This document shows positions 1-64,000 of a DNA stretch of 64,000 bases, piece after piece. How positions within the stretch are numbered: the first letter of the stretch is position 1; each line of letters opens with the position of its first letter. A program made the translations under genes and the position numbers. The stretch is from Tepidisphaera sp. Lineage in GTDB: Bacteria > Planctomycetota > Phycisphaerae > Phycisphaerales > UBA1924. Under the pieces are notes generated by a model, which had not been told where the DNA came from, did not search any database, and was given only the letters and a program-made list of their open reading frames with translations. The DNA lies in the NCBI GenBank assembly GCA_050916045.1, contig CP051526.1, positions 192,001-256,000 of the forward strand, read 5' to 3'.

Positions 1-554
1 TGGTAAAACCTGATGCACTCAAGAACCGCCCGAAGATGACGGATTTCGTCGCCCGTGCGAAGGAAGTTTGCAAAGCGTTCGCCGGGCCAGGCGGGACGGC
101 ACTGGTCGAGTCGATCACCGGCGATGGCGACGGCGACAAGCCCGCCAACTCCGACGGCTCGATCCGCACGGTATCGGACGCCTGGACCATCGAAGGCGAC
201 CCCCTGATGGAGCCGATTGACGTCGGCAAGGTCCGAAAGGTCGATTCCGGCGCACCTCAGCAGTCGATCCGCCTTCTCTTCTACAAGCGGGCCACCGACA
301 CCGTCGTTCGTCGGGCAGCTTTCGATGCGCCTTGGGCAGCGGCCGCTCTGGTCCTGACCCCGGGGGCGACCGCGGTTCCGGCGGAGAGCAACGAGTCGAC
401 AACCTGGCGCGTCCCGATCGTGGTGGAGGGAGAGGAAGTGCTCCCGGAAGGCACCAAGGCCATCCGGCGGCATATGTGGATCAAGGTCGTCCTGAAGAAG
501 CCGGTGCCCGCGGCCAAGAACTGGCCCCAAAAGGAAGATCTCGGTGGGAACTAA
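1..554 (+). CDS. 5'-truncated T6SS-associated protein; C-terminus resembles the TssM/IcmF C-terminal domain
   Basis: Frame open from the window edge to TAA at 552-554. FDAPWAAAALV resembles the TssM C-terminal GPWALFRL-type motif. Sits directly before a tagF-like gene, as tssM usually does. Confidence 0.4.
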   Translation, partial: VKPDALKNRPKMTDFVARAKEVCKAFAGPGGTALVESITGDGDGDKPANSDGSIRTVSDAWTIEGDPLMEPIDVGKVRKVDSGAPQQSIRLLFYKRATDTVVRRAAFDAPWAAAALVLTPGATAVPAESNESTTWRVPIVVEGEEVLPEGTKAIRRHMWIKVVLKKPVPAAKNWPQKEDLGGN

Positions 555-587
555 TCGCGAAACGAATCTCCGACGAGCGAGGGCGGC

Positions 588-1553
588 ATGACCATGCTTG
601 GGAAACTCTCCAAGTTGTTCCAGAAGCCGGCTTCGCCCGGACCCCGCGTTTCCTTGGCCGCGTTCGGAAAACACCCGGGCTGGGATGACCACATCGACGA
701 TCTGGGCTTGGACTCGCCCCGACTGGTGCACGTCAAGTCGGTCCTCTATTCGCAGGGAATCTCCGGAAACATTGATTCCGCCGAATGGGACCACCTTTCG
801 GAATCCGAACGCATCGCCGAATTCGGGCACGAATTTCTCTGGCGCTGGGCGGGTGACGCGGTGGTGGGGCTGATGTGGTCGAGCAAGGACGGCAAGGGCC
901 GGGCGAAGTATCCGATGGTGCTCGCGCTGCACGGGACCAAGATGCCGGTGAGCTGGCTTTGCTCGACGGGCTTGGACCGGCTGCGGGCGCTGCGCGACCA
1001 GTGCCGGTCACTCACGCGATCCACGGAGGTCATCCAGGCGATCGATTCCGCCCGCTCGGACCTGCAGGGAGCGTCGCTGACGATCCCGGAAGGAGACAAC
1101 GAGCCGGAGCGGCACCTCATCAAGAGGTTGATGAGTTCTCAGGAGGAAGCGTCGCGGCGCGGCTTTGTTCGAGTTTTGTACGATATTGAGCGGCGTCTGG
1201 GCGGCATGAGGGACAAGTCCAAGACCAAGACCCGGGTGATTGATGTTTCGGCCCACCATTTCCGGCTGCCGGCGATTCATACGGCGGGCAAGGTGCTCGA
1301 ATCCGGCCGGGCGTGGTCGGCTCTGATGATGGACACGGTGGGTCCGGGCCCGGTGCTTGCGGCGGGGATTCTCGCGATCGAGCCGGCGGGGACCGGGTTC
1401 GCGGATGTGATCGTCGGTGAGCCTCGGGTGCAGAACCTGTTCTGTCTGCGTGCTTCGAGCGCTCGCGAGCCTCTGACGTCGGACATCCCATTCACGATGG
1501 ACGAGTCGTTCGTGACGGTGGCTTCGCAGCAGATCGCGCAGTGGGGAGCCTGA
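588..1553 (+). CDS. tagF: TagF-like T6SS-associated protein
   Basis: N-terminal AFGKHPGWDDHI and GLMWSSKDGKGRAKYP resemble the TagF motifs (FGKLP..GDF; GV...S.D.VGR.YP); T6SS context. Confidence 0.65.
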   Translation: MTMLGKLSKLFQKPASPGPRVSLAAFGKHPGWDDHIDDLGLDSPRLVHVKSVLYSQGISGNIDSAEWDHLSESERIAEFGHEFLWRWAGDAVVGLMWSSKDGKGRAKYPMVLALHGTKMPVSWLCSTGLDRLRALRDQCRSLTRSTEVIQAIDSARSDLQGASLTIPEGDNEPERHLIKRLMSSQEEASRRGFVRVLYDIERRLGGMRDKSKTKTRVIDVSAHHFRLPAIHTAGKVLESGRAWSALMMDTVGPGPVLAAGILAIEPAGTGFADVIVGEPRVQNLFCLRASSAREPLTSDIPFTMDESFVTVASQQIAQWGA

Positions 1554-1626
1554 GCGGCGAGCGCGGAGGGCGCGCTCGGGCGAGCGACCCCGTTCAATCT
1601 TCCCTGGATTGGGTAAACCACCGAGG

Positions 1627-1656
1627 TTGACAAAGTGGTTTGGGTTCGGATAGCCT
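1627..1656 (+). promoter_or_regulatory. Putative sigma70 promoter for tpsB-tpsA
   Basis: TTGACA (1627-1632), 18-nt spacer, TAGCCT (1651-1656). The -35 box is flanked by an inverted repeat AAACCAC (1615-1621) / GTGGTTT (1635-1641). Confidence 0.5.
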
Positions 1657-1851
1657 GTGGTCCTGTCCCGGGAAGGTTCCCCGTCCCTGCGGTGCATGCG
1701 TCGGGCTGCGGGGAGGCTTTGCGGGCGATTGTCGGCGGTCTTTGCGTCGCACGGCTCACGTGCGAGCGTCGTCTTTCTACCTGCCGCTTGCGGCGGGGAA
1801 GCTAATTCAAGTTCAGAGATCCTGTTGCACCATGCTCGGAGCGACCTTCGA

Positions 1852-3801
1852 ATGAAGACTTATCGGATGACCCGGTGTGCCGCCCTTCTCGTCGCTTTCG
1901 CTGGCGTGGCGACGTTCTGCCCGGTCGCGATGGCTCAGGAAGCCGCGCCGGGCGGCACCTATCCGCAGCCGGATGCGAAGACGGACGGCGAGATCACCTA
2001 CGCCGTGAGCAAGTTTCTTCTTGAGTACGAGTACAACAACGAGGAGCATCCGCCGCTCCAGGAACTGTTCGCGGTGCAGGTGCCGGTCGGCGTGCTCGCC
2101 GACGGCGGGTACACGTATCCGCGAGCGGGCGTGCCGTCGACGATCATCACCGTGGGCGACGGCTTCAGCGACAAGGGCCAGATCTTCTATCCGGGCGGCA
2201 TCCGCGCGGTGAACGAAGCGATCGCCCGCGAGTTGGTCGAGAACCGCAAGCTGATCGGTGTTCGCGTGCTGGCCCACCCGGACGATGTGTCGCTTCAGGG
2301 TGGACAGGACACTCGCGGGCAGGGCAACACGCGGATGCGGCTGAAGATCTTCACCGCGCAGCTCGATGACACGAAGGTCCTCAATCAGAGCCGCGGCGTG
2401 GAACCCGAAGACCGGGTCAATCCCGAGCGTCTCGAGCGCCTCCGCGAGCGTTCGCCGATCAACGTTGGCGGGCTTATTCGCCGCGACCGGCTGGACGACT
2501 ACGTTCTGCGTCTGAACCGGCACCCCGGCCGCCGCATCAACGTGGCACTGGTTCCCTCCTCGGACAAGGCCGGACAGGTCGAACTCCAGTACCAGGTCGC
2601 CGAGGTCAAGCCCTGGTCGGTCTACGCCCAGGTCGCGAACATCGGCACCAAGACCACCGGCGAGTGGCGCGAGCGCATCGGGTTTGCCCACACGCAGCTC
2701 ACGAACAACGACGACATCCTCCGGCTGGATTTCCTGACGGCGGAGTTCGGCGACACGAACAGCGCGTTTGGCAGCTACGAGCGGCCGTTCTTCGACAACC
2801 AGGTGATCGCGAAGCTTTACGGCTCGTGGAGCCAGTACTCCGCGGACTCGGTCGGCATCGCCGGCCTTGAGTTCGAGGGAAGCAACTGGTCGGCCGGTGC
2901 CGAAGTGTCGGGGACGATCCTGCAGTCGGGCGCGAACTTCTTCGATCTCGTCGGCGGCGCCCGGTTCGAGAACGTCGAGGTCAACAACAAGCTGCTGGGC
3001 CAGGAGGGCGAGGAGGACTTCTTCCTTCCCTACGCCGGGCTTCGGTTCAGCCGAGTGACGGACGTGATGGCGACGAGCGCGTCGGGCATCTTTGAGTTCG
3101 GTCTGGGCAGCGTGACCAGCGCAAGCACCACCGAGCTCACCAAGCTGGGCCGCATTTTCCCGGACAAGGACTGGGTTGTTCTGAAGGTGGATGCGGAGCA
3201 CTCGATGTACATCGAGCCGCTGCTGCTTCCGACGCAGTTCAAGGAGAAGGACGCGAGCACGCTCCGTGGCACCACGCTTGCCCACGAGGTGGTGCTTGCG
3301 TTCCGCGGGCAGCACGCGTTCGGCAAGCGACTGACGCCGACGTTCGAAGGGATCGCGGGCGGTGCGTACTCGGTCCGCGGGTATCCCGAGTCGGTGGCGG
3401 CGGGCGACACGACGGTCACCGGTACGGTTGAGTACCGGTTCCACCTGCCGCGCACGCTCCTGACGACCGACAAGGACGGCAATCTCGCGTACATGGATCC
3501 GAACCAGACCGAGTTCTTCGGTCAGCCGTTCCGGGTCGGGCCGTCGGGCCCGTTCGATCGGACGGATTGGGACCTCATCTTCAAGGGCTTCGTGGACTTC
3601 GGCCGCGCGATGCAGAGCGACCGGCAGGTCTTCGAGCGTGACCACTCCCTGCTGAGCGCGGGTGTGGGCGTCGAGCTTCAGGTGCTTCAGAACCTCAACG
3701 TCAAGCTGGACTGGGGCTTTGCCCTGCACGACGTTCGGGGCACCGAAGTGGTGGATTCCGGCGACAACCGGGTGCACTTCTCGGCGACGATTCTGTACTG
3801 A
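1852..3801 (+). CDS. ShlB/FhaC/HecB-family two-partner secretion outer-membrane transporter (TpsB)
   Basis: Signal peptide MKTYRM...AMAQE after a GGAG; POTRA-like region (LNRHPGRRINVAL); Omp85/TpsB loop motif GGAYSVRGYPE; amphipathic beta strands; terminal aromatic residue (ILY). ATG 1852 preferred over the track start at 1657. Confidence 0.9.
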   Translation: MKTYRMTRCAALLVAFAGVATFCPVAMAQEAAPGGTYPQPDAKTDGEITYAVSKFLLEYEYNNEEHPPLQELFAVQVPVGVLADGGYTYPRAGVPSTIITVGDGFSDKGQIFYPGGIRAVNEAIARELVENRKLIGVRVLAHPDDVSLQGGQDTRGQGNTRMRLKIFTAQLDDTKVLNQSRGVEPEDRVNPERLERLRERSPINVGGLIRRDRLDDYVLRLNRHPGRRINVALVPSSDKAGQVELQYQVAEVKPWSVYAQVANIGTKTTGEWRERIGFAHTQLTNNDDILRLDFLTAEFGDTNSAFGSYERPFFDNQVIAKLYGSWSQYSADSVGIAGLEFEGSNWSAGAEVSGTILQSGANFFDLVGGARFENVEVNNKLLGQEGEEDFFLPYAGLRFSRVTDVMATSASGIFEFGLGSVTSASTTELTKLGRIFPDKDWVVLKVDAEHSMYIEPLLLPTQFKEKDASTLRGTTLAHEVVLAFRGQHAFGKRLTPTFEGIAGGAYSVRGYPESVAAGDTTVTGTVEYRFHLPRTLLTTDKDGNLAYMDPNQTEFFGQPFRVGPSGPFDRTDWDLIFKGFVDFGRAMQSDRQVFERDHSLLSAGVGVELQVLQNLNVKLDWGFALHDVRGTEVVDSGDNRVHFSATILY

Positions 3802-4034
3802 TCCCGGGAAGGCCGGGTGGATCGGAACCGCCGGGGTCCAGCCCCGGATGGAAGAGGGGGGGCGGGCGGTTTCGGGGACGGATTTGGGCGAAAGGGCCGT
3901 TTCGGCCGAAAGACGGCGACGGCGGGCGGGTTGGAATAGTGGGCGCGTGGAAGGTGGGGGGTCTCTGTTCGGGGTAGGACTGATCTGATCATTCACCATC
4001 CCGCCTGCGTTGCGGGAGCTGCTAGAGGAATGCC

Positions 4035-7000
4035 ATGAAGACGAACACTCGCGGGACCAATGCTGGCGACACGCTGGGAGCCTCGATCGGCGGCGCGGTC
4101 GGGCGCAAGCTTTGGACGTTGGCGAAAGTGGCGGGCCGTGCGGCCGGTCTTCGCAGTGTCGGCGGCGCGGCGGTGATCGCCGGGTTGCTCGCCGCGGCTT
4201 CGACGACGTCGGTCATCGCGGGCCCCGAGGGCGAGCAGGTGGTGGTCGGCAACGTGACCTTCACTCGGCAGGGCAACCTGTGGATCATCACCGCCAGCAA
4301 CGGCGCGATCATCAACTACGCCAGCTTTGACATTCTCCCGTACGAGACGGTGCGGTTCATCCAGCCGAGCCAGCTCTCGACGGTTTTGAACCGGATCAAC
4401 AGCGCCGCTCCGACCTTGATCCAGGGCCGCCTGGAAGCCAACGGCAACGTCTTCTTCGTGAATCCGGCGGGCGTGATCTTCACGAACACCTCGACGGTGA
4501 ACGTGGGCGGTCTCTACGCCGCGGCGGGCAACCTCAGCAACGAGGACTTCCTCTCGGGCAACATGCGATTCACCGGCCTTCAGGGCCAGGTCTCCAATAG
4601 CGGCAACATCACGGCCAACGCTGTCGCGATGGTCGGCCGCGAAGTCTCCAACCACGGCTCGATCATCGCTCACGGCGGCACGGTCGTGATGGCGGCGGGC
4701 GAGGAAGTGTTCATCGGACGCGAGGGAAGCAGCGTCTTTACGCAGATCCAGGGCGCCTCGGGGAGCGGCGGCCAGAACGCCGGCGTCACCAACACCGGCC
4801 GGATCGACGCTCGCGGCGGTCAGGTCACGATGTCCGCGGGTGACGCGGACGGCATGGCGATCTTCAACACCGGCGTCATTCGCGGCAACAACATCACCAT
4901 CGAGGGCCAGGGCCGCGGTGACGTGATGGTCCGCGGCGTGGTTGACGCTTCGAGCGACGCGGGCCGTGGCGGCGAGATCACGATCACCGGCGAGCGCGTC
5001 GGACTGTTCAACGCCCGCATCGACGCGAGCGGCACGTGGGGCGGCGGCACGATCCGCATCGGCGGCGATGCCGGGGGCCAGGGTGACACCCGCCGCGCGG
5101 ACTACGTCTTTGTCGACGAGAACACCACCGTCCGCGCGGACGCTCACGAGTTCGGCGACGGCGGCCGGATCACGTTCTGGGGCACGGAAGCGACGCGCAT
5201 CGCGGGTGATCTGTCCGCGATGGGCGGCATCCGTAGCGGCAACGGCGGGTTCATCGAAACCTCCGGCGGGTACATCGCTCTGGCGGGGACGCCGGACCTG
5301 CAGGCCCGTGCGGCTTCCGGCCGCGGCGGCCAGTGGGTCATCGATCCCAACGACATCACGATCGTGGCGGGCGGCGGCAACACGAACATCAACGCGGCGG
5401 ATCCGTTCGCATCGGCGGACGACAACGCTCAGCTGGGCGTGGATCTGATCACGGCGGCGCTGGGCAACGGCGTCAGCGTGTCGATCACGACGACGAACTC
5501 GGGCGCGGATTCGCAGCTTGGCAACATCACGCTGGCGACCAACCTCAGCTACACCGGGACGGGCAACGCGACGCTGACGCTGAACGCTCACAACAACATC
5601 GTGTTCAACACGGGCACGACGGTGACCGGCTCGGCTGCGGGCGGCCTGAACCTGGTCTTCAACGCCGATAGCGACAACGACGGATCCGGCAACGTCAACC
5701 TGAACAACGCGGCGATCACGCTCAACGGCGGGTCGCTGACGGTTTCGGCGAACGTCGAGGACTTCACGACTTCGGCGGGCGGCTCGATCAATACGGGCGG
5801 CGGAAACCTGACGCTGAACAACACCGGCGTGAACACGCTGGCGGCCAACATGAACCTGGGCGCGGGCGCGTTCTCGTCGGCGACGACGGGTCTGACGACC
5901 GTGAGCGGCACGCTGACGGCGGGCTCGGTGAACGTCGCGGGTCTGACGGCGCTCAACGGCGGCACGGTCACGACGACCGGCGGCACGCAGACGTACACGG
6001 GAGCGGTGACGCTTGGAGCCAACACGACGCTGATCGGCACGACGATCACGTTCGGATCGACGGTGGATTCTTCGGGCGGGGCCCGGACGCTGACGGTCAA
6101 CGGAGCGGGCGTGTTCAACGGGAACGTCGGCGGGCTGAGCTCGCTCTCGTCGCTGACGGTGACGGGTGCGGCGACCCTGACGAACGCTTCGGTCACCACG
6201 GTGACGACGCAGACGTACGGCGGGGCGATGAACATCGGCGGGTCGGCGACGACGCTGACGGGCACGTCGATCTCCTTCCAGAACACCCTTGATACGACGG
6301 TGGACCTGACGATCGCGAGCACGGGGGACGTGACGTTCACCGGGATCGCCTCCTTCGGCGGCAACACGACCATCGGCGGCACGAACATCACGTTCTCCTC
6401 GCTGGTGCAGACGGACGTGGCCGGCGACGGCCTGCGGGACCTGACGCTGAACGGTTCGGCGATCACGTCGTTCTTCAGCAACGTGTCTTCGGGAACGCGG
6501 CGGTTCGCGAACATCACTTCCAACGGGGCGGGCAGCGCGATCGTGCTGGGCACGGTCGAAGCGACCGGCAACATCGTTCTGAGTGACGGGTCCATCACGT
6601 TCGCTTCGGGCGCGACGTCGGTGACGGCCGGCGGCGACATCACCATTGGCGGCAACGCGAGCCTCGGCGCGAACATGGTGTTCTCCGGCGCGAACGTCAC
6701 GTTCTCGGGCACGGTGAACGACGACGCGGCGGCGACGCAGCGGACCCTGACGGTCAACAGCGCGGGCACGACGACGTTCGCTTCGACGGTGGGCGCGACG
6801 CGTGCGCTGGCGGCTCTGATCACCGACGCGGGCGGCACCACGATCCTGACCGGGAACGTCTCCACCACAGGCGGCCAGACGTACAACGACGCGGTGGAGC
6901 TCGCGGGCGACGTGGTGATCAGCGGCGCGACGATCACGTTCGCTTCGACGGTCGATAGCGACGGCACGGCCCGGGCGCTGACGGTCAACGACTCGGGGGT

Positions 7001-10000
7001 CACGACCTTCGGCGGGAACGTCGGAACGACCAGCTCGCTGGCTTCGCTGACGACCAACTCGGGCGGATCGACGGTGCTGACGGGCGATGTGACGACGACG
7101 GGTGCGCAGCTTTACCAGGACGCGGTGCTTCTGGACGGCAACGCGACGCTGACGGGTGCGGGCATCCGATTCGCGTCGACGCTGAACTCTCAGGGAGCCA
7201 ACCGGACGCTCGCGATCGTGGACACGGGCCTGACCCGGTTCGACGGGGCGGTCGGCGGGGTGCTTTCTCTCGCAAGCCTGAACGTCAGCGGCGGCGGCAC
7301 GACGCAGATCGGCGCCAACATCACGACGGACGGAACGCAGACGTACTCGAACGCGGTGACGGTCGCGGCGGACCTCACGCTCGCGAGCACGACCGGTGCG
7401 ATCAACTTCAACAACACGGTCGACGCGACCACGACGGGCATCGACCTGACCGTTACGTCGAGCACGGGGACGGTCATCGCGGGCGCTGTGGGCGGGACCA
7501 CGGCTCTTGGAAGCGTGACGTTCAACGGCGGCCCGATCACCCTGAGCGCGGACGTGACGACCACCGGCCTGCAGGCCTACACGACGGCTTTGACCCTCGC
7601 GGGCGATGCGACCCTGACGAGCGGGTCGGGCGGGGCGATCACGTTCGGGAGCACGGTGGACGGTGACGCGGCCGGACGCAACCTGACGGTCAACACCTCC
7701 GGCACCACGACGTTCACGGGTGACATCGGCGGCGTTCAGGCCCTTCAGAATCTCACCACTGACGCGGCGGGCGCTCTGGTGCTGGGCGGAGTTGTGACTC
7801 TGGACGGAACGGGCACGTTCAACGGCTCGGCGATCTCCTTCGGGAACAACATCACCGCGACGACGGTGACGTTCGGCGGGCCGGTCACCCTGACGGGCAA
7901 CTCGGTGCTCAACGTCGTCAACGCCACGTTCTCCGGCACGGTGAATGCGGACGATGAAGCCAACAACCGCACGCTCCAGGTCGACCTGTCGGTCGGCGGT
8001 GTGCTGACGTTCTCGGGCGCTGTGGGCGGCACCGAGCGTCTTTCGACGTTGACGGTGACCGACGCGGGCGCAGCCCAGACCATCATCGGCGCGAACATCT
8101 CGACCCTCGCCGCTCAGAGCTACGCCTCGGTGGTGACGGTCGCCGGCGACATCACGCTCGCGGGAACGAACATCACGTTCGGTTCCTCGATCGACGCGGA
8201 TGCGGCGGCGAACAACCGCTCCCTGACGATCAGCACGACCGGCGGCAGCACGGTGACGTTCTCCGGAGCCATCGGCGGCGTGGAATCGCTCGGTTCGCTG
8301 ACCGTCACCGACAGCGGCGCAGGCACGACGATCCTGTCGAACAACGTGACCACGAGCGGGGCCCAGGCGTTCAATGAGAACGTGACGCTCGCCGGCGACG
8401 CGACGTTCACCTCCTCGGGCGGCGCGGCGATCCTCTTCGGCGGGACGGTTGACTCCGACGGCACCGCCCGCGCCCTGACGGCGGACACCGCCGGCACGAT
8501 CACGTTCACCGGCGCGGTGGGCGGGATCAGCGAGCTTTCCTCGCTCACGACGCTGAACGGCACGACGGTGATCTCCGGCGGGCTGGTGAACACCACCACG
8601 CTGCAGAGCTACGGCGGTGCGGTGAACATCACCGCGAACACGACGCTGGTAAGCGATGAGATCGACTTCAACGGGAACGTGACGGGTACCGGGTTCACCC
8701 TGGCCTTTGAGACGTTCACGGGCGGAGCCAACATCGAGCTCGGCGGCGCGGGCGGCACGGGCGCTCTGGACCTGACCTCGGCGGAACTCGCGTTCCTGCA
8801 GGACGGGTTCGCGGGCCTGACTTTCGGCGATGCGTCGATGGTCGGATCGGTCATCGTCGCGGGCGCGATCACGCTGACGGACGCGACGACGTTCCTGGTC
8901 GATACCGGCAACGGCGGGACGATCCGCCTGGCGGGGAACGTGACAGTCAACGACGTCACCAACGCCGCGACGATCACCTTCAGCGGGCCGGTCATTCTCG
9001 AGGGCGACATCACGGTGGCTTCGACGGGCGTGGGTGCCAACGGCGACATCACCTTCGGCGATGTGATCAATGCCGACGCGGCCGCGAACAACCGCATCCT
9101 GACGGTCAATAGCCAGGGCGCGGTGACGTTCACGGGTGTGGTCGGTGGGGTGGAGGCACTGGGCGGCTTGGTGACCGATGCGGGCGGCACGACCCGCATC
9201 ACGACGGACATCACGACCGTCGCCGCCGGCAACCAGACGTACGGCGACAGCGTCGTCCTGCTGGGCAACGCGACGCTGACGGGCAACAACATCTCCTTCG
9301 ATGGGACCATCAACGCCGACGCGGCCGCGAACAACCGCGACCTCATCGTCAACGGTGCGGGCGCGATCACGTTCAGCGGCGCGGTCGGCGGGACCCAGGC
9401 CCTGAATTCGCTCACGACGGGCGGCGCGGGCACGGTTTCGATCCTCGCGGCGATCACGACCGCGGGCGCCCAGCTCTACAACAACGCGGTGACGGTCAAC
9501 AGCTCGCAGCTGACGGGCGGATCGCTGACGTTCGGCTCGACGGTTGATGCATCGGCCGCCGGTCAGGATCTTCTGGTGACCTCGACGGCGGGCGACATCG
9601 TCTTCTCGAGCGCGATCGGCGCGACGACGGCTTTCCGCGATATCACGACCAGCGCGGCGGCGACCTTCGCCAATCGTCTGGGCGGCAACGTGACGGCGGA
9701 CCGGAACATCACCCTCGGCGGGGCTTCGGTGATCACGAGCTCGATCACGATGACTTCGCAGCGGATGACCTTCGGTACGACGCTCGACGCGGACGCGGGC
9801 GGCCGGACGCTGACCCTGACGTCGACGGCGACGACCGGCTCGGCGGCGACGCCGCTCTTCCGGTTCGGCGGGAACGTCGGCTCGACGGTCGCGTTCCAGA
9901 CGATCACGTTCTCGGCGGTCTCCTTCGCGGATCCGGCGTTCTCGACGATCCTGTTCGCTCCGACCTCTCCGTTCGGCGGCGACGGGTCGGTCGCGTTCGG

Positions 10001-11156
10001 CAACAACATCAGCCTGAACGCGGACACGATCGATATCCAGGACGGGCACCGCGTGACGGCCTTGGCGAACTTCACGATCAACGCGACGGACCTGACCGTG
10101 GGCGACATTACCTCGGCGGGCAATCTGAACATCACCGCGACGAACATGATCACGATCCGCGTCCGTCCGGGCGGCCGGTCGGAGACCTCTCCGGGCAGCG
10201 CCGACAACGGGCTTGACCTGGGCGCGGACTGGATCGCTCTCGGGAGCATCACCGCCAACGGCGCGGTGCAGTTCGACGACGGCGGCGTGATCTCCGGCAC
10301 GCTCCCCGGCGGCCGCCAGTTCTCGCTGGCGACAGGCCAGGGTGGCGTGGTCGGCGGCACGGCGACCTCCGGTTTCCCGGCGTCGACGCTGGTTCTGACC
10401 TCACAGTTCGCTTCGGCTCTGTTCAACAACGGCGGCAACTTCCTGTCGCTGGACCTGACGTCGAAGACGACGCTGGATCAGCCCCCGATCGCCGGGCTCA
10501 CCCCGCGGATCGAGGTCGATGCGGTCTCCACGCCCCAGCCGGTGACCTCCGAACTCGCCGAGTTCATGCGGTCGCTCGACATGTCCCTCAAGGATGAGCT
10601 CTCGATCGATGATCAGCTCGAAGCCCTCATCGGCCGGGCTCTCTACATCGACATGGCCAACCCCGAGTTCGCCTCCGCCAAGGATCGCTACCGAGTGACC
10701 CGCGAGCGTCTGACCACCGAGAACGTCAAGCCTCTCCGCGACACGTTCCGCGCGGTCTTCCAGCGCGAGGATGGCGTCAAGGACGACGGCTCGCCGAACT
10801 TCGTCGACGACAGCAAGCGCGTCCGCGACACCCTCGGCAAAGCGTGGAAGGCCTACAAGACCTCTTCCGACAAGGCCGACGGCATCGGATTCCGCAAGTT
10901 CCTCGAAGCCGATCAGGCCAACACGGACAACTCGGCGGCGCTCGAGATCCTCGACGGGATGCAGGTCCTCTTCGATCAGATCGACCGCCTCGGCCTGTCT
11001 GACTTCGAAGCCGTCCGTCCCAAGAACAGCATCATCAACCGCGCTCTCTCGCCCGACATCGGCACCAACGACGCCGCTCGCCAGATCCTCCGCGACGCCA
11101 TCATCGGCGAACAGCTCGAGGAAGAGGTTGACGGCATGGCGCTGGCCACCCCGTAA
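4035..11156 (+). CDS. Filamentous-haemagglutinin-like TpsA exoprotein (2373 aa)
   Basis: Extended N-terminal signal; TPS secretion domain (VLNRINSAAPTLIQGRLEANGNVFFVNPAGVIF); GGFIETSG and WVIDP motifs; long G/T/A/N-rich repeats; directly downstream of TpsB. Confidence 0.92.
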   Translation: MKTNTRGTNAGDTLGASIGGAVGRKLWTLAKVAGRAAGLRSVGGAAVIAGLLAAASTTSVIAGPEGEQVVVGNVTFTRQGNLWIITASNGAIINYASFDILPYETVRFIQPSQLSTVLNRINSAAPTLIQGRLEANGNVFFVNPAGVIFTNTSTVNVGGLYAAAGNLSNEDFLSGNMRFTGLQGQVSNSGNITANAVAMVGREVSNHGSIIAHGGTVVMAAGEEVFIGREGSSVFTQIQGASGSGGQNAGVTNTGRIDARGGQVTMSAGDADGMAIFNTGVIRGNNITIEGQGRGDVMVRGVVDASSDAGRGGEITITGERVGLFNARIDASGTWGGGTIRIGGDAGGQGDTRRADYVFVDENTTVRADAHEFGDGGRITFWGTEATRIAGDLSAMGGIRSGNGGFIETSGGYIALAGTPDLQARAASGRGGQWVIDPNDITIVAGGGNTNINAADPFASADDNAQLGVDLITAALGNGVSVSITTTNSGADSQLGNITLATNLSYTGTGNATLTLNAHNNIVFNTGTTVTGSAAGGLNLVFNADSDNDGSGNVNLNNAAITLNGGSLTVSANVEDFTTSAGGSINTGGGNLTLNNTGVNTLAANMNLGAGAFSSATTGLTTVSGTLTAGSVNVAGLTALNGGTVTTTGGTQTYTGAVTLGANTTLIGTTITFGSTVDSSGGARTLTVNGAGVFNGNVGGLSSLSSLTVTGAATLTNASVTTVTTQTYGGAMNIGGSATTLTGTSISFQNTLDTTVDLTIASTGDVTFTGIASFGGNTTIGGTNITFSSLVQTDVAGDGLRDLTLNGSAITSFFSNVSSGTRRFANITSNGAGSAIVLGTVEATGNIVLSDGSITFASGATSVTAGGDITIGGNASLGANMVFSGANVTFSGTVNDDAAATQRTLTVNSAGTTTFASTVGATRALAALITDAGGTTILTGNVSTTGGQTYNDAVELAGDVVISGATITFASTVDSDGTARALTVNDSGVTTFGGNVGTTSSLASLTTNSGGSTVLTGDVTTTGAQLYQDAVLLDGNATLTGAGIRFASTLNSQGANRTLAIVDTGLTRFDGAVGGVLSLASLNVSGGGTTQIGANITTDGTQTYSNAVTVAADLTLASTTGAINFNNTVDATTTGIDLTVTSSTGTVIAGAVGGTTALGSVTFNGGPITLSADVTTTGLQAYTTALTLAGDATLTSGSGGAITFGSTVDGDAAGRNLTVNTSGTTTFTGDIGGVQALQNLTTDAAGALVLGGVVTLDGTGTFNGSAISFGNNITATTVTFGGPVTLTGNSVLNVVNATFSGTVNADDEANNRTLQVDLSVGGVLTFSGAVGGTERLSTLTVTDAGAAQTIIGANISTLAAQSYASVVTVAGDITLAGTNITFGSSIDADAAANNRSLTISTTGGSTVTFSGAIGGVESLGSLTVTDSGAGTTILSNNVTTSGAQAFNENVTLAGDATFTSSGGAAILFGGTVDSDGTARALTADTAGTITFTGAVGGISELSSLTTLNGTTVISGGLVNTTTLQSYGGAVNITANTTLVSDEIDFNGNVTGTGFTLAFETFTGGANIELGGAGGTGALDLTSAELAFLQDGFAGLTFGDASMVGSVIVAGAITLTDATTFLVDTGNGGTIRLAGNVTVNDVTNAATITFSGPVILEGDITVASTGVGANGDITFGDVINADAAANNRILTVNSQGAVTFTGVVGGVEALGGLVTDAGGTTRITTDITTVAAGNQTYGDSVVLLGNATLTGNNISFDGTINADAAANNRDLIVNGAGAITFSGAVGGTQALNSLTTGGAGTVSILAAITTAGAQLYNNAVTVNSSQLTGGSLTFGSTVDASAAGQDLLVTSTAGDIVFSSAIGATTAFRDITTSAAATFANRLGGNVTADRNITLGGASVITSSITMTSQRMTFGTTLDADAGGRTLTLTSTATTGSAATPLFRFGGNVGSTVAFQTITFSAVSFADPAFSTILFAPTSPFGGDGSVAFGNNISLNADTIDIQDGHRVTALANFTINATDLTVGDITSAGNLNITATNMITIRVRPGGRSETSPGSADNGLDLGADWIALGSITANGAVQFDDGGVISGTLPGGRQFSLATGQGGVVGGTATSGFPASTLVLTSQFASALFNNGGNFLSLDLTSKTTLDQPPIAGLTPRIEVDAVSTPQPVTSELAEFMRSLDMSLKDELSIDDQLEALIGRALYIDMANPEFASAKDRYRVTRERLTTENVKPLRDTFRAVFQREDGVKDDGSPNFVDDSKRVRDTLGKAWKAYKTSSDKADGIGFRKFLEADQANTDNSAALEILDGMQVLFDQIDRLGLSDFEAVRPKNSIINRALSPDIGTNDAARQILRDAIIGEQLEEEVDGMALATP
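5950..9900 (+). repeat. Intragenic ~80-100-aa beta-helical repeats of TpsA
   Basis: Recurring ITFGSTVD...R.LTV...G...F.G.VGG...L.SLT.....T.....VTT.G.Q.Y...V.L motif. An identical 24-nt stretch GCCGACGCGGCCGCGAACAACCGC starts at both 9072 and 9315. Boundaries approximate. Confidence 0.8.
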
Positions 11157-11193
11157 AAGCGGCGTTCGGACCGAATCCTGAAGCCTTCTCGAT

Positions 11194-11227
11194 GTGCGGG
11201 ATCCGAACGGATCCCGCACTTTCTTTT
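11194..11227 (+). terminator. Rho-independent terminator after tpsA
   Basis: GTGCGGGATCCG-AA-CGGATCCCGCAC followed by TTTCTTTT. Confidence 0.8.
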
Positions 11228-11325
11228 GAATCTTCTCCCAGCGCGCAGGAAGGGCGTGTTCGTCGGCTTTCTGGTATCCTCCCCCAGGATCGGCTGGGAA
11301 TTCACCACGCGCTGGCGAGCAAGTC

Positions 11326-12402
11326 ATGGGATTGGATATCGAGTCACTTCTCAAGCCGCTGTCGGACGCCGACCCCTGCGGGGAAGATCTGCGCTACGAC
11401 CGGCGAGCCCTTGAGATTCTGCGGATGGCGGAGGGCAAGGAAGGCTCGGTGATGGGGGATCAGGTGATCCCCGGCGAAGAGCCTGACTGGCGCGAACTCA
11501 AAGATGGCTGCCTGGAGCTTCTGGCCCGGGGACGCGATCTTCGGGTCTCGGTCGCTCTGTCGCTTGCGTTGCTGAAGCTTGAGGGTTTCGCGGGTTTCGC
11601 GGACGGTTTGGCGCTGATCCGGGGGCTTTTGGAGCGGCACTGGGCTTCGGTCCATCCCAAGCTTGATCCCGATGATGGGAACGACCCGACGGAGCGGGGA
11701 AACATCATCGCGACCTTCAACGCTCCGCTGGGCACCTTCGGCGAGAAGATGAGGTTCGCCGAGCGGATCATGGCGGCCCCGCTTTGCGATTCGCGGCAGT
11801 GGGGGCGGTACGGTCTGCGGGATGTTCGGGTCGCTTCGGGCCAGCTTGACGCGGGAGCCCTCGATTCCGGTCAATCCCCGCCGGATGTCAAGGTGATAGA
11901 ACGGGCGTTTGACGACACCGACGCCGAGACGCTCGCGGCGCTCGAACGCTCGACGGGCGAAGCACTTAAGCACGCCGAAGGGATCGACAAAGCGTTTGAA
12001 GCGGGCGCGGGGGTCGACAAGTCTCCGGAGCTTTCGGGTTTCATCACCCTGCTCAAGGACGCTCATGGTCAGGTCAGGCGTCAGAAAGAGCGTCTGGCCG
12101 GCGGAGGGGGGTCGGCGACCGAGTCACCGTCGGGCGCGGCGGGCGGTGGGGCGGTCTCGTCTGCGCCGGGGGGCGGCCTTCGGCTGGATGGTGAGCTTGC
12201 GAATCGGGAGCAGGTGGCGCAGCTTTTCGAGAAGATCTACCGTTACTATGAACGAGTCGAGCCTTCCAGCCCGGTTCCGCTGCTGATGAAAAGCTGCGAA
12301 AAACTGGTCGGGAAGCGGTTCACGGATATTGTCAAAGTGTTGACGCCGGACGCGGTGGCGCTGCTGGAACGACTGGCGGCGGACGAGACGCCCGCGGGCT
12401 GA
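11326..12402 (+). CDS. tssA: T6SS protein TssA (ImpA N-terminal domain)
   Basis: LLKPLSDADPCGEDLRY, EPDW, RDLRV, HWASVHP and C-terminal YYERVEPSSPVP motifs. Confidence 0.92.
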   Translation: MGLDIESLLKPLSDADPCGEDLRYDRRALEILRMAEGKEGSVMGDQVIPGEEPDWRELKDGCLELLARGRDLRVSVALSLALLKLEGFAGFADGLALIRGLLERHWASVHPKLDPDDGNDPTERGNIIATFNAPLGTFGEKMRFAERIMAAPLCDSRQWGRYGLRDVRVASGQLDAGALDSGQSPPDVKVIERAFDDTDAETLAALERSTGEALKHAEGIDKAFEAGAGVDKSPELSGFITLLKDAHGQVRRQKERLAGGGGSATESPSGAAGGGAVSSAPGGGLRLDGELANREQVAQLFEKIYRYYERVEPSSPVPLLMKSCEKLVGKRFTDIVKVLTPDAVALLERLAADETPAG

Positions 12403-12445
12403 AGGATGGAATCAGGGAGGGGCGGGGAGCAACAAGGAGCAGGCT

Positions 12446-12958
12446 GTGGCGAAGGCGAGCAGTCAGAAATTCGTGGCGAGAAACCGGGCCCCGCGCGTGC
12501 AGATCGAGTACGACGTGGAGCTTTACGGCGCTCAGAAGAAGGTGAACCTGCCGTTCGTGGCGGGCGTCATGGCCGATCTGTCGGGCAAGCCGGCCGAGGC
12601 TCTTGCGCCGGTCTCGGACCGCAAGTTCCTCGAGATCGACGTCGACAACTTCGACGAGCGTCTCAAGAGCATGAAGCCGCGCGTGGCGTTCAACGTGCCC
12701 AACACCCTCACGGGCGAGGGGAACATGGCGGTGGACATCACCTTCGAGAGCATGGACGACTTCTCCCCCGCCGCGGTGGCGAAGAAGGTCGAGCCGCTCC
12801 GCAAGCTGCTGGAAGCCAGGACGCAGCTTTCCAACCTGCTCACCTACATGGACGGCAAGAGCGGAGCGGAAGAACTGATGAGCAAAGTGATGAGTGACCC
12901 GACGGTGCTGAAGGCTCTGGCTTCGGCGCCCAAGCCTCAGGAGGGCGGCAATGGCTGA
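12446..12958 (+). CDS. tssB: T6SS contractile sheath small subunit TssB
   Basis: RNRAPRVQIEYDVE, LPFVAGVMADLSG, DFSP motifs; GTG start after AAGGAG. Confidence 0.97.
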   Translation: MAKASSQKFVARNRAPRVQIEYDVELYGAQKKVNLPFVAGVMADLSGKPAEALAPVSDRKFLEIDVDNFDERLKSMKPRVAFNVPNTLTGEGNMAVDITFESMDDFSPAAVAKKVEPLRKLLEARTQLSNLLTYMDGKSGAEELMSKVMSDPTVLKALASAPKPQEGGNG

Positions 12959-14441
12959 GACCCAAGGACAATTCATCCCCGCTGGTCTGCAGATGGAAGG
13001 GACGGACCTCGAAGCGCTGCTTCAGAAGGAGTTCAAGCCCAAGACCGGGAACGCGACCTCCGCTATTCAGCAGGCGGTCCGCACGCTCGCCGAGATCGCG
13101 GTCGACCAGACCAAGCTGATCTCCGACGACGCGGTCAAGTCCATCCAGGCGATGATCGCCGAGATCGACAAGAAGCTGAGTCAGCAGGTCAACGCGATTC
13201 TGCACCATCCGGACTTCCAGCAGTTGGAAGCGGCGTGGCGCGGGCTCGCCCACCTGGTGAACAACACCGAGACCGATGAGACGCTCAAAATCCGCGTCCT
13301 GAACATCAGCAAGAAGGATCTCGCCAAGACCCTGGGCAAGTTCAAGGGCACGGCGTGGGATCAGAGCCCGCTCTTCAAGAAGATGTACGAGAACGAGTTC
13401 GGCACGCCTGGCGGCGAGCCCTTCGGCGTGCTCGTGGGCGACTACCACTTTGACCACACGCCGCCGGACGTCGAGATCTTGAGCGGCATGGCGCAGATCG
13501 CGGCGGCGGCGCACGCTCCGTTCCTCGCGGGCGGTTCGCCCAGCGTCATGAACATGGAAAGCTGGCAGGAGCTCGGCAACCCGCGCGACCTGACCAAGAT
13601 CTTCCAGAGCGCCGAGTATGCCCCCTGGCGGAGCTTGCGCGAGAGCGAAGACAGCCGGTACATCGGTCTTGCGATGCCCCGGTTCCTGTCTCGCCTGCCG
13701 TACGGCGCCAAGACCAATCCCGTCGAGGATTTCGCGTTCGAAGAGGACACCGAGGGCGCGAAGCACGACAAGTACACGTGGGCCAACGCGGCCTACGCGA
13801 TGGCCGTCAACGTCACCCGAGCGTTCAAGCTTTACGGGTGGTGCTCTCGGATCCGCGGCACCGAGTCCGGCGGCATGGCCGAGGGCCTGCCGTGCCACAC
13901 GTTCCCCACGGACGATGGCGGCGTGGACATGAAGTGTCCGACGGAGATCGCGATCACCGACCGGCGCGAAGCGGAACTGGCGAAGAACGGGTTCATGCCC
14001 CTCAGCCACTACAAGAACACGGACTACGCCGTGTTCATGGGCGCCCAGAGCCTGCACAAGCCGGCCGAGTACAGCGATCCGGATGCGACGGCGAACGCCA
14101 ACCTCGGCGCCCGCCTGCCGTACCTGTTCGCGACCTGCCGGTTCGCCCACTTCCTGAAGTGCATGGTTCGGGACAAGATCGGCAGCTTCAAGGAGAAGTC
14201 CGATATGCAGTCGTGGCTGCAGGACTGGATCCTTCAGTACGTGGATGGCGATCCGGCTCACAGCAGCGAAGAGGTCAAGGCTCGCCGGCCGCTGGCCGCG
14301 GCGGAAGTCCAGGTCGAGGAGATTCCCGGCAATCCCGGGTATTACTCATCCAAGTTCTTCCTGCGGCCGCACTACCAGCTTGAGGGCCTCACGATCTCCC
14401 TCCGGCTGGTCAGCAAGCTGCCGTCCGGCAAGACGAAGTAA
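12951..14441 (+). CDS. tssC: T6SS contractile sheath large subunit TssC
   Basis: ILHHPDFQQLEAAWRGL, GGEPFG, RLPYG, CPTEIAITDRRE, RPHYQLE motifs. Confidence 0.98.
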   Translation: MAETQGQFIPAGLQMEGTDLEALLQKEFKPKTGNATSAIQQAVRTLAEIAVDQTKLISDDAVKSIQAMIAEIDKKLSQQVNAILHHPDFQQLEAAWRGLAHLVNNTETDETLKIRVLNISKKDLAKTLGKFKGTAWDQSPLFKKMYENEFGTPGGEPFGVLVGDYHFDHTPPDVEILSGMAQIAAAAHAPFLAGGSPSVMNMESWQELGNPRDLTKIFQSAEYAPWRSLRESEDSRYIGLAMPRFLSRLPYGAKTNPVEDFAFEEDTEGAKHDKYTWANAAYAMAVNVTRAFKLYGWCSRIRGTESGGMAEGLPCHTFPTDDGGVDMKCPTEIAITDRREAELAKNGFMPLSHYKNTDYAVFMGAQSLHKPAEYSDPDATANANLGARLPYLFATCRFAHFLKCMVRDKIGSFKEKSDMQSWLQDWILQYVDGDPAHSSEEVKARRPLAAAEVQVEEIPGNPGYYSSKFFLRPHYQLEGLTISLRLVSKLPSGKTK

Positions 14442-14645
14442 ACCGCGAGAGGGAGGATGCGCGCCCGAAATCCGGATTTGCGTCTATCTCAAGCGGAGAG
14501 TCGGGCGGCGGGGGCCGCGAGTCTGAGGAAAGAGAGAGCCTCAGGGGGTGGGGGAGGGCCTCGGGAGCGTTCCCGGGCGCAGAGGTATGGGTTGGCGGTG
14601 GGACGATGCGGACAAGCCGCGTCGACATTGAAGGAGCGGTGGTCC

Positions 14646-15137
14646 ATGGCATTCGACGCATTTCTGAAGCTTGGCGATATCAAGGGCGAGACGGGCGACA
14701 GCGTTCACAAGGACGAAATCGAGGTTCTCTCGTTCCACTTCGGCGTCTCGAACCAGGGCTCGAGCGGTGCGGGGTCTGGTGGCGGTTCGGGTAAGTGCCA
14801 GGTGCAGGACTTCTCCTTCGTCAAGAAGGTGGACAAGTCCTCCCCTGTGCTCTTCCAGCACTGCGCGACCGGCACCCACGTCAAGGACGCGATGTTCGTG
14901 GTCCGTAAAGCGGGCGGCACGCAGCTTGAGTACCTCAAGATCAAGCTCGTCGACATCCTCGTGTCCTCCGTTCGTCCGGGCGGCTCCTCCCAGGGCACGG
15001 AAGACATCCCGATGGAAGAGGTTTCGCTGAACTTCACCCAGATCCAGATCGACTACCAGCCCCAGGGCCCTGATGGCAAGGCGCTCGGCGGTCCGATCCA
15101 CGGCGGCTGGGACGTCAAGAAGAGCGTCAAGGTCTGA
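14646..15137 (+). CDS. hcp: T6SS tube protein Hcp (TssD)
   Basis: MAFDAFLKLGDIKGE...HKDEIEVLSF...DKSSP...GWDVK; AAGGAG precedes ATG 14646. Confidence 0.97.
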   Translation: MAFDAFLKLGDIKGETGDSVHKDEIEVLSFHFGVSNQGSSGAGSGGGSGKCQVQDFSFVKKVDKSSPVLFQHCATGTHVKDAMFVVRKAGGTQLEYLKIKLVDILVSSVRPGGSSQGTEDIPMEEVSLNFTQIQIDYQPQGPDGKALGGPIHGGWDVKKSVKV

Positions 15138-15204
15138 TCAATGCTGGCTGGAGGCCCGGTGCCGGCCGGCAGCCACACCAACTCTTGAGCCGAGCTTGAC
15201 CACC

Positions 15205-15240
15205 AACCGGCGTGCCGCCATCGGCATGCCGGTTTCTTTC
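15205..15240 (+). terminator. Probable terminator after hcp
   Basis: AACCGGCGTGCCG-CCAT-CGGCATGCCGGTT (one G-U pair) followed by TCTTTC. Confidence 0.6.
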
Positions 15241-15287
15241 TGGTACCCTATAGATGCCGCACGCGGCGGTGACCCCAAGGAGCCGAG

Positions 15288-16100
15288 ATGAAAGCCGCAG
15301 AGTTTCTCAAGCAGGGTCGGCTCGCCGACGCTCTCAAAGCGGCCGAGGATGCCGTTCGCAATGAGCCCGCCGCGGGCAAGCCGCGCGTGCTCCTTGCACA
15401 GATCCTCGCCGTCATGGGCGTCTGGGATCGGTGCGTCGCTCAGCTTGAGGTCGCCGGCAAGCTCGAGCCCGGCAACCTGCTGATGGTGCAGGTCTGCCGT
15501 CATCTGGTCGCCGGTGAGGGGTTCCGCCGTGACGTCTTTGCCGGCAAACGCCAGCCGCTCCTGCTTGGCGAGCCTCCGGCGTGGGCCGCGATGATGGTTC
15601 AGGCCCTCGGCCAGACCGCCGCGGGCCACCACGCCGCCGCCGCTTCCCTCCGCCAGCAAGCTCTTGAGCTCGCGCCCGCCCGGGGCGGCACCCTGAACGG
15701 TCAGCGGTTCGAGTGGATCGCGGACGCGGATAGCCGGCTTGGCCCCATTCTTGAAGTGATGGTCGACGCCAAGTACTACTGGGTGCCGATGTCGCGTCTC
15801 GCGTCCCTCAAGGTCGATCAGCCGGCCGATCTTCGCGACGTCGTCTGGGCGCCGGCCACGTTCACGTGGACCACGGGCGGGACGCAGGAGGGGTTCATCC
15901 CCGCGCGATACGCCGGGACGGAGAACGCCGGGTCGGACGTTCACAAGCTCGCGCGGCAGACGCAGTGGGACAGCCTCGAGGGCACGGAGGAGTTCGCGGG
16001 GATCGGTCAGCGCATGCTCGCGACCGATGAAGGCGAGACCCCGATTCTCGAGGTTCGCTCGCTCGTCTTTGATCCCGAGGGGAGCGTGGCGAATGGGTGA
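15288..16100 (+). CDS. tagJ: T6SS accessory protein TagJ (ImpE/SciE)
   Basis: FEWIADADSRLGPILE, YYWVP, DLRDVVW, FIPARY, GIGQR motifs. Confidence 0.93.
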   Translation: MKAAEFLKQGRLADALKAAEDAVRNEPAAGKPRVLLAQILAVMGVWDRCVAQLEVAGKLEPGNLLMVQVCRHLVAGEGFRRDVFAGKRQPLLLGEPPAWAAMMVQALGQTAAGHHAAAASLRQQALELAPARGGTLNGQRFEWIADADSRLGPILEVMVDAKYYWVPMSRLASLKVDQPADLRDVVWAPATFTWTTGGTQEGFIPARYAGTENAGSDVHKLARQTQWDSLEGTEEFAGIGQRMLATDEGETPILEVRSLVFDPEGSVANG

Positions 16101-16596
16101 ACTCACACCCAGTGAGAAGCTGCAGCCCTCGCTGCTGGACCGGCTCACGGACGAAGAGCGCTCATCGCGTGTGGAAAGCCGCGACAAGCGTGTGATGTCG
16201 ATGAAGCAGCTTCGGTCGGCGGTGCTCCGCGATCTTTCGTCGCTTCTCAACACGAGCGCCGCGCCCGCGAAGGATCCGATCTACGAGTTCCCGCTTGCGA
16301 GCGTCTCGGTCGTGAACTACGGCCTGCCCGACGCGACCGGCATGAGCTCTTCGGGCCTGAGCCTGGGAGAGATGGAGTCGCGGATGCGCCGGGCCATCGA
16401 GCGGTTTGAGCCCAGGATCGTGACGCGGACGCTTCAGGTGCGGGCGGATCTGCACGAAGGCTCGCAGCGTTCGCCGTCCTTGATCTCTTTCGAGATCTCC
16501 GGGGAGTTCTGTCCGCTCCCCGTTCCCGAAGCGTTGTATGTGAAGACCGAGATGGATCTGGAAACCGGGAGCTTTGACGTGAGCGCCAACGGCTGA
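16093..16596 (+). CDS. tssE: T6SS baseplate subunit TssE
   Basis: LQPSLLDRLTD, VLRDLSSLLNT, SVVNYGLPD, IERFEPR motifs; ATG 16093 overlaps the tagJ end. Confidence 0.95.
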   Translation: MGELTPSEKLQPSLLDRLTDEERSSRVESRDKRVMSMKQLRSAVLRDLSSLLNTSAAPAKDPIYEFPLASVSVVNYGLPDATGMSSSGLSLGEMESRMRRAIERFEPRIVTRTLQVRADLHEGSQRSPSLISFEISGEFCPLPVPEALYVKTEMDLETGSFDVSANG

Positions 16597-16617
16597 CGTT
16601 GCCAAGGCAGTCGTGAT

Positions 16618-16660
16618 TGGAAGTTTGGCTGGAAGTTTGGCTGGAAGTTCGGCTGGAGGA
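16618..16660 (+). repeat. 12-bp tandem repeat (3 copies plus a partial) in the tssF leader
   Basis: TGGAAGTTTGGC TGGAAGTTTGGC TGGAAGTTCGGC TGGAGGA; the last partial unit contains the tssF Shine-Dalgarno. Confidence 0.85.
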
Positions 16661-16663
16661 TCG

Positions 16664-18574
16664 ATGGATCGGCGTCTGCTGCAGTACTACGAGCGTGAAC
16701 TTCACCACGTGCGGGGCACGGCGGGAGAGTTCGCCCGCGAGTTTCCCAAGGTCGCAGGCCGTCTGGCGCTGGATGAGTTCGCGTGCGCCGACCCGTACGT
16801 CGAGCGTCTTCTCGAGGGTTTCGCGTTTCTCGCCGCCCGCGTGCAACTGAAGATCGACGCGGAGTTTCCCCGGTTCACGCAGGGCCTTCTCGAAACGGTC
16901 TTCCCGCACTACCTCGCGCCCATCCCCTCGATGGCGGTGGTGCAGTTCCAGCCGGACATGTCCGAAGCCGGCCTCGCCCAAGGCATCCGCGTCCCGCGGG
17001 GCACGGTGCTTCGCGGGGTGCACGCGCAGGGCACGGGCGACCGCACGCAGTGCGAGTATCGGACGGCGCACGAGCTTCGGCTTTATCCGATCCGCGTGAA
17101 GGACGCGAGGTACTTCGCTCGCGACATGGGCGTGCTCGAGGTGCCCCCCGCGGCGATGACAGGCCGCGACGCGGCGAAATCCGCGATCCGGGTCACGCTC
17201 GAGTCATCCTCGGCCGTTCCATTCGGCAAGATGGACCTCGACGCGCTGACGTTCTTCCTCCGCGGCGAGGGAGCACATCCGCAGCGGCTTCTCGAAAAGC
17301 TCCTGGGTCACTGCCGGGGCGTTCTGGTTCGAGCGGCGTCAGCGAGCACCCGTGAGCGGAGCGAAACGTCGTGGACGATGATCGAGCCCGAGCGTCTCCG
17401 CCGCGTGGGCTTTGAGGAGCGGCAGGCTCTTCTGCCCTTCGACGCCCGCAGCTTTCAAGGCTATCGGCTGCTCGCGGAGTACTTCGCGTTCCCGCAGCGG
17501 TTCCAGTTCCTGGATGTCGGCGATCTGCGTCGGGCCGTCGCGGGGGTGAAGAGCAACCAGCTCGAGCTCGTCTTCCTTCTCGACGATGACGACATCGAGC
17601 TTGAGGGAGCGGTCGAGCCCACGAACTTCGAGCTTCATTGCACTCCCGCGGTCAACCTGTTCCCCAAGCGTGCCGACCGCATCCTCATCACGCAGAAGTC
17701 AAGCGAGTTTCACGTCATCGTCGACCGGACGCGTCCGACCGACTTTGAGGTCTATGGCATCACGAGCGTCACCGGGTTCGGCTCGCGCACCGGCGAGGAA
17801 ACGATCTTCAGGCCGCTCTTTTCCGTCAGCTCCGAGGATGACCAAGGTGCGAGCGGCGCCGCGTACTACATCGCGAGCCGCGTCCCCCGAGTGCTTAGCG
17901 CCCGCGAGCGCGAACGCGGCGCCCGCTCGAGCTACGCCGGCAGCGAGGTCTCCCTGTCGATCGTCGATGGCAACGCGGTGCCCTACAGCGTCGATCTCAA
18001 GCAGCTTGGCGTGGAGGTGATGTGCACCAACCGCGACCTGCCGCTTCAGATGCCCCTGGGCAAGGGGCGGACCGACTTCACGCTCGAGATCGGCCTGCCG
18101 GTCACGGCGACGCGGGTGGTCGCGGGCCCGACGCGTCCGCGTGCGAGCGTGGCCGAGGGAGAGACGGCGTGGCGGCTCATCAGCCACCAGTCGCTGAACT
18201 ACCTGTCGCTTCTGGACACCGACGAGCGCGGCGGGGCGGCGGCCCTTCGCGATCTGCTCGCGCTGTACGCCGACCAGACCGACACCGTGCTTCGCAAGCA
18301 GGTCGACGGGGTGCGGAGCGTGGTCGCCAAGCCGGTGATGCGTCGGGTGCCGACGCCGGGGCCGATCAGCTTTGCCCGCGGGCTTGAGGTCACGGTGACG
18401 CTTGAGGAACGCGGGTTTGAAGGGACGGGCGTGTTCGTCTTCGGAGCCGTGCTGGAGCAGTTCCTGGCGCGGTACGTGGGGATCAACAGCTTCACGGAGA
18501 TGGTGGTTCGGACGGTGGAACGCGGAGAGGTGATGCGATGGCCGGTCAGGATCGGTCGACGCCCGACGGTGTGA
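16664..18574 (+). CDS. tssF: T6SS baseplate subunit TssF
   Basis: YYERELH, DPYVERLLEGFAFL, GYRLLAEYFAFP, CTPAVNLF, CTNRDLP, INSFT motifs; ATG 16664 after GGAGG. Confidence 0.97.
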   Translation: MDRRLLQYYERELHHVRGTAGEFAREFPKVAGRLALDEFACADPYVERLLEGFAFLAARVQLKIDAEFPRFTQGLLETVFPHYLAPIPSMAVVQFQPDMSEAGLAQGIRVPRGTVLRGVHAQGTGDRTQCEYRTAHELRLYPIRVKDARYFARDMGVLEVPPAAMTGRDAAKSAIRVTLESSSAVPFGKMDLDALTFFLRGEGAHPQRLLEKLLGHCRGVLVRAASASTRERSETSWTMIEPERLRRVGFEERQALLPFDARSFQGYRLLAEYFAFPQRFQFLDVGDLRRAVAGVKSNQLELVFLLDDDDIELEGAVEPTNFELHCTPAVNLFPKRADRILITQKSSEFHVIVDRTRPTDFEVYGITSVTGFGSRTGEETIFRPLFSVSSEDDQGASGAAYYIASRVPRVLSARERERGARSSYAGSEVSLSIVDGNAVPYSVDLKQLGVEVMCTNRDLPLQMPLGKGRTDFTLEIGLPVTATRVVAGPTRPRASVAEGETAWRLISHQSLNYLSLLDTDERGGAAALRDLLALYADQTDTVLRKQVDGVRSVVAKPVMRRVPTPGPISFARGLEVTVTLEERGFEGTGVFVFGAVLEQFLARYVGINSFTEMVVRTVERGEVMRWPVRIGRRPTV

Positions 18575-19725
18575 AGGGCGCGGCTTCCAAGTCGGATGAT
18601 CTGTCGTCGCTCATGGAAAAGAGCGGGGAGTCGTCGCGCGACCATGAGATCGACCACCACAAGCGTGCCCGGGCTCAGGCCGAGGGCGACCTTCTCGACC
18701 TGCTCAGGCGCGTGGGGGAGACGCCGTGGGAGTTTGATTTTTTCGAACTGATGCGCCGCGTGGAGGCGCTCGCGGCCGTGGCGCAGGGCGCGCCGGGGCT
18801 TGGCAGGTCGTCCCGTTCGCGTGAGGATCCGGTCCGATTCGGGCAGGATCCGTCCCTCGCGTTCGCACCACGGGCGATCTCGAGCGCCAAGACGAGAGCG
18901 GGCATCACGCGGGTCGCGGTGAACTTCATGGGGCTGCTGGGGCCTCAGGGCCCGATGCCGCTCCACTTCGCGGATTACGTCCGGTCCCGCGAGCTTCATC
19001 ATCAGGATCCGACCTGGGCGAGGTTTCTGGACGTCTTCAACAACCGGATGGTCGCGCTGTTGTACCGCGCGTGGGCGATGAACCGCCCGATGGTCTCCCG
19101 GGATGCGACCGCCAACGGGCAGATCGATCGTGACCGGTTCGCCGCGTATGTCGGCAGCTTTTTCGGTCTCGGAACGCCCAGCGTGTGGAACCGCGACGCG
19201 GTCGCCGATGACGCCAAGCGTTTCTTCGCCGGCCGGCTTGCGAACCAGACGCGGAGCCCCGAAGCTCTGGCTTCGATTTTGCGAGAGTTCTTCGGCGCGC
19301 CGGTCGAGATCGAGGAGTTCGTCGGCCGCTGGAGCGAGCTTCCCGAACAGTACCTGACTCGGCTTGGCCGCAAGGGCGTCTCGACCATCGCGTGCGGCTC
19401 CGGCGGGCGAGCGGCCGGCACGGCGATCCTCGGCGGACGCGTCTGGGAGTGTCAGAGCACGGTGCGGATCACCATCGGACCGCTGCCGTGGAAAGCCTAC
19501 GAACAGATTCTCCCGGGGAGCAAGGGGTACGAGCAACTGGTCTCGTGGATCTCGATGTTCGGCGGGATCGAACTCGGCTGGGAGGTCGTGCTGGTGCTCG
19601 ACCGGCGCGAGGTGCCGCTCCCGCGGCTCGGCGGCGGTGGCGGCGTGAGGCTCGGTTACAGTGCGTGGATGTCCAGGACCAAGCCGGAGCAGGACCCGGC
19701 GGATGTAGTGCTCCGCAGCCGCTAA
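18538..19725 (+). CDS. tssG: T6SS baseplate subunit TssG
   Basis: VRFGQDPSLAF, FMGLLGPQGPMPL, FLDVFNNRM..LLYRAW, IEEFVGRW motifs; 37-nt overlap with tssF. Confidence 0.95.
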   Translation: MAGQDRSTPDGVKGAASKSDDLSSLMEKSGESSRDHEIDHHKRARAQAEGDLLDLLRRVGETPWEFDFFELMRRVEALAAVAQGAPGLGRSSRSREDPVRFGQDPSLAFAPRAISSAKTRAGITRVAVNFMGLLGPQGPMPLHFADYVRSRELHHQDPTWARFLDVFNNRMVALLYRAWAMNRPMVSRDATANGQIDRDRFAAYVGSFFGLGTPSVWNRDAVADDAKRFFAGRLANQTRSPEALASILREFFGAPVEIEEFVGRWSELPEQYLTRLGRKGVSTIACGSGGRAAGTAILGGRVWECQSTVRITIGPLPWKAYEQILPGSKGYEQLVSWISMFGGIELGWEVVLVLDRREVPLPRLGGGGGVRLGYSAWMSRTKPEQDPADVVLRSR

Positions 19726-19752
19726 AGCGGCGAGCGAAAGGTTGAGACGAAT

Positions 19753-22467
19753 ATGGGTGATATCAGCAGAACGGCGCTCTTCGGCAAACTCAACAACCTC
19801 GGGTACAAAGCTCTCGAAGGCTCGACCGTCTTCGCCAAGCTCCGCGGCAATCCGTACGTCGAACTCACGCACTGGCTCCACCAGATCGTGCAGAACCAGG
19901 ACAGCGATCTGCATCGCATCGTCCGCCGGTTCGAGATCAATCCGAGCAAGCTCGCGGCGGACATGCAGACGGCGCTCGATCGGATGGCTCGCGGCTCGGA
20001 CGGCATCCGCGACATCTCGATGACGCTCCAGGACAGCGTCGAGAAGGGCTGGCTCTACGCTTCGCTCCAGTTCCGCGAGTTCCAGGTGCGAACGGGCCAC
20101 GTGATCTACGCGTGCCGCAAGACGCCCGAGCTTGAGAAAGCCCTCTTTGCCGTCAGCCGCGAGTTCGAGAAGTTCAACGCCGACGTCTTCGCCAAGGACT
20201 ATCTCAAGATCGTCGGCGAATCCCCCGAGCATGGCATGTCGGCGAGCGATGGCACCGGCGTCGGGGCCGGCGCGGGTGGCGGACCGGGCGAAGCAAGCGG
20301 CGCGATGGCTCCCGCCGTCATGGGCAAACAGGAAGCCCTCGAGAAGTACACCAAGGACCTCACCGAAGCCGCTCGCAAGGGCGAGATCGACCCCATCGTC
20401 GGCCGCGACGATGAGATTCGCCAGTGCGTCGACATCCTCATGCGCCGCCGCCAGAACAATCCGATCCTCGTCGGTGAGCCCGGCGTTGGCAAGACCGCGG
20501 TGGTGGAGGGGTTCGCGGGCCGCATCGCACGTGGCGACGTTCCGCCTGCGCTCAAGGATGTCTCCGTCCGCGAGCTTCGCATGTCCGACCTTCAGGCCGG
20601 CGCGAGCATGAAAGGCGAGTTCGAGAATCGCCTCAAGCAGGTCATCGAGGAGGTCCAGCAGAGCCCCAAGCCGATCATCCTCTTCATCGACGAAGCCCAC
20701 ACGCTCATCGGCGCCGGCGGTGCCGCCGGCCAGAACGATGCCGCCAACCTTCTCAAGCCCGCCCTTGCCCGAGGCACGCTCCGAACCATCGCGGCGACCA
20801 CCTGGGCCGAGTACAAGAAGTACTTCGAGAAGGACGCTGCGCTCACCCGCCGATTCCAGACCGTCAAGGTCGATGAGCCCGACGAGAAGAAAGCCATCCT
20901 CATGATGCGCGGCGTCACCGGCATGTTCGAGAAGCACCATCGCGTGCACATCCTCGATGAAGCCCTCGAATCCGCCGTCAAGCTCAGCTACCGGTATATC
21001 CCCGCCCGCCAGCTTCCCGACAAGAGCGTCAGCCTGATCGACACCGCCGCCGCCCGCGTCGCCGTCAGCCAGCACGCCGTCCCCGCCGAGCTCGACGACT
21101 GCATCAAGCGGATCGAAAGCCTCGAGGTCGAGCAGTCCATCATCGAGAAGGAAGCCGTCATCGGCCTCGAACACGGCGAACGCAAAGCCGAGATCGACGC
21201 CGAACTCGTCAAGGAACGCCAACGCCGCGCCGATCTCGACGAACGTTGGAAGAAAGAGAAGGCTCTCGTCCAATCCATCATCGCCGCTCAGAAGAAGCTC
21301 AAGGGTGAGGATGCTCTCCAAGCCGCGGGCCAACTCGCGCCCGGAGCCGAGAAAGCCGCTCCGCTCACCGATGCCGAACGTGCCACGCTTGTCGCCGAGC
21401 TCGCCAAGCTCAAGGGCGAACTTACCACGCTGCAGGGCGAAAGTCCGTTGATCCTGCCGAACGTCGACGCGCAGGCGATCGCCGCCGTCGTCGCGGACTG
21501 GACCGGCGTCCCCGTTGGCAAGATGGTCAAGGACGAGATGCAGTCGGTGATGAAGCTCGCGGACACGCTCAGCGAGCGCGTGATCGGCCAGCGCCACGGC
21601 CTTGAGACCATCGCGAACACGATCCGCCTCAGCCGCACCGGCCTCAACAACCCCACACGGCCCATCGGCGTGTTCATGCTGGTCGGGACGAGCGGCGTCG
21701 GAAAGACCGAGACCGCGCTCGCCCTCGCCGACACGCTTTACGGCGGTGAGGACAACCTCATCACGATCAACATGAGCGAGTTCCAGGAAGCCCACACAGT
21801 CTCGACGCTCAAGGGCGCCCCCCCCGGGTACGTCGGGTACGGCGAGGGCGGCGTGCTGACCGAAGCCGTGCGCCGCCGGCCCTACTCGGTCGTCCTGCTC
21901 GACGAAGTCGAGAAAGCCCACCCCGACGTCCATGAGATCTTCTTCCAGGTCTTCGACAAGGGCATCATGGAGGACGGCGAGGGCCGCGTGATCGACTTCA
22001 AGAACACGATCATCCTCCTCACCAGCAACGCCGGCAGCGACCTGCTGATGAGCATGTGCAAGGACCCGACCCTCATGCCGTCGGTCGAGGGCCTGCAGAA
22101 AGCGATGCGCGAGCCGTTGCTCAAGGTCTTCCCCGCCGCACTTCTCGGACGTCTGGTCGTCGTTCCCTACTACCCCATCTCCGACGAGATGCTGACCGCG
22201 ATCATCAAACTCCAGCTCCGCAAGATCCAGAAACGCGTCGCGACCAACCACAAAGCCGAGCTCACCTACTCCGACGAGGTCGTCCGCCTCGTCGCCGAAC
22301 GCTGCACCGAGGTCGAAAGCGGAGCCCGCGCGGTCGACGCGATCCTCACCCAGAAAATGCTCCCGGAGATGAGCCGCGAGTTCCTCAACCGCATGATCGA
22401 AGGCCGGGCGATCAGCAAGGTGCGGATCGGGGTCAAGGATTCGGAGTTCGTGTACTCCTTCGACTGA
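19753..22467 (+). CDS. tssH: T6SS ATPase ClpV (TssH)
   Basis: RRRQNNPILVGEPGVGKT, IDEAH, GTSGVGKTE, GYVGYGEGGVLTEAVRR; ClpV-type N-terminus YVELTHWL. Confidence 0.97.
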   Translation: MGDISRTALFGKLNNLGYKALEGSTVFAKLRGNPYVELTHWLHQIVQNQDSDLHRIVRRFEINPSKLAADMQTALDRMARGSDGIRDISMTLQDSVEKGWLYASLQFREFQVRTGHVIYACRKTPELEKALFAVSREFEKFNADVFAKDYLKIVGESPEHGMSASDGTGVGAGAGGGPGEASGAMAPAVMGKQEALEKYTKDLTEAARKGEIDPIVGRDDEIRQCVDILMRRRQNNPILVGEPGVGKTAVVEGFAGRIARGDVPPALKDVSVRELRMSDLQAGASMKGEFENRLKQVIEEVQQSPKPIILFIDEAHTLIGAGGAAGQNDAANLLKPALARGTLRTIAATTWAEYKKYFEKDAALTRRFQTVKVDEPDEKKAILMMRGVTGMFEKHHRVHILDEALESAVKLSYRYIPARQLPDKSVSLIDTAAARVAVSQHAVPAELDDCIKRIESLEVEQSIIEKEAVIGLEHGERKAEIDAELVKERQRRADLDERWKKEKALVQSIIAAQKKLKGEDALQAAGQLAPGAEKAAPLTDAERATLVAELAKLKGELTTLQGESPLILPNVDAQAIAAVVADWTGVPVGKMVKDEMQSVMKLADTLSERVIGQRHGLETIANTIRLSRTGLNNPTRPIGVFMLVGTSGVGKTETALALADTLYGGEDNLITINMSEFQEAHTVSTLKGAPPGYVGYGEGGVLTEAVRRRPYSVVLLDEVEKAHPDVHEIFFQVFDKGIMEDGEGRVIDFKNTIILLTSNAGSDLLMSMCKDPTLMPSVEGLQKAMREPLLKVFPAALLGRLVVVPYYPISDEMLTAIIKLQLRKIQKRVATNHKAELTYSDEVVRLVAERCTEVESGARAVDAILTQKMLPEMSREFLNRMIEGRAISKVRIGVKDSEFVYSFD

Positions 22468-22618
22468 CCCCGTCTCCGTCCGGCGCAGGGCTTCGGGCGG
22501 AGGTCCTATCTTGGGTTGGTGTCGGTCGGAAGGTTGGTGCGATGGTGTTCCAGGGGTCCGGACCGACGAAGGTCGGTCGATGTACGGTCCCCGTTGGCTC
22601 GACAGAGCGGAGTGATTC

Positions 22619-24688
22619 ATGCCACGAACGCAAGCGAATCGATTTGTGGCCATCAAGACGGCGCTGGACGCCGATGTGCTTCTCATCCGGTCCATGTCCG
22701 TCACGGAGGAGCTTGGCAAGCCCTTCGAGATCACCGCGGAGCTTCTCAGCGAGGACCGCCAGATCGACTTCAACCTCGTCATCGCCAAGCCCTGTGCGAT
22801 CCGGATGGAACTCGGCAATGGACAGACGCGCTATTTCCACGGCATCGTCGCGGAGTTCAGCCAGGGCGGGCTTGTGGGTGAACTTGCGTCATACCGCGCG
22901 GTGATCGTCCCCTGGACCTGGCTTCTCACCAAGACCTCGCATTGCCGCACGTTCCAGGAGATCAAGCGGCCCGATGTCGTCCAGAACGTCCTCAAGGAAC
23001 AGGGCTCGGACATTGAGCTTCGCCTCTCGGAGACGTACGAGAAGTCCGAGTTCATCGTCCAGTATCGCGAGACGAACCACAACTTCGTCAGTCGCCTCCT
23101 TGAGCACGAGGGCATCAGCTACTTCTTCACCCACACCGACACCAAGCACACGATCGTCCTCGCCGACAGCCCCGCCGCGTACGAGCCTTTCGAGGGGTAT
23201 GAGAAGATCCGCTTCTCTTCGGAGGGATTCGATCGCGCCGATGAGCAGCAGGGCATCCGCACGCTCAGCATCAAGCAGGTCGTCACTCCGGCTCGTGTGA
23301 CTCTCAAGGACTTTGACCCCTTGGTGCCGAAGAAGGATCTGACCAAGCGGCGCGAGAAGGGTTGGGACCAAACCGCCGTCGGCGAGATCTTCGACTTTCC
23401 GGGCGAGTACACGGTCGCCAGCGAGGGCGAAGCGGTTGCACAGCGGCGGCTTCAGGAACTCCAGACCGCCCGCCATGTCATCTCCGGTACCGGCAACGCC
23501 CGGGGCATCGCGGTCGGACACACGTTCGAGATCGAAGCTCCGCCGCGTGAGGATCTCGCGGGCAAGAAATGGCTCGTCACCAACGCCAGCTACGAGATCA
23601 TCGTCGACGACTACGGGGCCGCCAAGGGCGGGTCCGGCGGCGCCTCCTTCTCAGTCTCGTTCTCTGCGATCGAGTCCTCTGTGCCTTTCAGGCCCGAACG
23701 CGTCACGCCAAGCCCGATCATCTCCGGACCTCAAACCGCGATCGTCGTCGGACGAAACGGCGAAGAGATTACCACCGATGAGCACGGTCGCGTCAAGGTG
23801 CTCTTCCATTGGGACCGGTTCGCCTCGGGCGACGAAAACTCTTCGTGCTGGGTCCGTGTTTCCCAAGCCTGGGCCGGGAAGTCCTGGGGTGCGATGTTCC
23901 TGCCGAGGCACGGTCACGAAGTGATCGTCGAGTTTATCGAGGGCGACCCCGACCGCCCGATCATCACCGGGCGGGTCTACAACGGGGACAACGCGCCGCC
24001 CTGGGAGTTGCCAGCAAAGAAGGAGATTTCCGGCTTCTTCTCCAACTCGAGCAAGGGCGGCGAAGGCGCGAACAAGATTCTCATTGACGATACGAAAGGG
24101 GCCGAACGCCTCGGACTTCGTGCTGAAAAGGACATGATGATCCAGGTGCTCAACAACAGGCACGCTGGCATCGCGGAGTACGACGACCTGACTGCCAAGA
24201 ACGTGCGATGGCTGATCAAAGACACACTTCAGTTCGAGATCAACAAGGACGAGGTTCGTCTGATCCACGGAGAGTGCGGGTTCGCGATCGACAAAGACTA
24301 CAAGGGCTGGGTCGACGGCAAGCAATCCATGACGGTCAAAGGCGACGTCGCGATCAAGAGTGAGAAGAACCACGCGATCGAGGTCGCCGAGCAGTTTCAC
24401 GTGAAAGCCAAGGAGATCATTCTCGAAGCCTCCGCCAACCTCACCATCAAGGTTGGCTCGACCACCATCGCCATCGAGCCCGGAGGCGTCGCCATCGACG
24501 CCAAGGGCGATGTCACCGTCAAGACTTCCGGGAACTGCAAGGTGGAAGCAACCCAGAACGTCGAAGTCAAAGGCACAGCCGCGTTCAAGGCCGAGGGCGC
24601 CGAGGCTTCCGTCAAGGGCACCGGCAAAGCGTCGCTCGAAGCGTCCGGCCAGACCGTCGTCAAGGGCGGCATGGTGATGATCAACTAG
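22619..24688 (+). CDS. vgrG: T6SS spike protein VgrG (TssI)
   Basis: VQYRETNHNFVSRLLEHEGI, GPQTAIVVG, GRVKVLFHW, WVRVSQAWAG, GDPDRP; gp5-like C-terminal repeats; no effector extension. Confidence 0.97.
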   Translation: MPRTQANRFVAIKTALDADVLLIRSMSVTEELGKPFEITAELLSEDRQIDFNLVIAKPCAIRMELGNGQTRYFHGIVAEFSQGGLVGELASYRAVIVPWTWLLTKTSHCRTFQEIKRPDVVQNVLKEQGSDIELRLSETYEKSEFIVQYRETNHNFVSRLLEHEGISYFFTHTDTKHTIVLADSPAAYEPFEGYEKIRFSSEGFDRADEQQGIRTLSIKQVVTPARVTLKDFDPLVPKKDLTKRREKGWDQTAVGEIFDFPGEYTVASEGEAVAQRRLQELQTARHVISGTGNARGIAVGHTFEIEAPPREDLAGKKWLVTNASYEIIVDDYGAAKGGSGGASFSVSFSAIESSVPFRPERVTPSPIISGPQTAIVVGRNGEEITTDEHGRVKVLFHWDRFASGDENSSCWVRVSQAWAGKSWGAMFLPRHGHEVIVEFIEGDPDRPIITGRVYNGDNAPPWELPAKKEISGFFSNSSKGGEGANKILIDDTKGAERLGLRAEKDMMIQVLNNRHAGIAEYDDLTAKNVRWLIKDTLQFEINKDEVRLIHGECGFAIDKDYKGWVDGKQSMTVKGDVAIKSEKNHAIEVAEQFHVKAKEIILEASANLTIKVGSTTIAIEPGGVAIDAKGDVTVKTSGNCKVEATQNVEVKGTAAFKAEGAEASVKGTGKASLEASGQTVVKGGMVMIN

Positions 24689-24710
24689 TTCCAGAACAGG
24701 GAGATTCGCC

Positions 24711-26039
24711 ATGGGAGCAAGCCCACGATCAGGAAAGGGAGCCTCGCCCGACGCGCCGGCCGCTCCCGCTGCGCCAGAGGAGCGCGAGCTTGACGGCTCC
24801 GGCGAGGTCTCCGAAGCCGCCGCAAACCCCGCTACGCTCGAAACCGGCGAGGTCGGCGCGGAAACCGTCGAGCCCCTTCCCCCGCCGGAAGAACCCGCCG
24901 CCGAGGAAGAGCCGCCCATCCCCACGCTCACCGTGCGGTGGAGCAAAGCCCGCGTCCCCCCGGTCTACAACAAGAACTTCCGCCCCACGACTCCGCCCAC
25001 CGACGAGATCCCCGATGAGTGCAAGGTCGAGATGATCGCGGACACCACCGACGTCCCCGACGGAACGACCGCATCCATCCAGGTCTATCAGTGCTGGTTC
25101 GACTACTCCGTCCCGGGCGCCTCGTTCCCCGACCTTGAGGTCCGCGGCGGCCGCGTCATCGACCCCGCCACCGGTGAGCGGCCCATCATGACCTTCACCC
25201 ACGACAACTACATCTACCAGCCGTGGGACAAAGATGTCTACTACTTCCGCTGCAACGTCGACTTTGAAGGCTTGGAAGCCGACACCCCCAGCGACGCCGA
25301 CACCCAGGAAGCCCAGTGCCTCCGCGTCATGTGGTTCCACATGTGCGCGGCCGACTCGATCGCGGACACGCCCGCCGGCGGCGGACTCACCACCAACGCC
25401 GAAGCCAACGAGATCAAGGGCATTATGGATGCCAAGCAGCACCATAAAGCCGCCAAGCACGCGTTCAACGCCCGAAACCCCCCGACCAACATCTGGGGCT
25501 CCTGGATCCGCAACACCTACTGCTACCACCACGCCAGCCACGGCGACATCGTCGACCGCACCACCGGTGCACAGCTCAACGCCGGCGCCGCCAACCCGCC
25601 CCGCAATCGCGTCGGTAACTGGCGAAGCGTCATCATCATCGGCAGCAAAGCCATCGGCGACGCCGAAGTCAGCGACACCGATGCTTGCCCCAGCGTGCCC
25701 AAGTACCTTGCATACCTCGACACCTGCGTCGCGGGCTGGGAGCCGAGCTTCGCCCACGCGTGGATCTCGCGCGGCACCCAGAACGTCATCGCGTTCCGGA
25801 TGTACATCCCCGACGGCGACGCCCGCGCGATGGCCCGAAGGTTCCACCGCAAGTGGATCGGCACGCACAACGGCGACCCGTCCAAGATCAACGAGACGTT
25901 CTTCGAGATCGGGTCGCGGTACTACTGGACGATGCGGCCCGTGCTCTTCGGGATGAACGGCGGCGAGATCATCCGCGGCGGCAAAGACCCCAACGTGCTT
26001 GCCGGCGCCATCGCCGAGGAACTGGGAGTCGACTGGTGA
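24711..26039 (+). CDS. Putative VgrG cargo effector with a C-terminal caspase-like (CHAT/clan CD) cysteine protease domain
   Basis: 22 nt after vgrG with GGGAG. YHHASHG (His277) and YLAYLDTC (Cys339), then FAHAWISRGTQNVIAF...IPDGDARAMARRFH, follow the CHAT layout. Confidence 0.65.
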   Translation: MGASPRSGKGASPDAPAAPAAPEERELDGSGEVSEAAANPATLETGEVGAETVEPLPPPEEPAAEEEPPIPTLTVRWSKARVPPVYNKNFRPTTPPTDEIPDECKVEMIADTTDVPDGTTASIQVYQCWFDYSVPGASFPDLEVRGGRVIDPATGERPIMTFTHDNYIYQPWDKDVYYFRCNVDFEGLEADTPSDADTQEAQCLRVMWFHMCAADSIADTPAGGGLTTNAEANEIKGIMDAKQHHKAAKHAFNARNPPTNIWGSWIRNTYCYHHASHGDIVDRTTGAQLNAGAANPPRNRVGNWRSVIIIGSKAIGDAEVSDTDACPSVPKYLAYLDTCVAGWEPSFAHAWISRGTQNVIAFRMYIPDGDARAMARRFHRKWIGTHNGDPSKINETFFEIGSRYYWTMRPVLFGMNGGEIIRGGKDPNVLAGAIAEELGVDW

Positions 26040-26518
26040 ACCACGATCTGATCAACGACCTCGAACTCCGCGGCAAAGCCGAGGCCGACTGCCGCGAAGC
26101 CGCCGCTCGCGTCTCGCCGAGCGAGTGCCGCGTCGACGTCGCCCTCGCCGCGACCGAGTGGGACCCCGACGACATGCGGTTCATCTTCGAGTTCGAAGCC
26201 AACCTCTGGCTCGCAGGCCCCGCTTTCGACGTCATCATCGACGACCTCGGACGCACCGTCGGCTACATCGACGAGAGCAAGTGGCGAGCGTGCTCGTGGA
26301 AGCCGCTGACCCGCGCTCGCGCCACCGAGATCGCCTCCGAGTCCGGATACGTCAGCAAAGCCGCCGCGATCATAGGGTTCGGCAAGGGCGAGAAGGGATG
26401 CCTCGAGGCACGGTTCCTCACCGACGCCCGCGACCCCGCTTCCAAGCGATACGTCGCCCGCATCAACCCCGTCCTAGAGAAGCTTATCTCGATCATGCCC
26501 GAGGAGGTCGAGCTGTGA
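26036..26518 (+). CDS. Hypothetical protein with PepSY-like motifs (candidate immunity/inhibitor)
   Basis: GTG overlaps the effector stop (GTGA). LTRARATEIA...YVARINPVLEKLISI resembles the PepSY helix and terminal hairpin. Confidence 0.55.
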   Translation: MNHDLINDLELRGKAEADCREAAARVSPSECRVDVALAATEWDPDDMRFIFEFEANLWLAGPAFDVIIDDLGRTVGYIDESKWRACSWKPLTRARATEIASESGYVSKAAAIIGFGKGEKGCLEARFLTDARDPASKRYVARINPVLEKLISIMPEEVEL

Positions 26519-26814
26519 CACCACGCGAAGCATCATCCATCGCCGAAGCCAAGCGGCCCGCCCACGGCGTACCGCCCGCGGCCGAAGCCTGCCCGCCCGA
26601 GCAGCGCTGGATCGAGCTCGACTCCCGAGACAAGGACGGTCACCGCCTCGTTCGCGATGCGCTGGTCTGGGTGGTGCGGTTCGTGCTCCCCGGGGCCTGG
26701 ATCGATCTTCTGATCGCCGACAGCGGTGGCGCTGTCGTCCGCGTCGACAAGTCGCGCGGCTACGTCCTCACCTACGACCGCCCCGCCGACGATCAGCAGG
26801 AGGTCGCCCCATGA
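26515..26814 (+). CDS. Small PepSY-like protein (candidate immunity/inhibitor)
   Basis: GAGGAGG then GTG overlapping the previous stop; MTPREASSIAE...LVWVVRF...WIDLLIADSGGAVV. Confidence 0.55.
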   Translation: MTPREASSIAEAKRPAHGVPPAAEACPPEQRWIELDSRDKDGHRLVRDALVWVVRFVLPGAWIDLLIADSGGAVVRVDKSRGYVLTYDRPADDQQEVAP

Positions 26815-27341
26815 CCGCTCCCATCCCACCCGAATTCCAAGCCGCCAGCGGGACGATGTACGACACCTTCGCCCGCGACATGCGAGCACGCGGCATGCCC
26901 GAAGCCGTCCCGTTCCTGAAGGACAAGCTCGCACCGCGCCACGAGAGCACCCTGCCCGCAGGCCCCGGCTATCGCGTCGTCAAGATGAAGGTCTTCAGCA
27001 GGTTCACCTCGTACTCGGCCACATACAACGCCCGCACCGGCGAACAGACCTCGATGATGATGGGCGCCCTCATGAAGGACCCGGGCGAAGAGCTCACCCG
27101 CGATGAAGCCGTCGAAGCAGCGTCCGCCCTGCTCAAGCCGCCCGGCGACGCCCTCCTCGATGTCGCCGAGTATGACCAGGCCGCCGGCGAACCCTTCTTC
27201 ATCGTCCGCTGGTCGCATAAGCATCAGGGCGTGGTCGTCGAGCGCGACTACATCCAGGCTCTCTTCAACGGAAAGAGCAAGCGTATTTTCTCGTGGTCGC
27301 GCCGCTGGCACTCCGTCCGCACCGAGGAGGCTCCGCGATGA
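26811..27341 (+). CDS. PepSY/peptidase-propeptide-like protein (YcdB/YcdC-like repeats)
   Basis: AGGAGG; ATGA overlap; TYNARTGE, LTRDEAVEAA, FIVRWSHKHQGVVVERDYIQALFNGKSKRIFSW. Confidence 0.6.
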   Translation: MTAPIPPEFQAASGTMYDTFARDMRARGMPEAVPFLKDKLAPRHESTLPAGPGYRVVKMKVFSRFTSYSATYNARTGEQTSMMMGALMKDPGEELTRDEAVEAASALLKPPGDALLDVAEYDQAAGEPFFIVRWSHKHQGVVVERDYIQALFNGKSKRIFSWSRRWHSVRTEEAPR

Positions 27342-27841
27342 ATCCGCTCGGGTCGTGCTCGCTTGCCGTCGCGTGCCTCGTGCTCGCCGGTTGCGGCGCG
27401 AACCAACCCGCACCCGCCGCGCCGGAACCCACCCCGGCGCCCGTTGTCACCAAACCCGCCGGCACGGAGGCCGTTATGCCGCTTGCGACCATCGATCCTT
27501 CCATTCTCGAACAAGCCAAGGACGAAGGCGGCTTCGTCGCGATCGTCCGCGTCACCTCGTCCAAGATCGAGAACGCCGGCACCCGGAGCGAAGCCGCTCG
27601 CATCGAAGCCGAGGTGCTCCGCTCCATCCACGGCACGCTTGCCGGAAAGATCTCGCTCCGTTCCTACACCAAGGGCGGCGATCCCGTCCTCAAGCCCGGC
27701 ACCGTGCACGCCGTCGCTCTCTTCACCGATCCCAGGTTCGCTCCGGCAATGGACCTCATCGGCCACGCGCCCTGCGACGAAGCTCGCGTCGAAGAATCCG
27801 CCCAGGCACACACGAAGCTGCTCAAGGGAACACCCCGTTGA
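27338..27841 (+). CDS. Lipoprotein of unknown function (possible NTR/TIMP-like OB fold)
   Basis: GAGGAGG; ATGA overlap; lipobox LAGC; Pro-rich linker; FVAIVRV...AEVLRSIHG...LKPGTVHAVAL. Confidence 0.6.
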   Translation: MNPLGSCSLAVACLVLAGCGANQPAPAAPEPTPAPVVTKPAGTEAVMPLATIDPSILEQAKDEGGFVAIVRVTSSKIENAGTRSEAARIEAEVLRSIHGTLAGKISLRSYTKGGDPVLKPGTVHAVALFTDPRFAPAMDLIGHAPCDEARVEESAQAHTKLLKGTPR

Positions 27842-27875
27842 CCGTTCGCGCGACGCGCACTTCGGAGACCACGCG

Positions 27876-28169
27876 ATGCCAAACGCAGCCTGTGTCGGAG
27901 ACATGCACACCTGCCCGTTGTTCAACGGCCCGGTGCCGCACGTGGGCGGACCGATCCTGCCTCCCGGCACGCCGAACGTCATCATCGGCGGACGTCCTGC
28001 GGCCGTCGCGACCGGGATGTGCGTCTGCGTCGGCCCACCCGACACGATCGCCAAGGGATCCGCGACGGTGATGATCGGCGGCAAGCCCGCCGCCCGCGTC
28101 GGCGACCTGACCGCGCATGGCGGGAGCATCGTGGGCCCCGGGGCGCCCACGGTCATGATTGGCGGGTGA
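27876..28169 (+). CDS. PAAR-domain spike tip protein
   Basis: MPNAACVGDMHTCP...GRPAA...GKPAARVGDLTAHGG; GGAG before ATG 27876. Confidence 0.95.
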   Translation: MPNAACVGDMHTCPLFNGPVPHVGGPILPPGTPNVIIGGRPAAVATGMCVCVGPPDTIAKGSATVMIGGKPAARVGDLTAHGGSIVGPGAPTVMIGG

Positions 28170-28179
28170 GTTGAGCCAT

Positions 28180-28830
28180 CTATCGCCAGTCCGTTGGCCG
28201 GACAATCTCTCTGCCATCCGCGTCCTTGACTTTGTCAGGCATCTGGCTTTGGTTGAACTTGGCTCGACCAATCGTCATGCTCCCCGAGCACGCAGTCGCC
28301 AGCTCACCAGAATGACGCTTCGGCGGAAAGAGCACTGAGACGACCTTGCGCGGGAATCTCTGCCGCACCATCCGAACCGCGCCCACAAGATCAGTGTCAG
28401 CGGAAACAAGGAGGGCGACATCGAATCGATCGTCGATGGCGTCGACCAGCAGGTCGATTGCGATGTTCACGTCTGTCATTTTCTCGACCGGGAGCCATAC
28501 CTCGTGATTGCAGGTACGGCAGAGCCTTGGCCGCTCCTGTAGCATTCCGAAGGTAATCCTGAGGTCGGGCAACGTCTGAAGGGCGTCAAGATACGCGGAC
28601 TGACGAAGAACTTTGTCCGCAGGTTTCTTGAGTCGAGATGTGTAGTAGTTCGTGCGAAGGAGCGATTGCCCAGGCCTAAGGAGATTCCGGACCAGTCGAG
28701 GCAGATCGAGCCATTAGAAGCGTTGCCAACCGCTGTCCTTAAGCCCGTTGTACAGGTTAAAGCCGTCGATGTAGGCGATAACCCGTTGCGGACCACCAGT
28801 TTGTGAACGTATTGAATCGGCTTGGTCGAT
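28180..28830 (-). pseudogene. NYN (PIN-fold, LabA/DUF88-like) ribonuclease interrupted by an in-frame TAA
   Basis: Manual translation: RVIAYIDGFNLYNGLKDSGWQRF*WLDL...YYTSR...EKMTDVNIAIDLLVDA...LLVSADTDLVG. Stop at 28714-28716. GAGGAG lies 8 nt before an ATC at 28830; no in-frame ATG/GTG/TTG upstream of the NYN motif. Confidence 0.8.
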
Positions 28831-28840
28831 GGGATATACT
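28812..28840 (+). promoter_or_regulatory. Putative sigma70 promoter driving a small RNA away from the NYN gene
   Basis: TTGAAT (28812-28817), 17-nt spacer, TATACT (28835-28840). Confidence 0.6.
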
Positions 28841-28846
28841 CCTCAT

Positions 28847-28905
28847 GACTACCCCGAGGAGCGATCCTCGGACCGACGCCCGCGAAAGCGGGCGTTTACT
28901 TTTTT
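28847..28905 (+). ncRNA. Candidate ~60-nt structured small RNA
   Basis: Hairpin CCGAGGA-GCGA-TCCTCGG (28854-28871) and hairpin GACGCCCGC-GAAA-GCGGGCGTT (28875-28896), both with GNRA loops on this strand, then TACTTTTTT. No ORF lies between promoter and terminator. Confidence 0.5.
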
Positions 28906-28978
28906 GCGGGGCATGAACCCCGCCGCTCGACAACTCCCCTGCTGACCAAGGGATCTGGTAGAGCGATTCAGGCTGTTC

Positions 28979-30169
28979 CTACTGCAGGTTGACCGGCATC
29001 ACGACGTACACGAAGTCCTGCCCGCTGCGGATCAGGCCCGGCTTGTTCCCCGCTTTGAGCTCGAGGATCACTTCCGACTCCGTCACGACCTTGAGCGCGT
29101 CGGTGATGAACGTCGGGTTGAACCCGATCTCAAGGTCATCCCCGTCGTACTTCGCGAGATCGACGGTGATCTGGGCCTCGCCCATCTCCGGAGCCCGGCT
29201 CGAAAGCTCGAGCTGCTGGTTCTTCCCGGTGAAGTGAAGCCGCACGCCGCGCGATTCCTCGTTCGTCAGGAGCGCCGCACGCCGGACCGCCGACGCCAGC
29301 ACGTCCTTGTCGAACGTCACCTTCTTATCGTGGTCCTTGGGGATCACGTCTTCGTACGGAGGGAAGCTGCCCTCGACCAGATTGCTCGAAAGCGTCGCGC
29401 GGCCCGCTGCCGGGTCTTTCTCGCCCGCCGCGAGCACGCTGAAAAAGATCTGGTTGTCCGTGATCGCGATCTGCACCTGCTCCTCAGGGCTTGAGATCAG
29501 CCGCTGGATCATCTGCAGCGCCTTCGTAGGCACGATGCACGAGACGGCTTTGGTGTCCTTGTCAGAGGCCGAAAGCTGCGTACGGCAGAGCGCCAGACGA
29601 CGACCATCCGTCGCCACCATCTCAAGCCGCTTGCCGTCGCGCTTCATCAGCACTCCGTTGATCGCGTACCGGCTGTTCTCGCGGGCGGTCGCGAAGACCG
29701 TCCGCGTGATGATGCCGTCGAGTGCCGACGCCGAGTGGGCGAAGACCGCTTTGGCTTTGGGAATCTCGGGCGTGCCCGCGATGACCGAAGCCATGTCCGG
29801 GATCGGAGGAAAGTCCGCCGCCGGATACCCGTAGACCTTGAAGTGGGCGTCGCGGCCGCGGATGTGCATCGCGTCTTCTTCGGACTCGAGCGTCAGCGTC
29901 GGCTCGCTGTCCTCGGCCCCGATGATCTGGCGGAGCTTGTCCGCCGGAATCAGAGCCTCGCCCGGCTGCTGAACGTCCACCTGAAGCAGCTTCAGCCGCA
30001 TCGAAAGCTCACCGTCGGTCGCGAGCAGCGTCAGCTCGCCCGTCGAGCCCTTCTTGGTGGCTTCCAGCTTGACGCACTGCAACTGAACGCGCGGCGTGCG
30101 CCCCGCCACCGCACCCGAGACCAGGTTGATGCCGTCAAGCAACGCGGACCGATCGCAAATCACCTTCAT
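28979..30169 (-). CDS. dnaN: DNA polymerase III beta sliding clamp
   Basis: MKVICDRSALL, LLATDGE, TVFATARENSRYAINGVL, VATDGRRLA, IGFNP, YVVMPV; GGAG before ATG 30169. Confidence 0.97.
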   Translation of the reverse strand: MKVICDRSALLDGINLVSGAVAGRTPRVQLQCVKLEATKKGSTGELTLLATDGELSMRLKLLQVDVQQPGEALIPADKLRQIIGAEDSEPTLTLESEEDAMHIRGRDAHFKVYGYPAADFPPIPDMASVIAGTPEIPKAKAVFAHSASALDGIITRTVFATARENSRYAINGVLMKRDGKRLEMVATDGRRLALCRTQLSASDKDTKAVSCIVPTKALQMIQRLISSPEEQVQIAITDNQIFFSVLAAGEKDPAAGRATLSSNLVEGSFPPYEDVIPKDHDKKVTFDKDVLASAVRRAALLTNEESRGVRLHFTGKNQQLELSSRAPEMGEAQITVDLAKYDGDDLEIGFNPTFITDALKVVTESEVILELKAGNKPGLIRSGQDFVYVVMPVNLQ

Positions 30170-30441
30170 GGCAGCTCCAAACGCGGTGCCCATCCCATCC
30201 AAAAGCAGCAAAGACCGAAACACACCCCGCCCACGCTCATCAAGATCGAGGGTATGCCGAGATTGTACTAGGAATAGGGTCGCCGGTGCCTCGACGCCAC
30301 GACGCGTTGTGGATCTTCTTTGCCCGCGACCTGTGAACAACCCGTCGGTTCGCTCGGCTTGGTCCCGCATGCTCGTCCAGCCGCAAGAGCCGCGGGGAGC
30401 CCCGCCGGAACCCAAGTTCGGCCAGTCGGTCCTAAGTTTGC

Positions 30442-30457
30442 AGCAATTCTCATGCCA
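30442..30457 (-). promoter_or_regulatory. Putative sigma54 (-24/-12) promoter facing dnaN
   Basis: Minus strand TGGCATG-AGAA-TTGCT versus consensus TGGCACG-N4-TTGCW. Confidence 0.5.
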
Positions 30458-30654
30458 ATCGCAGACCGGGGTTGCTTCGGTTCTCGGACACCCAGATACT
30501 CCTCGGTGCGCTCGCCCGGGGGTGTCCCCGTGCGGCCGCACGCCGTCCGTCTCCACCCTTCAAACGGTGGTGCGGATGTCATTTTCGTCGTCGACGGGCC
30601 ACTCGCGCCGTCGGGACCGCCTCCGACGCCCGTCCCGAGAAAGGACTCTTCCGG

Positions 30655-32616
30655 ATGTCATTCGAAGCCGCCGTCCATGCACAAGCCATCGAACTCGATC
30701 GACTCTCCCTTGAGATGACCGCTGCCGCCGGCACAGGCCATCCGACCAGCTGTATGTCGATCGGCCACCTCATCACCGTCCTGATGTTCCACACTATGAA
30801 GTGGAGCCCCGAGGTGCCCGATTACCCGACCTCCGACCGCCTGGTCCTCTCCGAAGGCCACGCCGTCCCCATCGTCTACGCCGCGTGCGCCAAGATGGGC
30901 ACCATGTACGGCAAGGACGCCAACAAGCGTCGCCGCCTCACCATTGAGGATCTCAAGAAGCTCCGCTCCGCCGAAAGCGAGCTCGACGGCCACCCCAACC
31001 CGATGGAAGGCTTCCCCTTCTTCGACGCCGCCACCGGCTCGCTCGGGCAGGGCTTGTCCGTCGCCATCGGCCTTGGTGAAGCCGCTCGCCTCGACAAAAC
31101 CGAACGCCGGATCTACTGCATCATCGGCGACGGCGAAAGCCGCGAAGGCCAGATCGCCGAGGCTCTCGACCAGATGGTCGACCGCAAGCTCTTCAACGTC
31201 CTCCCGATCTTCAACTGCAACGAGTACGGGCAGACCGACCGCGTCAGCCCGCAGCAGTCCGCCGAGGTGCTGACCGCCAAGCTCCAGGCTTACGGCCTTG
31301 AGGTCAGAGTCATCGACGGCCACAACCCCAACCAGATCAAAGCCGCTTTCGACGCTTTCATCGCGAACAGCGAAGGCAAGAAGCCCATGGCCGTCGTCGC
31401 CCGCACCGCCAAGGGCTGGGGCGCCGAGAGCGTGCAGGGCAACGGCTGGCACGGCAAGCCGCCCACCGGCGACCAGCTCAAGCGGGCCTACGCCGAGCTT
31501 GATCAGAAGCGTCAGAGCCTCACGAGCGCCCTTGGCTCGGGCGACGCTTTCACGATCGAGCCGCCGAAGGAATACCAGACCCCCGACCACGTCGCCGGCG
31601 AACTTCCCACGCTCGCCGAGACGATGAAGTCGATGGACATGACCTCGCTGCTTCAGTCCGGCAACCTCGCGACCCGCCGCGCCTACGGCATCGCGCTGCG
31701 GGCTCTGGCCAAGGTCAACAAGAACGTCGTCGTCCTCGACGCCGACGTCTCCAACTCGACCTTCGCCGAGATGGTCCGCAAGGACTCCACGACCGCCGAG
31801 CGGTTCATCGAGTGCAAGATCGCCGAGCAGAACATGATGTCCGTCGCCGCCGGCCTCTCCGCCGCGGGCAAGATCCCCTTCGTCTCCACCTTCGCCAAGT
31901 TCGTCACCCGCGGGTACGACCAGATCGAGATGGCGATCAACTCCGGCGCGAACATCAAGGTCGTCGGGAGCCACGCGGGCATCACCTTGGCCGCCGACGG
32001 CCCCAGCCAGATGTCCCTCCCCGACGTCGCTTGGTTCCGTGCTTTCACCACGATGAAGGACCACCGCGGCAACCCCGGCTGCTACCTGCTTCAGCCCTCC
32101 GACGCGTATGCGGCGTACCGCTTGACCGAGGTCATGGCGGACTACGTCGGGGCCTGCTACATGCGGACCCTCCGCGCGGACACCGAGTTCCTGTACAACG
32201 ACGACGTGATCTTCAACCTCGGCGGGTTCGAGACCCTGCACGAGGGCCGCGATGTGCTGATCTGCGCCTCGGGCTACATGGTTCACGAAGCCAACAAAGC
32301 GATCGACCTGCTCGACAAAGCCGGCGTTTCGGCTTCCCTCGTCGATCTCTACTCGCTGCCCTTCGACACGGACGCGCTGCTCGACCTCGTCCTGGCCAAC
32401 AACGGGCACGTCCTCACGGTCGAGGACAACTACGGCGGCGGCATCGGCTCGGCCGTGGCCGACGCTCTCGTTGATTCCGGCGATGCGTTCAAGCTCAAGC
32501 AGATGCACGTTCGCCGCATCCCCAAGAGCGGCCGGACGCCCGAAGACCTCCTCAAGATGTGCGGCCTGACAGCCGAGGACATCAAGAAGGGCGCGATGGA
32601 GATGCTCGGCGTCTAA
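30655..32616 (+). CDS. tkt: Transketolase
   Basis: GHPTS, DRLVLSEGHA, ATGSLGQGL, GDGE ThDP motif, IAEQNM, DGPSQM; AAGGA before ATG 30655. Confidence 0.93.
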   Translation: MSFEAAVHAQAIELDRLSLEMTAAAGTGHPTSCMSIGHLITVLMFHTMKWSPEVPDYPTSDRLVLSEGHAVPIVYAACAKMGTMYGKDANKRRRLTIEDLKKLRSAESELDGHPNPMEGFPFFDAATGSLGQGLSVAIGLGEAARLDKTERRIYCIIGDGESREGQIAEALDQMVDRKLFNVLPIFNCNEYGQTDRVSPQQSAEVLTAKLQAYGLEVRVIDGHNPNQIKAAFDAFIANSEGKKPMAVVARTAKGWGAESVQGNGWHGKPPTGDQLKRAYAELDQKRQSLTSALGSGDAFTIEPPKEYQTPDHVAGELPTLAETMKSMDMTSLLQSGNLATRRAYGIALRALAKVNKNVVVLDADVSNSTFAEMVRKDSTTAERFIECKIAEQNMMSVAAGLSAAGKIPFVSTFAKFVTRGYDQIEMAINSGANIKVVGSHAGITLAADGPSQMSLPDVAWFRAFTTMKDHRGNPGCYLLQPSDAYAAYRLTEVMADYVGACYMRTLRADTEFLYNDDVIFNLGGFETLHEGRDVLICASGYMVHEANKAIDLLDKAGVSASLVDLYSLPFDTDALLDLVLANNGHVLTVEDNYGGGIGSAVADALVDSGDAFKLKQMHVRRIPKSGRTPEDLLKMCGLTAEDIKKGAMEMLGV

Positions 32617-32688
32617 CCGCCCGGCGAACACCTCTGAAGCAAGCGACGAGGACCGTCCCCATGGGCGGTCCTCGCTGTTTTACACGGC

Positions 32689-33648
32689 TCAGCCGCGGCC
32701 CCAGAGGACAAGCCAGATCATCAGAGCGGCGAACGAAACCGCCGCGGCCTGCACCCGCCAGTCGTGCGAAGCGATCTCCGTCGGATCGTCGTACTCCGCA
32801 CGCTCCACAAGCACGATCGCTCGGAGCAGGCCGTACGTCGCGGGGATCAGCGTCAGCCAGAGCAGGTTGAACCCGCGCAGGTACCGCTGCTCGTGCGCCT
32901 GCACGTACATCGCGTACGTCACCAGCGTGGCGACGGCGGTCACGACGACGCTCATGCGGAGCAGCTCTTCGGTGTAGGCTTTCTGCACCCCGCGGACCGA
33001 AGCCGGATCCACGCCCTGCGCCTGCATCAGACGCCGTTCGCCAAGCCGCTTGCAGAACGCCAGGAACATCGCCAGAAAGAACGTCACGTTCAGGAGCCAC
33101 GTCGATGGCACCACGCCCGTCGCCGCGCATCCGCCCAGAACTCGAAGCACAAACCCGCCCGAAAGCGAGATGACGTCCGCCATGATCGCGTTCTTGAAGC
33201 CCCACGAGTACGCCAGCACGTTTCCCGCGTACGCGATCAGAGCGACAAGCGTCCACCAGGCTTGGGTCGGAGGCAGCAGCGCCAGAAGACCCAGGCCGGC
33301 CAGAGCCAAGACGCCCGCAAGCGTCGCACCCTGGCCGGGCGACACCGCACCCGATGCGATCGGACGGTTCCGCTTCCGCGGGTGTAGGCGGTCCTTGGGC
33401 GCATCCGCCAGGTCATTGACGATGTAGCAGGCGCTGGAAACCAGCGCGAAAGCCGCCGCCGCGATCAGCGCCAGCGGCATCAGCTCCCTGCCCGACTTGC
33501 CGCTCGCCGGGTCCGCTAGGGCGTAGATCGGCCCGACCAGGACAAAGACGCTCTTGGCCCACTGGACGGGTCTTGCCAGCCTGATAAGGCTCTTCCAGAG
33601 CGGGGCTTTGGAAGGGGGGATGGAGGATGGGGAAGGAGTCGCGGTCAT
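32689..33648 (-). CDS. UbiA-family prenyltransferase (decaprenyl-phosphate phosphoribosyltransferase-like)
   Basis: RPVQWAKS, YIVNDLADAPKDRLHPRKRNRPIASG, KRLGE, DDPT; multiple TM segments; start could be 33672. Confidence 0.85.
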   Translation of the reverse strand: MTATPSPSSIPPSKAPLWKSLIRLARPVQWAKSVFVLVGPIYALADPASGKSGRELMPLALIAAAAFALVSSACYIVNDLADAPKDRLHPRKRNRPIASGAVSPGQGATLAGVLALAGLGLLALLPPTQAWWTLVALIAYAGNVLAYSWGFKNAIMADVISLSGGFVLRVLGGCAATGVVPSTWLLNVTFFLAMFLAFCKRLGERRLMQAQGVDPASVRGVQKAYTEELLRMSVVVTAVATLVTYAMYVQAHEQRYLRGFNLLWLTLIPATYGLLRAIVLVERAEYDDPTEIASHDWRVQAAAVSFAALMIWLVLWGRG

Positions 33649-33745
33649 GGGTTGGGCGTGAATGGCATACATCGGTCCAAAGCCGGTTCCGGCTTCCCGA
33701 TTCGCCGCCTACGCCAACCGGGGTGAGGGGGTTCTACGCTCCGGC

Positions 33746-34540
33746 ATGACCATCCTCGGCGTCAATATTGACCATGTCGCCACCCTGCGTCAGGCCCGAT
33801 ATCGGGAGGGACCCGGCGGTGCCTCGGGCTACGGCGAGCCTGATGTCCTCCAAGCCGCGTTCGAAGCCGTCGGCGCCGGCGCTCAGTGCATCACGGTTCA
33901 CCTCCGCGAGGACCGCCGCCACATCGTCGACCGCGACGTCGAACTTCTCCGCAGGACGGTGCCGGTTCGGTTCAACCTCGAGATGGCCGGCACCGACGCG
34001 ATGGTCGCGCTCGCCGATCGCCTCCGACCCCACGAAGCCACGCTCGTCCCCGAGGGACGGCAGGAAGTCACGACCGAAGGCGGTTTGGACGTCCGGGGCG
34101 ACCTTGCGAAATGGAAGTCCGTCGTCGCCAAGCTTCACGCCGCCGGGGTCTTCGCGTCCGCGTTCGTTGATCCTTCGGTGACGCAGGTCGAAGCTTGCCG
34201 CTCGGCGGGATTCGATGCGTGCGAACTTCACACAGGCCGTTACGCCCACGCGTTCGCGGCGTGCGGCGGCGATTTCGGCAACGCCGACCTCGCGCGGGAG
34301 TTCGGGCTGGTCCGAGACGCCGGCGCGAAAGCGATCCAGCTTGGCATGCGATTCCACGCCGGCCATGCTCTCAACATCTTCAATGTTCCGGCGGTTGCGG
34401 CGCTCCCGGACGTCGCCGAGCTTCACATCGGGCACTCGATCGTCGCCCGAGCGATTTTCGTTGGTCTTCGGGCGGCGGTGGGGGAGATGCTCAACGTGAT
34501 CGACCGTTCGGCGCGAAACCGCGGCCCGGCGACACCGTAA
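33746..34540 (+). CDS. pdxJ: Pyridoxine 5'-phosphate synthase
   Basis: LGVNIDHVATLRQAR, ITVHLREDRRHI, TTEGGLD, ELHTG, HAGH, ELHIGHSI. Confidence 0.97.
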   Translation: MTILGVNIDHVATLRQARYREGPGGASGYGEPDVLQAAFEAVGAGAQCITVHLREDRRHIVDRDVELLRRTVPVRFNLEMAGTDAMVALADRLRPHEATLVPEGRQEVTTEGGLDVRGDLAKWKSVVAKLHAAGVFASAFVDPSVTQVEACRSAGFDACELHTGRYAHAFAACGGDFGNADLAREFGLVRDAGAKAIQLGMRFHAGHALNIFNVPAVAALPDVAELHIGHSIVARAIFVGLRAAVGEMLNVIDRSARNRGPATP

Positions 34541-34567
34541 GACACACCGTCACAGAAGGAGGAACCG

Positions 34568-35050
34568 GTGTCGATCGTTCAGCATTTCCGCAGTATGGTG
34601 GCTTACGAGACGTGGGCGAATCGCGCTTCGCTGGCATCCATCGAAACCGTGCCCCCCGCGGCCCGGTCCGGGGTGGTCTTTCCCCGGGCTTTGCAGGTCA
34701 TGGCTCACAACCAGCTCGCGCGGCGGGCTTGGCTTGCCCGCTTGCAGGGACGGGTCGAGGTCATTGCGGACTGGTTCCCGACCTGGAGTGCCGCGGAGAT
34801 CGCGACGGCCGCCGCCGAGCTGGACGCCGCGTGGTCGGACTACCTCGCGGGGCTTTCCGAAGCGGATCTCGCCCGCGAGATCTCGTACAAAGCCAGCGAC
34901 GGGACCGCGTACACGAGCACCGTTCACGAAGTGCTCACCCACGTCGCCAACCACTCGACCTACCACCGCGGGCAGGTCGCGCGGCTTGTCAGCGAAGCCG
35001 GGGGTCGCCGCGCCGTGACCGACTACATCGCGATGACCCGGCGGTCGTGA
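34568..35050 (+). CDS. DinB/YfiT-family protein
   Basis: YETWAN, MAH, HVANHSTYHRGQ motifs; AGGAGGA before GTG. Confidence 0.88.
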   Translation: MSIVQHFRSMVAYETWANRASLASIETVPPAARSGVVFPRALQVMAHNQLARRAWLARLQGRVEVIADWFPTWSAAEIATAAAELDAAWSDYLAGLSEADLAREISYKASDGTAYTSTVHEVLTHVANHSTYHRGQVARLVSEAGGRRAVTDYIAMTRRS

Positions 35051-35054
35051 TCGT

Positions 35055-35513
35055 TCACCGCGAAGCCGGCGCGAGGGTGCCTGTCCCGGAGAAATCGACC
35101 GTCGGCGTGCGCACCCCGAAATCAAAGAGGACGCCCGCGATCGTGCCCGGCTCGACGTACGTCATGGTGCCCTCAACCTCGTAGACGCCGCCGGCTCCGA
35201 TCCCGCCCGGCACGACCGCCGGAAGCAGGAGCCGCTGCGTGCCGAACCGCCGGAGCGTGGCCTGCGGCGATCGGAAACCAGAGAAAACCTGCTTGCCGTC
35301 ACGAGAAACCGTGTATCGAACCTCCGTGAGCGGGAGCTGGTCCTCCGCCGTGCTCTGAGCTTCGAGCTCCACGATCAGAAGGGAGCCGTCCGGGGTCGAA
35401 TCGCCGGGAGTCATCCCGACGACCGAGATCATCGGTGCCGGCGTCGACCAGCAGCCTCCCATCGCGAGGCAGGAAGCGGCCAGACCGACAGGCAGGAGCG
35501 TTCGAAGCAGCAT
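35055..35513 (-). CDS. Putative lipoprotein (LEA_2/WHy-like beta sandwich)
   Basis: Hydrophobic signal ending GGC; beta-rich body; TACACT 7 nt before ATG 35513. Confidence 0.55.
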   Translation of the reverse strand: MLLRTLLPVGLAASCLAMGGCWSTPAPMISVVGMTPGDSTPDGSLLIVELEAQSTAEDQLPLTEVRYTVSRDGKQVFSGFRSPQATLRRFGTQRLLLPAVVPGGIGAGGVYEVEGTMTYVEPGTIAGVLFDFGVRTPTVDFSGTGTLAPASR

Positions 35514-35594
35514 GGCCGACAGTGTACGGGTCGAGCTTGGGTCGGAGCGATTCGGTATCATGCCCGAGGGGCCGGTGGGTCCAAGGAACGCACC

Positions 35595-36248
35595 ATGTCC
35601 CACGGGCTGGAGCAGCGGTTCATCGAGCTATGCGGGAGGGTCGCGCCGGGGTCCTCGGCCGAGGGCGGAGCGTTCGCCTTTCATCTGCTTTCGGCGTGCT
35701 ACGCCTATCCGCGGCGGGAGTACCACTCGCTGAAGCACATCGGGGAATGCCTGGGGCATCTGGACGCGTTCCGGTCTATTGCGCAGGACGCCGACGCTTT
35801 GGAGTTCGCGATTTTCGTGCACGACGCGATCTATGACGCGACGCGGAAGGACAACGAAGCTCGCAGCGCGATCCTCGGCGCGATGCTTCTGGATCAGCTC
35901 GGGGCTCCGGCGGAGAAGGTTTCGCGGGTGAACGAGCTGGTTGCGGCGACGACCCATACCCGTTCGGGGCTGGCGGGGGACGAATCGCTGATCGTGGACA
36001 TCGATTTGGCGATTCTCGGGGCGGATTCGGCGCGATACGACGAGTACGCGGTGGGGATTCGCAAGGAATACGCCCATGCGGACGCTTCGGCGTACCGCGT
36101 GGGCCGGTGCGCGTTCCTCCGGGCGATGCTGGCCCGAGAACGGTTATTCGGCCATGAAACCGTTCGGGATCGGTTTGAAACGCAGGCCCGCGCGAACCTC
36201 GCGGTCGAGCTTGAGTCGCTCTCGCCGCAGCGCGCCGCGGACCGGTAA
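35595..36248 (+). CDS. Predicted HD-superfamily metal-dependent phosphohydrolase
   Basis: YHSLKH, HDAIYD, DNEARSA, DIDLAILG, IRKEY motifs. Confidence 0.88.
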   Translation: MSHGLEQRFIELCGRVAPGSSAEGGAFAFHLLSACYAYPRREYHSLKHIGECLGHLDAFRSIAQDADALEFAIFVHDAIYDATRKDNEARSAILGAMLLDQLGAPAEKVSRVNELVAATTHTRSGLAGDESLIVDIDLAILGADSARYDEYAVGIRKEYAHADASAYRVGRCAFLRAMLARERLFGHETVRDRFETQARANLAVELESLSPQRAADR

Positions 36249-36293
36249 GCGGCCTCAAAGTTGAACTTGCAAGGAAAGTCCTGCAATCCGACA

Positions 36294-36322
36294 TTGAAAT
36301 TGACCGGTTTGTCAGGTATCTT
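36294..36322 (+). promoter_or_regulatory. Putative sigma70 promoter of the dockerin-anchored protein
   Basis: TTGAAA (36294-36299), 17-nt spacer, TATCTT (36317-36322) in an AT-richer intergenic region. Confidence 0.5.
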
Positions 36323-36447
36323 GGAAGGAACCGCAAGGATCTGCGGAGCGAATCCGGAGTCTACAGGCCGCACCCTTTTTTCGGGCGGCTGAGTCTCCAC
36401 CGGGACCGATAACGGAACCGAACAAAGTCAAGACGGGAGCGAACGCG

Positions 36448-39400
36448 ATGGATTTGAAGACGTCAAGGCGTGGAATCGTGTCGGCCTTGTGCAGGGGTGT
36501 GTCGACGAAGGTCGTGACGGGTCTGGCGGCCTTGATGGCCGCCGGTGCCGCTTCCGCTCAGCCTTGCGACGGGCAGTTCCAGACCGGGAACGGCATTCCC
36601 GGAATCAGCGGCAACGGCAACACGATCGTCTCCTGGGACCCGGACGGTGCGGGTCCGACGCCCGAGCTGCTTTATGCCGGCGGCCGGTTCAAGCTCGCCC
36701 ACACGACCTTGGTGAACAGCTTCGCGTCGTGGGAGCCTCTCTTCAATCAGCAGAACCCGACGGGGATCTGGCGGAGCGTGGCGGGTGGCGTGACCGGCGC
36801 GGGTGGGGCATTGGGCACGATCAACGTGCTTTTCCCGATCGGCACGGACATGCTGGTGGGCGGTCAGTTCACGACCGCGGGCGGTGTGGCGGCGACGAAC
36901 GTCGTGAAGTTCGACGGCCTGACGAACACGTGGATTCCTTACGGAGCCGGCGTGAACGGCCCGGTCTTTGCGGCGACGATCTTCAACGGGCAGCTCTTTA
37001 TCGGCGGCCGGTTCCAGATCACTCCGGGCATCCCCTCGCAGGACAGCGTGGCCCGCTGGGACGGTTCCCGTTGGCGTGCGGTCGGAGCCGGGTTCCAGAT
37101 TCCCGATCCGGCGGACGATCCGCCCTCTGATCCGCCTCTGACGCTTCCCGGTACCGTGTTCTCTCTTGCGGTGCACAACAACCGGCTCTACGCGGGCGGT
37201 GCGTTCGTCTTCTCCGGCCGGACCCCGGCTCCGGAGCTTGAGCCGATCGACTGTCAGTATTTCGCGGTGTGGAATCCTCAGGCGCAGGTGTGGTCGCCGA
37301 TGCTCGCCACGGAGTTGACGGCGCCGTTCCCGTACGCCCCGGTCGTCTACACGCTCCGCTCTTACGGCGGCCTGCTTTATCTGGGCGGCATCTGGGACAA
37401 CTACGGCGCATCCATCGCGGTTTCCAACGGCGTCTCTGAGCTTCTGGGCGGCGTCGTGGCTCCGGTCAACGGCGGTGTGTACAAGTTCTTTGACTGGAGC
37501 AAGGTGTACTCGCTGAACCAGGTCGGCACCGAGCTGATCGTGGGCGGCGACTTTGAGTACGCCGGCGCGGCGAGCTCCCGGTACGCGTTCAACGTGGTTC
37601 GTTGGAACGGCGCTCAGTACCTGGCCGTGGCTGACGGCGGCTCGGAAGGGACTGTGGTTTCGGTGGCTCCGCACCGCGGCCAGCTGGCGATCATGGGCGG
37701 GCTTGAAGTCGTGAACGGCCAGCGCGTTCGCGGCCTGTCTTGGTACAACGGTTCGATCTGGACGCGTACCGGCCTCGGCCAGGACGGTCCGATCACGGCG
37801 ATGGCCAAGTTCAACAACCAGATCGTGGCGGGCGGCGGTTTCGGCCGCATGTCCAACGACACGATGGCGCTGGGCGTGGCGTTCTTCAACGGCACGTCCT
37901 GGACGCAGGTCGGTCAGGGTCTCTCTTCCGGCGCTCGCGGCACGCTTCCGCTGCCTCCCCCGGCCGTTCAGCCCAACCGTCCTCTCCAGCCTCCGGTCAT
38001 CAACGACCTCACGACCCACAACGGCGATCTGATCGCGGTGGGCGAGTTCTCGCAGTCGGGTACCACGACCGGGTTCGCGAATATCGCGTCCTGGAACGGC
38101 GCGGTCTGGTCGCCGGTGGGACAGGTTGACGGTCCGGTGTACGGAGCCGCAAGCTACCGCGGTCGCCTCTACATCGCCGGTGACCTCATCAACTACGGCA
38201 ACATCTGCGAGTACGACGGGTTCGGCGGGTACAACGCCGTGACCTTCGGCACTGACGGCCCGGGCCTCTGCCTGACGGTCCACAACGACCAGCTCGTCGC
38301 GGGCGGCATCTTCGGATTTGCCGGCGGCGTGGACACGGGCGTGATCGCCAAGTGGAACTACGACACCGAAACCTGGTCGCGCATCAGCAACACGCAGCGG
38401 ACCTTTACGCCCCCGCCGCAGAATCCCCCGATCCCGCCGCAGTGCAACGCCGTGGCGGTCATCGACGGCGTTCTCTACGCCGGCGGCAACTGGATCAACA
38501 TCAACGGCAACGCCAACCTCCGCAAGCTTGCGAAGTTTGATCAGGCAAGCGGCCTGTGGGTCCCGGTCGGTCCCAACCTGACCGGTCCCAACTTCGATGT
38601 CTGGACGATCAACAAGGTCGGCAACAGCATCTACGTCGGCGGCGCCGGCGGCGCGAACCTCATGGCTTTCGACGGCACCGCTTGGCGGACCGTTGACGGC
38701 GGCACGGACGGCCCGGTCTTCGGCGTCGAAGAGCTCAACGGCCGCGCCTGGGTCGGCGGCAACTTCCTCACCGCCAGCGGCGAGCCTTCCTCCTACTTCA
38801 CCTCCTACATCGCGGACATCCCCGTCTCCATCACGACCTCTCCGGCCGGTGCGACCGTCTGTGAAGGCGGAAGCGTGACGCTGAGCGTCGCCGCGACCGG
38901 CACGGCTCCCATCACCTACCAGTGGAAGCGCAACGGCGTCGACGTCGCGGGCGCGACCGCTCCGACCCTCAACCTCAACCCCGTGAACGCGGGCAACGCC
39001 GGCAACTACACCGTGGTCGTCCGCAACAGCTGCTCCAACGCCACCAGCGGCGCGGCGGCGGTCGTGGTCAACCCGGCGGCGGCGATCACGACTCAGCCGC
39101 AGAACCGGTCGCTCTGCTCCGGTCAGGCGCTGAGCCTCTCCGTCACCGCGACGGGCAACCCCACCTATCAGTGGCGCCTCAACGGCAACAACATCAACGG
39201 CGCGACGGCTTCGACCTACACGGTCGCCAACCCGACCGCCGCGGACGCGGGCAACTACACGGTCGTCGTCTCTAACAACTGCAACAGCGTCACGAGCAAC
39301 GCCGCGGTCGTGACCATCAATCAGTCCGTCTCCATCACGGCCCAGCCCCAGGGTCAGAACATCTGCTCGAGCACGGCCCTGAACCTGTCGGTCACGGCGA

Positions 39401-39987
39401 CCGGCAGCGGCACGCTGACCTACCAGTGGCGCCGCAACGGCAACAACATCGAGGGCGCGACCAGCGACACCTACTCGGTCGCCAACCCCACCAGCGCCAA
39501 CTCCGGCACCTACACCGTCATCGTGACCAACGCCTGCGGCAGCCTCACGAGCAACGCCGCCAACGTCACCGTCAACCAGGCCGCGGCGATCACCAACCAC
39601 CCGCAGGGCGCCTTCGGCTGCACCGGCGGCACGGTGAACCTCTCGGTCACGGCGACCGGTTCCAACCTCACCTACCAGTGGCAGCGCAACGGCCAGAACA
39701 TCGAGGGGGCGACGTCCTCGACCTACCTCGTCAACGTGAGCGTCGCCACCGCCGGCGACTACCGCGTGCTCGTGTCCAACTCCTGCGGCTCGGTCACCAG
39801 CAACGTCGCGACCGTCTCGGTCTGCGGTGCTGACTTCAACTGCGACCAGTTCGTCGACTTCTTCGACTACCTCGACTTCGTGACCGCCTTCGAGGACGGC
39901 CTCAACGGCGGCGACTTCAACGCCGACGGCTTCATCGACTTCTTCGACTACATCGAGTTCACCGACGCCTACACGACCGGCTGCTAA
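36448..39987 (+). CDS. Secreted beta-propeller + four Ig-like domains + GC-type dockerin-anchored protein
   Basis: Signal peptide (ASAQP); repeated LYAGG.F....ARWDG..W blades; four YQW.RNG...G.Y.V.V.N.C Ig repeats; C-terminal ADFNCDQFVDFFDY...DFNADGFIDFFDY...GC. Confidence 0.88.
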   Translation: MDLKTSRRGIVSALCRGVSTKVVTGLAALMAAGAASAQPCDGQFQTGNGIPGISGNGNTIVSWDPDGAGPTPELLYAGGRFKLAHTTLVNSFASWEPLFNQQNPTGIWRSVAGGVTGAGGALGTINVLFPIGTDMLVGGQFTTAGGVAATNVVKFDGLTNTWIPYGAGVNGPVFAATIFNGQLFIGGRFQITPGIPSQDSVARWDGSRWRAVGAGFQIPDPADDPPSDPPLTLPGTVFSLAVHNNRLYAGGAFVFSGRTPAPELEPIDCQYFAVWNPQAQVWSPMLATELTAPFPYAPVVYTLRSYGGLLYLGGIWDNYGASIAVSNGVSELLGGVVAPVNGGVYKFFDWSKVYSLNQVGTELIVGGDFEYAGAASSRYAFNVVRWNGAQYLAVADGGSEGTVVSVAPHRGQLAIMGGLEVVNGQRVRGLSWYNGSIWTRTGLGQDGPITAMAKFNNQIVAGGGFGRMSNDTMALGVAFFNGTSWTQVGQGLSSGARGTLPLPPPAVQPNRPLQPPVINDLTTHNGDLIAVGEFSQSGTTTGFANIASWNGAVWSPVGQVDGPVYGAASYRGRLYIAGDLINYGNICEYDGFGGYNAVTFGTDGPGLCLTVHNDQLVAGGIFGFAGGVDTGVIAKWNYDTETWSRISNTQRTFTPPPQNPPIPPQCNAVAVIDGVLYAGGNWININGNANLRKLAKFDQASGLWVPVGPNLTGPNFDVWTINKVGNSIYVGGAGGANLMAFDGTAWRTVDGGTDGPVFGVEELNGRAWVGGNFLTASGEPSSYFTSYIADIPVSITTSPAGATVCEGGSVTLSVAATGTAPITYQWKRNGVDVAGATAPTLNLNPVNAGNAGNYTVVVRNSCSNATSGAAAVVVNPAAAITTQPQNRSLCSGQALSLSVTATGNPTYQWRLNGNNINGATASTYTVANPTAADAGNYTVVVSNNCNSVTSNAAVVTINQSVSITAQPQGQNICSSTALNLSVTATGSGTLTYQWRRNGNNIEGATSDTYSVANPTSANSGTYTVIVTNACGSLTSNAANVTVNQAAAITNHPQGAFGCTGGTVNLSVTATGSNLTYQWQRNGQNIEGATSSTYLVNVSVATAGDYRVLVSNSCGSVTSNVATVSVCGADFNCDQFVDFFDYLDFVTAFEDGLNGGDFNADGFIDFFDYIEFTDAYTTGC

Positions 39988-40011
39988 GCGATCAGAGACT
40001 CAGTCAACCAC

Positions 40012-40049
40012 CGAGCCCGCGGGACACTCCCGCGGGCTCGTTTCTTTTT
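40012..40049 (+). terminator. Rho-independent terminator
   Basis: CGAGCCCGCGGGA-CAC-TCCCGCGGGCTCG followed by TTTCTTTTT. Confidence 0.9.
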
Positions 40050-40073
40050 CCGGATCGTGCTCCCGCCACGCTC

Positions 40074-40700
40074 TCAGAAGGGCTCAAAGACCGGCGGGCC
40101 GGGCGGAGCGTCCGCGAGCTGAAGTCCGCGAGCCGTCGGCGCCGGGGCAAACGGCCTGCTCAACCGGTCGAACGCCGCCGTCGGCAGGTGCACCGTCCGC
40201 CAGCGCAGGCTCCGCACCTTCATCGCGCTCATGTAGTCACCAAGCGTGATCGCTCGCAGCGCGTACCACCGTCCGCGATGCTCGAAGATCTCTTCAAACA
40301 GAGCGTCCGGCGGCTGCTCATCGCACCAGTAGATGAACACGAACGCGGGCATGAACTCCGGCCCGAAAAGCCGGCCCCACGCTTCGAGCGAGCTCACATC
40401 GTCAAGCGTCACCCAGCTTTCAAGCCTGCCCTTGGGCGGAGCCGCCGGATTCGCGATCATCCGTCGCGCGATCCGCCGCCCCTTGACCTCCACCAGCAGG
40501 TTCGAGCCCTGCCCGTAGATGACAAAGTCGAAGGACTTCAGCGCCGCCGCCGTCGACCCATCCGGCGCGGTGCGCACCAGAAGCGGCTGCCCCTCGGGAA
40601 CAAGCGCCTTCTTGGCTTCATCCACCGCGACGTACGGCACACGCCGCGTGCGGAGGAATGTCTCAAAAGCGTGCTCGTAATGGTGACGACGCTGAGCCAC
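40074..40700 (-). CDS. HYExAFE-family protein (PD-(D/E)XK-like)
   Basis: HYEHAFE..LR...PYVAVDE, KSFDFV, LLVEVKGR; GTG start at 40700 after TACGCT. Confidence 0.8.
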   Translation of the reverse strand: MAQRRHHYEHAFETFLRTRRVPYVAVDEAKKALVPEGQPLLVRTAPDGSTAAALKSFDFVIYGQGSNLLVEVKGRRIARRMIANPAAPPKGRLESWVTLDDVSSLEAWGRLFGPEFMPAFVFIYWCDEQPPDALFEEIFEHRGRWYALRAITLGDYMSAMKVRSLRWRTVHLPTAAFDRLSRPFAPAPTARGLQLADAPPGPPVFEPF

Positions 40701-40737
40701 ACCGGAGCGTACCACACGCCGACCCCGCGTGACGGGC

Positions 40738-41664
40738 TCAATCCGTCCGACGGAGCAGCCGGTCGAGAATCACAGGGATCGCCGGGGGCACCGGGCCCTT
40801 CGCCGCCCGCCCAAGCCGCGTCCGCACCGCGTCCGTCGGGGAGACGTTCCGCACCAGACCCCGATGCGTCGCGCAAAGTTCAACCACGTCCCGCACGCCC
40901 GCAAGCCGCGCCGAAGCCACCGACACCACCCCGTCCCCCATCGCGTCCAGAATCGCCCGCCCCACGGTGTTCCGCTCGGGCGGAAGCGGCAGCAGCCGGC
41001 CCAGGATGATCGTCATCGCCACTTCTGGCAACGGCCTTGTCTCCAGATCAGTGAAGAACGGCGAACCCGGCATGAGGTCCACGCCCGCCCGGCCGCGTTC
41101 TCCTCGCGGGCTGGCCGAACCCGGCGGAGTCCACCCCGGGCTTTCGGCCCAGCGGGCCAATTGCTCGCGAGCTTCGGCGACCCAGCGATGGCGAGCCAGC
41201 GGCGAGCCCTTGTTGGGAGTCCCGATCGTGATCAGCCGCTGCGGCGCGGGCAGGGTCCCCGGCTTTGCCGGCCTCGTGAGCGCATCGCGAGCGACCAGGC
41301 CACCCATCGAGTGACCGATCGCGTCAAAGGTCCGCACCCCCATCGCGGCAAGCTCGGCGAGGGTCGCGAGCAACCGGTCCGCCGACGCCGCGATCGCCTG
41401 ATCGTTCGGATAGTCGAACCTTGCCACGCAAAGCCCGGCCGAAGCGATCGCCGGCCCCGCGTCGTCCCAGATCCGTCCCGGTTCATCGAGTCCGTGGATC
41501 AGCACCACAAGCCGGTCCGGCCGGGCGGTCGGCGGCTCGGGGGTCCAGTGGTGTCCCGGCGGCGATGGGGGAGTCAGCCCGTGCGAGCGATGGGGCGATC
41601 CGGGCTTGAGATAGAACAACCCGAGCGGGATGCGGTGGCCGGGCTTGGAGGTTGAACGCTTCAC
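40738..41664 (-). CDS. Alpha/beta-hydrolase (lipase/esterase-like)
   Basis: VVLIHGL, GHSMGG nucleophile elbow, GTPNKGS, GDGVV, terminal His; start uncertain. Confidence 0.85.
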   Translation of the reverse strand: MKRSTSKPGHRIPLGLFYLKPGSPHRSHGLTPPSPPGHHWTPEPPTARPDRLVVLIHGLDEPGRIWDDAGPAIASAGLCVARFDYPNDQAIAASADRLLATLAELAAMGVRTFDAIGHSMGGLVARDALTRPAKPGTLPAPQRLITIGTPNKGSPLARHRWVAEAREQLARWAESPGWTPPGSASPRGERGRAGVDLMPGSPFFTDLETRPLPEVAMTIILGRLLPLPPERNTVGRAILDAMGDGVVSVASARLAGVRDVVELCATHRGLVRNVSPTDAVRTRLGRAAKGPVPPAIPVILDRLLRRTD

Positions 41665-41694
41665 GAGACGGCGGGGAGCTTGGCGTGGTGCGGA

Positions 41695-43020
41695 TCAGCG
41701 CCCGTCGCGCGATTCGATGAGGGCTTGGAGCAGGTTCTTCTCGAACTCTTCCTGCGCGTTCTTTGCGGTGTTCATCGCTTGCTTGAGCTGGGCGAGGATC
41801 TCGCCAAGAGCCGCGGGGTCGGCCGGATCCGAGCGGGCGATGGTGGATTCGAGGGTTTCGCCCAGAGCGCGGACGTCGCCGACGGCCTGGGCGTAAGCCC
41901 GGGCCGAGTCGTAGACGAGCTGCTCGCGGAGTTCCTTGGTCGACGGCCGCTGCAGGACGCGCCAAGGCTGTGCGACGATCTCGTCGATCCCGATCTTGAG
42001 GCTGTCGGCGGCCTGCCGCGTGCTCGCGAGCGTCCGCTTGATGCCCGGAAGCTCGGCGGAAAGCTGAGCGACCGCGTCGCTGGCATCGTCGCTGATCTTG
42101 CGGAGCGATTTGGCGATCGCGGGGGCTTCGCGGGCGGTCTCAAGGACGAACCCGAGCGTGTCACCGGCGAGGCCGGAGGTGAGCACGTCCACGTTGCGGA
42201 AAATGCTGTCGAAACGGGCGGCGTTGTTGTCGATGAGCTTCTGCGTCGTGTCGATGACGCCCAAAGCCCGGTCCAGGCCGCTATCGACCTTGGTGATCAG
42301 CGGGTCGATGCGGTCGGCGCCGCGGTCCACCGTGGCGAGAATGTCGTCGAGAGATCTGGACCACTCGGGGAGCTTGCTCGCGAACTTGTCGATCGACTCG
42401 CCGGCGCGGTCGACGGCCTGCTGAAGCTTGTCCGAGTTGCCCGAGACGAGCTTGCGGGCGTCGCTCATGACCGTCGCGGTGTCTTCGACGATCTGCTGAA
42501 CCTTCGAAGCCTGCTCGGGGCCGAACCCGGCTTGCGCGAGGAACGCGGGCGGAGAGAGTGTGCCGCGGAGGACATCGCCCGCGTCGATCTTGTCGGTGGC
42601 ACCGAGACGGGCCACCGTGTTCCCGCCGGGTTGACCGGCGGAATTGATGCTGAGGGCCGAGATCGTGCCGAGGAGCGGCTTGTCCAGCGAGATGGAAGCG
42701 TTGTCGTAGAGCTCGATGTCGCTCCGCATCTCCACATCGACGAGCACCGAGAGCGGAATCCTGGACTCGGCCTTCGGATCCGACCATTCGTACCCGATCG
42801 CGGAGACCTGCCCGACCTGCTGGCCGCCAAGAAGCACCGCCGAGCCGGGCTTGAGGCCCGAGGTGCCGTCCGCCAGCGAGAACCGGACCTTGAACGTCTT
42901 GGACCAGCCAAGGGGCGTGCCGCCCGCGAACATGAAGGACAGCGCGACCGTTCCCGCCAGGCCGCCCACGAGGAACAAGCCCGCCAGCCAGTTGTACTTG
43001 CTCGTCGCCCATGAACTCAT
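41695..43020 (-). CDS. MlaD/MCE-family protein with a long helical extension
   Basis: N-terminal TM, GLKPGSAVLLGGQQVGQV MCE motif, LLG, long coiled-coil region. Confidence 0.85.
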   Translation of the reverse strand: MSSWATSKYNWLAGLFLVGGLAGTVALSFMFAGGTPLGWSKTFKVRFSLADGTSGLKPGSAVLLGGQQVGQVSAIGYEWSDPKAESRIPLSVLVDVEMRSDIELYDNASISLDKPLLGTISALSINSAGQPGGNTVARLGATDKIDAGDVLRGTLSPPAFLAQAGFGPEQASKVQQIVEDTATVMSDARKLVSGNSDKLQQAVDRAGESIDKFASKLPEWSRSLDDILATVDRGADRIDPLITKVDSGLDRALGVIDTTQKLIDNNAARFDSIFRNVDVLTSGLAGDTLGFVLETAREAPAIAKSLRKISDDASDAVAQLSAELPGIKRTLASTRQAADSLKIGIDEIVAQPWRVLQRPSTKELREQLVYDSARAYAQAVGDVRALGETLESTIARSDPADPAALGEILAQLKQAMNTAKNAQEEFEKNLLQALIESRDGR

Positions 43021-43066
43021 GGCCAACAGGATAGCGGGCGGTCGGCCACCGCGGGGCCCGGGCTCG

Positions 43067-43972
43067 TCAGCGGGCCGCCAGCGTCAGCCCCACGTTCACC
43101 GCGTTGAACACCATGTGCACCACGATGCACGGACCGACCCTGCCCGTTCGGACCTGAAGCACGCCCAGCCCCACGCTCAGGACAAAGAGCGGGATCGTCG
43201 CGTGCCACGGCACCGCGCCTCCGCCCAGATGGGAGAGCGCAAAAAGGACCGACGTCAGCGCGATCCCCGTCCAGGCGTTCCGGCAGGCTTGGATCAGCGC
43301 CGTCTGGAGCAGCATTCGGTACATGATCTCTTCGACGATCGGAGCTCCGATCACGGCCGAGGCGATGATGACGCGGACCCACGGGTCGCTCGGATCGCTC
43401 ACGATTCGGTTCAACGCCTCGTGCTGGATCGGATTGGGAGCCTCGCCCTGAAGACGGGTCAGGATGAAGGTCAGAGCCGTCGAGGACGCGAGCACCAGCG
43501 GATAGATCGCCGCGAAACTCGCAAGCCCGATCCATAGGTCCCGGGCACGGAAAATCGACGAAAGACCCTTCGCCGAAGCCAGCACCGCGAGCGTCAGAGC
43601 CGCCGGGATCCCAAATCCGTGAAACCCCAGCGCGATCGCTCCACGCCCCGCGTTGGACTCTTTCACCACCACCTGCGGCCACGGCAGCACATCCCGCATC
43701 ACGAGTTGGGCTCCGATCCCGCACGCCAGGTACACCATCACCGCCGACATCAGAAGTGCCGTCCAGTGCTGCGTCGACGCCGGGGGCGCGAGCTTCTTCG
43801 AGAGCGAGCCCGGCCCCACATACCCCCTCGCCCAAAGCACCGCGATCGAAAGCGGGGCGGCGATCAGCATGACCAGCGTGAACCAAGACACCCACCCCGG
43901 CCCGGGGCTCGTCGGGCCCGTCGCGGGCTCCGGAACGGCCGTCGGCTGGGCCGGATACAGCTCGGGCTGCAT
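43067..43972 (-). CDS. CPBP (Abi/CAAX) intramembrane glutamic endopeptidase
   Basis: APIVEEIMYR, FALSH, HMVFN motifs with multiple TMs; the true start may lie up to ~100 nt further upstream. Confidence 0.85.
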   Translation of the reverse strand: MQPELYPAQPTAVPEPATGPTSPGPGWVSWFTLVMLIAAPLSIAVLWARGYVGPGSLSKKLAPPASTQHWTALLMSAVMVYLACGIGAQLVMRDVLPWPQVVVKESNAGRGAIALGFHGFGIPAALTLAVLASAKGLSSIFRARDLWIGLASFAAIYPLVLASSTALTFILTRLQGEAPNPIQHEALNRIVSDPSDPWVRVIIASAVIGAPIVEEIMYRMLLQTALIQACRNAWTGIALTSVLFALSHLGGGAVPWHATIPLFVLSVGLGVLQVRTGRVGPCIVVHMVFNAVNVGLTLAAR

Positions 43973-44096
43973 GGTTATCAGACCTAAACATGCCGGCGCG
44001 ATCGCCAACGCCACCAGAACGCCGATGACCCCTGCGGTGCCGGCGTTCCGAGGGGCAACAATCTTGCCGGCGGCCCCAAGGCCCGATGGAGGCACG

Positions 44097-44933
44097 GTGA
44101 GCGATCTGCTGGCGGACATCGTGAGGCGCAAGAAGCTCGAGGTCGCCGCGGCCAAAGCCCGCGTGGCTTTCGAGACCGTCCGGGCGAGCGCCGAACGCCA
44201 GCCCGCCCCGCGCGATTTCGTCGGGTCGTTGCGGTCCGTGCGCAACAGCGCCGCCGTCATCGCCGAGGTGAAGCGGAAAAGCCCGTCGGCGGGCTGGATC
44301 CGCTCCGAGTGGTCGCAGGATTCGTTCGCGCCCGAGGTCATCGCCGGACGGTATGAAGCATGCGGAGCAGCGGCGATCAGTTGCCTCACCGACTTTGAGG
44401 GCTTTGGCGGCGAACTTGGCTACATCGGCCGGATCCGGGCCGCCGTGCGGATCCCGGTCATGCGCAAGGATTTCCTGATCGATCCGTACCAGATCTTCGA
44501 AGCCCGGGCCGCCGGTGCCGACGCCGTGCTGCTTATCGCGGAGTGTTTGGACGAACCCGCGATGCGCGAACTGCACGCGACGGCTCGCGCTATGAAGATG
44601 GGTGTGATCCTCGAATCGCACGATGAAGCGAACTTTGACCGAACGGTCGCGATCGCGGGTTCGGATCCGGGCACGCTCATCGGGGTCAATAATCGTGATC
44701 TCCGTACGATGAAGGTCGACCTGGGGCACACGCTGCGGCTTGCGGCCAGGACGAAGGATGTTTCGCGGATCGTGGGGGAGTCGGGGATCGGCGTGCCGGC
44801 GGATCTGGACCGTCTTCGGGAAGCCGGGGTTCGGATCGTTCTGGTGGGTGAGCGGCTGATGAGGCAGGCGGATCCGGGCGCGGCGCTGGCGGCCTTGCTC
44901 GCGGTAAACCAAGCGGAAGCAAAGCGGGCATGA
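44097..44933 (+). CDS. trpC: Indole-3-glycerol phosphate synthase
   Basis: IAEVKRKSPSAG, AISCLTD..FGG, RKDFLIDPYQ, GVNNRDL, ESGI, LVGE; GGAGG before GTG 44097. Confidence 0.96.
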   Translation: MSDLLADIVRRKKLEVAAAKARVAFETVRASAERQPAPRDFVGSLRSVRNSAAVIAEVKRKSPSAGWIRSEWSQDSFAPEVIAGRYEACGAAAISCLTDFEGFGGELGYIGRIRAAVRIPVMRKDFLIDPYQIFEARAAGADAVLLIAECLDEPAMRELHATARAMKMGVILESHDEANFDRTVAIAGSDPGTLIGVNNRDLRTMKVDLGHTLRLAARTKDVSRIVGESGIGVPADLDRLREAGVRIVLVGERLMRQADPGAALAALLAVNQAEAKRA

Positions 44934-44950
44934 TCGCCCTGGAGAAAACG

Positions 44951-46585
44951 ATGCACAACGGACGCGGACTGGTTTTGGTGGCGATCGTCGGTCTCGCGGC
45001 GAGTGCGTTCGCCCAGCCGGCCGAGACGGTGCAGGAAGCTCCGATCGCGCCGCCGCTGCTCGCCGAGCCTCCCAAGGACTCCTTGTCCGCACCCAAGCCC
45101 GCGGACGCCAAAGCCGAGCCGGCACCTTCTCTCAACCAAGACCCCGAAGCCAAAGCCGCGTTCGACCAGTTCGTCGAAGCGATGAAGACCATCAACTCGC
45201 TTTCCTTCGAGGTCTCTTTCGCCGTCGATGGAAACGGCAAAGAGATGTTCGGCACGACCACCGCCAAGATCATCGCGCGGCGCACCGAGACGGGCTGGGC
45301 GTATCGCATGACCGGCAAGGGCAAGCGGACTGCCAAAGCCGACGATGTCGAGTTTGATGTTCTCTACGCCGAGGGCAACGCTTCCTGGCTCGACAAGGAC
45401 GCCAAGAAGCTCTATGTCCGACCGACCGCGACGGCCCGCGGCAAGCCGCTTGAAGCCGCGAGTAATCTCCGCACCCTCAGCGACCTCTTTGTCGCTTCCC
45501 CGCTCGCCAAGGAGCGGGTCTCTCCGACGATGACCCTGCGCGACGCCGAGAAGGTCGGATCGGTCGATTGCATCGTCGCCGCGGTGACGGGCGCTCCCGG
45601 CACGATGTCGGGTGATTCGATCTTCGCGTTCGGCAAGGACGACCACATTCCGCGCCGCATCACGCGCGAGCGTTCCAGCAGCAAGGGCACCACCTCGATG
45701 GTGCTCGAGTTCTCGAACCTGAAGGTCGATGAGAAGTTCACCGACGCCGACTTCACTCTCGCGCTGCCCGACGGGTTCACCAAGGACGAGCAGCAGTCCC
45801 CGAAAGCCGCTTCCGCCACGCCGCCTGCCCGCGTGCCGGACAAAGCCGCGCCGATCGCCCCGCCGAAGAGCATCACCGACGCCGGCGAGGTCCTGACGCC
45901 CCCGACCGGTCCGGGAGCCGAAACCGGCGTTCCCGTCGCGACGCCCGTGGTCGGGCCGGATGGGCTGGTGACCCCGCCCGGCACCCAGCCGGGGCAGATC
46001 GTTCCCGCTCAGCCTTCGATCGTGAATCCCGTTCCGTCTCCGAACTCGCCGGCTTCGCCCGTTCCGACGAACGACGCCGGGCCGATGCAGGCGTTTGAAG
46101 CCAAGACCCTGGACGGCAAGACCGTGACCCTCGATTCCATCAAGGGGCAGCCGACGGTGGTCCTCTTCTTTGGCTCATGGTCGCTTTCGTCCAAGAAAGC
46201 GCTGCCCGAGCTCAAGGACCTTGCGACGCGTTACAAGGGCAAAGCCAACATCTACGCCGCCGCCGTCCGCCAGCGGGATTCGCAAGCCGCCGGCAAGATG
46301 GTCGCGGACGCCGGGCTTGATGTTCCCGTCATCATCGACGCGGACAAACTCGCCGATCAGTGGCACGTCGGCGCGTATCCCGCGCTCTTCGTCCTCGGCG
46401 CGGACGGCGAGATTCTCAAGAAGCCCGAGACAAGCAAGCTCATCGACATGTTCAGCGCGGCCAAGGCGGCGCTTGACAACGCGCTTGGAATGACTCCCGA
46501 GGCCGCTTCCGCGGCGGAGACCCAGCCGGACCTGCCGCTTCCGGGCGAAGCCGGCTCCGGCGGAGATCAGCAGCCTTCGAAGTAA
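44951..46585 (+). CDS. Exported LolA-like domain + Pro-rich linker + cysteine-less redoxin (TlpA-like) domain protein
   Basis: Signal peptide; LolA-like beta domain ending FTLALPDG; TLDGKTVTLDSIKGQPTVVLFFGSWSLSSKKALP...YPALFVLGADG. Confidence 0.7.
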   Translation: MHNGRGLVLVAIVGLAASAFAQPAETVQEAPIAPPLLAEPPKDSLSAPKPADAKAEPAPSLNQDPEAKAAFDQFVEAMKTINSLSFEVSFAVDGNGKEMFGTTTAKIIARRTETGWAYRMTGKGKRTAKADDVEFDVLYAEGNASWLDKDAKKLYVRPTATARGKPLEAASNLRTLSDLFVASPLAKERVSPTMTLRDAEKVGSVDCIVAAVTGAPGTMSGDSIFAFGKDDHIPRRITRERSSSKGTTSMVLEFSNLKVDEKFTDADFTLALPDGFTKDEQQSPKAASATPPARVPDKAAPIAPPKSITDAGEVLTPPTGPGAETGVPVATPVVGPDGLVTPPGTQPGQIVPAQPSIVNPVPSPNSPASPVPTNDAGPMQAFEAKTLDGKTVTLDSIKGQPTVVLFFGSWSLSSKKALPELKDLATRYKGKANIYAAAVRQRDSQAAGKMVADAGLDVPVIIDADKLADQWHVGAYPALFVLGADGEILKKPETSKLIDMFSAAKAALDNALGMTPEAASAAETQPDLPLPGEAGSGGDQQPSK

Positions 46586-46616
46586 GCAGCATGTTCGTGC
46601 GGGCGGCCGCGAGCGA

Positions 46617-48251
46617 TCACTTCACCGCGTCAGAATCCGCCTGGACCTTCGTTGTCGGCACTTCGAGCTTCATCGCGCGAAGCACGGGGAAGTCCGTGTC
46701 CGGCTTGGCCCACGCGTCGAAGTAGTTCCACGTCGCGAGCCCGTCTTCGCTCATCGGTTCGAGCAGGTACACCGCGAGGCGGCCGAGGAGGCCGTCGGTC
46801 CGAACCACCAGCGATCCGGCGGGGACGTCGACCTCCGCTTCGCGTGTTTCGGCTTCGAGCGTGAGTGGGATCTGATTCTGGAAGGGTCGCGAGAGTGGTT
46901 TGGAGCTCGTGATCCGCTGCACCTGAACGGTGAGCTTGGCGGCTTGCGCGGTCGTTTCGAGCGTCAAGCCGTGGGCCGCGAGCACGCTCTGCACTTCCGC
47001 CGTCGGGCTTGGGATGATGTACGCGGCGGGGCGGTCGACCTCGAGAGCGGGGGTGAACCGGTCCCAAAGCTCAACCTCGTAGTCCTTGGGTTCGCCGGTG
47101 GAGACGCTGCGGCCGTTCTTTTCCGCTTCGACGAACCCCTTGACGGTGAAGGTGCCCGGCCACGCGCTCGCCTTGGACAGGATCGCCACCTTGGGCGGTG
47201 CTTGGTCCGCTTCTCCGACGATCCGGCGGATCTCGTCGCGATGGGCATCGGCCGCGTGGAGGATGGAGGTGCAGAACGCGAGGCTTCCGAGCACGCGGTC
47301 CTTGTACGACGCGTATGAGTAGCTTTCGACGAGGACGCTGAGCTTGCCGCGCAGGCCGAGGTAGGTCGTGCCGAACCGGGCTTCGGCGGGGAACGTCTCC
47401 CAGCGTGTGTGGGTGCGCGGCGGGTTCTCGTGATCTCCCTCGAAGTTGCCGTACCAGAACGTCGGGCGGCCGGTGGTGCTCTCGAAGTGCTGGGCGATCT
47501 TCGGCATGAACGTGTTTCGAGAGAAGTCGACGATGCGAGGGTCGCCCGCGGGAGATTTCGGCCCCGCGTAGGTCACGAGGTAGCGGTGGTGGCTTCCGTT
47601 GGTGGTGTGACAATCGACGACGACGGCGGGGTCCCAGAGGCGCACCGTGTTCACCAAAGCCCGGACTTCCGGGGTCTTGAGCTTGATGAAGTCGCGGTTG
47701 AGGTCCAGGCCCTGCGCGTTCTCGCGGATGCCGCATCCTTTCGCGGGCCCGATCTGGCCGGGGCGGTGTGTTTCGGTGGGCCCGATCTTGTCGTTGCTGT
47801 CGGCGTTGAAATTGGGCGCGATGATCACGACCAGATGGCGAAGCAGCGGGTGGTTCGGCTCGGTGGCGAGCGTGCGAGCGAGCATGCCGAGGGCTTCCTT
47901 GCCGTCGCATTCGCCCGCGTGGATGTTGCCGAAGAGAAACACCGTGAGCTTGCCGCTGGCTTTGGCCTGTTCGGGCGTGGCGACGGGCGGGTCGGCGATG
48001 ATCACCATCGGGATATCGCGGCCCTGGTGCGTCGTGCCCATCGATGCCCTGCGGACCAGCGGGAGCGTGGCGAGCGCATCAAGATGCTCGATCACTTCCG
48101 TTGAGGTCGAGGTTGCTTCGAAGCCGGACTTCTCCGCGACGGTGGGGAAGCGTTCGACGCTCGGGCCGGTGGGGGTGGCAAGGTCCTGGCCGCGTGCGGT
48201 GGCCGCGAGGAGCGTGATCGCGAGAGACAAGCCGACTTGACGGAGTGCCAT
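46617..48251 (-). CDS. Secreted M14-family zinc carboxypeptidase
   Basis: Signal peptide; GNIHAGE, RENAQGLDLNRD, VDCHTT, LVES motifs. Confidence 0.9.
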   Translation of the reverse strand: MALRQVGLSLAITLLAATARGQDLATPTGPSVERFPTVAEKSGFEATSTSTEVIEHLDALATLPLVRRASMGTTHQGRDIPMVIIADPPVATPEQAKASGKLTVFLFGNIHAGECDGKEALGMLARTLATEPNHPLLRHLVVIIAPNFNADSNDKIGPTETHRPGQIGPAKGCGIRENAQGLDLNRDFIKLKTPEVRALVNTVRLWDPAVVVDCHTTNGSHHRYLVTYAGPKSPAGDPRIVDFSRNTFMPKIAQHFESTTGRPTFWYGNFEGDHENPPRTHTRWETFPAEARFGTTYLGLRGKLSVLVESYSYASYKDRVLGSLAFCTSILHAADAHRDEIRRIVGEADQAPPKVAILSKASAWPGTFTVKGFVEAEKNGRSVSTGEPKDYEVELWDRFTPALEVDRPAAYIIPSPTAEVQSVLAAHGLTLETTAQAAKLTVQVQRITSSKPLSRPFQNQIPLTLEAETREAEVDVPAGSLVVRTDGLLGRLAVYLLEPMSEDGLATWNYFDAWAKPDTDFPVLRAMKLEVPTTKVQADSDAVK

Positions 48252-48273
48252 AGCCCGATGGTATTCGAATCGC

Positions 48274-49005
48274 TCACCGGTCCTTGACGGGCCAGCCGGT
48301 CGCTTGCACGAAGAGGTTCTGGATCGCGCCCGTGATCTCTTCCGCGGACTTCTTGCCAGGCGGGCTTTCGTAGATGGGGAGGAGCGTCACCTTGCTTCGG
48401 CTTGGCACGGAGAGGCTTCCCCAGGCGCTGTTGGTGACGGGCGTTCCCTCGATGATGACGGGGAGCACGCGGGCTTTGGTCATGCGGACGAGGAGGCCGA
48501 TGCCCGGCGCGAAGGGCTTGAGCGTGCGGGGCGGGCGTTCGATGCTTCCTTCGGGGAAGACGCCGACGGTGCCGCCGGCGCGGAGATGGCGGATGGCTTC
48601 CTTGGCGGCGGTGGGGTCGTTGCCGGGCTTGCCGGCTTGGCCGCGATCAACCGGGATGATGTCGAGCCACTCCCACCACCAGTCCAGCGATGGGATCATC
48701 ATGTCGCGGCCCATCATCCAGCGGATCTCGAACGGGCACGCCGCTTGGACGAGCACCGGGTCGACGCCCGCGGTGTGATTCACGACGACGATAAGGCCGC
48801 GGCCGTCGGCCCGGGTCGGAACCGGCCCGCGCACCCGAAGCCCATGAAAGAGGCGGACATAGAGCTTGGTGAACGCGAGTCCGAACCCGTAGATCGCGTC
48901 ATTCCGCGGATTGTCCATGATGCGACCCGCCGCCCATCCGACGACAAGCCACAACCCCGCCACCAAGATGATGACAACCACGACGGACACCGCCGATGTT
49001 AGCAC
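48274..49005 (-). CDS. Lysophospholipid (PlsC-like) acyltransferase
   Basis: NHTAGVD, IIPVDR, VFPEG motifs. Confidence 0.9.
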   Translation of the reverse strand: MLTSAVSVVVVIILVAGLWLVVGWAAGRIMDNPRNDAIYGFGLAFTKLYVRLFHGLRVRGPVPTRADGRGLIVVVNHTAGVDPVLVQAACPFEIRWMMGRDMMIPSLDWWWEWLDIIPVDRGQAGKPGNDPTAAKEAIRHLRAGGTVGVFPEGSIERPPRTLKPFAPGIGLLVRMTKARVLPVIIEGTPVTNSAWGSLSVPSRSKVTLLPIYESPPGKKSAEEITGAIQNLFVQATGWPVKDR

Positions 49006-49056
49006 TTACTTCGCCGCATTTCGGCCCGTGACCGGCTCGGATCCGTATCCTTCTGC

Positions 49057-50472
49057 ATGAGCGATCTGTGGGCCGGACAACGCGCGGCCGCTCGGCGCAC
49101 CGCCGAGCCTCTGGCCGTACGCCTCCGACCCCGGTCACTTGCCGAATTTCGAGGCCAGGAGCACCTCCTGGGCCCCGGCAAGCTCCTCCGTCGGATGCTG
49201 GAGGGTGGGGCGATCACCTCCATCATCCTCCACGGACCCCCGGGAACCGGAAAGACGACCCTGGCCGAGGTCATCGCCGCCCATAGCAAGCGGGCTTTCG
49301 TCCGGGAGAACGCGGCGGGCGTCGGGGTCAAGCGGATCCGCGAGGTGATCGACGAAGCCGCCGCTCGCTTGGAGAACGCGGGCACCCGCACCATCCTGTT
49401 CCTCGACGAGATCCACCGGTTTACGAAAGCCCAGCAGGATGTGCTTCTGCCGGATGTTGAGCGCGGAGTGATCACGCTCATCGGCGCGACGACGGAGAAC
49501 CCGCTTTTCGCGGTCAACTCGGCACTCGTGAGCCGGAGCACGCTCTTCAGGCTTGAGCCGCTGAGCCAGGAGGCGATCAAGGAGGTCGTGCGGGCGGCGA
49601 TCGCGGATGCGGAACGCGGGTTCGGCAAGCGGCGGATCGACATCACGGAGGAGGCGCTTCACGTCTGGGCGATTCGGAGCGAAGGGGACGCCCGGCGGGC
49701 TTTGACCGCGCTCGAGGTCGCCGTCATGTCGTCGCGGGCGGGTGCGGAAGAGACGATCGTGATCGATCGCGAGGTCGCGGAAGCCAGCATCCAGCAGAAA
49801 GCCCCGGCGTACGGCGGCGCGAGCGGCGACGGTCATTACGACCAGATCTCCGCGTTCATCAAGAGTGTCCGCGGAAGCGACCCCGACGCGGCGCTGTACT
49901 GGCTTGCGAGCATGCTTGAAGCCGGGGAGGACCCGAGGTTCATCGCCCGCCGGCTTGCGATCTTGGCGAGCGAGGACATCGGCAACGCCGACCCGCGGGC
50001 GATCATGATCGCGGCGGCGGGGTATCAGGTGATCGAGCGGATCGGCATGCCCGAAGCACGGATCACGCTTGCCCAGATGACCACGGCGATGGCTCTTTCG
50101 CCCAAGAGCAACGCGAGCTACGCGGCGATCGAAGCGGCTCTCGCGGATGTGCGTGAAGGCCGGACGCTCGCCGTGCCGATGTACCTGCGCGATCCGAACA
50201 GTTCGCCCGTGTCGACCGATCCGCGCACCGGCGGAGCGGGCGTTCGCACCAAGCAAGCGGGCGGGCCGGGCGCGGAGAAGTACGAATACACCCACGATGC
50301 CGGCAACACCGGACAGGATTACCTCGGCGTGGAACGCGAGTATTACAAGCCCGGTGAGGTGGGAGCGGAAAAGGCCCATGCGGAAAGGCTGGCGGAGATC
50401 CGAAGGCTTCGGCGCGAGCGGCGGGACGACGGACGCGGACGGGAGGTCGGCGGTGACCGCGGAAACGCTTGA
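49057..50472 (+). CDS. rarA: Replication-associated recombination protein A
   Basis: PLAVRLRP, GPPGTGKTT, DEIHRF.K.QQD, GATTENP, ISAFIKSVRGSDPDA, SEDIGNADP. Confidence 0.96.
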   Translation: MSDLWAGQRAAARRTAEPLAVRLRPRSLAEFRGQEHLLGPGKLLRRMLEGGAITSIILHGPPGTGKTTLAEVIAAHSKRAFVRENAAGVGVKRIREVIDEAAARLENAGTRTILFLDEIHRFTKAQQDVLLPDVERGVITLIGATTENPLFAVNSALVSRSTLFRLEPLSQEAIKEVVRAAIADAERGFGKRRIDITEEALHVWAIRSEGDARRALTALEVAVMSSRAGAEETIVIDREVAEASIQQKAPAYGGASGDGHYDQISAFIKSVRGSDPDAALYWLASMLEAGEDPRFIARRLAILASEDIGNADPRAIMIAAAGYQVIERIGMPEARITLAQMTTAMALSPKSNASYAAIEAALADVREGRTLAVPMYLRDPNSSPVSTDPRTGGAGVRTKQAGGPGAEKYEYTHDAGNTGQDYLGVEREYYKPGEVGAEKAHAERLAEIRRLRRERRDDGRGREVGGDRGNA

Positions 50473-51079
50473 GGAACGCAAGAAGCGGACGCGGCGAGCG
50501 GTGGCGTTGCTCGTGGAGACGCTGACCGCGCCGCGGCTGGCGGAGGAATCGGCGATGGTCTGTCGGCAGTTGGCGGATCTGCCGGAGGTGCGCCAGGCCC
50601 GGGTCTTGATGGCGTACGCGCCCACGGACCGCGAGGTGGACTGTCGGGAAGCGTGTCGTGCGGCGCTGGCGGGGGGACGGGTCGTCCTTCTGCCCGCGAT
50701 TGACTGGGACGCGAAGGTGCTGATTCCGCGGCGGGTGACCAGCGTGGATTCCGGCCTTGTCGTTCGCAAACACGGCATCCCGGAGCCCGTGGCGGCGCCG
50801 AATGAGATTGGCGCGTCGGAGCTGAGCGAGATTGACGTGGTTTTCGTCCCCGGAATCGCGTTTGATGAGGCCGGGAGGCGTCTCGGGCGGGGCGGGGGGT
50901 TCTATGATCGTTTCTTAAGCCGGATCCCGGCGCGGACGCGTCGGATCGGGCTGGCGTTGGAAGTTCAAGGCCTGCGGGAGGTTCCCGCCGGCGAGCAGGA
51001 CGCCCGCGTGGACGCGGTCGTGCTTCCTTCGCGTGTGTGGCGGTGCCCCCCCAGGGATGGATCGGGGCTGGCCCGCTGA
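50453..51079 (+). CDS. 5-formyltetrahydrofolate cyclo-ligase
   Basis: EVD, GIPEP, VPGIAFDEAGRRLGRGGGFYDR; GGAGG before GTG 50453. Confidence 0.92.
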   Translation: MTAETLEERKKRTRRAVALLVETLTAPRLAEESAMVCRQLADLPEVRQARVLMAYAPTDREVDCREACRAALAGGRVVLLPAIDWDAKVLIPRRVTSVDSGLVVRKHGIPEPVAAPNEIGASELSEIDVVFVPGIAFDEAGRRLGRGGGFYDRFLSRIPARTRRIGLALEVQGLREVPAGEQDARVDAVVLPSRVWRCPPRDGSGLAR

Positions 51080-51095
51080 TTTCGGAGATTGCGCA

Positions 51096-52502
51096 ATGGC
51101 TCTTCCCTCTCAAGCGGAACGTTCGGGCGATTCGGGTCGCGCGGTGTCGTATCAGACCGGTGGCGGCGGGGGCTCCCGCGTTCCGATGCTCATCATCGGG
51201 TTGCTCGTCGTCGCGGGGGCGACCGGCTCCATCTACTGGCTTGCCCAATCCGGCCCCAAGGACGCTTCCGCCCTGACCGCCAAGAACGGCGAGAAGCCCT
51301 CCGACAAGGGCGGCTTGGTCGCGAAGAAGCCGGACGTGAAGAACGACCTCAAGCCCGACCCCAAGCCCTTCGGCAACTCTCCGGCGGTCGTCGAGCCGGT
51401 CCGCATCTCCCTTGGGTCGGCCCAGCCCGCGACGCCCACCCCTTCCCCCACGGGAACCCCGGCAACCAATCCGTCCGCCAATCCGCCCGCCAATCCGGCC
51501 GGTGGCCAACCGCTCCCCGGCCCGACCAACCCGCCCGCGACCACCCCCGGCGCGGCTCCCGGAAGCACGCCCCCCGCGGGTGAGACCGGCAAGCCCGCTG
51601 GCATCGACGTGACCAGCCCCTCGGGCGCGCCGGGCAACCCGCCCAGTAATGCGCCGGGCGCCAATCCCGGCTCGAATCCGGGCACCGCGCCCTCCGGCCC
51701 CGGATCGCCCCTTCCCGCCACCGGCTCCACAAGCGAGGTCATGAACCTCATGGCCGAGGGTGACCGCAAGCAGAAAGCCGGCGACCTCCTCGGCGCCCGG
51801 GCCCTCCTCAGCAAAGCCCTCCTGAACTCCAAGACGTCCAAGTCCGATCAGGAAGCTCTCCGAACCAAGCTCACGACGATCAACCAGGACCTCATCTTCT
51901 CCGCCAAGGTCACCCCCGGCGATCCGATGTGCGAGGAGTACACGATCGAGCCCGGCGACGGTCTCGAGAAGATCGCTCGCAAACGCGCTCTTGTCACCGA
52001 CTGGCGCCTGATCGAGCGCATCAACAAGGTCGACTCCACCAAGCTCAAGGTCGGCAAGAAGCTCAAGCTCGTCCGCGGCCCCTTCCACGCCGTCGTGACC
52101 AAGTCCGACTACCGCCTCGACCTTTACTGGGGCGTGCCCAGCGATCCGGAGAACTGGATCTACGTTAAATCCTTCAAGGTCGGGCTCGGCCCCAACACGC
52201 CCGTCGGTGACTTCACCGTCAAGACCGCAAGCCGCCAGGTCAACCCGCCGTGGACCAATCCCCAGACCGGCGAGAAGTTCGCCGCCGACGACCCGAAGAA
52301 CCCCATCGGCGAACGCTGGGTCGGTATCGAAGGCAAGGGCGAAGCCGCGAAGTTCAAGGGTTTCGGCATCCACGGCACCATCGAGCCCGACTCCATCGGC
52401 CAGAGCAAGAGCATGGGCTGCGTCCGCATGCTCGACGATGATGTCGCGCTCGTCTACACCATGCTCATGGATCCCGTCAGCGTCGTCAAGCTCGTGCCCT
52501 GA
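51096..52502 (+). CDS. Membrane-anchored LysM + L,D-transpeptidase (YkuD) protein
   Basis: TM helix, Pro-rich linker, LysM (YTIEPGDGLEKIA), NPIGERW, GIHGT....SIG...SMGCVRM catalytic motif. Confidence 0.92.
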   Translation: MALPSQAERSGDSGRAVSYQTGGGGGSRVPMLIIGLLVVAGATGSIYWLAQSGPKDASALTAKNGEKPSDKGGLVAKKPDVKNDLKPDPKPFGNSPAVVEPVRISLGSAQPATPTPSPTGTPATNPSANPPANPAGGQPLPGPTNPPATTPGAAPGSTPPAGETGKPAGIDVTSPSGAPGNPPSNAPGANPGSNPGTAPSGPGSPLPATGSTSEVMNLMAEGDRKQKAGDLLGARALLSKALLNSKTSKSDQEALRTKLTTINQDLIFSAKVTPGDPMCEEYTIEPGDGLEKIARKRALVTDWRLIERINKVDSTKLKVGKKLKLVRGPFHAVVTKSDYRLDLYWGVPSDPENWIYVKSFKVGLGPNTPVGDFTVKTASRQVNPPWTNPQTGEKFAADDPKNPIGERWVGIEGKGEAAKFKGFGIHGTIEPDSIGQSKSMGCVRMLDDDVALVYTMLMDPVSVVKLVP

Positions 52503-52544
52503 TCGCGAGCGCGGTCGGACCGCGGCAAAGCGCTATGCTGCGCC

Positions 52545-53495
52545 ATGGCCGACAAGCCCGTCGTGATCCAGACCGAGCACCTCGATACCCAAGCCGCGGA
52601 CTGGCTCGCGCAGCGCGTGAACCTGTCCGAGATCCCCTTCGCGGAAGCCGCGCGCCTTCGCGCTGCTCTTCCCGAGGCCCAGGGCCTCGTCGTACGCACC
52701 TACACCAAGGTTGACGCCGACCTCCTCGCGCACGCGCCCAGGCTGAAGGTCGTCGCCAGAGCGGGTGTCGGCTTGGACAACATCGATGTGCAAGCCTGCC
52801 GCGCCCGCGGCGTGCAGGTCGTCTACACGCCCGACGCCAATTCTTCGGCCGTCGTCGAGCTCGTCTTCGCCGTGCTGCTCGATGCGATCCGCCCGAGGCT
52901 TTTCCTCGACAAGTCATTGGACGCGGCCGCGTGGGCCAACCTCCGCAAGGAGCTTCTGGGCCGCCGACAGCTCGAAACCATGACGCTCGGCATCCTGGGC
53001 CTCGGCCGCGTCGGAAGCCGCGTCGCTCGCGTCGGTGCGGCGTTCGGCATGACGGTGCTTTATCACGACCTGCGCGACATTCCCGAGAGCTCGGAATTCG
53101 GCGCTCGCCCGGTCCCGTTCGAGAAGCTACTCGCCGAGAGCGACGCTCTCACCATCCATGTCGACGGCAGAGCATCCAACCGGAACCTTCTCGCCGAGGC
53201 GCAGTTCGGCCGCATGAAGCCCGATGCGGTCTTCGTGAACGCGAGCCGCGGCATGGTCGTCGACCACGCCGCGCTCGCCAGGCACCTCACCGCGAACCCC
53301 TCGGCTTCGGCCATTCTCGACGTCCATGAGCCCGAGCCGATCGCTCCGGACAACCCCCTGCTCGGCCTCAAGAACGCGCACCTCATGCCCCACATCGGCG
53401 CCGCGACCGCGAAAGCCCACGAGAACATGAGCTGGGTCGTCCGCGATGTGTGGCGCGTGCTTGAGGGTGTGGCTCCCCAACACCCCGCCCCGTGA
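52545..53495 (+). CDS. D-isomer-specific 2-hydroxyacid dehydrogenase (SerA-like)
   Basis: RAGVGLDNID, GLGRVG, NASRG, LDVHEPEP, PHIGA motifs. Confidence 0.92.
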   Translation: MADKPVVIQTEHLDTQAADWLAQRVNLSEIPFAEAARLRAALPEAQGLVVRTYTKVDADLLAHAPRLKVVARAGVGLDNIDVQACRARGVQVVYTPDANSSAVVELVFAVLLDAIRPRLFLDKSLDAAAWANLRKELLGRRQLETMTLGILGLGRVGSRVARVGAAFGMTVLYHDLRDIPESSEFGARPVPFEKLLAESDALTIHVDGRASNRNLLAEAQFGRMKPDAVFVNASRGMVVDHAALARHLTANPSASAILDVHEPEPIAPDNPLLGLKNAHLMPHIGAATAKAHENMSWVVRDVWRVLEGVAPQHPAP

Positions 53496-53504
53496 GCTTC
53501 GCGA

Positions 53505-53861
53505 TCAGCCGCGGCGGAACTCTTCGGCGTCAAGCTTGCGTTTTTCGGCTTCGCGGTACCGCAGCAGCGTCACAGGGAAAAGCCCGCCGACCACTGCTGT
53601 CGTGATGAACCCGACCAGCAGGAACGGATGGCCCACGTACCCGGGCTGCCCGAGCATCAGCGCAACCACGCCCGTGATCAGAAGCCCGACGCCGACCGCG
53701 ATCCAGAAAAGCTGGAACCCGACGACGAGCCCCTTGGCTTTGCCCTTGGGCGCAAGGATGCCCATCATCGGCCCGCCCACCCCGCCCGCGAGCGCACCGA
53801 TCAAGCCGCCCATGACGCCCGCGATGTGATTGGCTTCGTGAATCGTGAACCATGCGCTCAT
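53505..53861 (-). CDS. Small membrane protein
   Basis: Three hydrophobic segments; start overlaps the stop of the upstream DUF2089-like gene; AAGGAG upstream. Confidence 0.7.
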   Translation of the reverse strand: MSAWFTIHEANHIAGVMGGLIGALAGGVGGPMMGILAPKGKAKGLVVGFQLFWIAVGVGLLITGVVALMLGQPGYVGHPFLLVGFITTAVVGGLFPVTLLRYREAEKRKLDAEEFRRG

Positions 53862-54268
53862 GAGACCACTCCTTGCGAAGAGATGAACGGGGGAATGCCG
53901 CCGCGCTCCGAAGCGTCGGCGATGGGTGTGCTTGATGAAGCGACGATCGGAGAACCGCTCAGGTGCTTGCGAGCGGCGTCACGCACGACCCGCGCCGCCG
54001 AGACCGACATCTCGCCGCGCTCGACAAGCGTCGCGAGCAGATCGCTCAGCGGGTCCTGCTTCTTCCCCTCAACCGCCGCTTGAAGCCGTTCGATCACGCG
54101 ATCCAGCCGCAGCCGGATCGTCGGATAGCTCACCCCGTACACCGTCGCCAGCTCCTTGAGCGACCCCGACCGCAGCACCAGCTCCACGATGAGGTCCAGA
54201 TCCTCCCTCGGGAGGGCCCGGAGGGGGTGGCTTTCGAGCGGCGACGAGTTTGACAAATCGACGGCCAT
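53858..54268 (-). CDS. DUF2089-family HTH protein
   Basis: LVLRSGSLKELATVYGVSYPTIRLRLDRVI motif. Confidence 0.85.
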   Translation of the reverse strand: MAVDLSNSSPLESHPLRALPREDLDLIVELVLRSGSLKELATVYGVSYPTIRLRLDRVIERLQAAVEGKKQDPLSDLLATLVERGEMSVSAARVVRDAARKHLSGSPIVASSSTPIADASERGGIPPFISSQGVVS

Positions 54269-54322
54269 GTTGAACAAAACATAACCGCTACTTTTGATTT
54301 GTCAAGGTCAACTTTCGAATTG

Positions 54323-55582
54323 CTATGGTCGGGTTGCCAGTTTCTCGATCTCTGAGGCCGCTCGGTCGGCTCCGTGTTCGGATTTCATAAGGTTTGCCAG
54401 CCGATGGGCGTTTGACGAAGCGGCCGGGCTTTCGAGCATCGTGCGGATGGCGGAAGCCAAGCGGGCGGCGGTCACTTTCGGGCGGGGGAGGGTTTCGGAG
54501 ACGCCGAGGCGTTTGAGGCGGGCGGCGTTGTCGAACTGGTCGTGGGCGTGGGGGATGACGACCGTCGGTCGGCCGGCGCGGAGGGCTTGGCCGGTGCTTC
54601 CGATCCCGCCGTGGTGGACGTTCACGGCGCAGCGGGGCATGACGGCGGAGAAGCGGGCGTACTCGACCGCGAGCGAGCCGGCGGGGAGGTTCTTGGGCTC
54701 GGAGCGGCCGGGGCCGACGAGGAGCAAACCGCGGCGGCCGAGGATGCGGCAAGCCTCGGCGGCGTGCTCGTAGAAATCGCCCGCGACGTGGACGGCGGCG
54801 GTGCCGAGCGTGAAGAGGATCGGCGGCTCGCCCGCGGCGAGGAAGGCTTCGAGGCGTTCGCCGGCGGTCTCCTGTTCGCCGTGGCGGTCGTGCCAGGGGA
54901 AGCCGCAGATGACGCTTTGCGGCGGGTCGTCCGCGAGGGGCGGGCGGAGCACGGGGGACCACATGCCGAGGTTGATGGTGCCGCCGCGGGTGATGCGGAG
55001 GTATTCACGTTTGGCTTTCGCCAAGCCGATCTCGCGGCGGGCTTTGTGGATGATCGGGTCCATGAACCATCCGAGCATGGGGCCCTTGAGCGCGTGCATG
55101 AGCCAGAGGGTGAACCTGCCCGGATAGACGGACGACCAAGACTGCGGCGTGAAGAGATCGCCCCTGCTCATCCACATCATGGGAGCGAGCACGACGACCG
55201 CGCTGGGCACGCGTGCTTGTTCGGCTGCCCACGCGGCACCGAGGGCGATGTGGTGGTGGACGACGGCGTCGAACGAGCGTGCTTCGAGCTGTTCGCGGGC
55301 CGCCCGGAAGGACTCGGTGGCGAACTTTCCGACCAGCAGGTCGAGGACGACTTTGGCCCCCTTGCGCTCGTGCATGAGGTCGGGGATGGTCTCGTGGACC
55401 TTCTTGAGGTCCACGTGCTCACCGACACCGATGAAGCTGAGGCCGGCTTCTTCGACCTGCCCGCGGTAGTACGGGTTGGTCATCAGGACGGCTTGATGCC
55501 CCCGTTCCACGAGCGAGCGTCCGATGGCGATGAACGGGTTGACGTCGCCGTGGGAGCCGGCCGTGACAAGCAGGACGCGCAT
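54323..55582 (-). CDS. GT-B glycosyltransferase (family 1/28, rhamnosyltransferase-like)
   Basis: GSHGDVNPF, FTLGT, HHGGIGST, PHAHDQFDNA motifs. Confidence 0.9.
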   Translation of the reverse strand: MRVLLVTAGSHGDVNPFIAIGRSLVERGHQAVLMTNPYYRGQVEEAGLSFIGVGEHVDLKKVHETIPDLMHERKGAKVVLDLLVGKFATESFRAAREQLEARSFDAVVHHHIALGAAWAAEQARVPSAVVVLAPMMWMSRGDLFTPQSWSSVYPGRFTLWLMHALKGPMLGWFMDPIIHKARREIGLAKAKREYLRITRGGTINLGMWSPVLRPPLADDPPQSVICGFPWHDRHGEQETAGERLEAFLAAGEPPILFTLGTAAVHVAGDFYEHAAEACRILGRRGLLLVGPGRSEPKNLPAGSLAVEYARFSAVMPRCAVNVHHGGIGSTGQALRAGRPTVVIPHAHDQFDNAARLKRLGVSETLPRPKVTAARLASAIRTMLESPAASSNAHRLANLMKSEHGADRAASEIEKLATRP

Positions 55583-55877
55583 ATCGGAGAATAGAAGGGG
55601 CCGGCGAGCCAGCGGTGGTGCGTCCCGCCGGAGGCGGCGTCGCGCGATATGGGACCCGCACAGGTTCCGCCCGGTTCTGAAGGGGTCGGGAATTGCTCAG
55701 GAGCGGGGTTGTCCGCCCGATACAGACTATTGTCCGGGTCCCGGTGCGAACTCCCGATAACGCGGGCCCGTACCGGAAGCTCGGGCTTTCGCTTGGACGG
55801 GTTGGGGGATGATGGGGGTAGGGTGGGGGAGGGTGGGGCTTCAGCGTCTTGGGTTCACTTATTGAAGGATTCGCCGA

Positions 55878-56936
55878 ATGTCGACCAACCGCCGCGCTCT
55901 TATCACTGGCATCACCGGGCAGGACGGCTCGTACCTGGCCGAGTTTCTGATCGAGAAGGGGTACGAGGTGCACGGGATCATCCGTCGCTCCTCCTCCTTC
56001 AACACCGGGCGCATCGACCACATCTATCTCGACCCGCACGTCAAGGGCGGCAAGCTCAAGCTTCACTACGGCGACCTGTGCGATGCCAACGGCCTCGCCA
56101 AGCTGATGCAGCAGGTGCGGCCGCACGAGGTGTACAACCTGGGCGCTCAGTCGCACGTGCGCGTGTCGTTCGACATGCCGCTTTACACGGCGGATAGCGT
56201 CGGGATGGGCGCTCTCCGCCTGCTCGAAGCCGTCCGCGAGTTCCAGCAGGAGTCCGGCCAGCAGGTGCGGTACTACCAGGCGAGCTCATCGGAGCAGTAC
56301 GGCAAGGTGGTCGAGACGCCCCAGACCGAGACGACGCCGTTCTACCCGCGTTCGCCGTACGCGTGTGCCAAGATGATGGCGCACTGGGCGACGGTCAACT
56401 ATCGCGAGAGCTATGGGATGCACGCTTCGTGCGGGATCCTGTTCAACCACGAGAGCCCGCGTCGCGGCGAGACGTTCGTGACGCGCAAGATCACGCGGGC
56501 GGTGGGGCGGATCAAGCTTGGCATGCAGGACAAGGTGTACCTGGGCAACCTCGACAGCAAGCGCGACTGGGGGTATGCGGGCGACTACGTCAAGATGATG
56601 TGGATGATGCTCCAGCAGGAGAAGCCCGACGACTACGTGATCGCGACGGGCAAGACGATCAGCGTGCGCGAGTTCTGCGAGCTTGCGTTCCGCCACGTGG
56701 GCCTCGACTACAAGGACTATGTCGCGTTTGACCAGCGGTACCTGCGGCCGGCCGAGGTCGACCTGCTCCTGGGCGACCCGACGAAAGCCAAGCAGAAGCT
56801 CGGTTGGGTCCCGACGACGTCGGTCGAGCAGCTCGCGGCGATGATGGTGGACTACGACCTTGAGCTGGCCAAGCGTGAGAAGACCCTCCGCGACGCGGGC
56901 CACAAGATGCCGGAGTACGCCGGGCACGATCAGTAG
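55878..56936 (+). CDS. gmd: GDP-mannose 4,6-dehydratase
   Basis: [46 protein letters not shown]. Confidence 0.98.
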
Positions 56937-56956
56937 TAGACCGAACGAGGCCGGAA

Positions 56957-57721
56957 CTAAGTTCGTTTCTCGGTCGCGCGTCCAAGTCCGCACTCGGGAC
57001 AGCCGGGTGCTGTTTGTTGGCGGAGGTCGTACGCACAAGTCGGGCACCGTCCGAGCCGTTTCCACCATGCTCCGCGAATACTCCGCGGGGCGTAAGTAAT
57101 CGCGAGCCACGCGCCCGTGTAAAGCAGGGTGTTCGAGATCAGGCCAAACCAGACCGGCTTCAGCGGCAGTGCGCGCGGCTCGGATATGTGATTTGTGCGT
57201 ATCCGCTTCATGAAGCAGTTCAGTGAAATGGCATCATGAGTCGGATAGAAATCGAACTCGTGTGCTTTCCAGCCGGGAATCGGGTCGTCAAACGAGCAGG
57301 CCAGCGCACGGAACGGCCAACCGGTTCGCATCTCAGTCAGGGACGACTCGCTGTTCGCGCCCGTATTGGACCACGGTGCGGACGGTCGCGATGGACGTGT
57401 CGTGTTCCACGCCGCAGACCATGAAGGAGTCATGGTTCCCGCCTTTCCCTTGTCGCTCGCTTTCAAGACTGGCGAAGAAGGGTCGCTCGGAGGTTCATTC
57501 TGCCACGCGACGTTCACGAGGTCCTTCCATGTATCGGACGTCATGGAAGTGTGAACCGTAAACCCCTCGTGCGCGATCTCTTCAGACTCTCCAAGAAGTT
57601 CGAGGTGGCTCACAACAGCCGGGGGTGTCCATGCGACCACGAGTGTGGTCGCGAAGCCAAGAAGGAACGCGAAGGTGAGCCGGATCGCAGGCCAAACTCT
57701 GGAGCGAGAGACCTCCGTCAT
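56957..57721 (-). CDS. Hypothetical membrane protein with a C-terminal zinc ribbon
   Basis: N-terminal TM, GWPFRA, LPLKP.W.G...NT..Y, C-terminal CPTCAYDL....CPECG. Confidence 0.7.
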   Translation of the reverse strand: MTEVSRSRVWPAIRLTFAFLLGFATTLVVAWTPPAVVSHLELLGESEEIAHEGFTVHTSMTSDTWKDLVNVAWQNEPPSDPSSPVLKASDKGKAGTMTPSWSAAWNTTRPSRPSAPWSNTGANSESSLTEMRTGWPFRALACSFDDPIPGWKAHEFDFYPTHDAISLNCFMKRIRTNHISEPRALPLKPVWFGLISNTLLYTGAWLAITYAPRSIRGAWWKRLGRCPTCAYDLRQQTAPGCPECGLGRATEKRT

Positions 57722-57797
57722 GTGCCAAGTGTACGCGACGGCGCATCGGGACCACAGATCGTGGATCAGCGTGCGCTGCCCGTAACCGCCTTGCTGC

Positions 57798-59378
57798 TTA
57801 TACCCCGAGCTTGGTCGAAAGCCACGCCGGCACCTGATCGATCGCGACCTTCTCCTGCTGGGCTGTGTCGCGGTCGCGGATCGTCACGACCTGGCCCGTC
57901 AGCGTGTCGTTGTCGATGGTGATGCAGTACGGCGTGCCGGCTTCGTCCATGCGGGCGTAGCGTTTGCCGATGGACTGCTTCTCGTCCATCTCGATGACGC
58001 CGATCTTCCAGAACTTGTCGGTGAGGGCGGTGTGGAGCTTTTCGGCGATCTCGGGCATGCCGTCCTTGGCGACCAGGGGGAAGACGGCGGCTTTGATCGG
58101 AGCGACGCGCGGGTGGAACTTCATGAATTCCGGGCTGGCGCGGCTTTCGTCCTTGGTGTACCCCTCGCAGAGCAACGCCAGCACGCCGCGGTCGAGGCCG
58201 GCGGCGGGCTCGATGCAGTGGGGGAGGTAGCGTTCGCCGCGGCGTGAGCCGTTGGGCAGGAGCTCACCGCGCTCGGTGTCGTTGTACTCGAGCTTGACCT
58301 TGCTGTGCGTCTGGTGCTGCGTGAGGTCGTAGTTGCCGCGGTGGGCGATCCCTTCGAGCTCGCCAAAGCCGGGAGCGGTGAAGGGGAAGCGATACTCAAC
58401 GTCGGAGGTGCCGACGGAGTAGTGCGAGAGCTCATCCTTGTCGTGCTCGCGGAGGATGAGGTTGTCGCCGGCGAGGCCGATGTCCTTCCACCACTGCATG
58501 CGGAAGTCGCGCCAGAACTTGTACCAGGCTTGCGATTCGTCGGGGTGGCAGAAGAACTCGAGCTCCATCTGCTCGAACTCGCGGGAGCGGAAGGTGAAGT
58601 TGCGGGGCGTGACCTCGTTGCGGAAGGAGGTGCCGACGTTGCCGATGCCGAAGGGGACCTTGACGCGGGTGGAGTCGACCACGTTTTTGAACTGGAGGAA
58701 GATGCCCTGAGCGGTCTCTGGACGGAGGTAGGCGACATCGTCCTCGCTCGCGGTCGCGCCGATGTAGGTCTTGAACATCAGGTTGAACTGCTTGGGCTCG
58801 GTGAGCGTGCCGACTTTGTCAGCGTCAGGCCCGAGCACCTTGGCGAAGTCCGCGACGGGGATTTCGGTGAGCGCGATGACCTTCACCTGGCCGAAGGCTT
58901 TCTCGGCTTTCTTCTGCTGTTTGGCTTCGCTGGGCGAATCCTTCATGAACGCGAAGAGCGGTTTGTCACCGGGGTCGCCGGCGGCGGGGACGAAGACGCT
59001 GACATGGTCGTAGCGGTAACGCTGCTTGGTTTCTTTGCAGTCGACCATGGGGTCGTTGAACCCGCCGACGTGGCCGCTTGCGACCCAGGCTTTGGGATGC
59101 TGGATGATGCGTGTTTCGAGGGGGACGCAGCGGACGGGGGCGCCGTTGGGGCCGTGCTTGCCCCACGCCGGGCGCATGATCATGTCCTGCCACCAGGCTT
59201 CGCGGAGGTTTTTCTTGAGCTGGGCACCGAGGGGGCCGTAATCCCAGAAGCCGTTGATGCCGCCGTAGATGTCCGACGCCTGGAAGATGAAGCCGCGGCG
59301 CTTGCAGAGCGCCATGATGGCGTCCATGGACTTGGCGGGGGAAGGCGAAGCAGAAGCCGAGGATTCCGGGGTCGTCAT
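57798..59378 (-). CDS. glyQS: Glycine--tRNA ligase (alpha2 type)
   Basis: CKRRGF, WDYGPLG, FNLMF, YLRPETAQGIF, FRNE, REFEQME, ELEGIAHR, IEP, IGKRYARMDEAGTP. Confidence 0.97.
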   Translation of the reverse strand: MTTPESSASASPSPAKSMDAIMALCKRRGFIFQASDIYGGINGFWDYGPLGAQLKKNLREAWWQDMIMRPAWGKHGPNGAPVRCVPLETRIIQHPKAWVASGHVGGFNDPMVDCKETKQRYRYDHVSVFVPAAGDPGDKPLFAFMKDSPSEAKQQKKAEKAFGQVKVIALTEIPVADFAKVLGPDADKVGTLTEPKQFNLMFKTYIGATASEDDVAYLRPETAQGIFLQFKNVVDSTRVKVPFGIGNVGTSFRNEVTPRNFTFRSREFEQMELEFFCHPDESQAWYKFWRDFRMQWWKDIGLAGDNLILREHDKDELSHYSVGTSDVEYRFPFTAPGFGELEGIAHRGNYDLTQHQTHSKVKLEYNDTERGELLPNGSRRGERYLPHCIEPAAGLDRGVLALLCEGYTKDESRASPEFMKFHPRVAPIKAAVFPLVAKDGMPEIAEKLHTALTDKFWKIGVIEMDEKQSIGKRYARMDEAGTPYCITIDNDTLTGQVVTIRDRDTAQQEKVAIDQVPAWLSTKLGV

Positions 59379-59401
59379 AAGGCCCGATGGTAGGGGAGGC
59401 C

Positions 59402-60649
59402 TCAGCGCTTGGTGGCTTTGGAAGCCGCTTTCAGGTCGGCGACGGTCAGCACCGTGGCCGTCCCGCCGCCGTGCTCCTTGGCGATGAGGTCCATGAGGCC
59501 GGAGGGGTCCTTGGCGACGAACTGGATGGTGCGGATGGTGGTGGCGCGGCGGCCGGAAGCGTCTTTGGGGTTGGCTTCATCGAGCGCGAGCATGACCTGG
59601 CGTTCGCCGGGGCCCCAACTGGTGCCACTACGGCGGATGCCGCGGGTGAGGAGGAAGACCACGTCGGGCTTCATTGAGAGCGCGAGGCGCAAGCCGGTCA
59701 GGGGGTTGGAAGCACCGTCGGACTGGAGGTTTCCGACGAGTGAGGCGAGCTGCTTGCGGGAGTCTTCGCCGACCCGGAGGAGCGCGGGGGGCGAGGCATT
59801 GCCAGCCGCGGCTGCTTGGCCAAGCCAGAGTGCCGAGGCGTACAGGTCTTCGAGCGGCGGAAGCGCGGTCGTCGACTCGGGCTTGTCCCCGTCGAAGGCG
59901 GGATCATGGGTTTCCGAAGCTTGGGAAGCGTCGCCGCTTGCGGCGTTTTGCGAGCCGGCGGGGGGCGTCGGGTCGCGGAAGAGGACGACCTGAAACTCCT
60001 GATCGGGGCCGAGGCGATTGACGCAGCGTTTGAGTTCCTCAAGCACGAACGGCAGCGACCCGACCATTACGCCGGAGATGTCGACGGCGTAGACGACGCG
60101 TTTGGCCCGATCGGCTTTCACTCCGGCGAACGCCGCGATGGGGCGGACCTCGGGGGGAGGCTCGGGCGTGGCGTGCTTGGGCGGAGCGGGGGCGGCGGGC
60201 GGCGCGGACGGCGGAGCTTCGATCGAGATGGCAAAGGACGGCTTGGGCGTCGGGAGCTCGATGGGCACCTTTGCGGCCGGTGCGTCGGGCTGGGGCAGCG
60301 TCGCGACGCTGGGCTCGGACGGGGGCGCGGGCTCAGCCGGAGCGGCATCGGCTTGGGCGGGAGCCGGCTCGGGCGTTGGCGGCGTCGGCTCGGGAATCAG
60401 AGCCGGAGCGGGCTCGGGGGGAGCGGGTACGGGCAGGGTGGGTGCGGCCGGAGGCGGATCCGTCATGGCCAGATCGAGGCCGAGGACGACGGTGTCGCTT
60501 TCACCCACGATGTCGGTCGTCGGCGGCGGGTTGCTCGGGGGCCTGGTGAGGACGAGCAAGCCGGCGGCGTGGACGCAGAGCGAGAGCACGACGGCGGCGA
60601 GCATGGCTCGGTCGGTCCTTCGTGTTCCGGCGTTCCGTCGCGTCATCAT
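59402..60649 (-). CDS. Membrane-anchored Pro-rich vWA-domain protein
   Basis: SLCVH TonB-like anchor, Pro/Ala-rich linker, VVYAVDISGVM, FQVVLF, PDVVFLLT, IAKEHGG. Confidence 0.75.
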   Translation of the reverse strand: MMTRRNAGTRRTDRAMLAAVVLSLCVHAAGLLVLTRPPSNPPPTTDIVGESDTVVLGLDLAMTDPPPAAPTLPVPAPPEPAPALIPEPTPPTPEPAPAQADAAPAEPAPPSEPSVATLPQPDAPAAKVPIELPTPKPSFAISIEAPPSAPPAAPAPPKHATPEPPPEVRPIAAFAGVKADRAKRVVYAVDISGVMVGSLPFVLEELKRCVNRLGPDQEFQVVLFRDPTPPAGSQNAASGDASQASETHDPAFDGDKPESTTALPPLEDLYASALWLGQAAAAGNASPPALLRVGEDSRKQLASLVGNLQSDGASNPLTGLRLALSMKPDVVFLLTRGIRRSGTSWGPGERQVMLALDEANPKDASGRRATTIRTIQFVAKDPSGLMDLIAKEHGGGTATVLTVADLKAASKATKR

Positions 60650-60667
60650 CGCATCCAGTCCGACTGA

Positions 60668-61408
60668 CTAGTTGGTGGCTTGCGGACGGACCGCTTCACC
60701 CAGAAGCGGCCGGTCGAGAGAGATCGAGCCGGCTCCGAGGAAGACCAGAGCCAGATTCATCGAAAGCAGAGCCAGGATCCAGAGCGGGTTCATCCAGAAC
60801 GCGGTGTCCCACGGGTCGTGACGCGGCAGGAACCCAAGCACCGCATCGCCCGCTCGCCACGCCGGCCCGATGAGCAAAAGCCACATCCCTACCGCCATAT
60901 GGCCCGCCAAGACGATCGCCCAAAGCCGCGTCAAGAGCCCGAGCAGGAGGCAGACGCCGCCCGCGATGTCGGTGATCGCGACGACCCAGGCGAGGATCGG
61001 AGCGTTGGAACCCGCGGCGAACGAAGGCCAGATCGAGCGCGGCGGCTGTCCGGGCTGAATCTCCCGGGGCTCGGCGGCTTCCAGCAAACGAAGCGTGACG
61101 CTGGTGTGCATCCGTCGCACGCGGACCGGTTCGGGGAAATCCGCCGCGCTGTACATCAGTTTCGGGGTTGCGGTCGTGCTCGGAGCCGTCGGCTGGGCTC
61201 CGGACTCCGGCCCCGCGTGGTCGCCCTTGGGGTCGGAGGAGGACTTTGGAAGCTCGAGCACGCCGACATTGGCGAGCCGCGCGGCTTGCTCGCCCTTCAC
61301 CTCGTCGTACGCGTTGAACTTGCCGAGTCCGGCCCAAAGGAACGTGAGCCCGAGGACAAGCCTGAGCAGCAGCGGCGCGATTTTCGACGATTGCCCTTGG
61401 CGGACCAT
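60668..61408 (-). CDS. DoxX-family membrane protein
   Basis: LLRLVLGLTFLWAGLGK, LLLGLLTRL, GAGSISLD motifs; GGAGG upstream. Confidence 0.85.
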   Translation of the reverse strand: MVRQGQSSKIAPLLLRLVLGLTFLWAGLGKFNAYDEVKGEQAARLANVGVLELPKSSSDPKGDHAGPESGAQPTAPSTTATPKLMYSAADFPEPVRVRRMHTSVTLRLLEAAEPREIQPGQPPRSIWPSFAAGSNAPILAWVVAITDIAGGVCLLLGLLTRLWAIVLAGHMAVGMWLLLIGPAWRAGDAVLGFLPRHDPWDTAFWMNPLWILALLSMNLALVFLGAGSISLDRPLLGEAVRPQATN

Positions 61409-61466
61409 GGCGGCGCCTCCTGCTTGAACTATAGGGGCGTGGGCCGGGGGCCCGGCGCGGGGCTGG

Positions 61467-63389
61467 TCAGCCCTTGGCTTCCAGTTCGGCCCAGCGGGCG
61501 AAGAGCTGGTCGAGCTTGGTCTGGGCTTGGGCGTGGGCGTTGCAAGCGGCGGCGTATCGCTTGTGGTCGGCGATGGCTTTGGGGTCGTTCATGGCGACTT
61601 GGGCTTCGGCCAGAGCCTTCTCCGCCGCGTGGATCGAAGCTTCCATCCCGGCGAGCTCCTGCTGCTCCTTGTAGGAGAGCTTTTTCTTGGCCGGGGCGGG
61701 GGGTGGGGCTGGCGTGGCGGCTTTGGCTGATTCGGCGGCACGTTGCGCGGCCGGATCCGCTTCGTGCTTTACCCGGCGTTCCCACTGGGAGTAGTCGGCG
61801 AAGTAACGGCAGCCGCCGCGGCCGTCGAGGGCGAGGATGCGGGTCGAGAGGCGGGCGATCATCGCGCGATCGTGCGTGACGAGGATCACCGCACCGGGGA
61901 AGTCCTCGAGGCTTTCTTCGAGCACTTCGAGCGACGGGATGTCGAGGTCGTTGGTCGGTTCGTCGAGGATGAGGATGTCCGCGGGCTCAAGCATGAGGCG
62001 GGCGATGTGCACGCGGGCTTGTTCGCCGCCGGAAAGGGCGCGGACGGGGTTCTTGAGTTGGTCCTTGGTGAAGAGGAATCGCGCCGCCCAAGTGTTCACA
62101 TGGAGGACCTGGCCGCGGTAGATCACCGCGTCGGAGTGGGGGCTGAACGCTTCGGCGAGGGTCTGGCCGGGGTTGAGCCCCTCGCGGTGCTGGGAGAAGA
62201 TGACCGTGCGGAGCTTGTCGGCTTTGCGGATGGTGCCCGGTGCGGGCGTGCCGGGTGGGATGTTGACGGCCTGGGCTGCTTCCTTGACGGCTTCGGGCGT
62301 GGGCGGGTCGAGGGGGAGCTCGCCGGTGAGGACCTTGATGAGCGAGGACTTGCCCGAGCCGTTGGGGCCGAGGAGCCCGAGGATCTCTCCGGGCGAGAGG
62401 ACCATGTCGAGGTCGGTGAAGAGCCTGCGTCCGCCGAGGGACTTCGTGATCGCGCGGGCGACCAGCAGCTTGTGGGTGAGGCGTTCGGTCGCGGTGAAGT
62501 CGATCCCGGCGGCTTTGCTCGGCGTGTTTCGGGCGCGGAGCTCGTCGAGCTCGTCCATGCGTTCGTAGGAGGCGTCGATGCGGCTTTTGCTCTTGGTGCG
62601 GCGGGCCTGGGCGCCGCGGCCGAGCCAGCGGAGGTCTTCGCGGACCTGATTGGCGAGCGCGGCTTCGGCTTTGGCCTGGCCTTCGAGGAACTCCTGCTTG
62701 CGGCGGAGGAACTCGGAGTAGTTGCCCTTGACGGAAAAGGTGCCGCCCGGATATGCCGGGGAGAGCTCGACGATGCGGGAGGCGACGGACTCGAGGAACA
62801 TGCGGTCGTGCGTGACGACGACGGACGCGAACTGGTGGCGGCCGTGCATGGTGTCGATCCCGCCTTTGATGATCGATTCCAGCCAGTCGATTCCCTCGAC
62901 GTCGAGGTGGTTGGTGGGTTCGTCGAGCAGGAGGAGGTCGGGCTCCTTCGCGAGTTCGCGGGAGATGGCCAAACGCTTGCGCTGGCCGCCGGAGAGGGAT
63001 GCGGTGGCTTGCGAGAGGTCGGCGAATCCGACGCGCTCGAGGAGCATCTCCGCGGCGAGCTCGATCTCGTGCTCATCGTGGAGGTGTGCGGGCGGGTTCG
63101 CGGTCACGGCGTCGATCACCGCCGAGCGGATGGTGGATCCTTCGGGAAACCGGTCGGCCTGAGCGACATAGCAGACACGGACACCCTTGAGGAGAGAGAT
63201 CTCGGGGTTCGAGGCTTCGTCGGTGGCTTCCTGGCCCGCGAGGATCTTGAGGAGGGTCGACTTTCCCGAGCCGTTGGGGCCGATCAGGGCGAGACGCTCC
63301 CGTTCCTCGACGACGAGCCCCACCTTGGTGAAGAGCGTGCGAGTACCGAAGGTTTTCGTCAGGGATCGGGCGGACAGGAGCGCGGGCAT
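61467..63389 (-). CDS. ABC-F family ATPase (Uup-like)
   Basis: Two ABC domains (GPNGSGKS, LSGG, LDEPTN, VTHDR), no TM, C-terminal KKLSYKEQQEL...RWAELE. Confidence 0.93.
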   Translation of the reverse strand: MPALLSARSLTKTFGTRTLFTKVGLVVEERERLALIGPNGSGKSTLLKILAGQEATDEASNPEISLLKGVRVCYVAQADRFPEGSTIRSAVIDAVTANPPAHLHDEHEIELAAEMLLERVGFADLSQATASLSGGQRKRLAISRELAKEPDLLLLDEPTNHLDVEGIDWLESIIKGGIDTMHGRHQFASVVVTHDRMFLESVASRIVELSPAYPGGTFSVKGNYSEFLRRKQEFLEGQAKAEAALANQVREDLRWLGRGAQARRTKSKSRIDASYERMDELDELRARNTPSKAAGIDFTATERLTHKLLVARAITKSLGGRRLFTDLDMVLSPGEILGLLGPNGSGKSSLIKVLTGELPLDPPTPEAVKEAAQAVNIPPGTPAPGTIRKADKLRTVIFSQHREGLNPGQTLAEAFSPHSDAVIYRGQVLHVNTWAARFLFTKDQLKNPVRALSGGEQARVHIARLMLEPADILILDEPTNDLDIPSLEVLEESLEDFPGAVILVTHDRAMIARLSTRILALDGRGGCRYFADYSQWERRVKHEADPAAQRAAESAKAATPAPPPAPAKKKLSYKEQQELAGMEASIHAAEKALAEAQVAMNDPKAIADHKRYAAACNAHAQAQTKLDQLFARWAELEAKG

Positions 63390-63437
63390 GGCGGGAAAGT
63401 AGGCGGTGAATGCGGCCTCACCGAGCGACGCCCGGCT

Positions 63438-64000
63438 TTAGACGCACGCCTGAACGATCGCGGCGAAGTCCGGGGCTTTCAGGCTGGCGCCGCCGATGAG
63501 GCCGCCGTCGACATCGGGCTGGGTGACGATCTCGCGGGCGTTGGCGGGCTTGAGCGACCCGCCGTAGATGATCCGCGTCAGGTTGGCGACGTCCGGGTTG
63601 TAGAGCTGGCCGAGAAGCTTGCGGATCTTGGCGTGGACGTCCTGAGCGTCTCCGGGCGAAGCGTTTTTGCCGGTGCCGATGGCCCAGACGGGCTCGTACG
63701 CGATGACGACGCGGGACATCATGTCGGCGGTAACGTCGGCGAGGCCGGCGCGGACCTGGCGCTGGTTGACGGGGTCGGTGTGGCCGGCTTCCCGCTGCTC
63801 AAGTGTTTCGCCGACGCAGAGGATGCAGTCCAGTCCGGCGTCGAGGACGGCGCGGACCTTGGCGTTGACCAGTTCGTCGTTCTCACCCAGGACGTGGCGG
63901 CGTTCGGAGTGGCCGCAGAGCACGACCTGGACGCCGCAGTCCTTGAGCATGTCGACCGAGACCTCGCCCGTGTACGCGCCGTCGGGCTTGTGGGAAGCGT
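63438..64000 (-). CDS. tpiA: Triosephosphate isomerase (5' part outside the window)
   Basis: GHSERR, CVGETL, IAYEPVWAIGTG, YGGS, DGGLIGGASL. Confidence 0.98.
   Translation of the reverse strand, partial: ASHKPDGAYTGEVSVDMLKDCGVQVVLCGHSERRHVLGENDELVNAKVRAVLDAGLDCILCVGETLEQREAGHTDPVNQRQVRAGLADVTADMMSRVVIAYEPVWAIGTGKNASPGDAQDVHAKIRKLLGQLYNPDVANLTRIIYGGSLKPANAREIVTQPDVDGGLIGGASLKAPDFAAIVQACV

Follow-up and report, generated by a model that had tools for sequence, protein, structure and literature searches.

In the H1 type VI secretion system (H1-T6SS) of Pseudomonas aeruginosa, the genes run tssA-B-C-hcp-tagJ-E-F-G-clpV-vgrG in one unit, with tssK-L-M-tagF as the other. Classical two-partner secretion (TPS) adhesins, exemplified by FhaB/FhaC, have a TPS domain and a repeat-rich body, and the gene for their ShlB-type transporter is adjacent. 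Contact-dependent inhibition systems are also among the large TpsA proteins with TpsB partners, and a VENN motif is a mark of their CdiA-type toxin proteins.

Several accounts of T6SS accessory factors bear on the comparison made here. In Acinetobacter baylyi, a 'TSA' context is described in which tagF occurs without fha, a phosphorylation pathway or TssJ, and Hcp is the reported partner of TagF (bioRxiv 10.64898/2025.12.08.692957). A TssJ-less membrane complex with TsmK is described for Acinetobacter (PMC10564176), and TasL of the Vibrio fischeri T6SS2 and the TslA/TagM1-type factors are outer-membrane lipoproteins for target recognition (PMC9040878; PMC13584744). Our literature search, of limited scope, found no paper describing a partnership between a TPS pair and a T6SS, and the words two-partner, TpsA, hemagglutinin and adhesin are absent from a 2026 review of T6SS accessory genes (PMC13584744). 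The comparison of gene content and order presented here suggests such an undescribed partnership, between a TPS pair and the membrane-anchor genes of a T6SS.

Organization of the locus

In the window, that is, the whole stretch of 64,000 nucleotides analysed, lies a complete type VI secretion locus, with two units that share a strand (Table 1). The labels of related records point to a planctomycete of the Phycisphaeraceae type. Unit 1, u354-tssK-tssL-tssM-tagF-tpsB-tpsA, ends in a strong hairpin, and unit 2 runs from tssA through vgrG, followed by cargo genes and PAAR. All core genes (tssA–G, tssK, tssL, tssM, hcp, vgrG and clpV) are in this one locus, as in subtype i, the proteobacterial type. 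Open reading frames (ORFs) and start codons were called by the analysis itself, and the true start codon of hcp is probably internal to its ORF. Two other assignments were rejected: ORF 12406–12897 gave no match as tssB, which is the ORF at 12446–12958, and bases 3–554 are the end of a TssM that begins upstream rather than a separate gene.

Table 1 Features of the T6SS locus (positions in the window)
Feature	Position	Strand	Remarks
tssM 3' end	1..554	+	full gene 1417 aa; start G000:C1:188301, 3.7 kb upstream of window
tagF-like gene	588..1553	+	321 aa; short form without membrane or periplasmic part
tpsB	1852..3801	+	649 aa; predicted Omp85-type outer-membrane transporter; signal peptide
tpsA	4035..11156	+	2373 aa; predicted exported filament protein
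Terminator-like hairpin	11194..11219	+	11-bp stem, 8 G-C pairs, T-rich tail
tssA	11326..12402	+	ImpA_N 104 bits; TIGR03363 206 bits
tssB (sheath)	12446..12958	+	TIGR03358 191 bits
tssC (sheath)	12951..14441	+	VipB 455.6 bits; VipB_2 150.4 bits
hcp	14457..15137	+	T6SS_HCP 137 bits on ORF residues 69-200
tagJ/impE	15288..16100	+	profile match
tssE	16027..16596	+	profile match
tssF	16613..18574	+	profile match
tssG	18538..19725	+	profile match
clpV	19753..22467	+	profile match
vgrG	22619..24688	+	profile match
Cargo region as a whole	24711..28169	+	three unmatched ORFs, predicted lipoprotein, PAAR
Three cargo-region ORFs	24711-26039, 25999-26814, 26811-27341	+	no family match (Pfam, NCBIfam)
Predicted lipoprotein, cargo region	27338..27841	+	167 aa; lipobox found
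PAAR	27873..28169	+	80.8 bits

A preliminary description of this DNA had placed tpsB-tpsA between a tagF-like gene and tssA on the same strand and had read the order of the second unit as that of tssA through vgrG in H1-T6SS; gene calls and Pfam/NCBIfam matches, all on the plus strand, bear out both. It had also seen no kinase or phosphatase gene, and none was found, nor any FHA domain, among the ORFs scanned (plus-strand ORFs of at least 150 aa in the 20 kb upstream, the T6SS locus itself and 24 ORFs between 28979 and 63389). Its expectation that the missing tss genes lie upstream held for tssK and tssL, which together with tssM were found just upstream, but a search for tssJ, fha and ppkA/pppA gave no TssJ, kinase, phosphatase or FHA match. 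The TssJ model (PF12790), which a divergent or replaced lipoprotein could escape, has no match in this genome or in any of 151 genomes of the family.

The locus is thus like H1-T6SS in its tssA-to-vgrG order, its tssK-L-M-tagF unit and the presence of TagF. Unlike in H1-T6SS, both units are on one strand and the slot after tagF is taken by the TPS pair, and where H1-T6SS has a threonine phosphorylation switch (PpkA/PppA/Fha/TagQRST), the ORFs scanned here have no kinase, phosphatase, FHA or TssJ match. This combination resembles the A. baylyi context, although none of tagN, tagX, tslA, tsmK and tagZ, genes named there, appears by name in Pfam/NCBIfam scans of the locus (bioRxiv 10.64898/2025.12.08.692957).

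The hairpin starts 38 bases past the tpsA stop codon and is by far the strongest among seven such sites, whose total number is close to chance expectation; its strength places the TPS pair at the close of the membrane-complex operon. Contigs from a single freshwater RNA library fall, at a similarity of 95% or more, on tpsB, tpsA, tssB/C, hcp and tssF/G; they may include DNA carry-over and weakly suggest that the locus is expressed.

Predicted proteins of the membrane-complex operon

The product of the gene at 588–1553 has no Pfam match at E ≤ 0.001, and with TagF_N (PF09867) it reaches 13.9 bits (E = 0.115), below the cut-off of 27; we therefore call it TagF-like by its fold and its position after tssM. 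Its AF2 model (pLDDT 87) has A. baylyi TagF as the top Foldseek match (9t0n; E = 5.6e-9, TMq 0.58), and the next four rows are P. aeruginosa TagF chains, three from 6iz8 followed by one from 2qnu; by these matches the protein is predicted to have the TagF fold.

TpsB matches ShlB (PF03865) with 31.3 bits against a cut-off of 22.7 and has an N terminus that reads as a signal peptide, while no POTRA model, for the two periplasmic domains expected of a TpsB, gave a match at E ≤ 0.001 in the Pfam scan. After a gap of 233 bases on the same strand follows tpsA, whose product has an N-terminal TPS domain (PF05860, 78.4 bits against a cut-off of 33.5, residues 85–290; TIGR01901, 69.8 bits), followed by a repeat body rich in T, G and A and, at the C terminus, a conserved helical domain. 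On these features, TpsB is predicted to be the outer-membrane transporter that exports TpsA, and TpsA to be a repeat-rich fibre with a conserved C-terminal domain, unlike a variable toxin tip. TPS domain, ShlB-type transporter, gene adjacency and repeat-rich body are all as in FhaB/FhaC; unlike that pair, this one is fixed inside a T6SS locus, and both proteins are far from solved ones (CdiB at an E value of 0.01 only).

TssM matches IcmF-related_N (201.7 bits) and TIGR03348 (278 bits, over residues 34–472 only). A model of its residues 1000–1417 aligns with residues 666–1103 of EAEC TssM (Z 7.3, 341 residues aligned, rmsd 11.7), in agreement with a canonical C-terminal end, helical and C2-like.

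Conservation within and beyond the family

The full gene order is kept in seven genomes of at least six genera, with TssC identity down to 48%. A search of 41 relatives found 16 genomes that bear TssM, and in 14 of them TpsB shares a contig with the TssM N-domain and lies 5–9 kb downstream of it. We also sampled 151 genomes from 138 genera of the same planctomycete family, for which adjacency tallies were read by eye from search tables. A tagF gene is present in 79 of the 151 genomes and is directly followed by tpsB in 66 of these; in seven of the other 13 the locus was split or inverted, and tpsB is found 11–21 kb upstream of tssC with the strand unchanged between the two. The TpsB family occurs in all 61 genomes with TssC, compared to 53 of the 90 without it, and tpsB-tpsA follows tagF in 52 of the best 80 loci from a genome collection. 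TpsB distances track those of T6SS genes (r = 0.71 for TssK, 0.68 for TagF and 0.56 for the TssM N-domain; n = 42–60, permutation p = 0.001), although such correlations and the counts across genomes overstate independence, since relatives share history.

The TPS pair is thus a standing part of one type of T6SS locus, as the preliminary description had supposed, rather than a one-off insertion with a phylogeny at odds with the core. It is an accessory specific to the lineage and has been inherited vertically along with the locus. Among relatives, the u354-tssK-L-M-tagF operon with a long TssM but no TPS pair within 9–10 kb downstream is found in Verrucomicrobiota, Victivallales, Planctomycetaceae, Pirellulales and one Phycisphaeraceae genome. 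In relatives the slot holds sensing or regulatory genes, such as a giant kinase-Ig protein in one verrucomicrobial locus and FHA proteins in one Victivallales locus, and their long TagF forms have a transmembrane helix and a TagR-like FGE-sulfatase domain, a fusion reminiscent of the TagQRST-PpkA-PppA-Fha-TagF switch of H1-T6SS.

Reduced loci without tail and baseplate genes

Both tssC and tssK are absent from 16 of the 66 genomes with adjacent tagF and tpsB, spread over 15 genera and at least 90% complete in 13 cases. We placed the genes of ten such reduced loci with tblastn and found one order, u354(C-terminal half)-tssL-tssM-tagF-tpsB-tpsA, in every case. The TssM N-domain is kept in 13 of the 16 genomes, ten of which have it in frames of at least 1400 aa; the frames of G079 and G116 are shortened (900 and 771 aa), and no TssM N-domain was found in G011, G109 and G147. 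In the closest relative, G006, both flanks are syntenic and only two clean gaps, tssK and tssA-to-PAAR, set the locus apart. The reduced loci are scattered on the TpsB tree in a pattern that requires about six changes, which about six independent losses would explain. The strongest signal in the data, unforeseen by the preliminary description, is that the TPS pair stays linked to tssL-tssM-tagF even after loss of the tail genes.

Between two reduced species of one genus (g14), dN/dS is 0.09 for TssL, 0.13 for the C-terminal half of u354, 0.14 for TagF, 0.17 for TpsB, 0.23 for TssM and 0.25 for TpsA, at a dS of 0.39–0.80 and on the assumption that the loss is older than their split; dS is near saturation in some comparisons. 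Locus decay does happen, as tssK of G129 has an in-frame stop, and two stand-alone TpsB genes nest among linked ones on the TpsB tree, which would fit a stepwise decay from full locus to reduced locus to TPS pair only. Unlike the TagF–Hcp pairing reported for A. baylyi (bioRxiv 10.64898/2025.12.08.692957), the reduced loci retain TagF without Hcp.

Alternative explanations

The TPS pair could be an independent adhesin at the junction of two operons, inherited with its neighbourhood but functionally unconnected to both the T6SS and TssLM-TagF. Its family stands alone beside unrelated or housekeeping genes in 35 of the 72 TagF-less family genomes, and can therefore work without any T6SS part; it is also wider (114 of 151 genomes) than the T6SS (61 of 151), and the same T6SS type occurs in PVC relatives whose loci have no such pair. 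We nevertheless consider this rather unlikely, as it leaves unexplained why tssL, tssM (at least 1400 aa) and tagF remain intact and under purifying selection next to tpsBA in about six lineages that lost tssK and tssA-to-vgrG, why tpsBA goes with the tssA side in split or inverted loci and why the TpsB family is found in every TssC-bearing genome. The preliminary description had further supposed that the pair contributes the outer-membrane part of the membrane complex; TpsB or the TpsA C terminus would then stand in for the missing TssJ and anchor the TssM channel at the outer membrane. The absence of TssJ matches throughout the family and the status of TpsB as the sole recognisable outer-membrane protein in the locus are in keeping with this, as is the recruitment of other, lineage-specific envelope proteins in the place of TssJ in Acinetobacter (PMC10564176). 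The PVC relatives, however, have the same operon and TssM and no TPS pair, and, unlike with TsmK, a TPS pair in the TssJ role is unsupported here. The preserved C2-like end of TssM counts on both sides: it aligns with the end of EAEC TssM, and it is canonical. A simpler candidate anchor is the product of a small, conserved lipoprotein gene, which a crude screen found next to the operon, divergently oriented, in about 40 of 71 loci; the TPS family also stands alone as noted above, and an anchor role gives no cause for keeping the pair after tail loss; we regard this explanation as improbable.

TpsA could also be a CdiA-like contact weapon in addition to the T6SS, sharing its regulation and bearing a tip toxin. 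This would suit a locus otherwise devoted to antagonism, but is highly improbable: its C-terminal 250–450 aa are conserved among orthologues from different genera rather than polymorphic and have no Pfam match, no VENN motif was found in TpsA, and the gap between tpsA and tssA is only 170 bases including the hairpin, which leaves no room for an immunity gene. The CdiBAI arrangement, in which an immunity gene comes after a C-terminal toxin of variable sequence, is thus not seen at tpsA. Finally, the reduced loci might be mere wreckage in which nothing is selected except perhaps tpsBA, as the shortened or missing TssM in five genomes and the G129 stop would have it. This is distinctly improbable given the ten long TssM frames, a Walker A motif that shows no variation across 48 aligned TssM sequences, seven of them from reduced loci, the low dN/dS of TssL, TagF and TssM (0.09–0.23) and the clean, gene-exact deletions in G006.

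Discussion

With roughly even confidence, we read the fibre as an accessory of this lineage that probably serves contact or sensing and is tied to TssLM-TagF rather than to the contractile tail; that it tethers or senses target cells is plausible. The fibre would work with the membrane complex (TssL-TssM) and the cytoplasmic brake TagF. In full loci it would most likely make or report contact with a neighbouring cell, so that weapon assembly takes place within reach of a target, and in lineages without tail and baseplate TssL-TssM-TagF-TpsB-TpsA may persist under selection as a unit of its own. As with TasL and the TslA/TagM1-type factors, a large surface protein in a T6SS locus would make or sense target contact; unlike those lipoproteins (PMC9040878; PMC13584744), the one here is a two-partner-secreted filament with its own transporter, lies in the membrane-complex operon and survives tail loss.

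More tentatively, and as a possibility short of likely, TssL-TssM-TagF and the u354 C-terminal half, perhaps joined by the small lipoprotein, may form with TpsB-TpsA a free-standing envelope machine, in which the T6SS membrane complex was recruited as the inner-membrane and periplasmic partner of the TPS fibre (as gate, anchor or, the P-loop being invariant, energiser) and in full loci would couple fibre contact to tail assembly via TagF. If so, the IcmF/DotU pair would have a third home besides T6SS and type IVB secretion, and this would be the first hybrid of type Vb and type VI parts.

These observations bear on how T6SSs find and hold their targets and on roles of the membrane complex beyond tail carriage. 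In this family, evolution appears to have repeated one experiment about six times, removing tail and baseplate and keeping membrane complex, brake and surface fibre under selection. If the fibre and TssLM-TagF truly cooperate, they would provide a testable, kinase-free route from cell contact to T6SS assembly, and T6SS membrane parts could serve another secretion system.

Gene content and organization of the locus

The window (G000:C1:192001-256000) lies within the 4.08-Mb single-contig genome of the source organism (G000), and ORF listing together with family scans confirmed that tpsB and tpsA sit on the forward strand within a T6SS cluster (Table). DNA fetched from upstream of the window holds u354 (the first gene of the operon, encoding 354 aa), tssK, tssL and a 1417-aa tssM, whose last 184 codons form the first ORF (3-554) of the preliminary description. 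That description had suggested that tssJ, tssK and tssL may lie upstream, which proved correct for tssK and tssL (and for tssM too), while TssJ (PF12790) has no match in the genome; every core T6SS gene save a recognisable TssJ was found at the locus. Its remark that no kinase or phosphatase gene is in view also stands, as none of these domains, nor FHA, occurs among the ORFs scanned upstream and downstream of the locus. From 28979 on the window carries housekeeping genes, starting with dnaN and a transketolase gene.

Several products at the locus match no Pfam or NCBIfam family: u354, a small lipoprotein, the three ORFs after vgrG and the TpsA C-terminus. Among these, u354 is a conserved cytoplasmic protein of no known family that heads the tssK-L-M operon across PVC bacteria. 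Between vgrG and PAAR (24711-27841), the three ORFs of 442, 271 and 176 aa and a lipoprotein of 167 aa, the latter with no homologue among the related loci compared, likely form an effector, chaperone or adaptor, and immunity set. Separately, a blastn comparison of the locus of the closest relative (G006) with the source genome revealed a sequence of roughly 170 bases (for example, window 39832-39992) that recurs at more than 100 other places of the source genome, on both strands and at 70-80% identity. It could represent either a repeat element or the conserved N-terminus of a protein.

The sole strong terminator-like hairpin in positions 1-12600 (11194-11219; 11-bp stem, T-rich tail) lies 38 bases past the tpsA stop, from which we conclude that tpsBA is the last part of the tssK-L-M-tagF unit and that a new unit begins with tssA. 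A sigma-70 promoter scan, whose model may not suit this phylum, found none. A lake-metagenome contig of a close relative spans the tpsA-tssA junction, and eight small contigs from one freshwater RNA library, at least 95% alike, match the locus: three fall on tpsB, two on tpsA and the others on tssB/C, hcp and tssF/G. This is a weak hint at expression, given that DNA carry-over is possible. DNA sequencing runs hold 0.24-0.33 of the sampled words, which we do not take as habitat evidence.

Coordinates of the genes of the locus and of related features. Plain positions refer to the window, those with an L prefix to individual loci (L004, that of the source genome, which includes DNA upstream of the window) and those with a G prefix to compared genomes.
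Feature	Position	Strand	Basis or remark
tpsB	1852-3801	+	ShlB, 31.3 bits; signal peptide
tpsA	4035-11156	+	TPS domain, 78.4 bits
tssA	11326-12402	+	family scans
tssB	12446-12958	+	TIGR03358, 191 bits
tssC	12951-14441	+	family scan
hcp	14457-15137	+	family scan
tagJ	15288-16100	+	family scan
tssE	16027-16596	+	family scans
tssF	16613-18574	+	family scan
tssG	18538-19725	+	family scan
clpV	19753-22467	+	family scan
vgrG	22619-24688	+	family scans
three ORFs without family	24711-27341	+	no Pfam/NCBIfam match
predicted lipoprotein (167 aa)	27338-27841	+	lipobox
PAAR	27873-28169	+	family scans
u354	L004:1992-3056	+	outside window
small lipoprotein, 80 aa	L004:1476-1715 = G000:C1:184476-184715	-	predicted; outside window
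long TagF-FGE protein	L026:11723-15376	+	
long TagF-FGE protein	L030:12243-16787		
long TagF-FGE protein	L025:7036-10737	-	
long TagF-FGE protein	L032:12087-16004		
long TagF-FGE protein	L034:10271-14446		
further long TagF-FGE proteins	L084, L094, L102, L104, L106		
caspase-domain protein	L084:14550-16418	+	Peptidase_C14; Planctomycetaceae locus
2941-aa kinase-TPR-Ig protein	L060:11851-20676	+	verrucomicrobial locus
tssK with one in-frame TAA	G129:C16:27454-28761	-	
second VipB-type gene	G017:C7:37709-38554	-	3 kb past T6SS locus

The body of TpsA is rich in T, G and A, and its last roughly 200 aa look helical. We ruled out that it is a polymorphic toxin of the CdiA type, because conservation of its C-terminal 250-450 aa extends over the linked orthologues and one stand-alone relative, it has no VENN motif (a feature of such toxins) and there is no space for an immunity gene between tpsA and tssA. 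An ESM Atlas search with the TpsA C-terminus gave no lead (best score 0.75), and a PDB profile search with TpsB reached CdiB at an E value of 0.01.

Conservation of the TPS pair at T6SS loci

We compared 41 related genomes, of which 22 have TpsB, 16 the TssM N-domain and 11 TssC. Of the 16 with TssM, 14 carry tpsB on the same contig as the TssM N-domain and 5-9 kb downstream of it; a fragment and a contig break account for the remaining two. The complete order u354-tssK-L-M-tagF-tpsB-tpsA-tssA...clpV was traced by tblastn in seven genomes (G000, G001, G009, G016, G017, G018 and G023), across which TssC identity falls to 48%.

Scanning a species-genome collection with the TagF alignment returned 420 relatives, of which the best 80 loci were analysed. 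These are mostly labelled Phycisphaerales or Phycisphaeraceae, the other labels being Tepidisphaeraceae, Planctomycetaceae, Pirellulales, Verrucomicrobiota, Victivallales and Kiritimatiellae. Nearly all of the best 80 with enough upstream DNA carry u354-tssK-L-M-tagF, and 52 of the best 80 have tpsB-tpsA after tagF. For 12 loci with 9-10 kb of downstream DNA but no tblastn match, a Pfam scan of 55 of the 63 listed ORFs found no TPS or ShlB domain; in these loci we found instead tssA immediately, housekeeping genes, or genes for FHA proteins, a caspase-domain protein and a 2941-aa kinase-TPR-Ig protein, and all but one are labelled as other than Phycisphaerales.

In a family draw of 151 genomes from 138 genera, matches were obtained with the TagF alignment in 79, the TpsB alignment in 114, TssC in 61, TssK in 60 and the TssM N-domain in 74. 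Reading adjacency by eye from the place tables, we found that 66 of the 79 genomes with TagF have tpsB on the strand of tagF, at most 7 kb downstream of it. Seven of the other 13 (G010, G049, G050, G075, G118, G125 and G157) have it on the strand of tssC, 11-21 kb upstream of that gene; where a contig break, a split or an inversion has separated the locus, the pair remains on the side of tssA. Two more are in too many pieces for a call, and the last four show no more than weak TagF matches. The TpsB family is present in all 61 genomes with TssC compared to 53 of the 90 without it, and its pairwise distances correlate with those of TssK (r = 0.71), TagF (0.68), the TssM N-domain (0.56) and TssL (0.54; n = 42-60), core-core correlations being 0.78-0.86 over a wider set of taxa; kinship inflates both the counts and the correlations. 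The pair is thus no one-off insertion, as it is present in orthologous T6SS loci, and its history is broadly congruent with that of the T6SS core. It is a conserved accessory of the T6SS that occupies the sensing slot.

A second, distant VipB-type sheath gene (a weaker TssC match, E value 1e-30 to 1e-60) occurs in roughly 20 family genomes, in one of them just 3 kb past the T6SS locus (Table), and may belong to another contractile system.

TagF and the sensing slot

Sequence models barely detect the gene before tpsB as TagF (TagF_N, 13.9 bits). Its structure, predicted from an alignment of 12 orthologues (pLDDT of 87), best matches among solved structures the Acinetobacter baylyi TagF (9t0n; E value 5.6e-9, TMq 0.58, over the full length), followed by that of Pseudomonas aeruginosa; by this fold the gene is a tagF. 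The source genome has the short form. Many relatives carry the TagF N-terminal domain at the front of a protein of roughly 650-1950 aa that has one transmembrane helix and, in the long forms scanned with Pfam, a C-terminal FGE-sulfatase domain, the fold of TagR, the periplasmic sensor of the H1 system. Such a protein would be a single-protein link from the periplasm to the T6SS brake; our literature searches found no description of this fusion. A 2025 preprint (bioRxiv 10.64898/2025.12.08.692957) reports that Hcp is a binding partner of the A. baylyi TagF, which a membrane protein recruits, and that 22% of 741 TagF contexts lack Fha and the kinase pathway.

Other proteins were seen in the neighbourhood of tagF. 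In a Planctomycetaceae locus, a caspase-domain protein follows the long TagF-FGE gene, and in a verrucomicrobial locus the position behind tagF is taken by the 2941-aa protein, with an N-terminal Ser/Thr kinase, a zinc ribbon, TPR repeats and roughly 15 Ig-like surface domains, which looks like a giant PpkA-like sensor kinase.

TssM and the lack of a recognisable TssJ

Pfam and NCBIfam cover only residues 34-472 of TssM, and PF06744 has no match in the source genome. An ESM Atlas search with residues 1000-1417 points to clusters of the IcmF_C/IcmF_helical kind (score 0.94), and the predicted structure of this part (pLDDT of 85) comprises a helical domain and a beta domain, the latter matching C2 domains. 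This model aligns end to end with residues 666-1103 of EAEC TssM (Z 7.3, 341 residues, rmsd 11.7), the VIA-align scores over the whole length (Z 7.3 and 6.7) being modest, and the top two Foldseek rows are TssM chains, but with E values of 0.04-0.06. A PDB search with the TssM profile gave only helical or coiled-coil matches such as apolipoprotein, and one with the single TssM sequence nothing useful. Given the EAEC TssM alignment, the fold and the ESM Atlas match, we withdrew the idea that this TssM lacks IcmF_C or a TssJ-binding end; judging from the model, its far end is canonical. Conservation is poor in the periplasmic part (roughly 965 aa) and good in the cytoplasmic part, Walker A included.

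The TssJ model has no match in any of the 151 family genomes; a TssJ-less membrane complex is known in Acinetobacter (PMC10564176). Divergent from u354 and immediately upstream of it lies a gene for a small lipoprotein (60-110 aa). This gene is kept in both full and reduced loci of the genus of the window (G006, G002, G001, G003 and L042) and is faint in others, a crude lipobox screen placing such a gene in 45 of 71 loci, or roughly 40 as some are doubtful. An ORF on the opposite strand there in the source genome ('u154', L004 1329-1793, +) was judged spurious, since the lipoprotein gene is the genuine one at this place. The small lipoprotein is a candidate outer-membrane partner of the TssJ-less complex, and a simpler one than TpsB. 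We found no support for the TPS pair itself as a TssJ-like structural part, as had been proposed; a co-fold of mature TpsB (30-649, alignment A3) with TssM 1100-1417 (alignment A4) scored 0.00 without controls and carries no weight either way.

Reduced loci retain the pair with TssL, TssM and TagF

In G003 (on one contig), G006, G019 and G002, tssL-tssM-tagF-tpsB-tpsA is kept, tssK and tssA-to-vgrG are absent and tssC is nowhere in the assembly. The closest relative, G006 (TpsB 82% identical), is collinear with the source genome on both flanks and differs by two clean gaps, with 89 bases in place of tssK and roughly 315 bases in place of window 11116-28977. Likewise, 16 of the 66 TagF-tpsB family genomes lack both TssC and TssK. 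They span 15 genera, 13 of them are at least 90% complete, and since the two markers lie on opposite sides of the TPS pair, an assembly gap is unlikely to explain why both are missing. Beyond these 16, G015 has TssK and its locus stops at a contig edge. The TssM N-domain is present in 13 of the 16 and absent in three; of the 13, ten have TssM frames of at least 1400 aa and two have shortened ones (900 and 771 aa).

Five further reduced loci from the family draw have the same architecture, with only the u354 C-terminal half before tssL, and two loci of the collection scan are likewise reduced, their genomes being without tssC. L089, in which tblastn found no TssK, was not counted, as its genome has tssC on the same contig. 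Nearly all mapped reduced loci, G006 being the exception, keep only the C-terminal half of u354 (roughly 150 aa) directly before tssL. The pattern suggests that u354 is an adaptor in two parts, the N-terminal one being associated with the baseplate.

Reduced loci are scattered on a quick IQ-TREE tree of TpsB (64 rows, LG+G4, omitting five duplicate contigs and rows shorter than 450 aa), where the seven rows without a TssK match need at least six changes, one of the seven (L089) being a false call. Within the genus of the window the branching is (G003 reduced, (G002 reduced, (G000 full, G006 reduced), (G001 full, L042 full))). For two blocks to be regained at identical gene boundaries is much less probable than for them to be lost, and we therefore read the reduced loci as about six independent losses. 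In G129, where tssC is still in the genome, tssK has one in-frame TAA, and this may be a locus caught en route to the reduced state.

Between the source genome and G006, dN/dS is 0.10-0.25 for u354, TssL, TssM, TagF, TpsB and TpsA. A sharper test is offered by G019 and G168, two species of one genus that are both reduced alike, for which dN/dS is 0.09 for TssL, 0.13 for the u354 C-terminal half, 0.14 for TagF, 0.17 for TpsB, 0.23 for TssM and 0.25 for TpsA, at dS of 0.39-0.80. If the loss predates the split of these two species, as parsimony would have it, selection has kept the retained genes without the tail.

Evolutionary interpretation

The series from full to reduced to TPS-only loci could also reflect gradual decay, with the fibre as the one part that is really required. 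The same TPS family does stand alone in 35 of the 72 TagF-less family genomes, four stand-alone loci have unrelated neighbours, and two of four stand-alone TpsB genes nest among linked ones on the tree. What speaks against pure decay is how many independent lineages are found at the reduced stage with tssL, tssM and tagF intact and under constraint.

Full-text literature searches found no account of a TPS pair as a T6SS accessory, nor of a T6SS in Phycisphaerae, and the terms two-partner, TpsA, hemagglutinin and adhesin do not occur in the available part of a 2026 accessory-gene review (PMC13584744). A known T6SS-locus surface protein for contact is TasL (PMC9040878).

What stands of the preliminary interpretation is the accessory in the sensing slot; the structural role finds no support. 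The best-supported reading of the comparative data is that the fibre pair belongs to the membrane-complex operon and that its evolutionary bond with TssL-TssM-TagF is closer than that with the tail. In mechanism, it may act as a tether, a contact sensor or a free-standing hybrid machine.

Follow-up and report, generated by a model that had tools for sequence, protein, structure and literature searches.

A probable T6SS-delivered protease of the caspase fold, encoded directly after vgrG and co-inherited with four small partner genes

What does the gene that directly follows vgrG in this T6SS locus encode, by what route would its product be delivered, and what part do the small genes behind it play? 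The locus lies in a 64,000-nt stretch of DNA that was analysed as a whole (the window), and an earlier sequence-only reading had taken the gene for a T6SS-delivered caspase-like protease, or alternatively for a protease processing TpsA. All features below are given in window coordinates and are encoded on the + strand.

Scanning against Pfam recovered a series of T6SS core genes: tssA (11326–12402; ImpA_N, 6.8e-30), tssC (12951–14441; VipB, 8.6e-137), hcp (14457–15137; T6SS_HCP, 5.3e-40), tagJ/impE (15288–16100; ImpE, 8.8e-44), tssE (16027–16596; GPW_gp25, 2.5e-18), tssF (16613–18574; TssF, 7.7e-222), tssG (18538–19725; TssG, 1e-95) and clpV (19753–22467; AAA_2/ClpB_D2-small). A probable tssB (12406–12897) had no Pfam match, and tssK was found ~5 kb ahead of the window. 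The T6SS set detected in the source genome thus comprised tssA, tssC, tssE, tssF, tssG, tssK, hcp, clpV, vgrG and PAAR; PF06761 (TssM domain) gave zero matches in the same genome. Just 5' of these T6SS genes, the window carries a TpsB/TpsA pair.

The vgrG gene (22619–24688, 689 aa) was confirmed by both Pfam (Phage_GPD, 7.6e-87; Phage_base_V; Gp5_trimer_C) and NCBIfam (TIGR03361, 8.9e-170), and is the sole copy detected in the 4.08-Mb genome (one PF05954 match in a whole-genome scan). Only 22 nt separate its stop codon from the start of the gene under study (24711–26039, hereafter the effector gene), in agreement with the position directly after vgrG that had been claimed for it. Successive genes downstream overlap by 4 nt (effector/gA, gA/gB, gB/gC and gC/gD), and a 97-aa PAAR spike-tip protein (27876–28169; PAAR_motif, 1.3e-24) closes the series, so that vgrG, effector, gA, gB, gC, gD and PAAR form a single translationally coupled operon. 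No other VgrG-linked cargo was found in this Phycisphaerales-like genome, and the effector therefore probably defines the role of the T6SS there.

The effector gene is an open reading frame of 442 aa without internal stops, with a GC3 of 0.81–0.99 in its own frame versus 0.42–0.75 in the remaining two, and relatives recovered by database search reach E values of 5e-188. Its product starts with an acidic, Pro/Ala-rich linker (aa 1–70; 24711–24920), as had been read from the sequence: 16 Asp and Glu, three Lys and Arg, and 13 Pro occur in 70 residues. It is modelled as disordered, with pLDDT falling below 50 at residues 1–15 and 21–53, and in VgrG-fused relatives the matching region is the linker from the spike to the domain. 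The proposed beta-rich middle domain was likewise borne out by the AlphaFold model, where residues ~72–205 (24924–25325) are predicted to form an all-beta, Ig-like or MG-like sandwich with pLDDT >90. In VIA-align comparisons this sandwich matched the N-terminal domain of BtaeB, a Bacteroides fragilis T6SS effector (9jdh_A, Z 10.6), level with MG domains of complement C3 (Z 10.0–10.1) and alpha2-macroglobulin (Z 9.8).

Sequence-family searches did not assign the effector to any curated family. Nothing exceeded the cut-off in Pfam or NCBIfam, the latter returning zero families. The score against CHAT (PF12770) was 13.3 bits (E 0.056), below the cut-off of 24 bits, and the best CHAT score in the family (P0053, 22.9 bits) also lay under it. 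A Pfam scan of the 35 members of alignment A1, which reported 22 families at E up to 1, gave a weak CHAT match in 32 of them (best 4.5e-5). No Pfam match was obtained, for A1 or for the effector itself (P0001), to C14 caspase, C25 gingipain, C11 clostripain, C13 legumain, C50 separase or C80 CPD. Profiles built from A1 and from A6, an alignment of 30 more distant sequences, found no clan CD chain among PDB sequences. The matches that these profiles did return were chance ones (coronavirus HR1, CAPS PH domain). With every curated family model falling short and no clan CD chain retrieved by the profile searches of PDB sequences, membership of clan CD rests on predicted structure; the lack of any Pfam or NCBIfam score at cut-off is why we treated the effector as an unmodelled clan CD family.

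In the AlphaFold model of the effector (pLDDT 86.1, pTM 0.80), structure matches and the catalytic dyad place a clan CD (caspase-hemoglobinase fold) protease domain at residues ~206–420, followed by a C-terminal helix (25326–26039). The modelled strand order, beta1-alpha-beta2-alpha-beta3-beta4-alpha-beta5-alpha-beta6, is the one by which clan CD is recognised. The best Foldseek matches in the PDB were all clan CD, the first being SAVED-CHAT (E 7.6e-5), with Craspase TPR-CHAT, separase, gingipain R and caspase-9 among the other top matches. VIA-align gave its highest Z scores to gingipain R RgpB (14.2–16.6 over 171–174 residues; best 16.6, rmsd 3.2, 174 aligned; 4ief_B 14.4) and SAVED-CHAT 8tl0 (16.0–16.4; 8tl0_C 16.4, 8tl0_A 16.0). 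These were followed by separase (14.0–15.2), DdvA-CHAT (13.8–14.1; 8rot_B 14.1), caspases (11–13), Craspase (11–12.5), legumain (12.5), the peptide ligase OaAEP1 (12.5) and GPI transamidase (11.3), and Z was also at least 11 for metacaspase, MALT1 and clostripain. After Foldseek preselection, 50 of the 50 matches listed were clan CD proteases or CHAT-domain proteins, and an independent VIA-align run over 48,161 chains, without Foldseek, left the top families unchanged. The predicted fold is therefore clan CD and CHAT-like, as the sequence-only reading had suspected, on the basis of a pair of structure comparisons, of which one made no use of Foldseek, together with an invariant dyad at the caspase positions.

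This dyad consists of His277 (codon CAC, 25539–25541) and Cys339 (codon TGC, 25725–25727); the motifs quoted earlier and their numbering proved correct in the translation, in the codons and by invariance in A1. In the model, H277-G278 come after strand 271–275 (beta3) and C339 after strand 333–337 (beta4). In the available part of PMC4357240, clan CD is defined by a His and then a Cys, in loops after beta3 and beta4 respectively, with a Gly after the His; the modelled position of the dyad matches this caspase topology and thereby the clan CD definition. A1 shows no variation at S276-H277-G278 or C339, and the His/Cys pair is also invariant in A6. When 122 database relatives were aligned to the family profile, 100 spanned both positions, and 97 of these kept both residues (the exceptions being P0054, P0066 and P0114), which answers the question of conservation raised with the original proposal. 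Gly278 was conserved in 102 of 103 relatives.

CHAT proteases (SAVED-CHAT 8tl0, Craspase TPR-CHAT/Csx29 and DdvA 8rot/8rw5) are thus the best or joint-best structural matches and share with the effector the same His-Gly...Cys order. However, known CHAT proteases act in intracellular signalling and defence and are switched on by ligands or partner complexes, whereas the effector is predicted spike cargo, with an Ig-like N-domain and without a sensor domain. The possibility of an intracellular defence-type CHAT protease was weighed and discarded in view of the VgrG and PAAR fusions described below. Gingipain R (RgpB, MEROPS C25; 4ief, 1cvr) offers a parallel of another kind, being, like the effector, a bacterial clan CD protease joined to an Ig-like domain; it is a secreted one, as the effector is predicted to be. 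It differs in its export by the T9SS instead of the predicted T6SS, and the effector shows no relation to it in sequence, having no C25 match in Pfam, and carries its Ig-like domain at the N-terminus.

Comparative genomics strongly supports the T6SS-cargo reading, through VgrG fusions, Tox-PAAR-like fusions and the PAAR gene that ends the operon. In-frame fusion to VgrG, without a stop codon, was seen in 7/18 loci (L003, L006, L007, L008, L011, L012 and L013) and in the database representatives P0044, P0046 and P0057, while Tox-PAAR-like fusions occur in P0033, P0039 and L016. Altogether, VgrG is fused or directly upstream in the window and in L001–L003, L006–L009 and L011–L013, and in L014 it is found 4 kb upstream. 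PAAR adjoins the cassette in L001, L003, L004 and L005, with the L004 cassette sitting within a PAAR/DUF4123 effector island, and L010 has a DcrB/Eag-like gene upstream. All five genomes whose cassette does not adjoin vgrG encode TssC. The protease lies C-terminal-most among the domains of all seven VgrG fusions as well as of the PAAR-like ones. A further group of relatives is fused to OmpA and PG_binding_1 domains (P0031, P0032, P0036, P0038, P0043, P0053, P0089, P0118 and L017), and signal peptides were absent from the four N-termini of such OmpA-like/peptidoglycan-binding proteins that were inspected (4/4). Carriers are environmental bacteria, among them the cultivated and non-pathogenic Piscinibacter sakaiensis 201-F6 and Hyalangium versicolor, which carry loci L018 and L009, respectively. 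Taken from these gene arrangements, delivery by the T6SS is the most likely fate of the effector.

Four small genes lie between the effector and PAAR genes. These co-conserved genes had been missed by the sequence-only reading. The first, gA (26036–26518, 160 aa, predicted cytoplasmic), is marked by a GC3 frame switch, a GTG start with GGAG upstream, and a start that overlaps the effector stop by 4 nt. Tblastn placed it after the effector in 14/18 loci, and it was recognised in two more as a divergent ORF. The second, gB (26515–26814, 99 aa, predicted cytoplasmic), again begins with a 4-nt overlap, has GAGGAGG upstream and is predicted to possess a helix-plus-sheet core. It was detected in 16/18 loci, and its core ends in S80-R81, invariant in 16 of 16 and immediately followed by the stop codon in 9 of 16. 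The third, gC (26811–27341, 176 aa, predicted cytoplasmic), was detected in 17/18 loci. A C-terminal Arg is found in 38 of 39 gC sequences (16/17 loci and 22/22 database homologues). Signal peptides were absent from all aligned orthologues of gA, gB and gC.

Structure prediction models gC (pLDDT 90) as two PepSY-like domains. Its model resembled the C-terminal PepSY domains of YpeB (Foldseek E 2.3e-4, probability 1.00; VIA Z 7.7) and, also by VIA, the fungalysin (M36) propeptide (Z 7.3), YpmB (Z 6.3) and the vibriolysin (M4) propeptide (Z 5.2), all of these Z scores being middling. Even at E up to 10, none of the 17 gC sequences scanned matched the Pfam PepSY model (PF03413); DUF4901 (YcdB/YcdC repeat) matched three of the 17 (best 4e-4). 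Profile comparison by hhalign aligned gA with gC over 136 columns (probability 76.7%, E 2.1e-5), which suggests that gA is a distant paralogue of gC; the corresponding comparisons of gB with gC and with gA were insignificant (probabilities 4.4% and 1.2%). A Pfam scan that covered gA, gB, gD and a neighbouring NYN gene yielded nothing useful for gA, gB or gD. Weak Atlas leads, to which we give no weight as evidence, linked gD to TIMP/NTR (0.81) and gA to a PepSY-bearing cluster (0.81).

The fourth gene, gD (27338–27841, 167 aa), starts with ATG preceded by GAGGAGG and encodes a predicted exported lipoprotein with the lipobox L-A-G-C (Cys19) and an invariant G-T-R motif. Signal peptides or lipoboxes are displayed by its orthologues. 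It was found in 10 loci by tblastn and, on inspection, in L014, L015 and L018 (at least 13/18), was undetected in L005, L008 and L016, and is placed before gC, within the cassette, in L012 and L013. We regard gD as a candidate periplasmic immunity protein.

Co-inheritance of gA–gD with the protease extends over at least eight phylum-level groups, and carriers with the same gene order come from Verrucomicrobiota, Planctomycetota, a Flavobacteriaceae-labelled bin, Acidobacteriota, Myxococcota, Proteobacteria, Desulfuromonadaceae and Fibrobacteria. All four partners look like inhibitors or immunity proteins of the protease. PepSY/FTP propeptide domains, such as those of YpeB and the thermolysin- and fungalysin-type propeptides, are protease inhibitors and folding aids; they act with metalloproteases, whereas gA–gC would be free-standing, predicted cytoplasmic proteins paired with a cysteine protease. 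We know of no counterpart to the conserved C-terminal Arg of gC. Prediction of a complex between protease residues 70–442 and gC gave an ipSAE of 0.00 in two runs without controls, which speaks neither for nor against binding.

We consider it likely, and the best explanation overall, that the effector is a T6SS-delivered clan CD protease whose probable target lies in the envelope or periplasm, with gA–gC holding it inactive and gD conferring immunity. The disordered acidic N-terminus and Ig-like domain would dock the effector on the VgrG/PAAR spike, and sheath contraction would then inject it into a neighbouring cell, where Cys339, activated by His277, would cleave target proteins of the prey. 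By analogy, the protease would probably cut behind Arg or Lys, as it has acidic residues where the S1 pocket of caspases and MALT1 is shaped: D215/D219 after beta1, D337 two positions ahead of the Cys, and D368 after beta5. MALT1 itself, according to the available part of PMC4357240, is Arg-specific and has acidic residues at the equivalent L1, Cys-2 and L5 positions. The envelope or periplasm is the likely site of action, given the OmpA-like and peptidoglycan-binding fusions, with no signal peptide in the four N-termini inspected, and the exported lipoprotein gD in the cassette. An exported lipoprotein is the usual form of immunity against periplasm-acting T6SS toxins. Precedent for a VgrG-fused peptidase able to act in the prey periplasm is provided by the C-terminal metallopeptidase of VgrG2b (available part of PMC6899460).

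In the producer, gA, gB and gC may keep the protease inactive or folding-competent, like propeptides acting in trans, and gC, through its C-terminal Arg, and gB, through its Ser-Arg, may fill the S1 pocket by mimicking a product or pseudosubstrate. The RgpB prodomain inserts an Arg into the S1 pocket; inhibition by a trans- or pro-domain is a plausible parallel to gingipain R, although the putative inhibitors of the effector are separate genes. A more elaborate, two-compartment form of this proposal can be drawn up, of which we are doubtful as a whole: an Arg/Lys-specific protease would be capped in the cytoplasm by gA–gC, its S1 pocket plugged by the gC Arg and gB Ser-Arg, and neutralised in the periplasm by gD, which would present an invariant Thr-Arg loop, with peptidoglycan-tethered envelope proteins as the target in prey. 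If true, trans-acting 'propeptides' serving as T6SS immunity proteins or chaperones would be new, and so would a clan CD enzyme blocked through product mimicry by a protein's C-terminal Arg.

The same partner genes also allow the protease to be an antibacterial toxin acting in the cytoplasm, with gA, gB and/or gC as immunity proteins and gD as an envelope-repair protein or unrelated passenger. Here gA holds the classical immunity position, overlapping the effector gene by 4 nt; three of the four partners (gA, gB and gC) are without signal peptides, which fits a cytoplasmic target too; and gA–gC persist also in loci with a VgrG-fused protease, which would need no loading adaptor. A cytoplasmic target is known for another T6SS cysteine protease, Cpe1, which attacks GyrB/ParE (PMC12136450 and PMC13323088, available parts). 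Yet such a toxin leaves unexplained both the exported lipoprotein embedded in at least 13/18 cassettes, including before gC in L012 and L013, and the OmpA-like and peptidoglycan-binding domains of relatives, and three separate immunity genes per toxin domain would be unusual; we rate it as unlikely.

There is a much smaller chance that the effector is directed against eukaryotes, such as grazing protists, instead of bacteria. Its carriers are environmental, many clan CD proteases target eukaryotic hosts (gingipains and toxin CPDs, in the available part of PMC3482391), and Tce2 of Pseudomonas aeruginosa impairs yeast growth in a Cys-dependent manner with no nearby immunity gene, as far as the available part of PMC13323088 describes it. 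The effector, in contrast, has four co-inherited partners including an exported lipoprotein, the self-protection signature of an antibacterial toxin, and the peptidoglycan-binding fusions suggest a bacterial envelope.

Equally hard to credit, if not slightly more so, is a non-toxin: an accessory or self-processing peptidase that releases itself or other cargo from the spike, or processes TpsA as the sequence-only reading had suggested. Most caspase-like domains of polymorphic toxins are releasing peptidases in the available part of Zhang et al. 2012 (PMC3482391), and the TpsB/TpsA pair does adjoin the T6SS genes of the window. However, the protease occupies the C-terminal-most position in VgrG and PAAR-like fusions, with no downstream domain left to release, and by the logic of that paper, in its available part, this position indicates a toxin domain. 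The cassette is also found on its own, as an orphan module, and within a PAAR/DUF4123 effector island. The suggestion about TpsA found no support, as the cassette occurs elsewhere without TpsA, with no TPS domain among 62 neighbouring ORFs scanned at seven loci. Least credible of all is a transpeptidase or ligase that rewires links between peptidoglycan and envelope proteins in the manner of legumain-type ligases and GPI transamidase, to which the legumain, OaAEP1 and GPI transamidase matches and the existence of peptidoglycan-binding fusions would lend themselves, but nothing is specifically in its favour and those matches score under CHAT, gingipain and separase.

The likely identity of the effector as a T6SS-delivered clan CD protease also bears on the earlier claim of an uncharacterised effector class, which holds in part. 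Such toxins are not wholly uncharacterised and have precedents: a caspase-fold toxin domain, 'Tox-Caspase', was predicted computationally in 2012, delivery by the T6SS being one of the routes listed for it (Zhang et al. 2012, PMC3482391, available part), and the putative cysteine protease effectors Tce1 and Tce2 of the P. aeruginosa H3-T6SS, with a His/Cys dyad like that of TcdB-CPD, were reported in 2026 (PMC13323088, available part). For this reason, the present family adds to the known T6SS clan CD toxins and is not a new class. Tox-Caspase is described, in the part of its source available, as a computational prediction, a toxin or releasing peptidase of the caspase fold that bears an H, C dyad, the C-terminal position being the mark of a toxin; by description its immunity partners are Imm36 and Imm57, compared with the PepSY-like gA–gC and lipoprotein gD of the effector. 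Tce1 (9qpe) aligns with the catalytic domain of the effector at Z 10.8 over 141 residues (VIA-align), and the effector resembles CHAT, gingipain and separase more than it does C80 CPDs. The available part of the Tce1/Tce2 report presents both as small Hcp-lumen cargo, apparently anti-eukaryotic (Tce2 being toxic in yeast) and without neighbouring immunity genes, whereas the effector is larger, linked to VgrG/PAAR and accompanied by four partner genes. Cpe1 (clan CA, papain-like) and VgrG2b (a zinc metallopeptidase) are T6SS protease toxins unlike the effector in fold and catalytic type, each with one immunity protein in the available parts of their sources.

Within the T6SS arsenal, protease toxins form a small group that is poorly understood, and those of the caspase fold have so far been predictions (2012) or the putative Tce1/Tce2 (2026), which lack known targets. 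The present family is a well-defined test case, with a sharply conserved dyad, natural VgrG/PAAR fusions that clarify the delivery route, cultivated carriers, and a fixed set of four partners with falsifiable predictions of inhibition (e.g. by the gC C-terminal Arg). Clan CD for its part gains an unmodelled family that current Pfam and NCBIfam annotation misses entirely. A search of the open-access literature, with subscription journals outside its coverage, found no account of this family, and, among the papers listed, no description of a T6SS effector of the present CHAT-like kind and no co-mention of VgrG with metacaspase, gingipain, separase or Peptidase_C14. One paper interprets CHAT-domain proteins in the variable region of the B. 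fragilis T6SS as likely immunity proteins.

The protease gene (window 24711-26039, + strand) is one uninterrupted open reading frame of 442 codons, starting 22 nt past the stop of the gene for a 689-aa VgrG (Pfam Phage_GPD 7.6e-87, Phage_base_V and Gp5_trimer_C; NCBIfam TIGR03361 8.9e-170). GC3 was 0.81-0.99 in its frame versus 0.42-0.75 in the remaining two (sequence 66% G+C), and 3' of the protease the high-GC3 frame changed four more times, each exactly at a gene junction. The operon is tightly packed: the four small genes that follow on the + strand, gA (26036-26518, 160 aa), gB (26515-26814, 99 aa), gC (26811-27341, 176 aa) and gD (27338-27841, 167 aa), each start 4 nt ahead of the preceding stop, most of them preceded by a GGAG-type motif, and the last gene of the operon encodes a PAAR protein (PAAR_motif 1.3e-24). 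Two genes on the opposite strand mark where the T6SS operon stops: an NYN-domain gene right after the PAAR gene (28180-28572, - strand, 6.7e-8) and, further on, dnaN (28979-30556, - strand); the long N-terminal extension of the listed dnaN ORF is probably not translated.

T6SS genes 5' of vgrG comprised tssA, tssC, hcp, tagJ, tssE, tssF, tssG and clpV, with tssK ~5 kb ahead of the window start. In this 4.08-Mb single-contig genome a single vgrG was found, and the protease gene is single-copy. The same genome (95.6% complete) gave no match to PF06761, the IcmF-related domain of TssM, though tssK was found; its TssM may be divergent or absent. Directly 5' of tssA, and co-oriented with the T6SS genes, lie a TpsB-like gene (1657-3801, + strand, ShlB 1.9e-7) and a gene for a 2,373-aa TpsA (4035-11156, + strand, TPS domain 1.1e-21). 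In public data the nearest relative is the near-identical locus L001 of a Phycisphaerales MAG, with a 96% identical protease. Between the window and L001, VgrG (window 22619-24688, L001 1433-3502) was only 75% identical while ClpV and the protease were 99.8% and 96% identical, which suggests that the spike gene was recombined or swapped.

An acidic Pro-rich N-terminus and a beta-rich middle domain, both proposed by the sequence-only reading, were borne out: the first 70 residues are acidic and Pro/Ala-rich (16 D+E, 3 K+R, 13 P) and disordered in the model, and residues ~72-205 are modelled as all-beta. Free-standing members open with a conserved M-P-x-P-K-S-G ahead of a low-complexity linker (window 24711-24740; columns ~200-210 of A1, our 35-sequence family alignment), with Gly8 of this motif in at least 90% of A1 sequences; this start may be a docking peptide for VgrG.

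The protease family is small and without annotation. Pfam and NCBIfam scans of the protein returned no model at cut-off, a search of 5.8 billion clustered proteins yielded 42 relatives, and HMMER, run exhaustively over 1.84 billion representatives, yielded 86 at E up to 1e-3. The only sequence-level link to a known family was a sub-threshold CHAT signal in 32/35 members (best E 4.5e-5; 13.3 bits for the window protein and 22.9 for the best member, cut-off 24); no clan CD chain came up when PDB sequences were searched with family profiles.

The AlphaFold2 model built from A1 (pLDDT 86.1, pTM 0.80, 300 residues at 90 or more) agreed with the caspase-like fold anticipated earlier. Foldseek against PDB placed SAVED-CHAT on top (8tl0, E 7.6e-5), followed by Craspase TPR-CHAT, separase, gingipain R, metacaspase and caspase-9. 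VIA-align on Foldseek's list gave RgpB Z 16.6 (rmsd 3.2 over 174 residues), 8tl0_C 16.4, separase 15.2, DdvA 13.8, caspase-7 13.1 and legumain 12.9, the best 50 matches listed all being clan CD proteases or CHAT-domain proteins. Comparison with 48,161 chains, independent of Foldseek, left the top families unchanged (8tl0_A 16.0, 4ief_B 14.4, 8rot_B 14.1, separase 14.0, legumain 12.5, clostripain 11.4). The modelled order is beta1 (208-215), alpha1, beta2, alpha2, beta3 (271-275), beta4 (333-337), alpha, beta5 (358-362), alpha and beta6 (410-415). On this model we place the protease in clan CD, closest to CHAT, gingipain and separase, and outside Pfam CHAT.

In the model, H277-G278 and C339 occupy the loops that follow beta3 and beta4, respectively; this placement of His and Cys is the one described as defining clan CD (PMC4357240). 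The A1 alignment showed the previously quoted motifs and residue numbering to be correct, and the dyad proved conserved: H277, G278 and C339 are invariant in A1 and in A6, a more divergent set of 30 sequences, and His and Cys are kept in 97 of the 100 relatives covering both positions (122 database relatives in all were aligned to the family profile). The S1 pocket of caspase-7 is reported to be lined by Arg87 on L1, Gln184 at Cys-2 and Arg233 on L5, and that of Arg-specific MALT1 by Asp365, Asp462 and Glu500 at the same positions (PMC4357240). Topological counterparts here are D215/D219 for L1 (Asp in 79/96 and 75/90 relatives), D337 for Cys-2 (Asp, Asn or Ser within the family) and D368 for L5 (Asp in 80/110 relatives). 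By analogy with MALT1, these Asp-rich positions suggest that the protease cleaves after a basic P1 residue.

Scanning one genome per species gave 18 related loci (L001-L018), in which linkage to the T6SS recurred. The protease was in frame with an upstream VgrG, with no stop between, in seven (L003, L006, L007, L008, L011, L012, L013), forming specialised VgrGs of about 1,050-1,090 aa; a separate VgrG gene lay just 5' in L001 and L002. Elsewhere it was fused to a Tox-PAAR-like domain (L016), placed within an array of PAAR-DUF4123 effector modules (L004), located in a T6SS cluster 4 kb past vgrG (L014) or preceded by a DcrB/Eag-like gene (L010). Database relatives added VgrG fusions (P0044, P0046, P0057) and Tox-PAAR-like fusions (P0033, P0039), and the TssC sheath protein was encoded in 5/5 genomes whose cassette (the protease with gA-gD) is not beside vgrG. 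These fusions, the operon and the presence of TssC support the initial view of a T6SS-cargo protease. The protease is the last domain in every fusion, a position taken as a sign of a toxin and not of a releasing peptidase (Zhang et al. 2012, PMC3482391).

In L009 (Hyalangium versicolor, 5854-9170) the VgrG and protease parts are in different frames, unlike the in-frame L006-L008, which could reflect a frameshift, a split gene or a sequencing error. Where VgrG is neither fused nor preceding, an ORF of 123-164 aa was seen directly 5' of the protease, often overlapping its start (L004 7324-7704, L014 7438-7806, L015 7149-7640, L018 7330-7722); the four copies share motifs, match no Pfam family and could encode an adaptor for spike loading. 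L004 is labelled a Flavobacteriaceae MAG, and its PAAR-DUF4123 arrays are proteobacterial in style and unusual for a Bacteroidota T6SS, so the contig may be mis-binned. Three distant relatives (P0106, P0109 and P0114; 1,039-1,096 aa) carried a weak, below cut-off Reprolysin-like metallopeptidase signal (E 1.8e-4 to 3.2e-3) N-terminal of the C-terminal caspase-fold domain, and P0114 lacks the His/Cys dyad.

After the protease, tblastn recovered gC in 17 of the 18 loci, gB in 16, gA in 14 and gD in 10 (L010 stops right after the protease). Inspection added gD in L014, L015 and L018, and a divergent gA in L014 and L018. Carriers, as labelled, were Planctomycetota, Verrucomicrobiota, a Flavobacteriaceae-labelled bin, Acidobacteriota, Myxococcota, Beta-, Gamma- and 'Delta'-proteobacteria, Desulfuromonadaceae and Fibrobacteria. 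Co-occurrence across these groups in an order that is nearly always the same indicates that the five cassette genes move as a unit.

No Pfam family was matched by gA, gB or gC, and no signal peptide was found in any of their aligned orthologues. Homologues of gC are similar in rarity to the protease (22 clusters), so gC is not a widespread free-standing immunity family. In the gC model (pLDDT 90) a helical hairpin leads into two helix-plus-sheet domains, best matched by YpeB PepSY domains (Foldseek E 2.3e-4, probability 1.00; VIA Z 7.7) and then by the fungalysin propeptide (Z 7.3), YycH (7.2), CD1622 (6.5), YpmB (6.3) and the vibriolysin propeptide (5.2), a consistent set for a PepSY-like protein with scores that are middling by the tool's scale. 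hhalign relates gA to gC as a distant paralogue (76.7%, E 2.1e-5, 136 columns); the resemblance of gB to the second half of gC was not significant. A C-terminal Arg, at a fixed distance past a conserved Trp-His, ends gC in 16/17 loci and 22/22 further database homologues, and an invariant Ser-Arg closes the gB core (16/16), with the stop codon immediately after it in 9/16 and short variable tails in the others. In the window gD is a predicted exported lipoprotein (lipobox L-A-G-C); its orthologues have a signal peptide or lipobox, and an invariant Gly-Thr-Arg is present. In L012 and L013 gD lies within the cassette ahead of gC, and L012 has two copies.

We consider it probable that the protein is a T6SS-delivered, dyad-dependent protease toxin. 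It would be loaded on the VgrG/PAAR spike via its disordered N-terminus and/or Ig-like domain (window 24924-25325, aa 72-205), injected into neighbouring cells, and there cleave target proteins through Cys339/His277. The Ig-like domain model best matched the N-terminal domain of BtaeB (9jdh_A Z 10.6; 9jg8_C Z 9.9), a B. fragilis spike-cargo effector seen bound to the VgrG spike; these matches tie with complement and alpha2-macroglobulin MG domains (Z about 10), making the likeness a lead only.

With much lower confidence, the envelope is favoured as the site of action, since nine relatives carry OmpA-like plus PG_binding_1 domains N-terminally, with no signal peptide in the four whose N-termini were inspected in A1, and the cassette encodes an exported lipoprotein; immunity against periplasm-acting T6SS toxins usually takes that form. 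The main rival, a cytoplasmic target with gA-gC as the immunity proteins, seems unlikely. Under the favoured envelope-acting toxin, gA-gC would inhibit the protease or aid its folding in the producer cytoplasm, acting in trans much as propeptides do, with gC's terminal Arg and gB's Ser-Arg fitting a basic-residue S1 pocket as product or pseudosubstrate mimics. This inhibitor mechanism is likewise held far more tentatively than the toxin assignment. Because gA-gC persist in loci whose protease is already part of VgrG, loading cannot be their whole role.

The sequence-only reading did not recognise the effector class as characterised, but the class has precedents: caspase-fold toxin domains were predicted for polymorphic toxins whose listed delivery routes include T6SS (Zhang et al. 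2012, PMC3482391, whose supplements may list members of this family), and Tce1 and Tce2 of P. aeruginosa are described in 2026 as putative cysteine proteases that are carried by Hcp3 and have a TcdB-CPD-like dyad, Tce2 toxicity to yeast being Cys115-dependent (PMC13323088). Tce1 (9qpe_G) aligned to our model with Z 10.8. Different folds are found in other protease effectors, such as Cpe1, which is papain-like, and VgrG2b with its metallopeptidase. In the literature covered, mainly open-access, no description of a VgrG-linked CHAT-, gingipain- or separase-like effector or of the gA-gD partners was found. New here are a distinct clan CD family without a Pfam/NCBIfam model, as predicted VgrG/PAAR cargo, and a constant set of four partner genes, marked by sharply conserved terminal Arg residues. 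CHAT-domain proteins have also been noted in a B. fragilis T6SS variable region, where they were guessed to be immunity proteins (PMC11854122).
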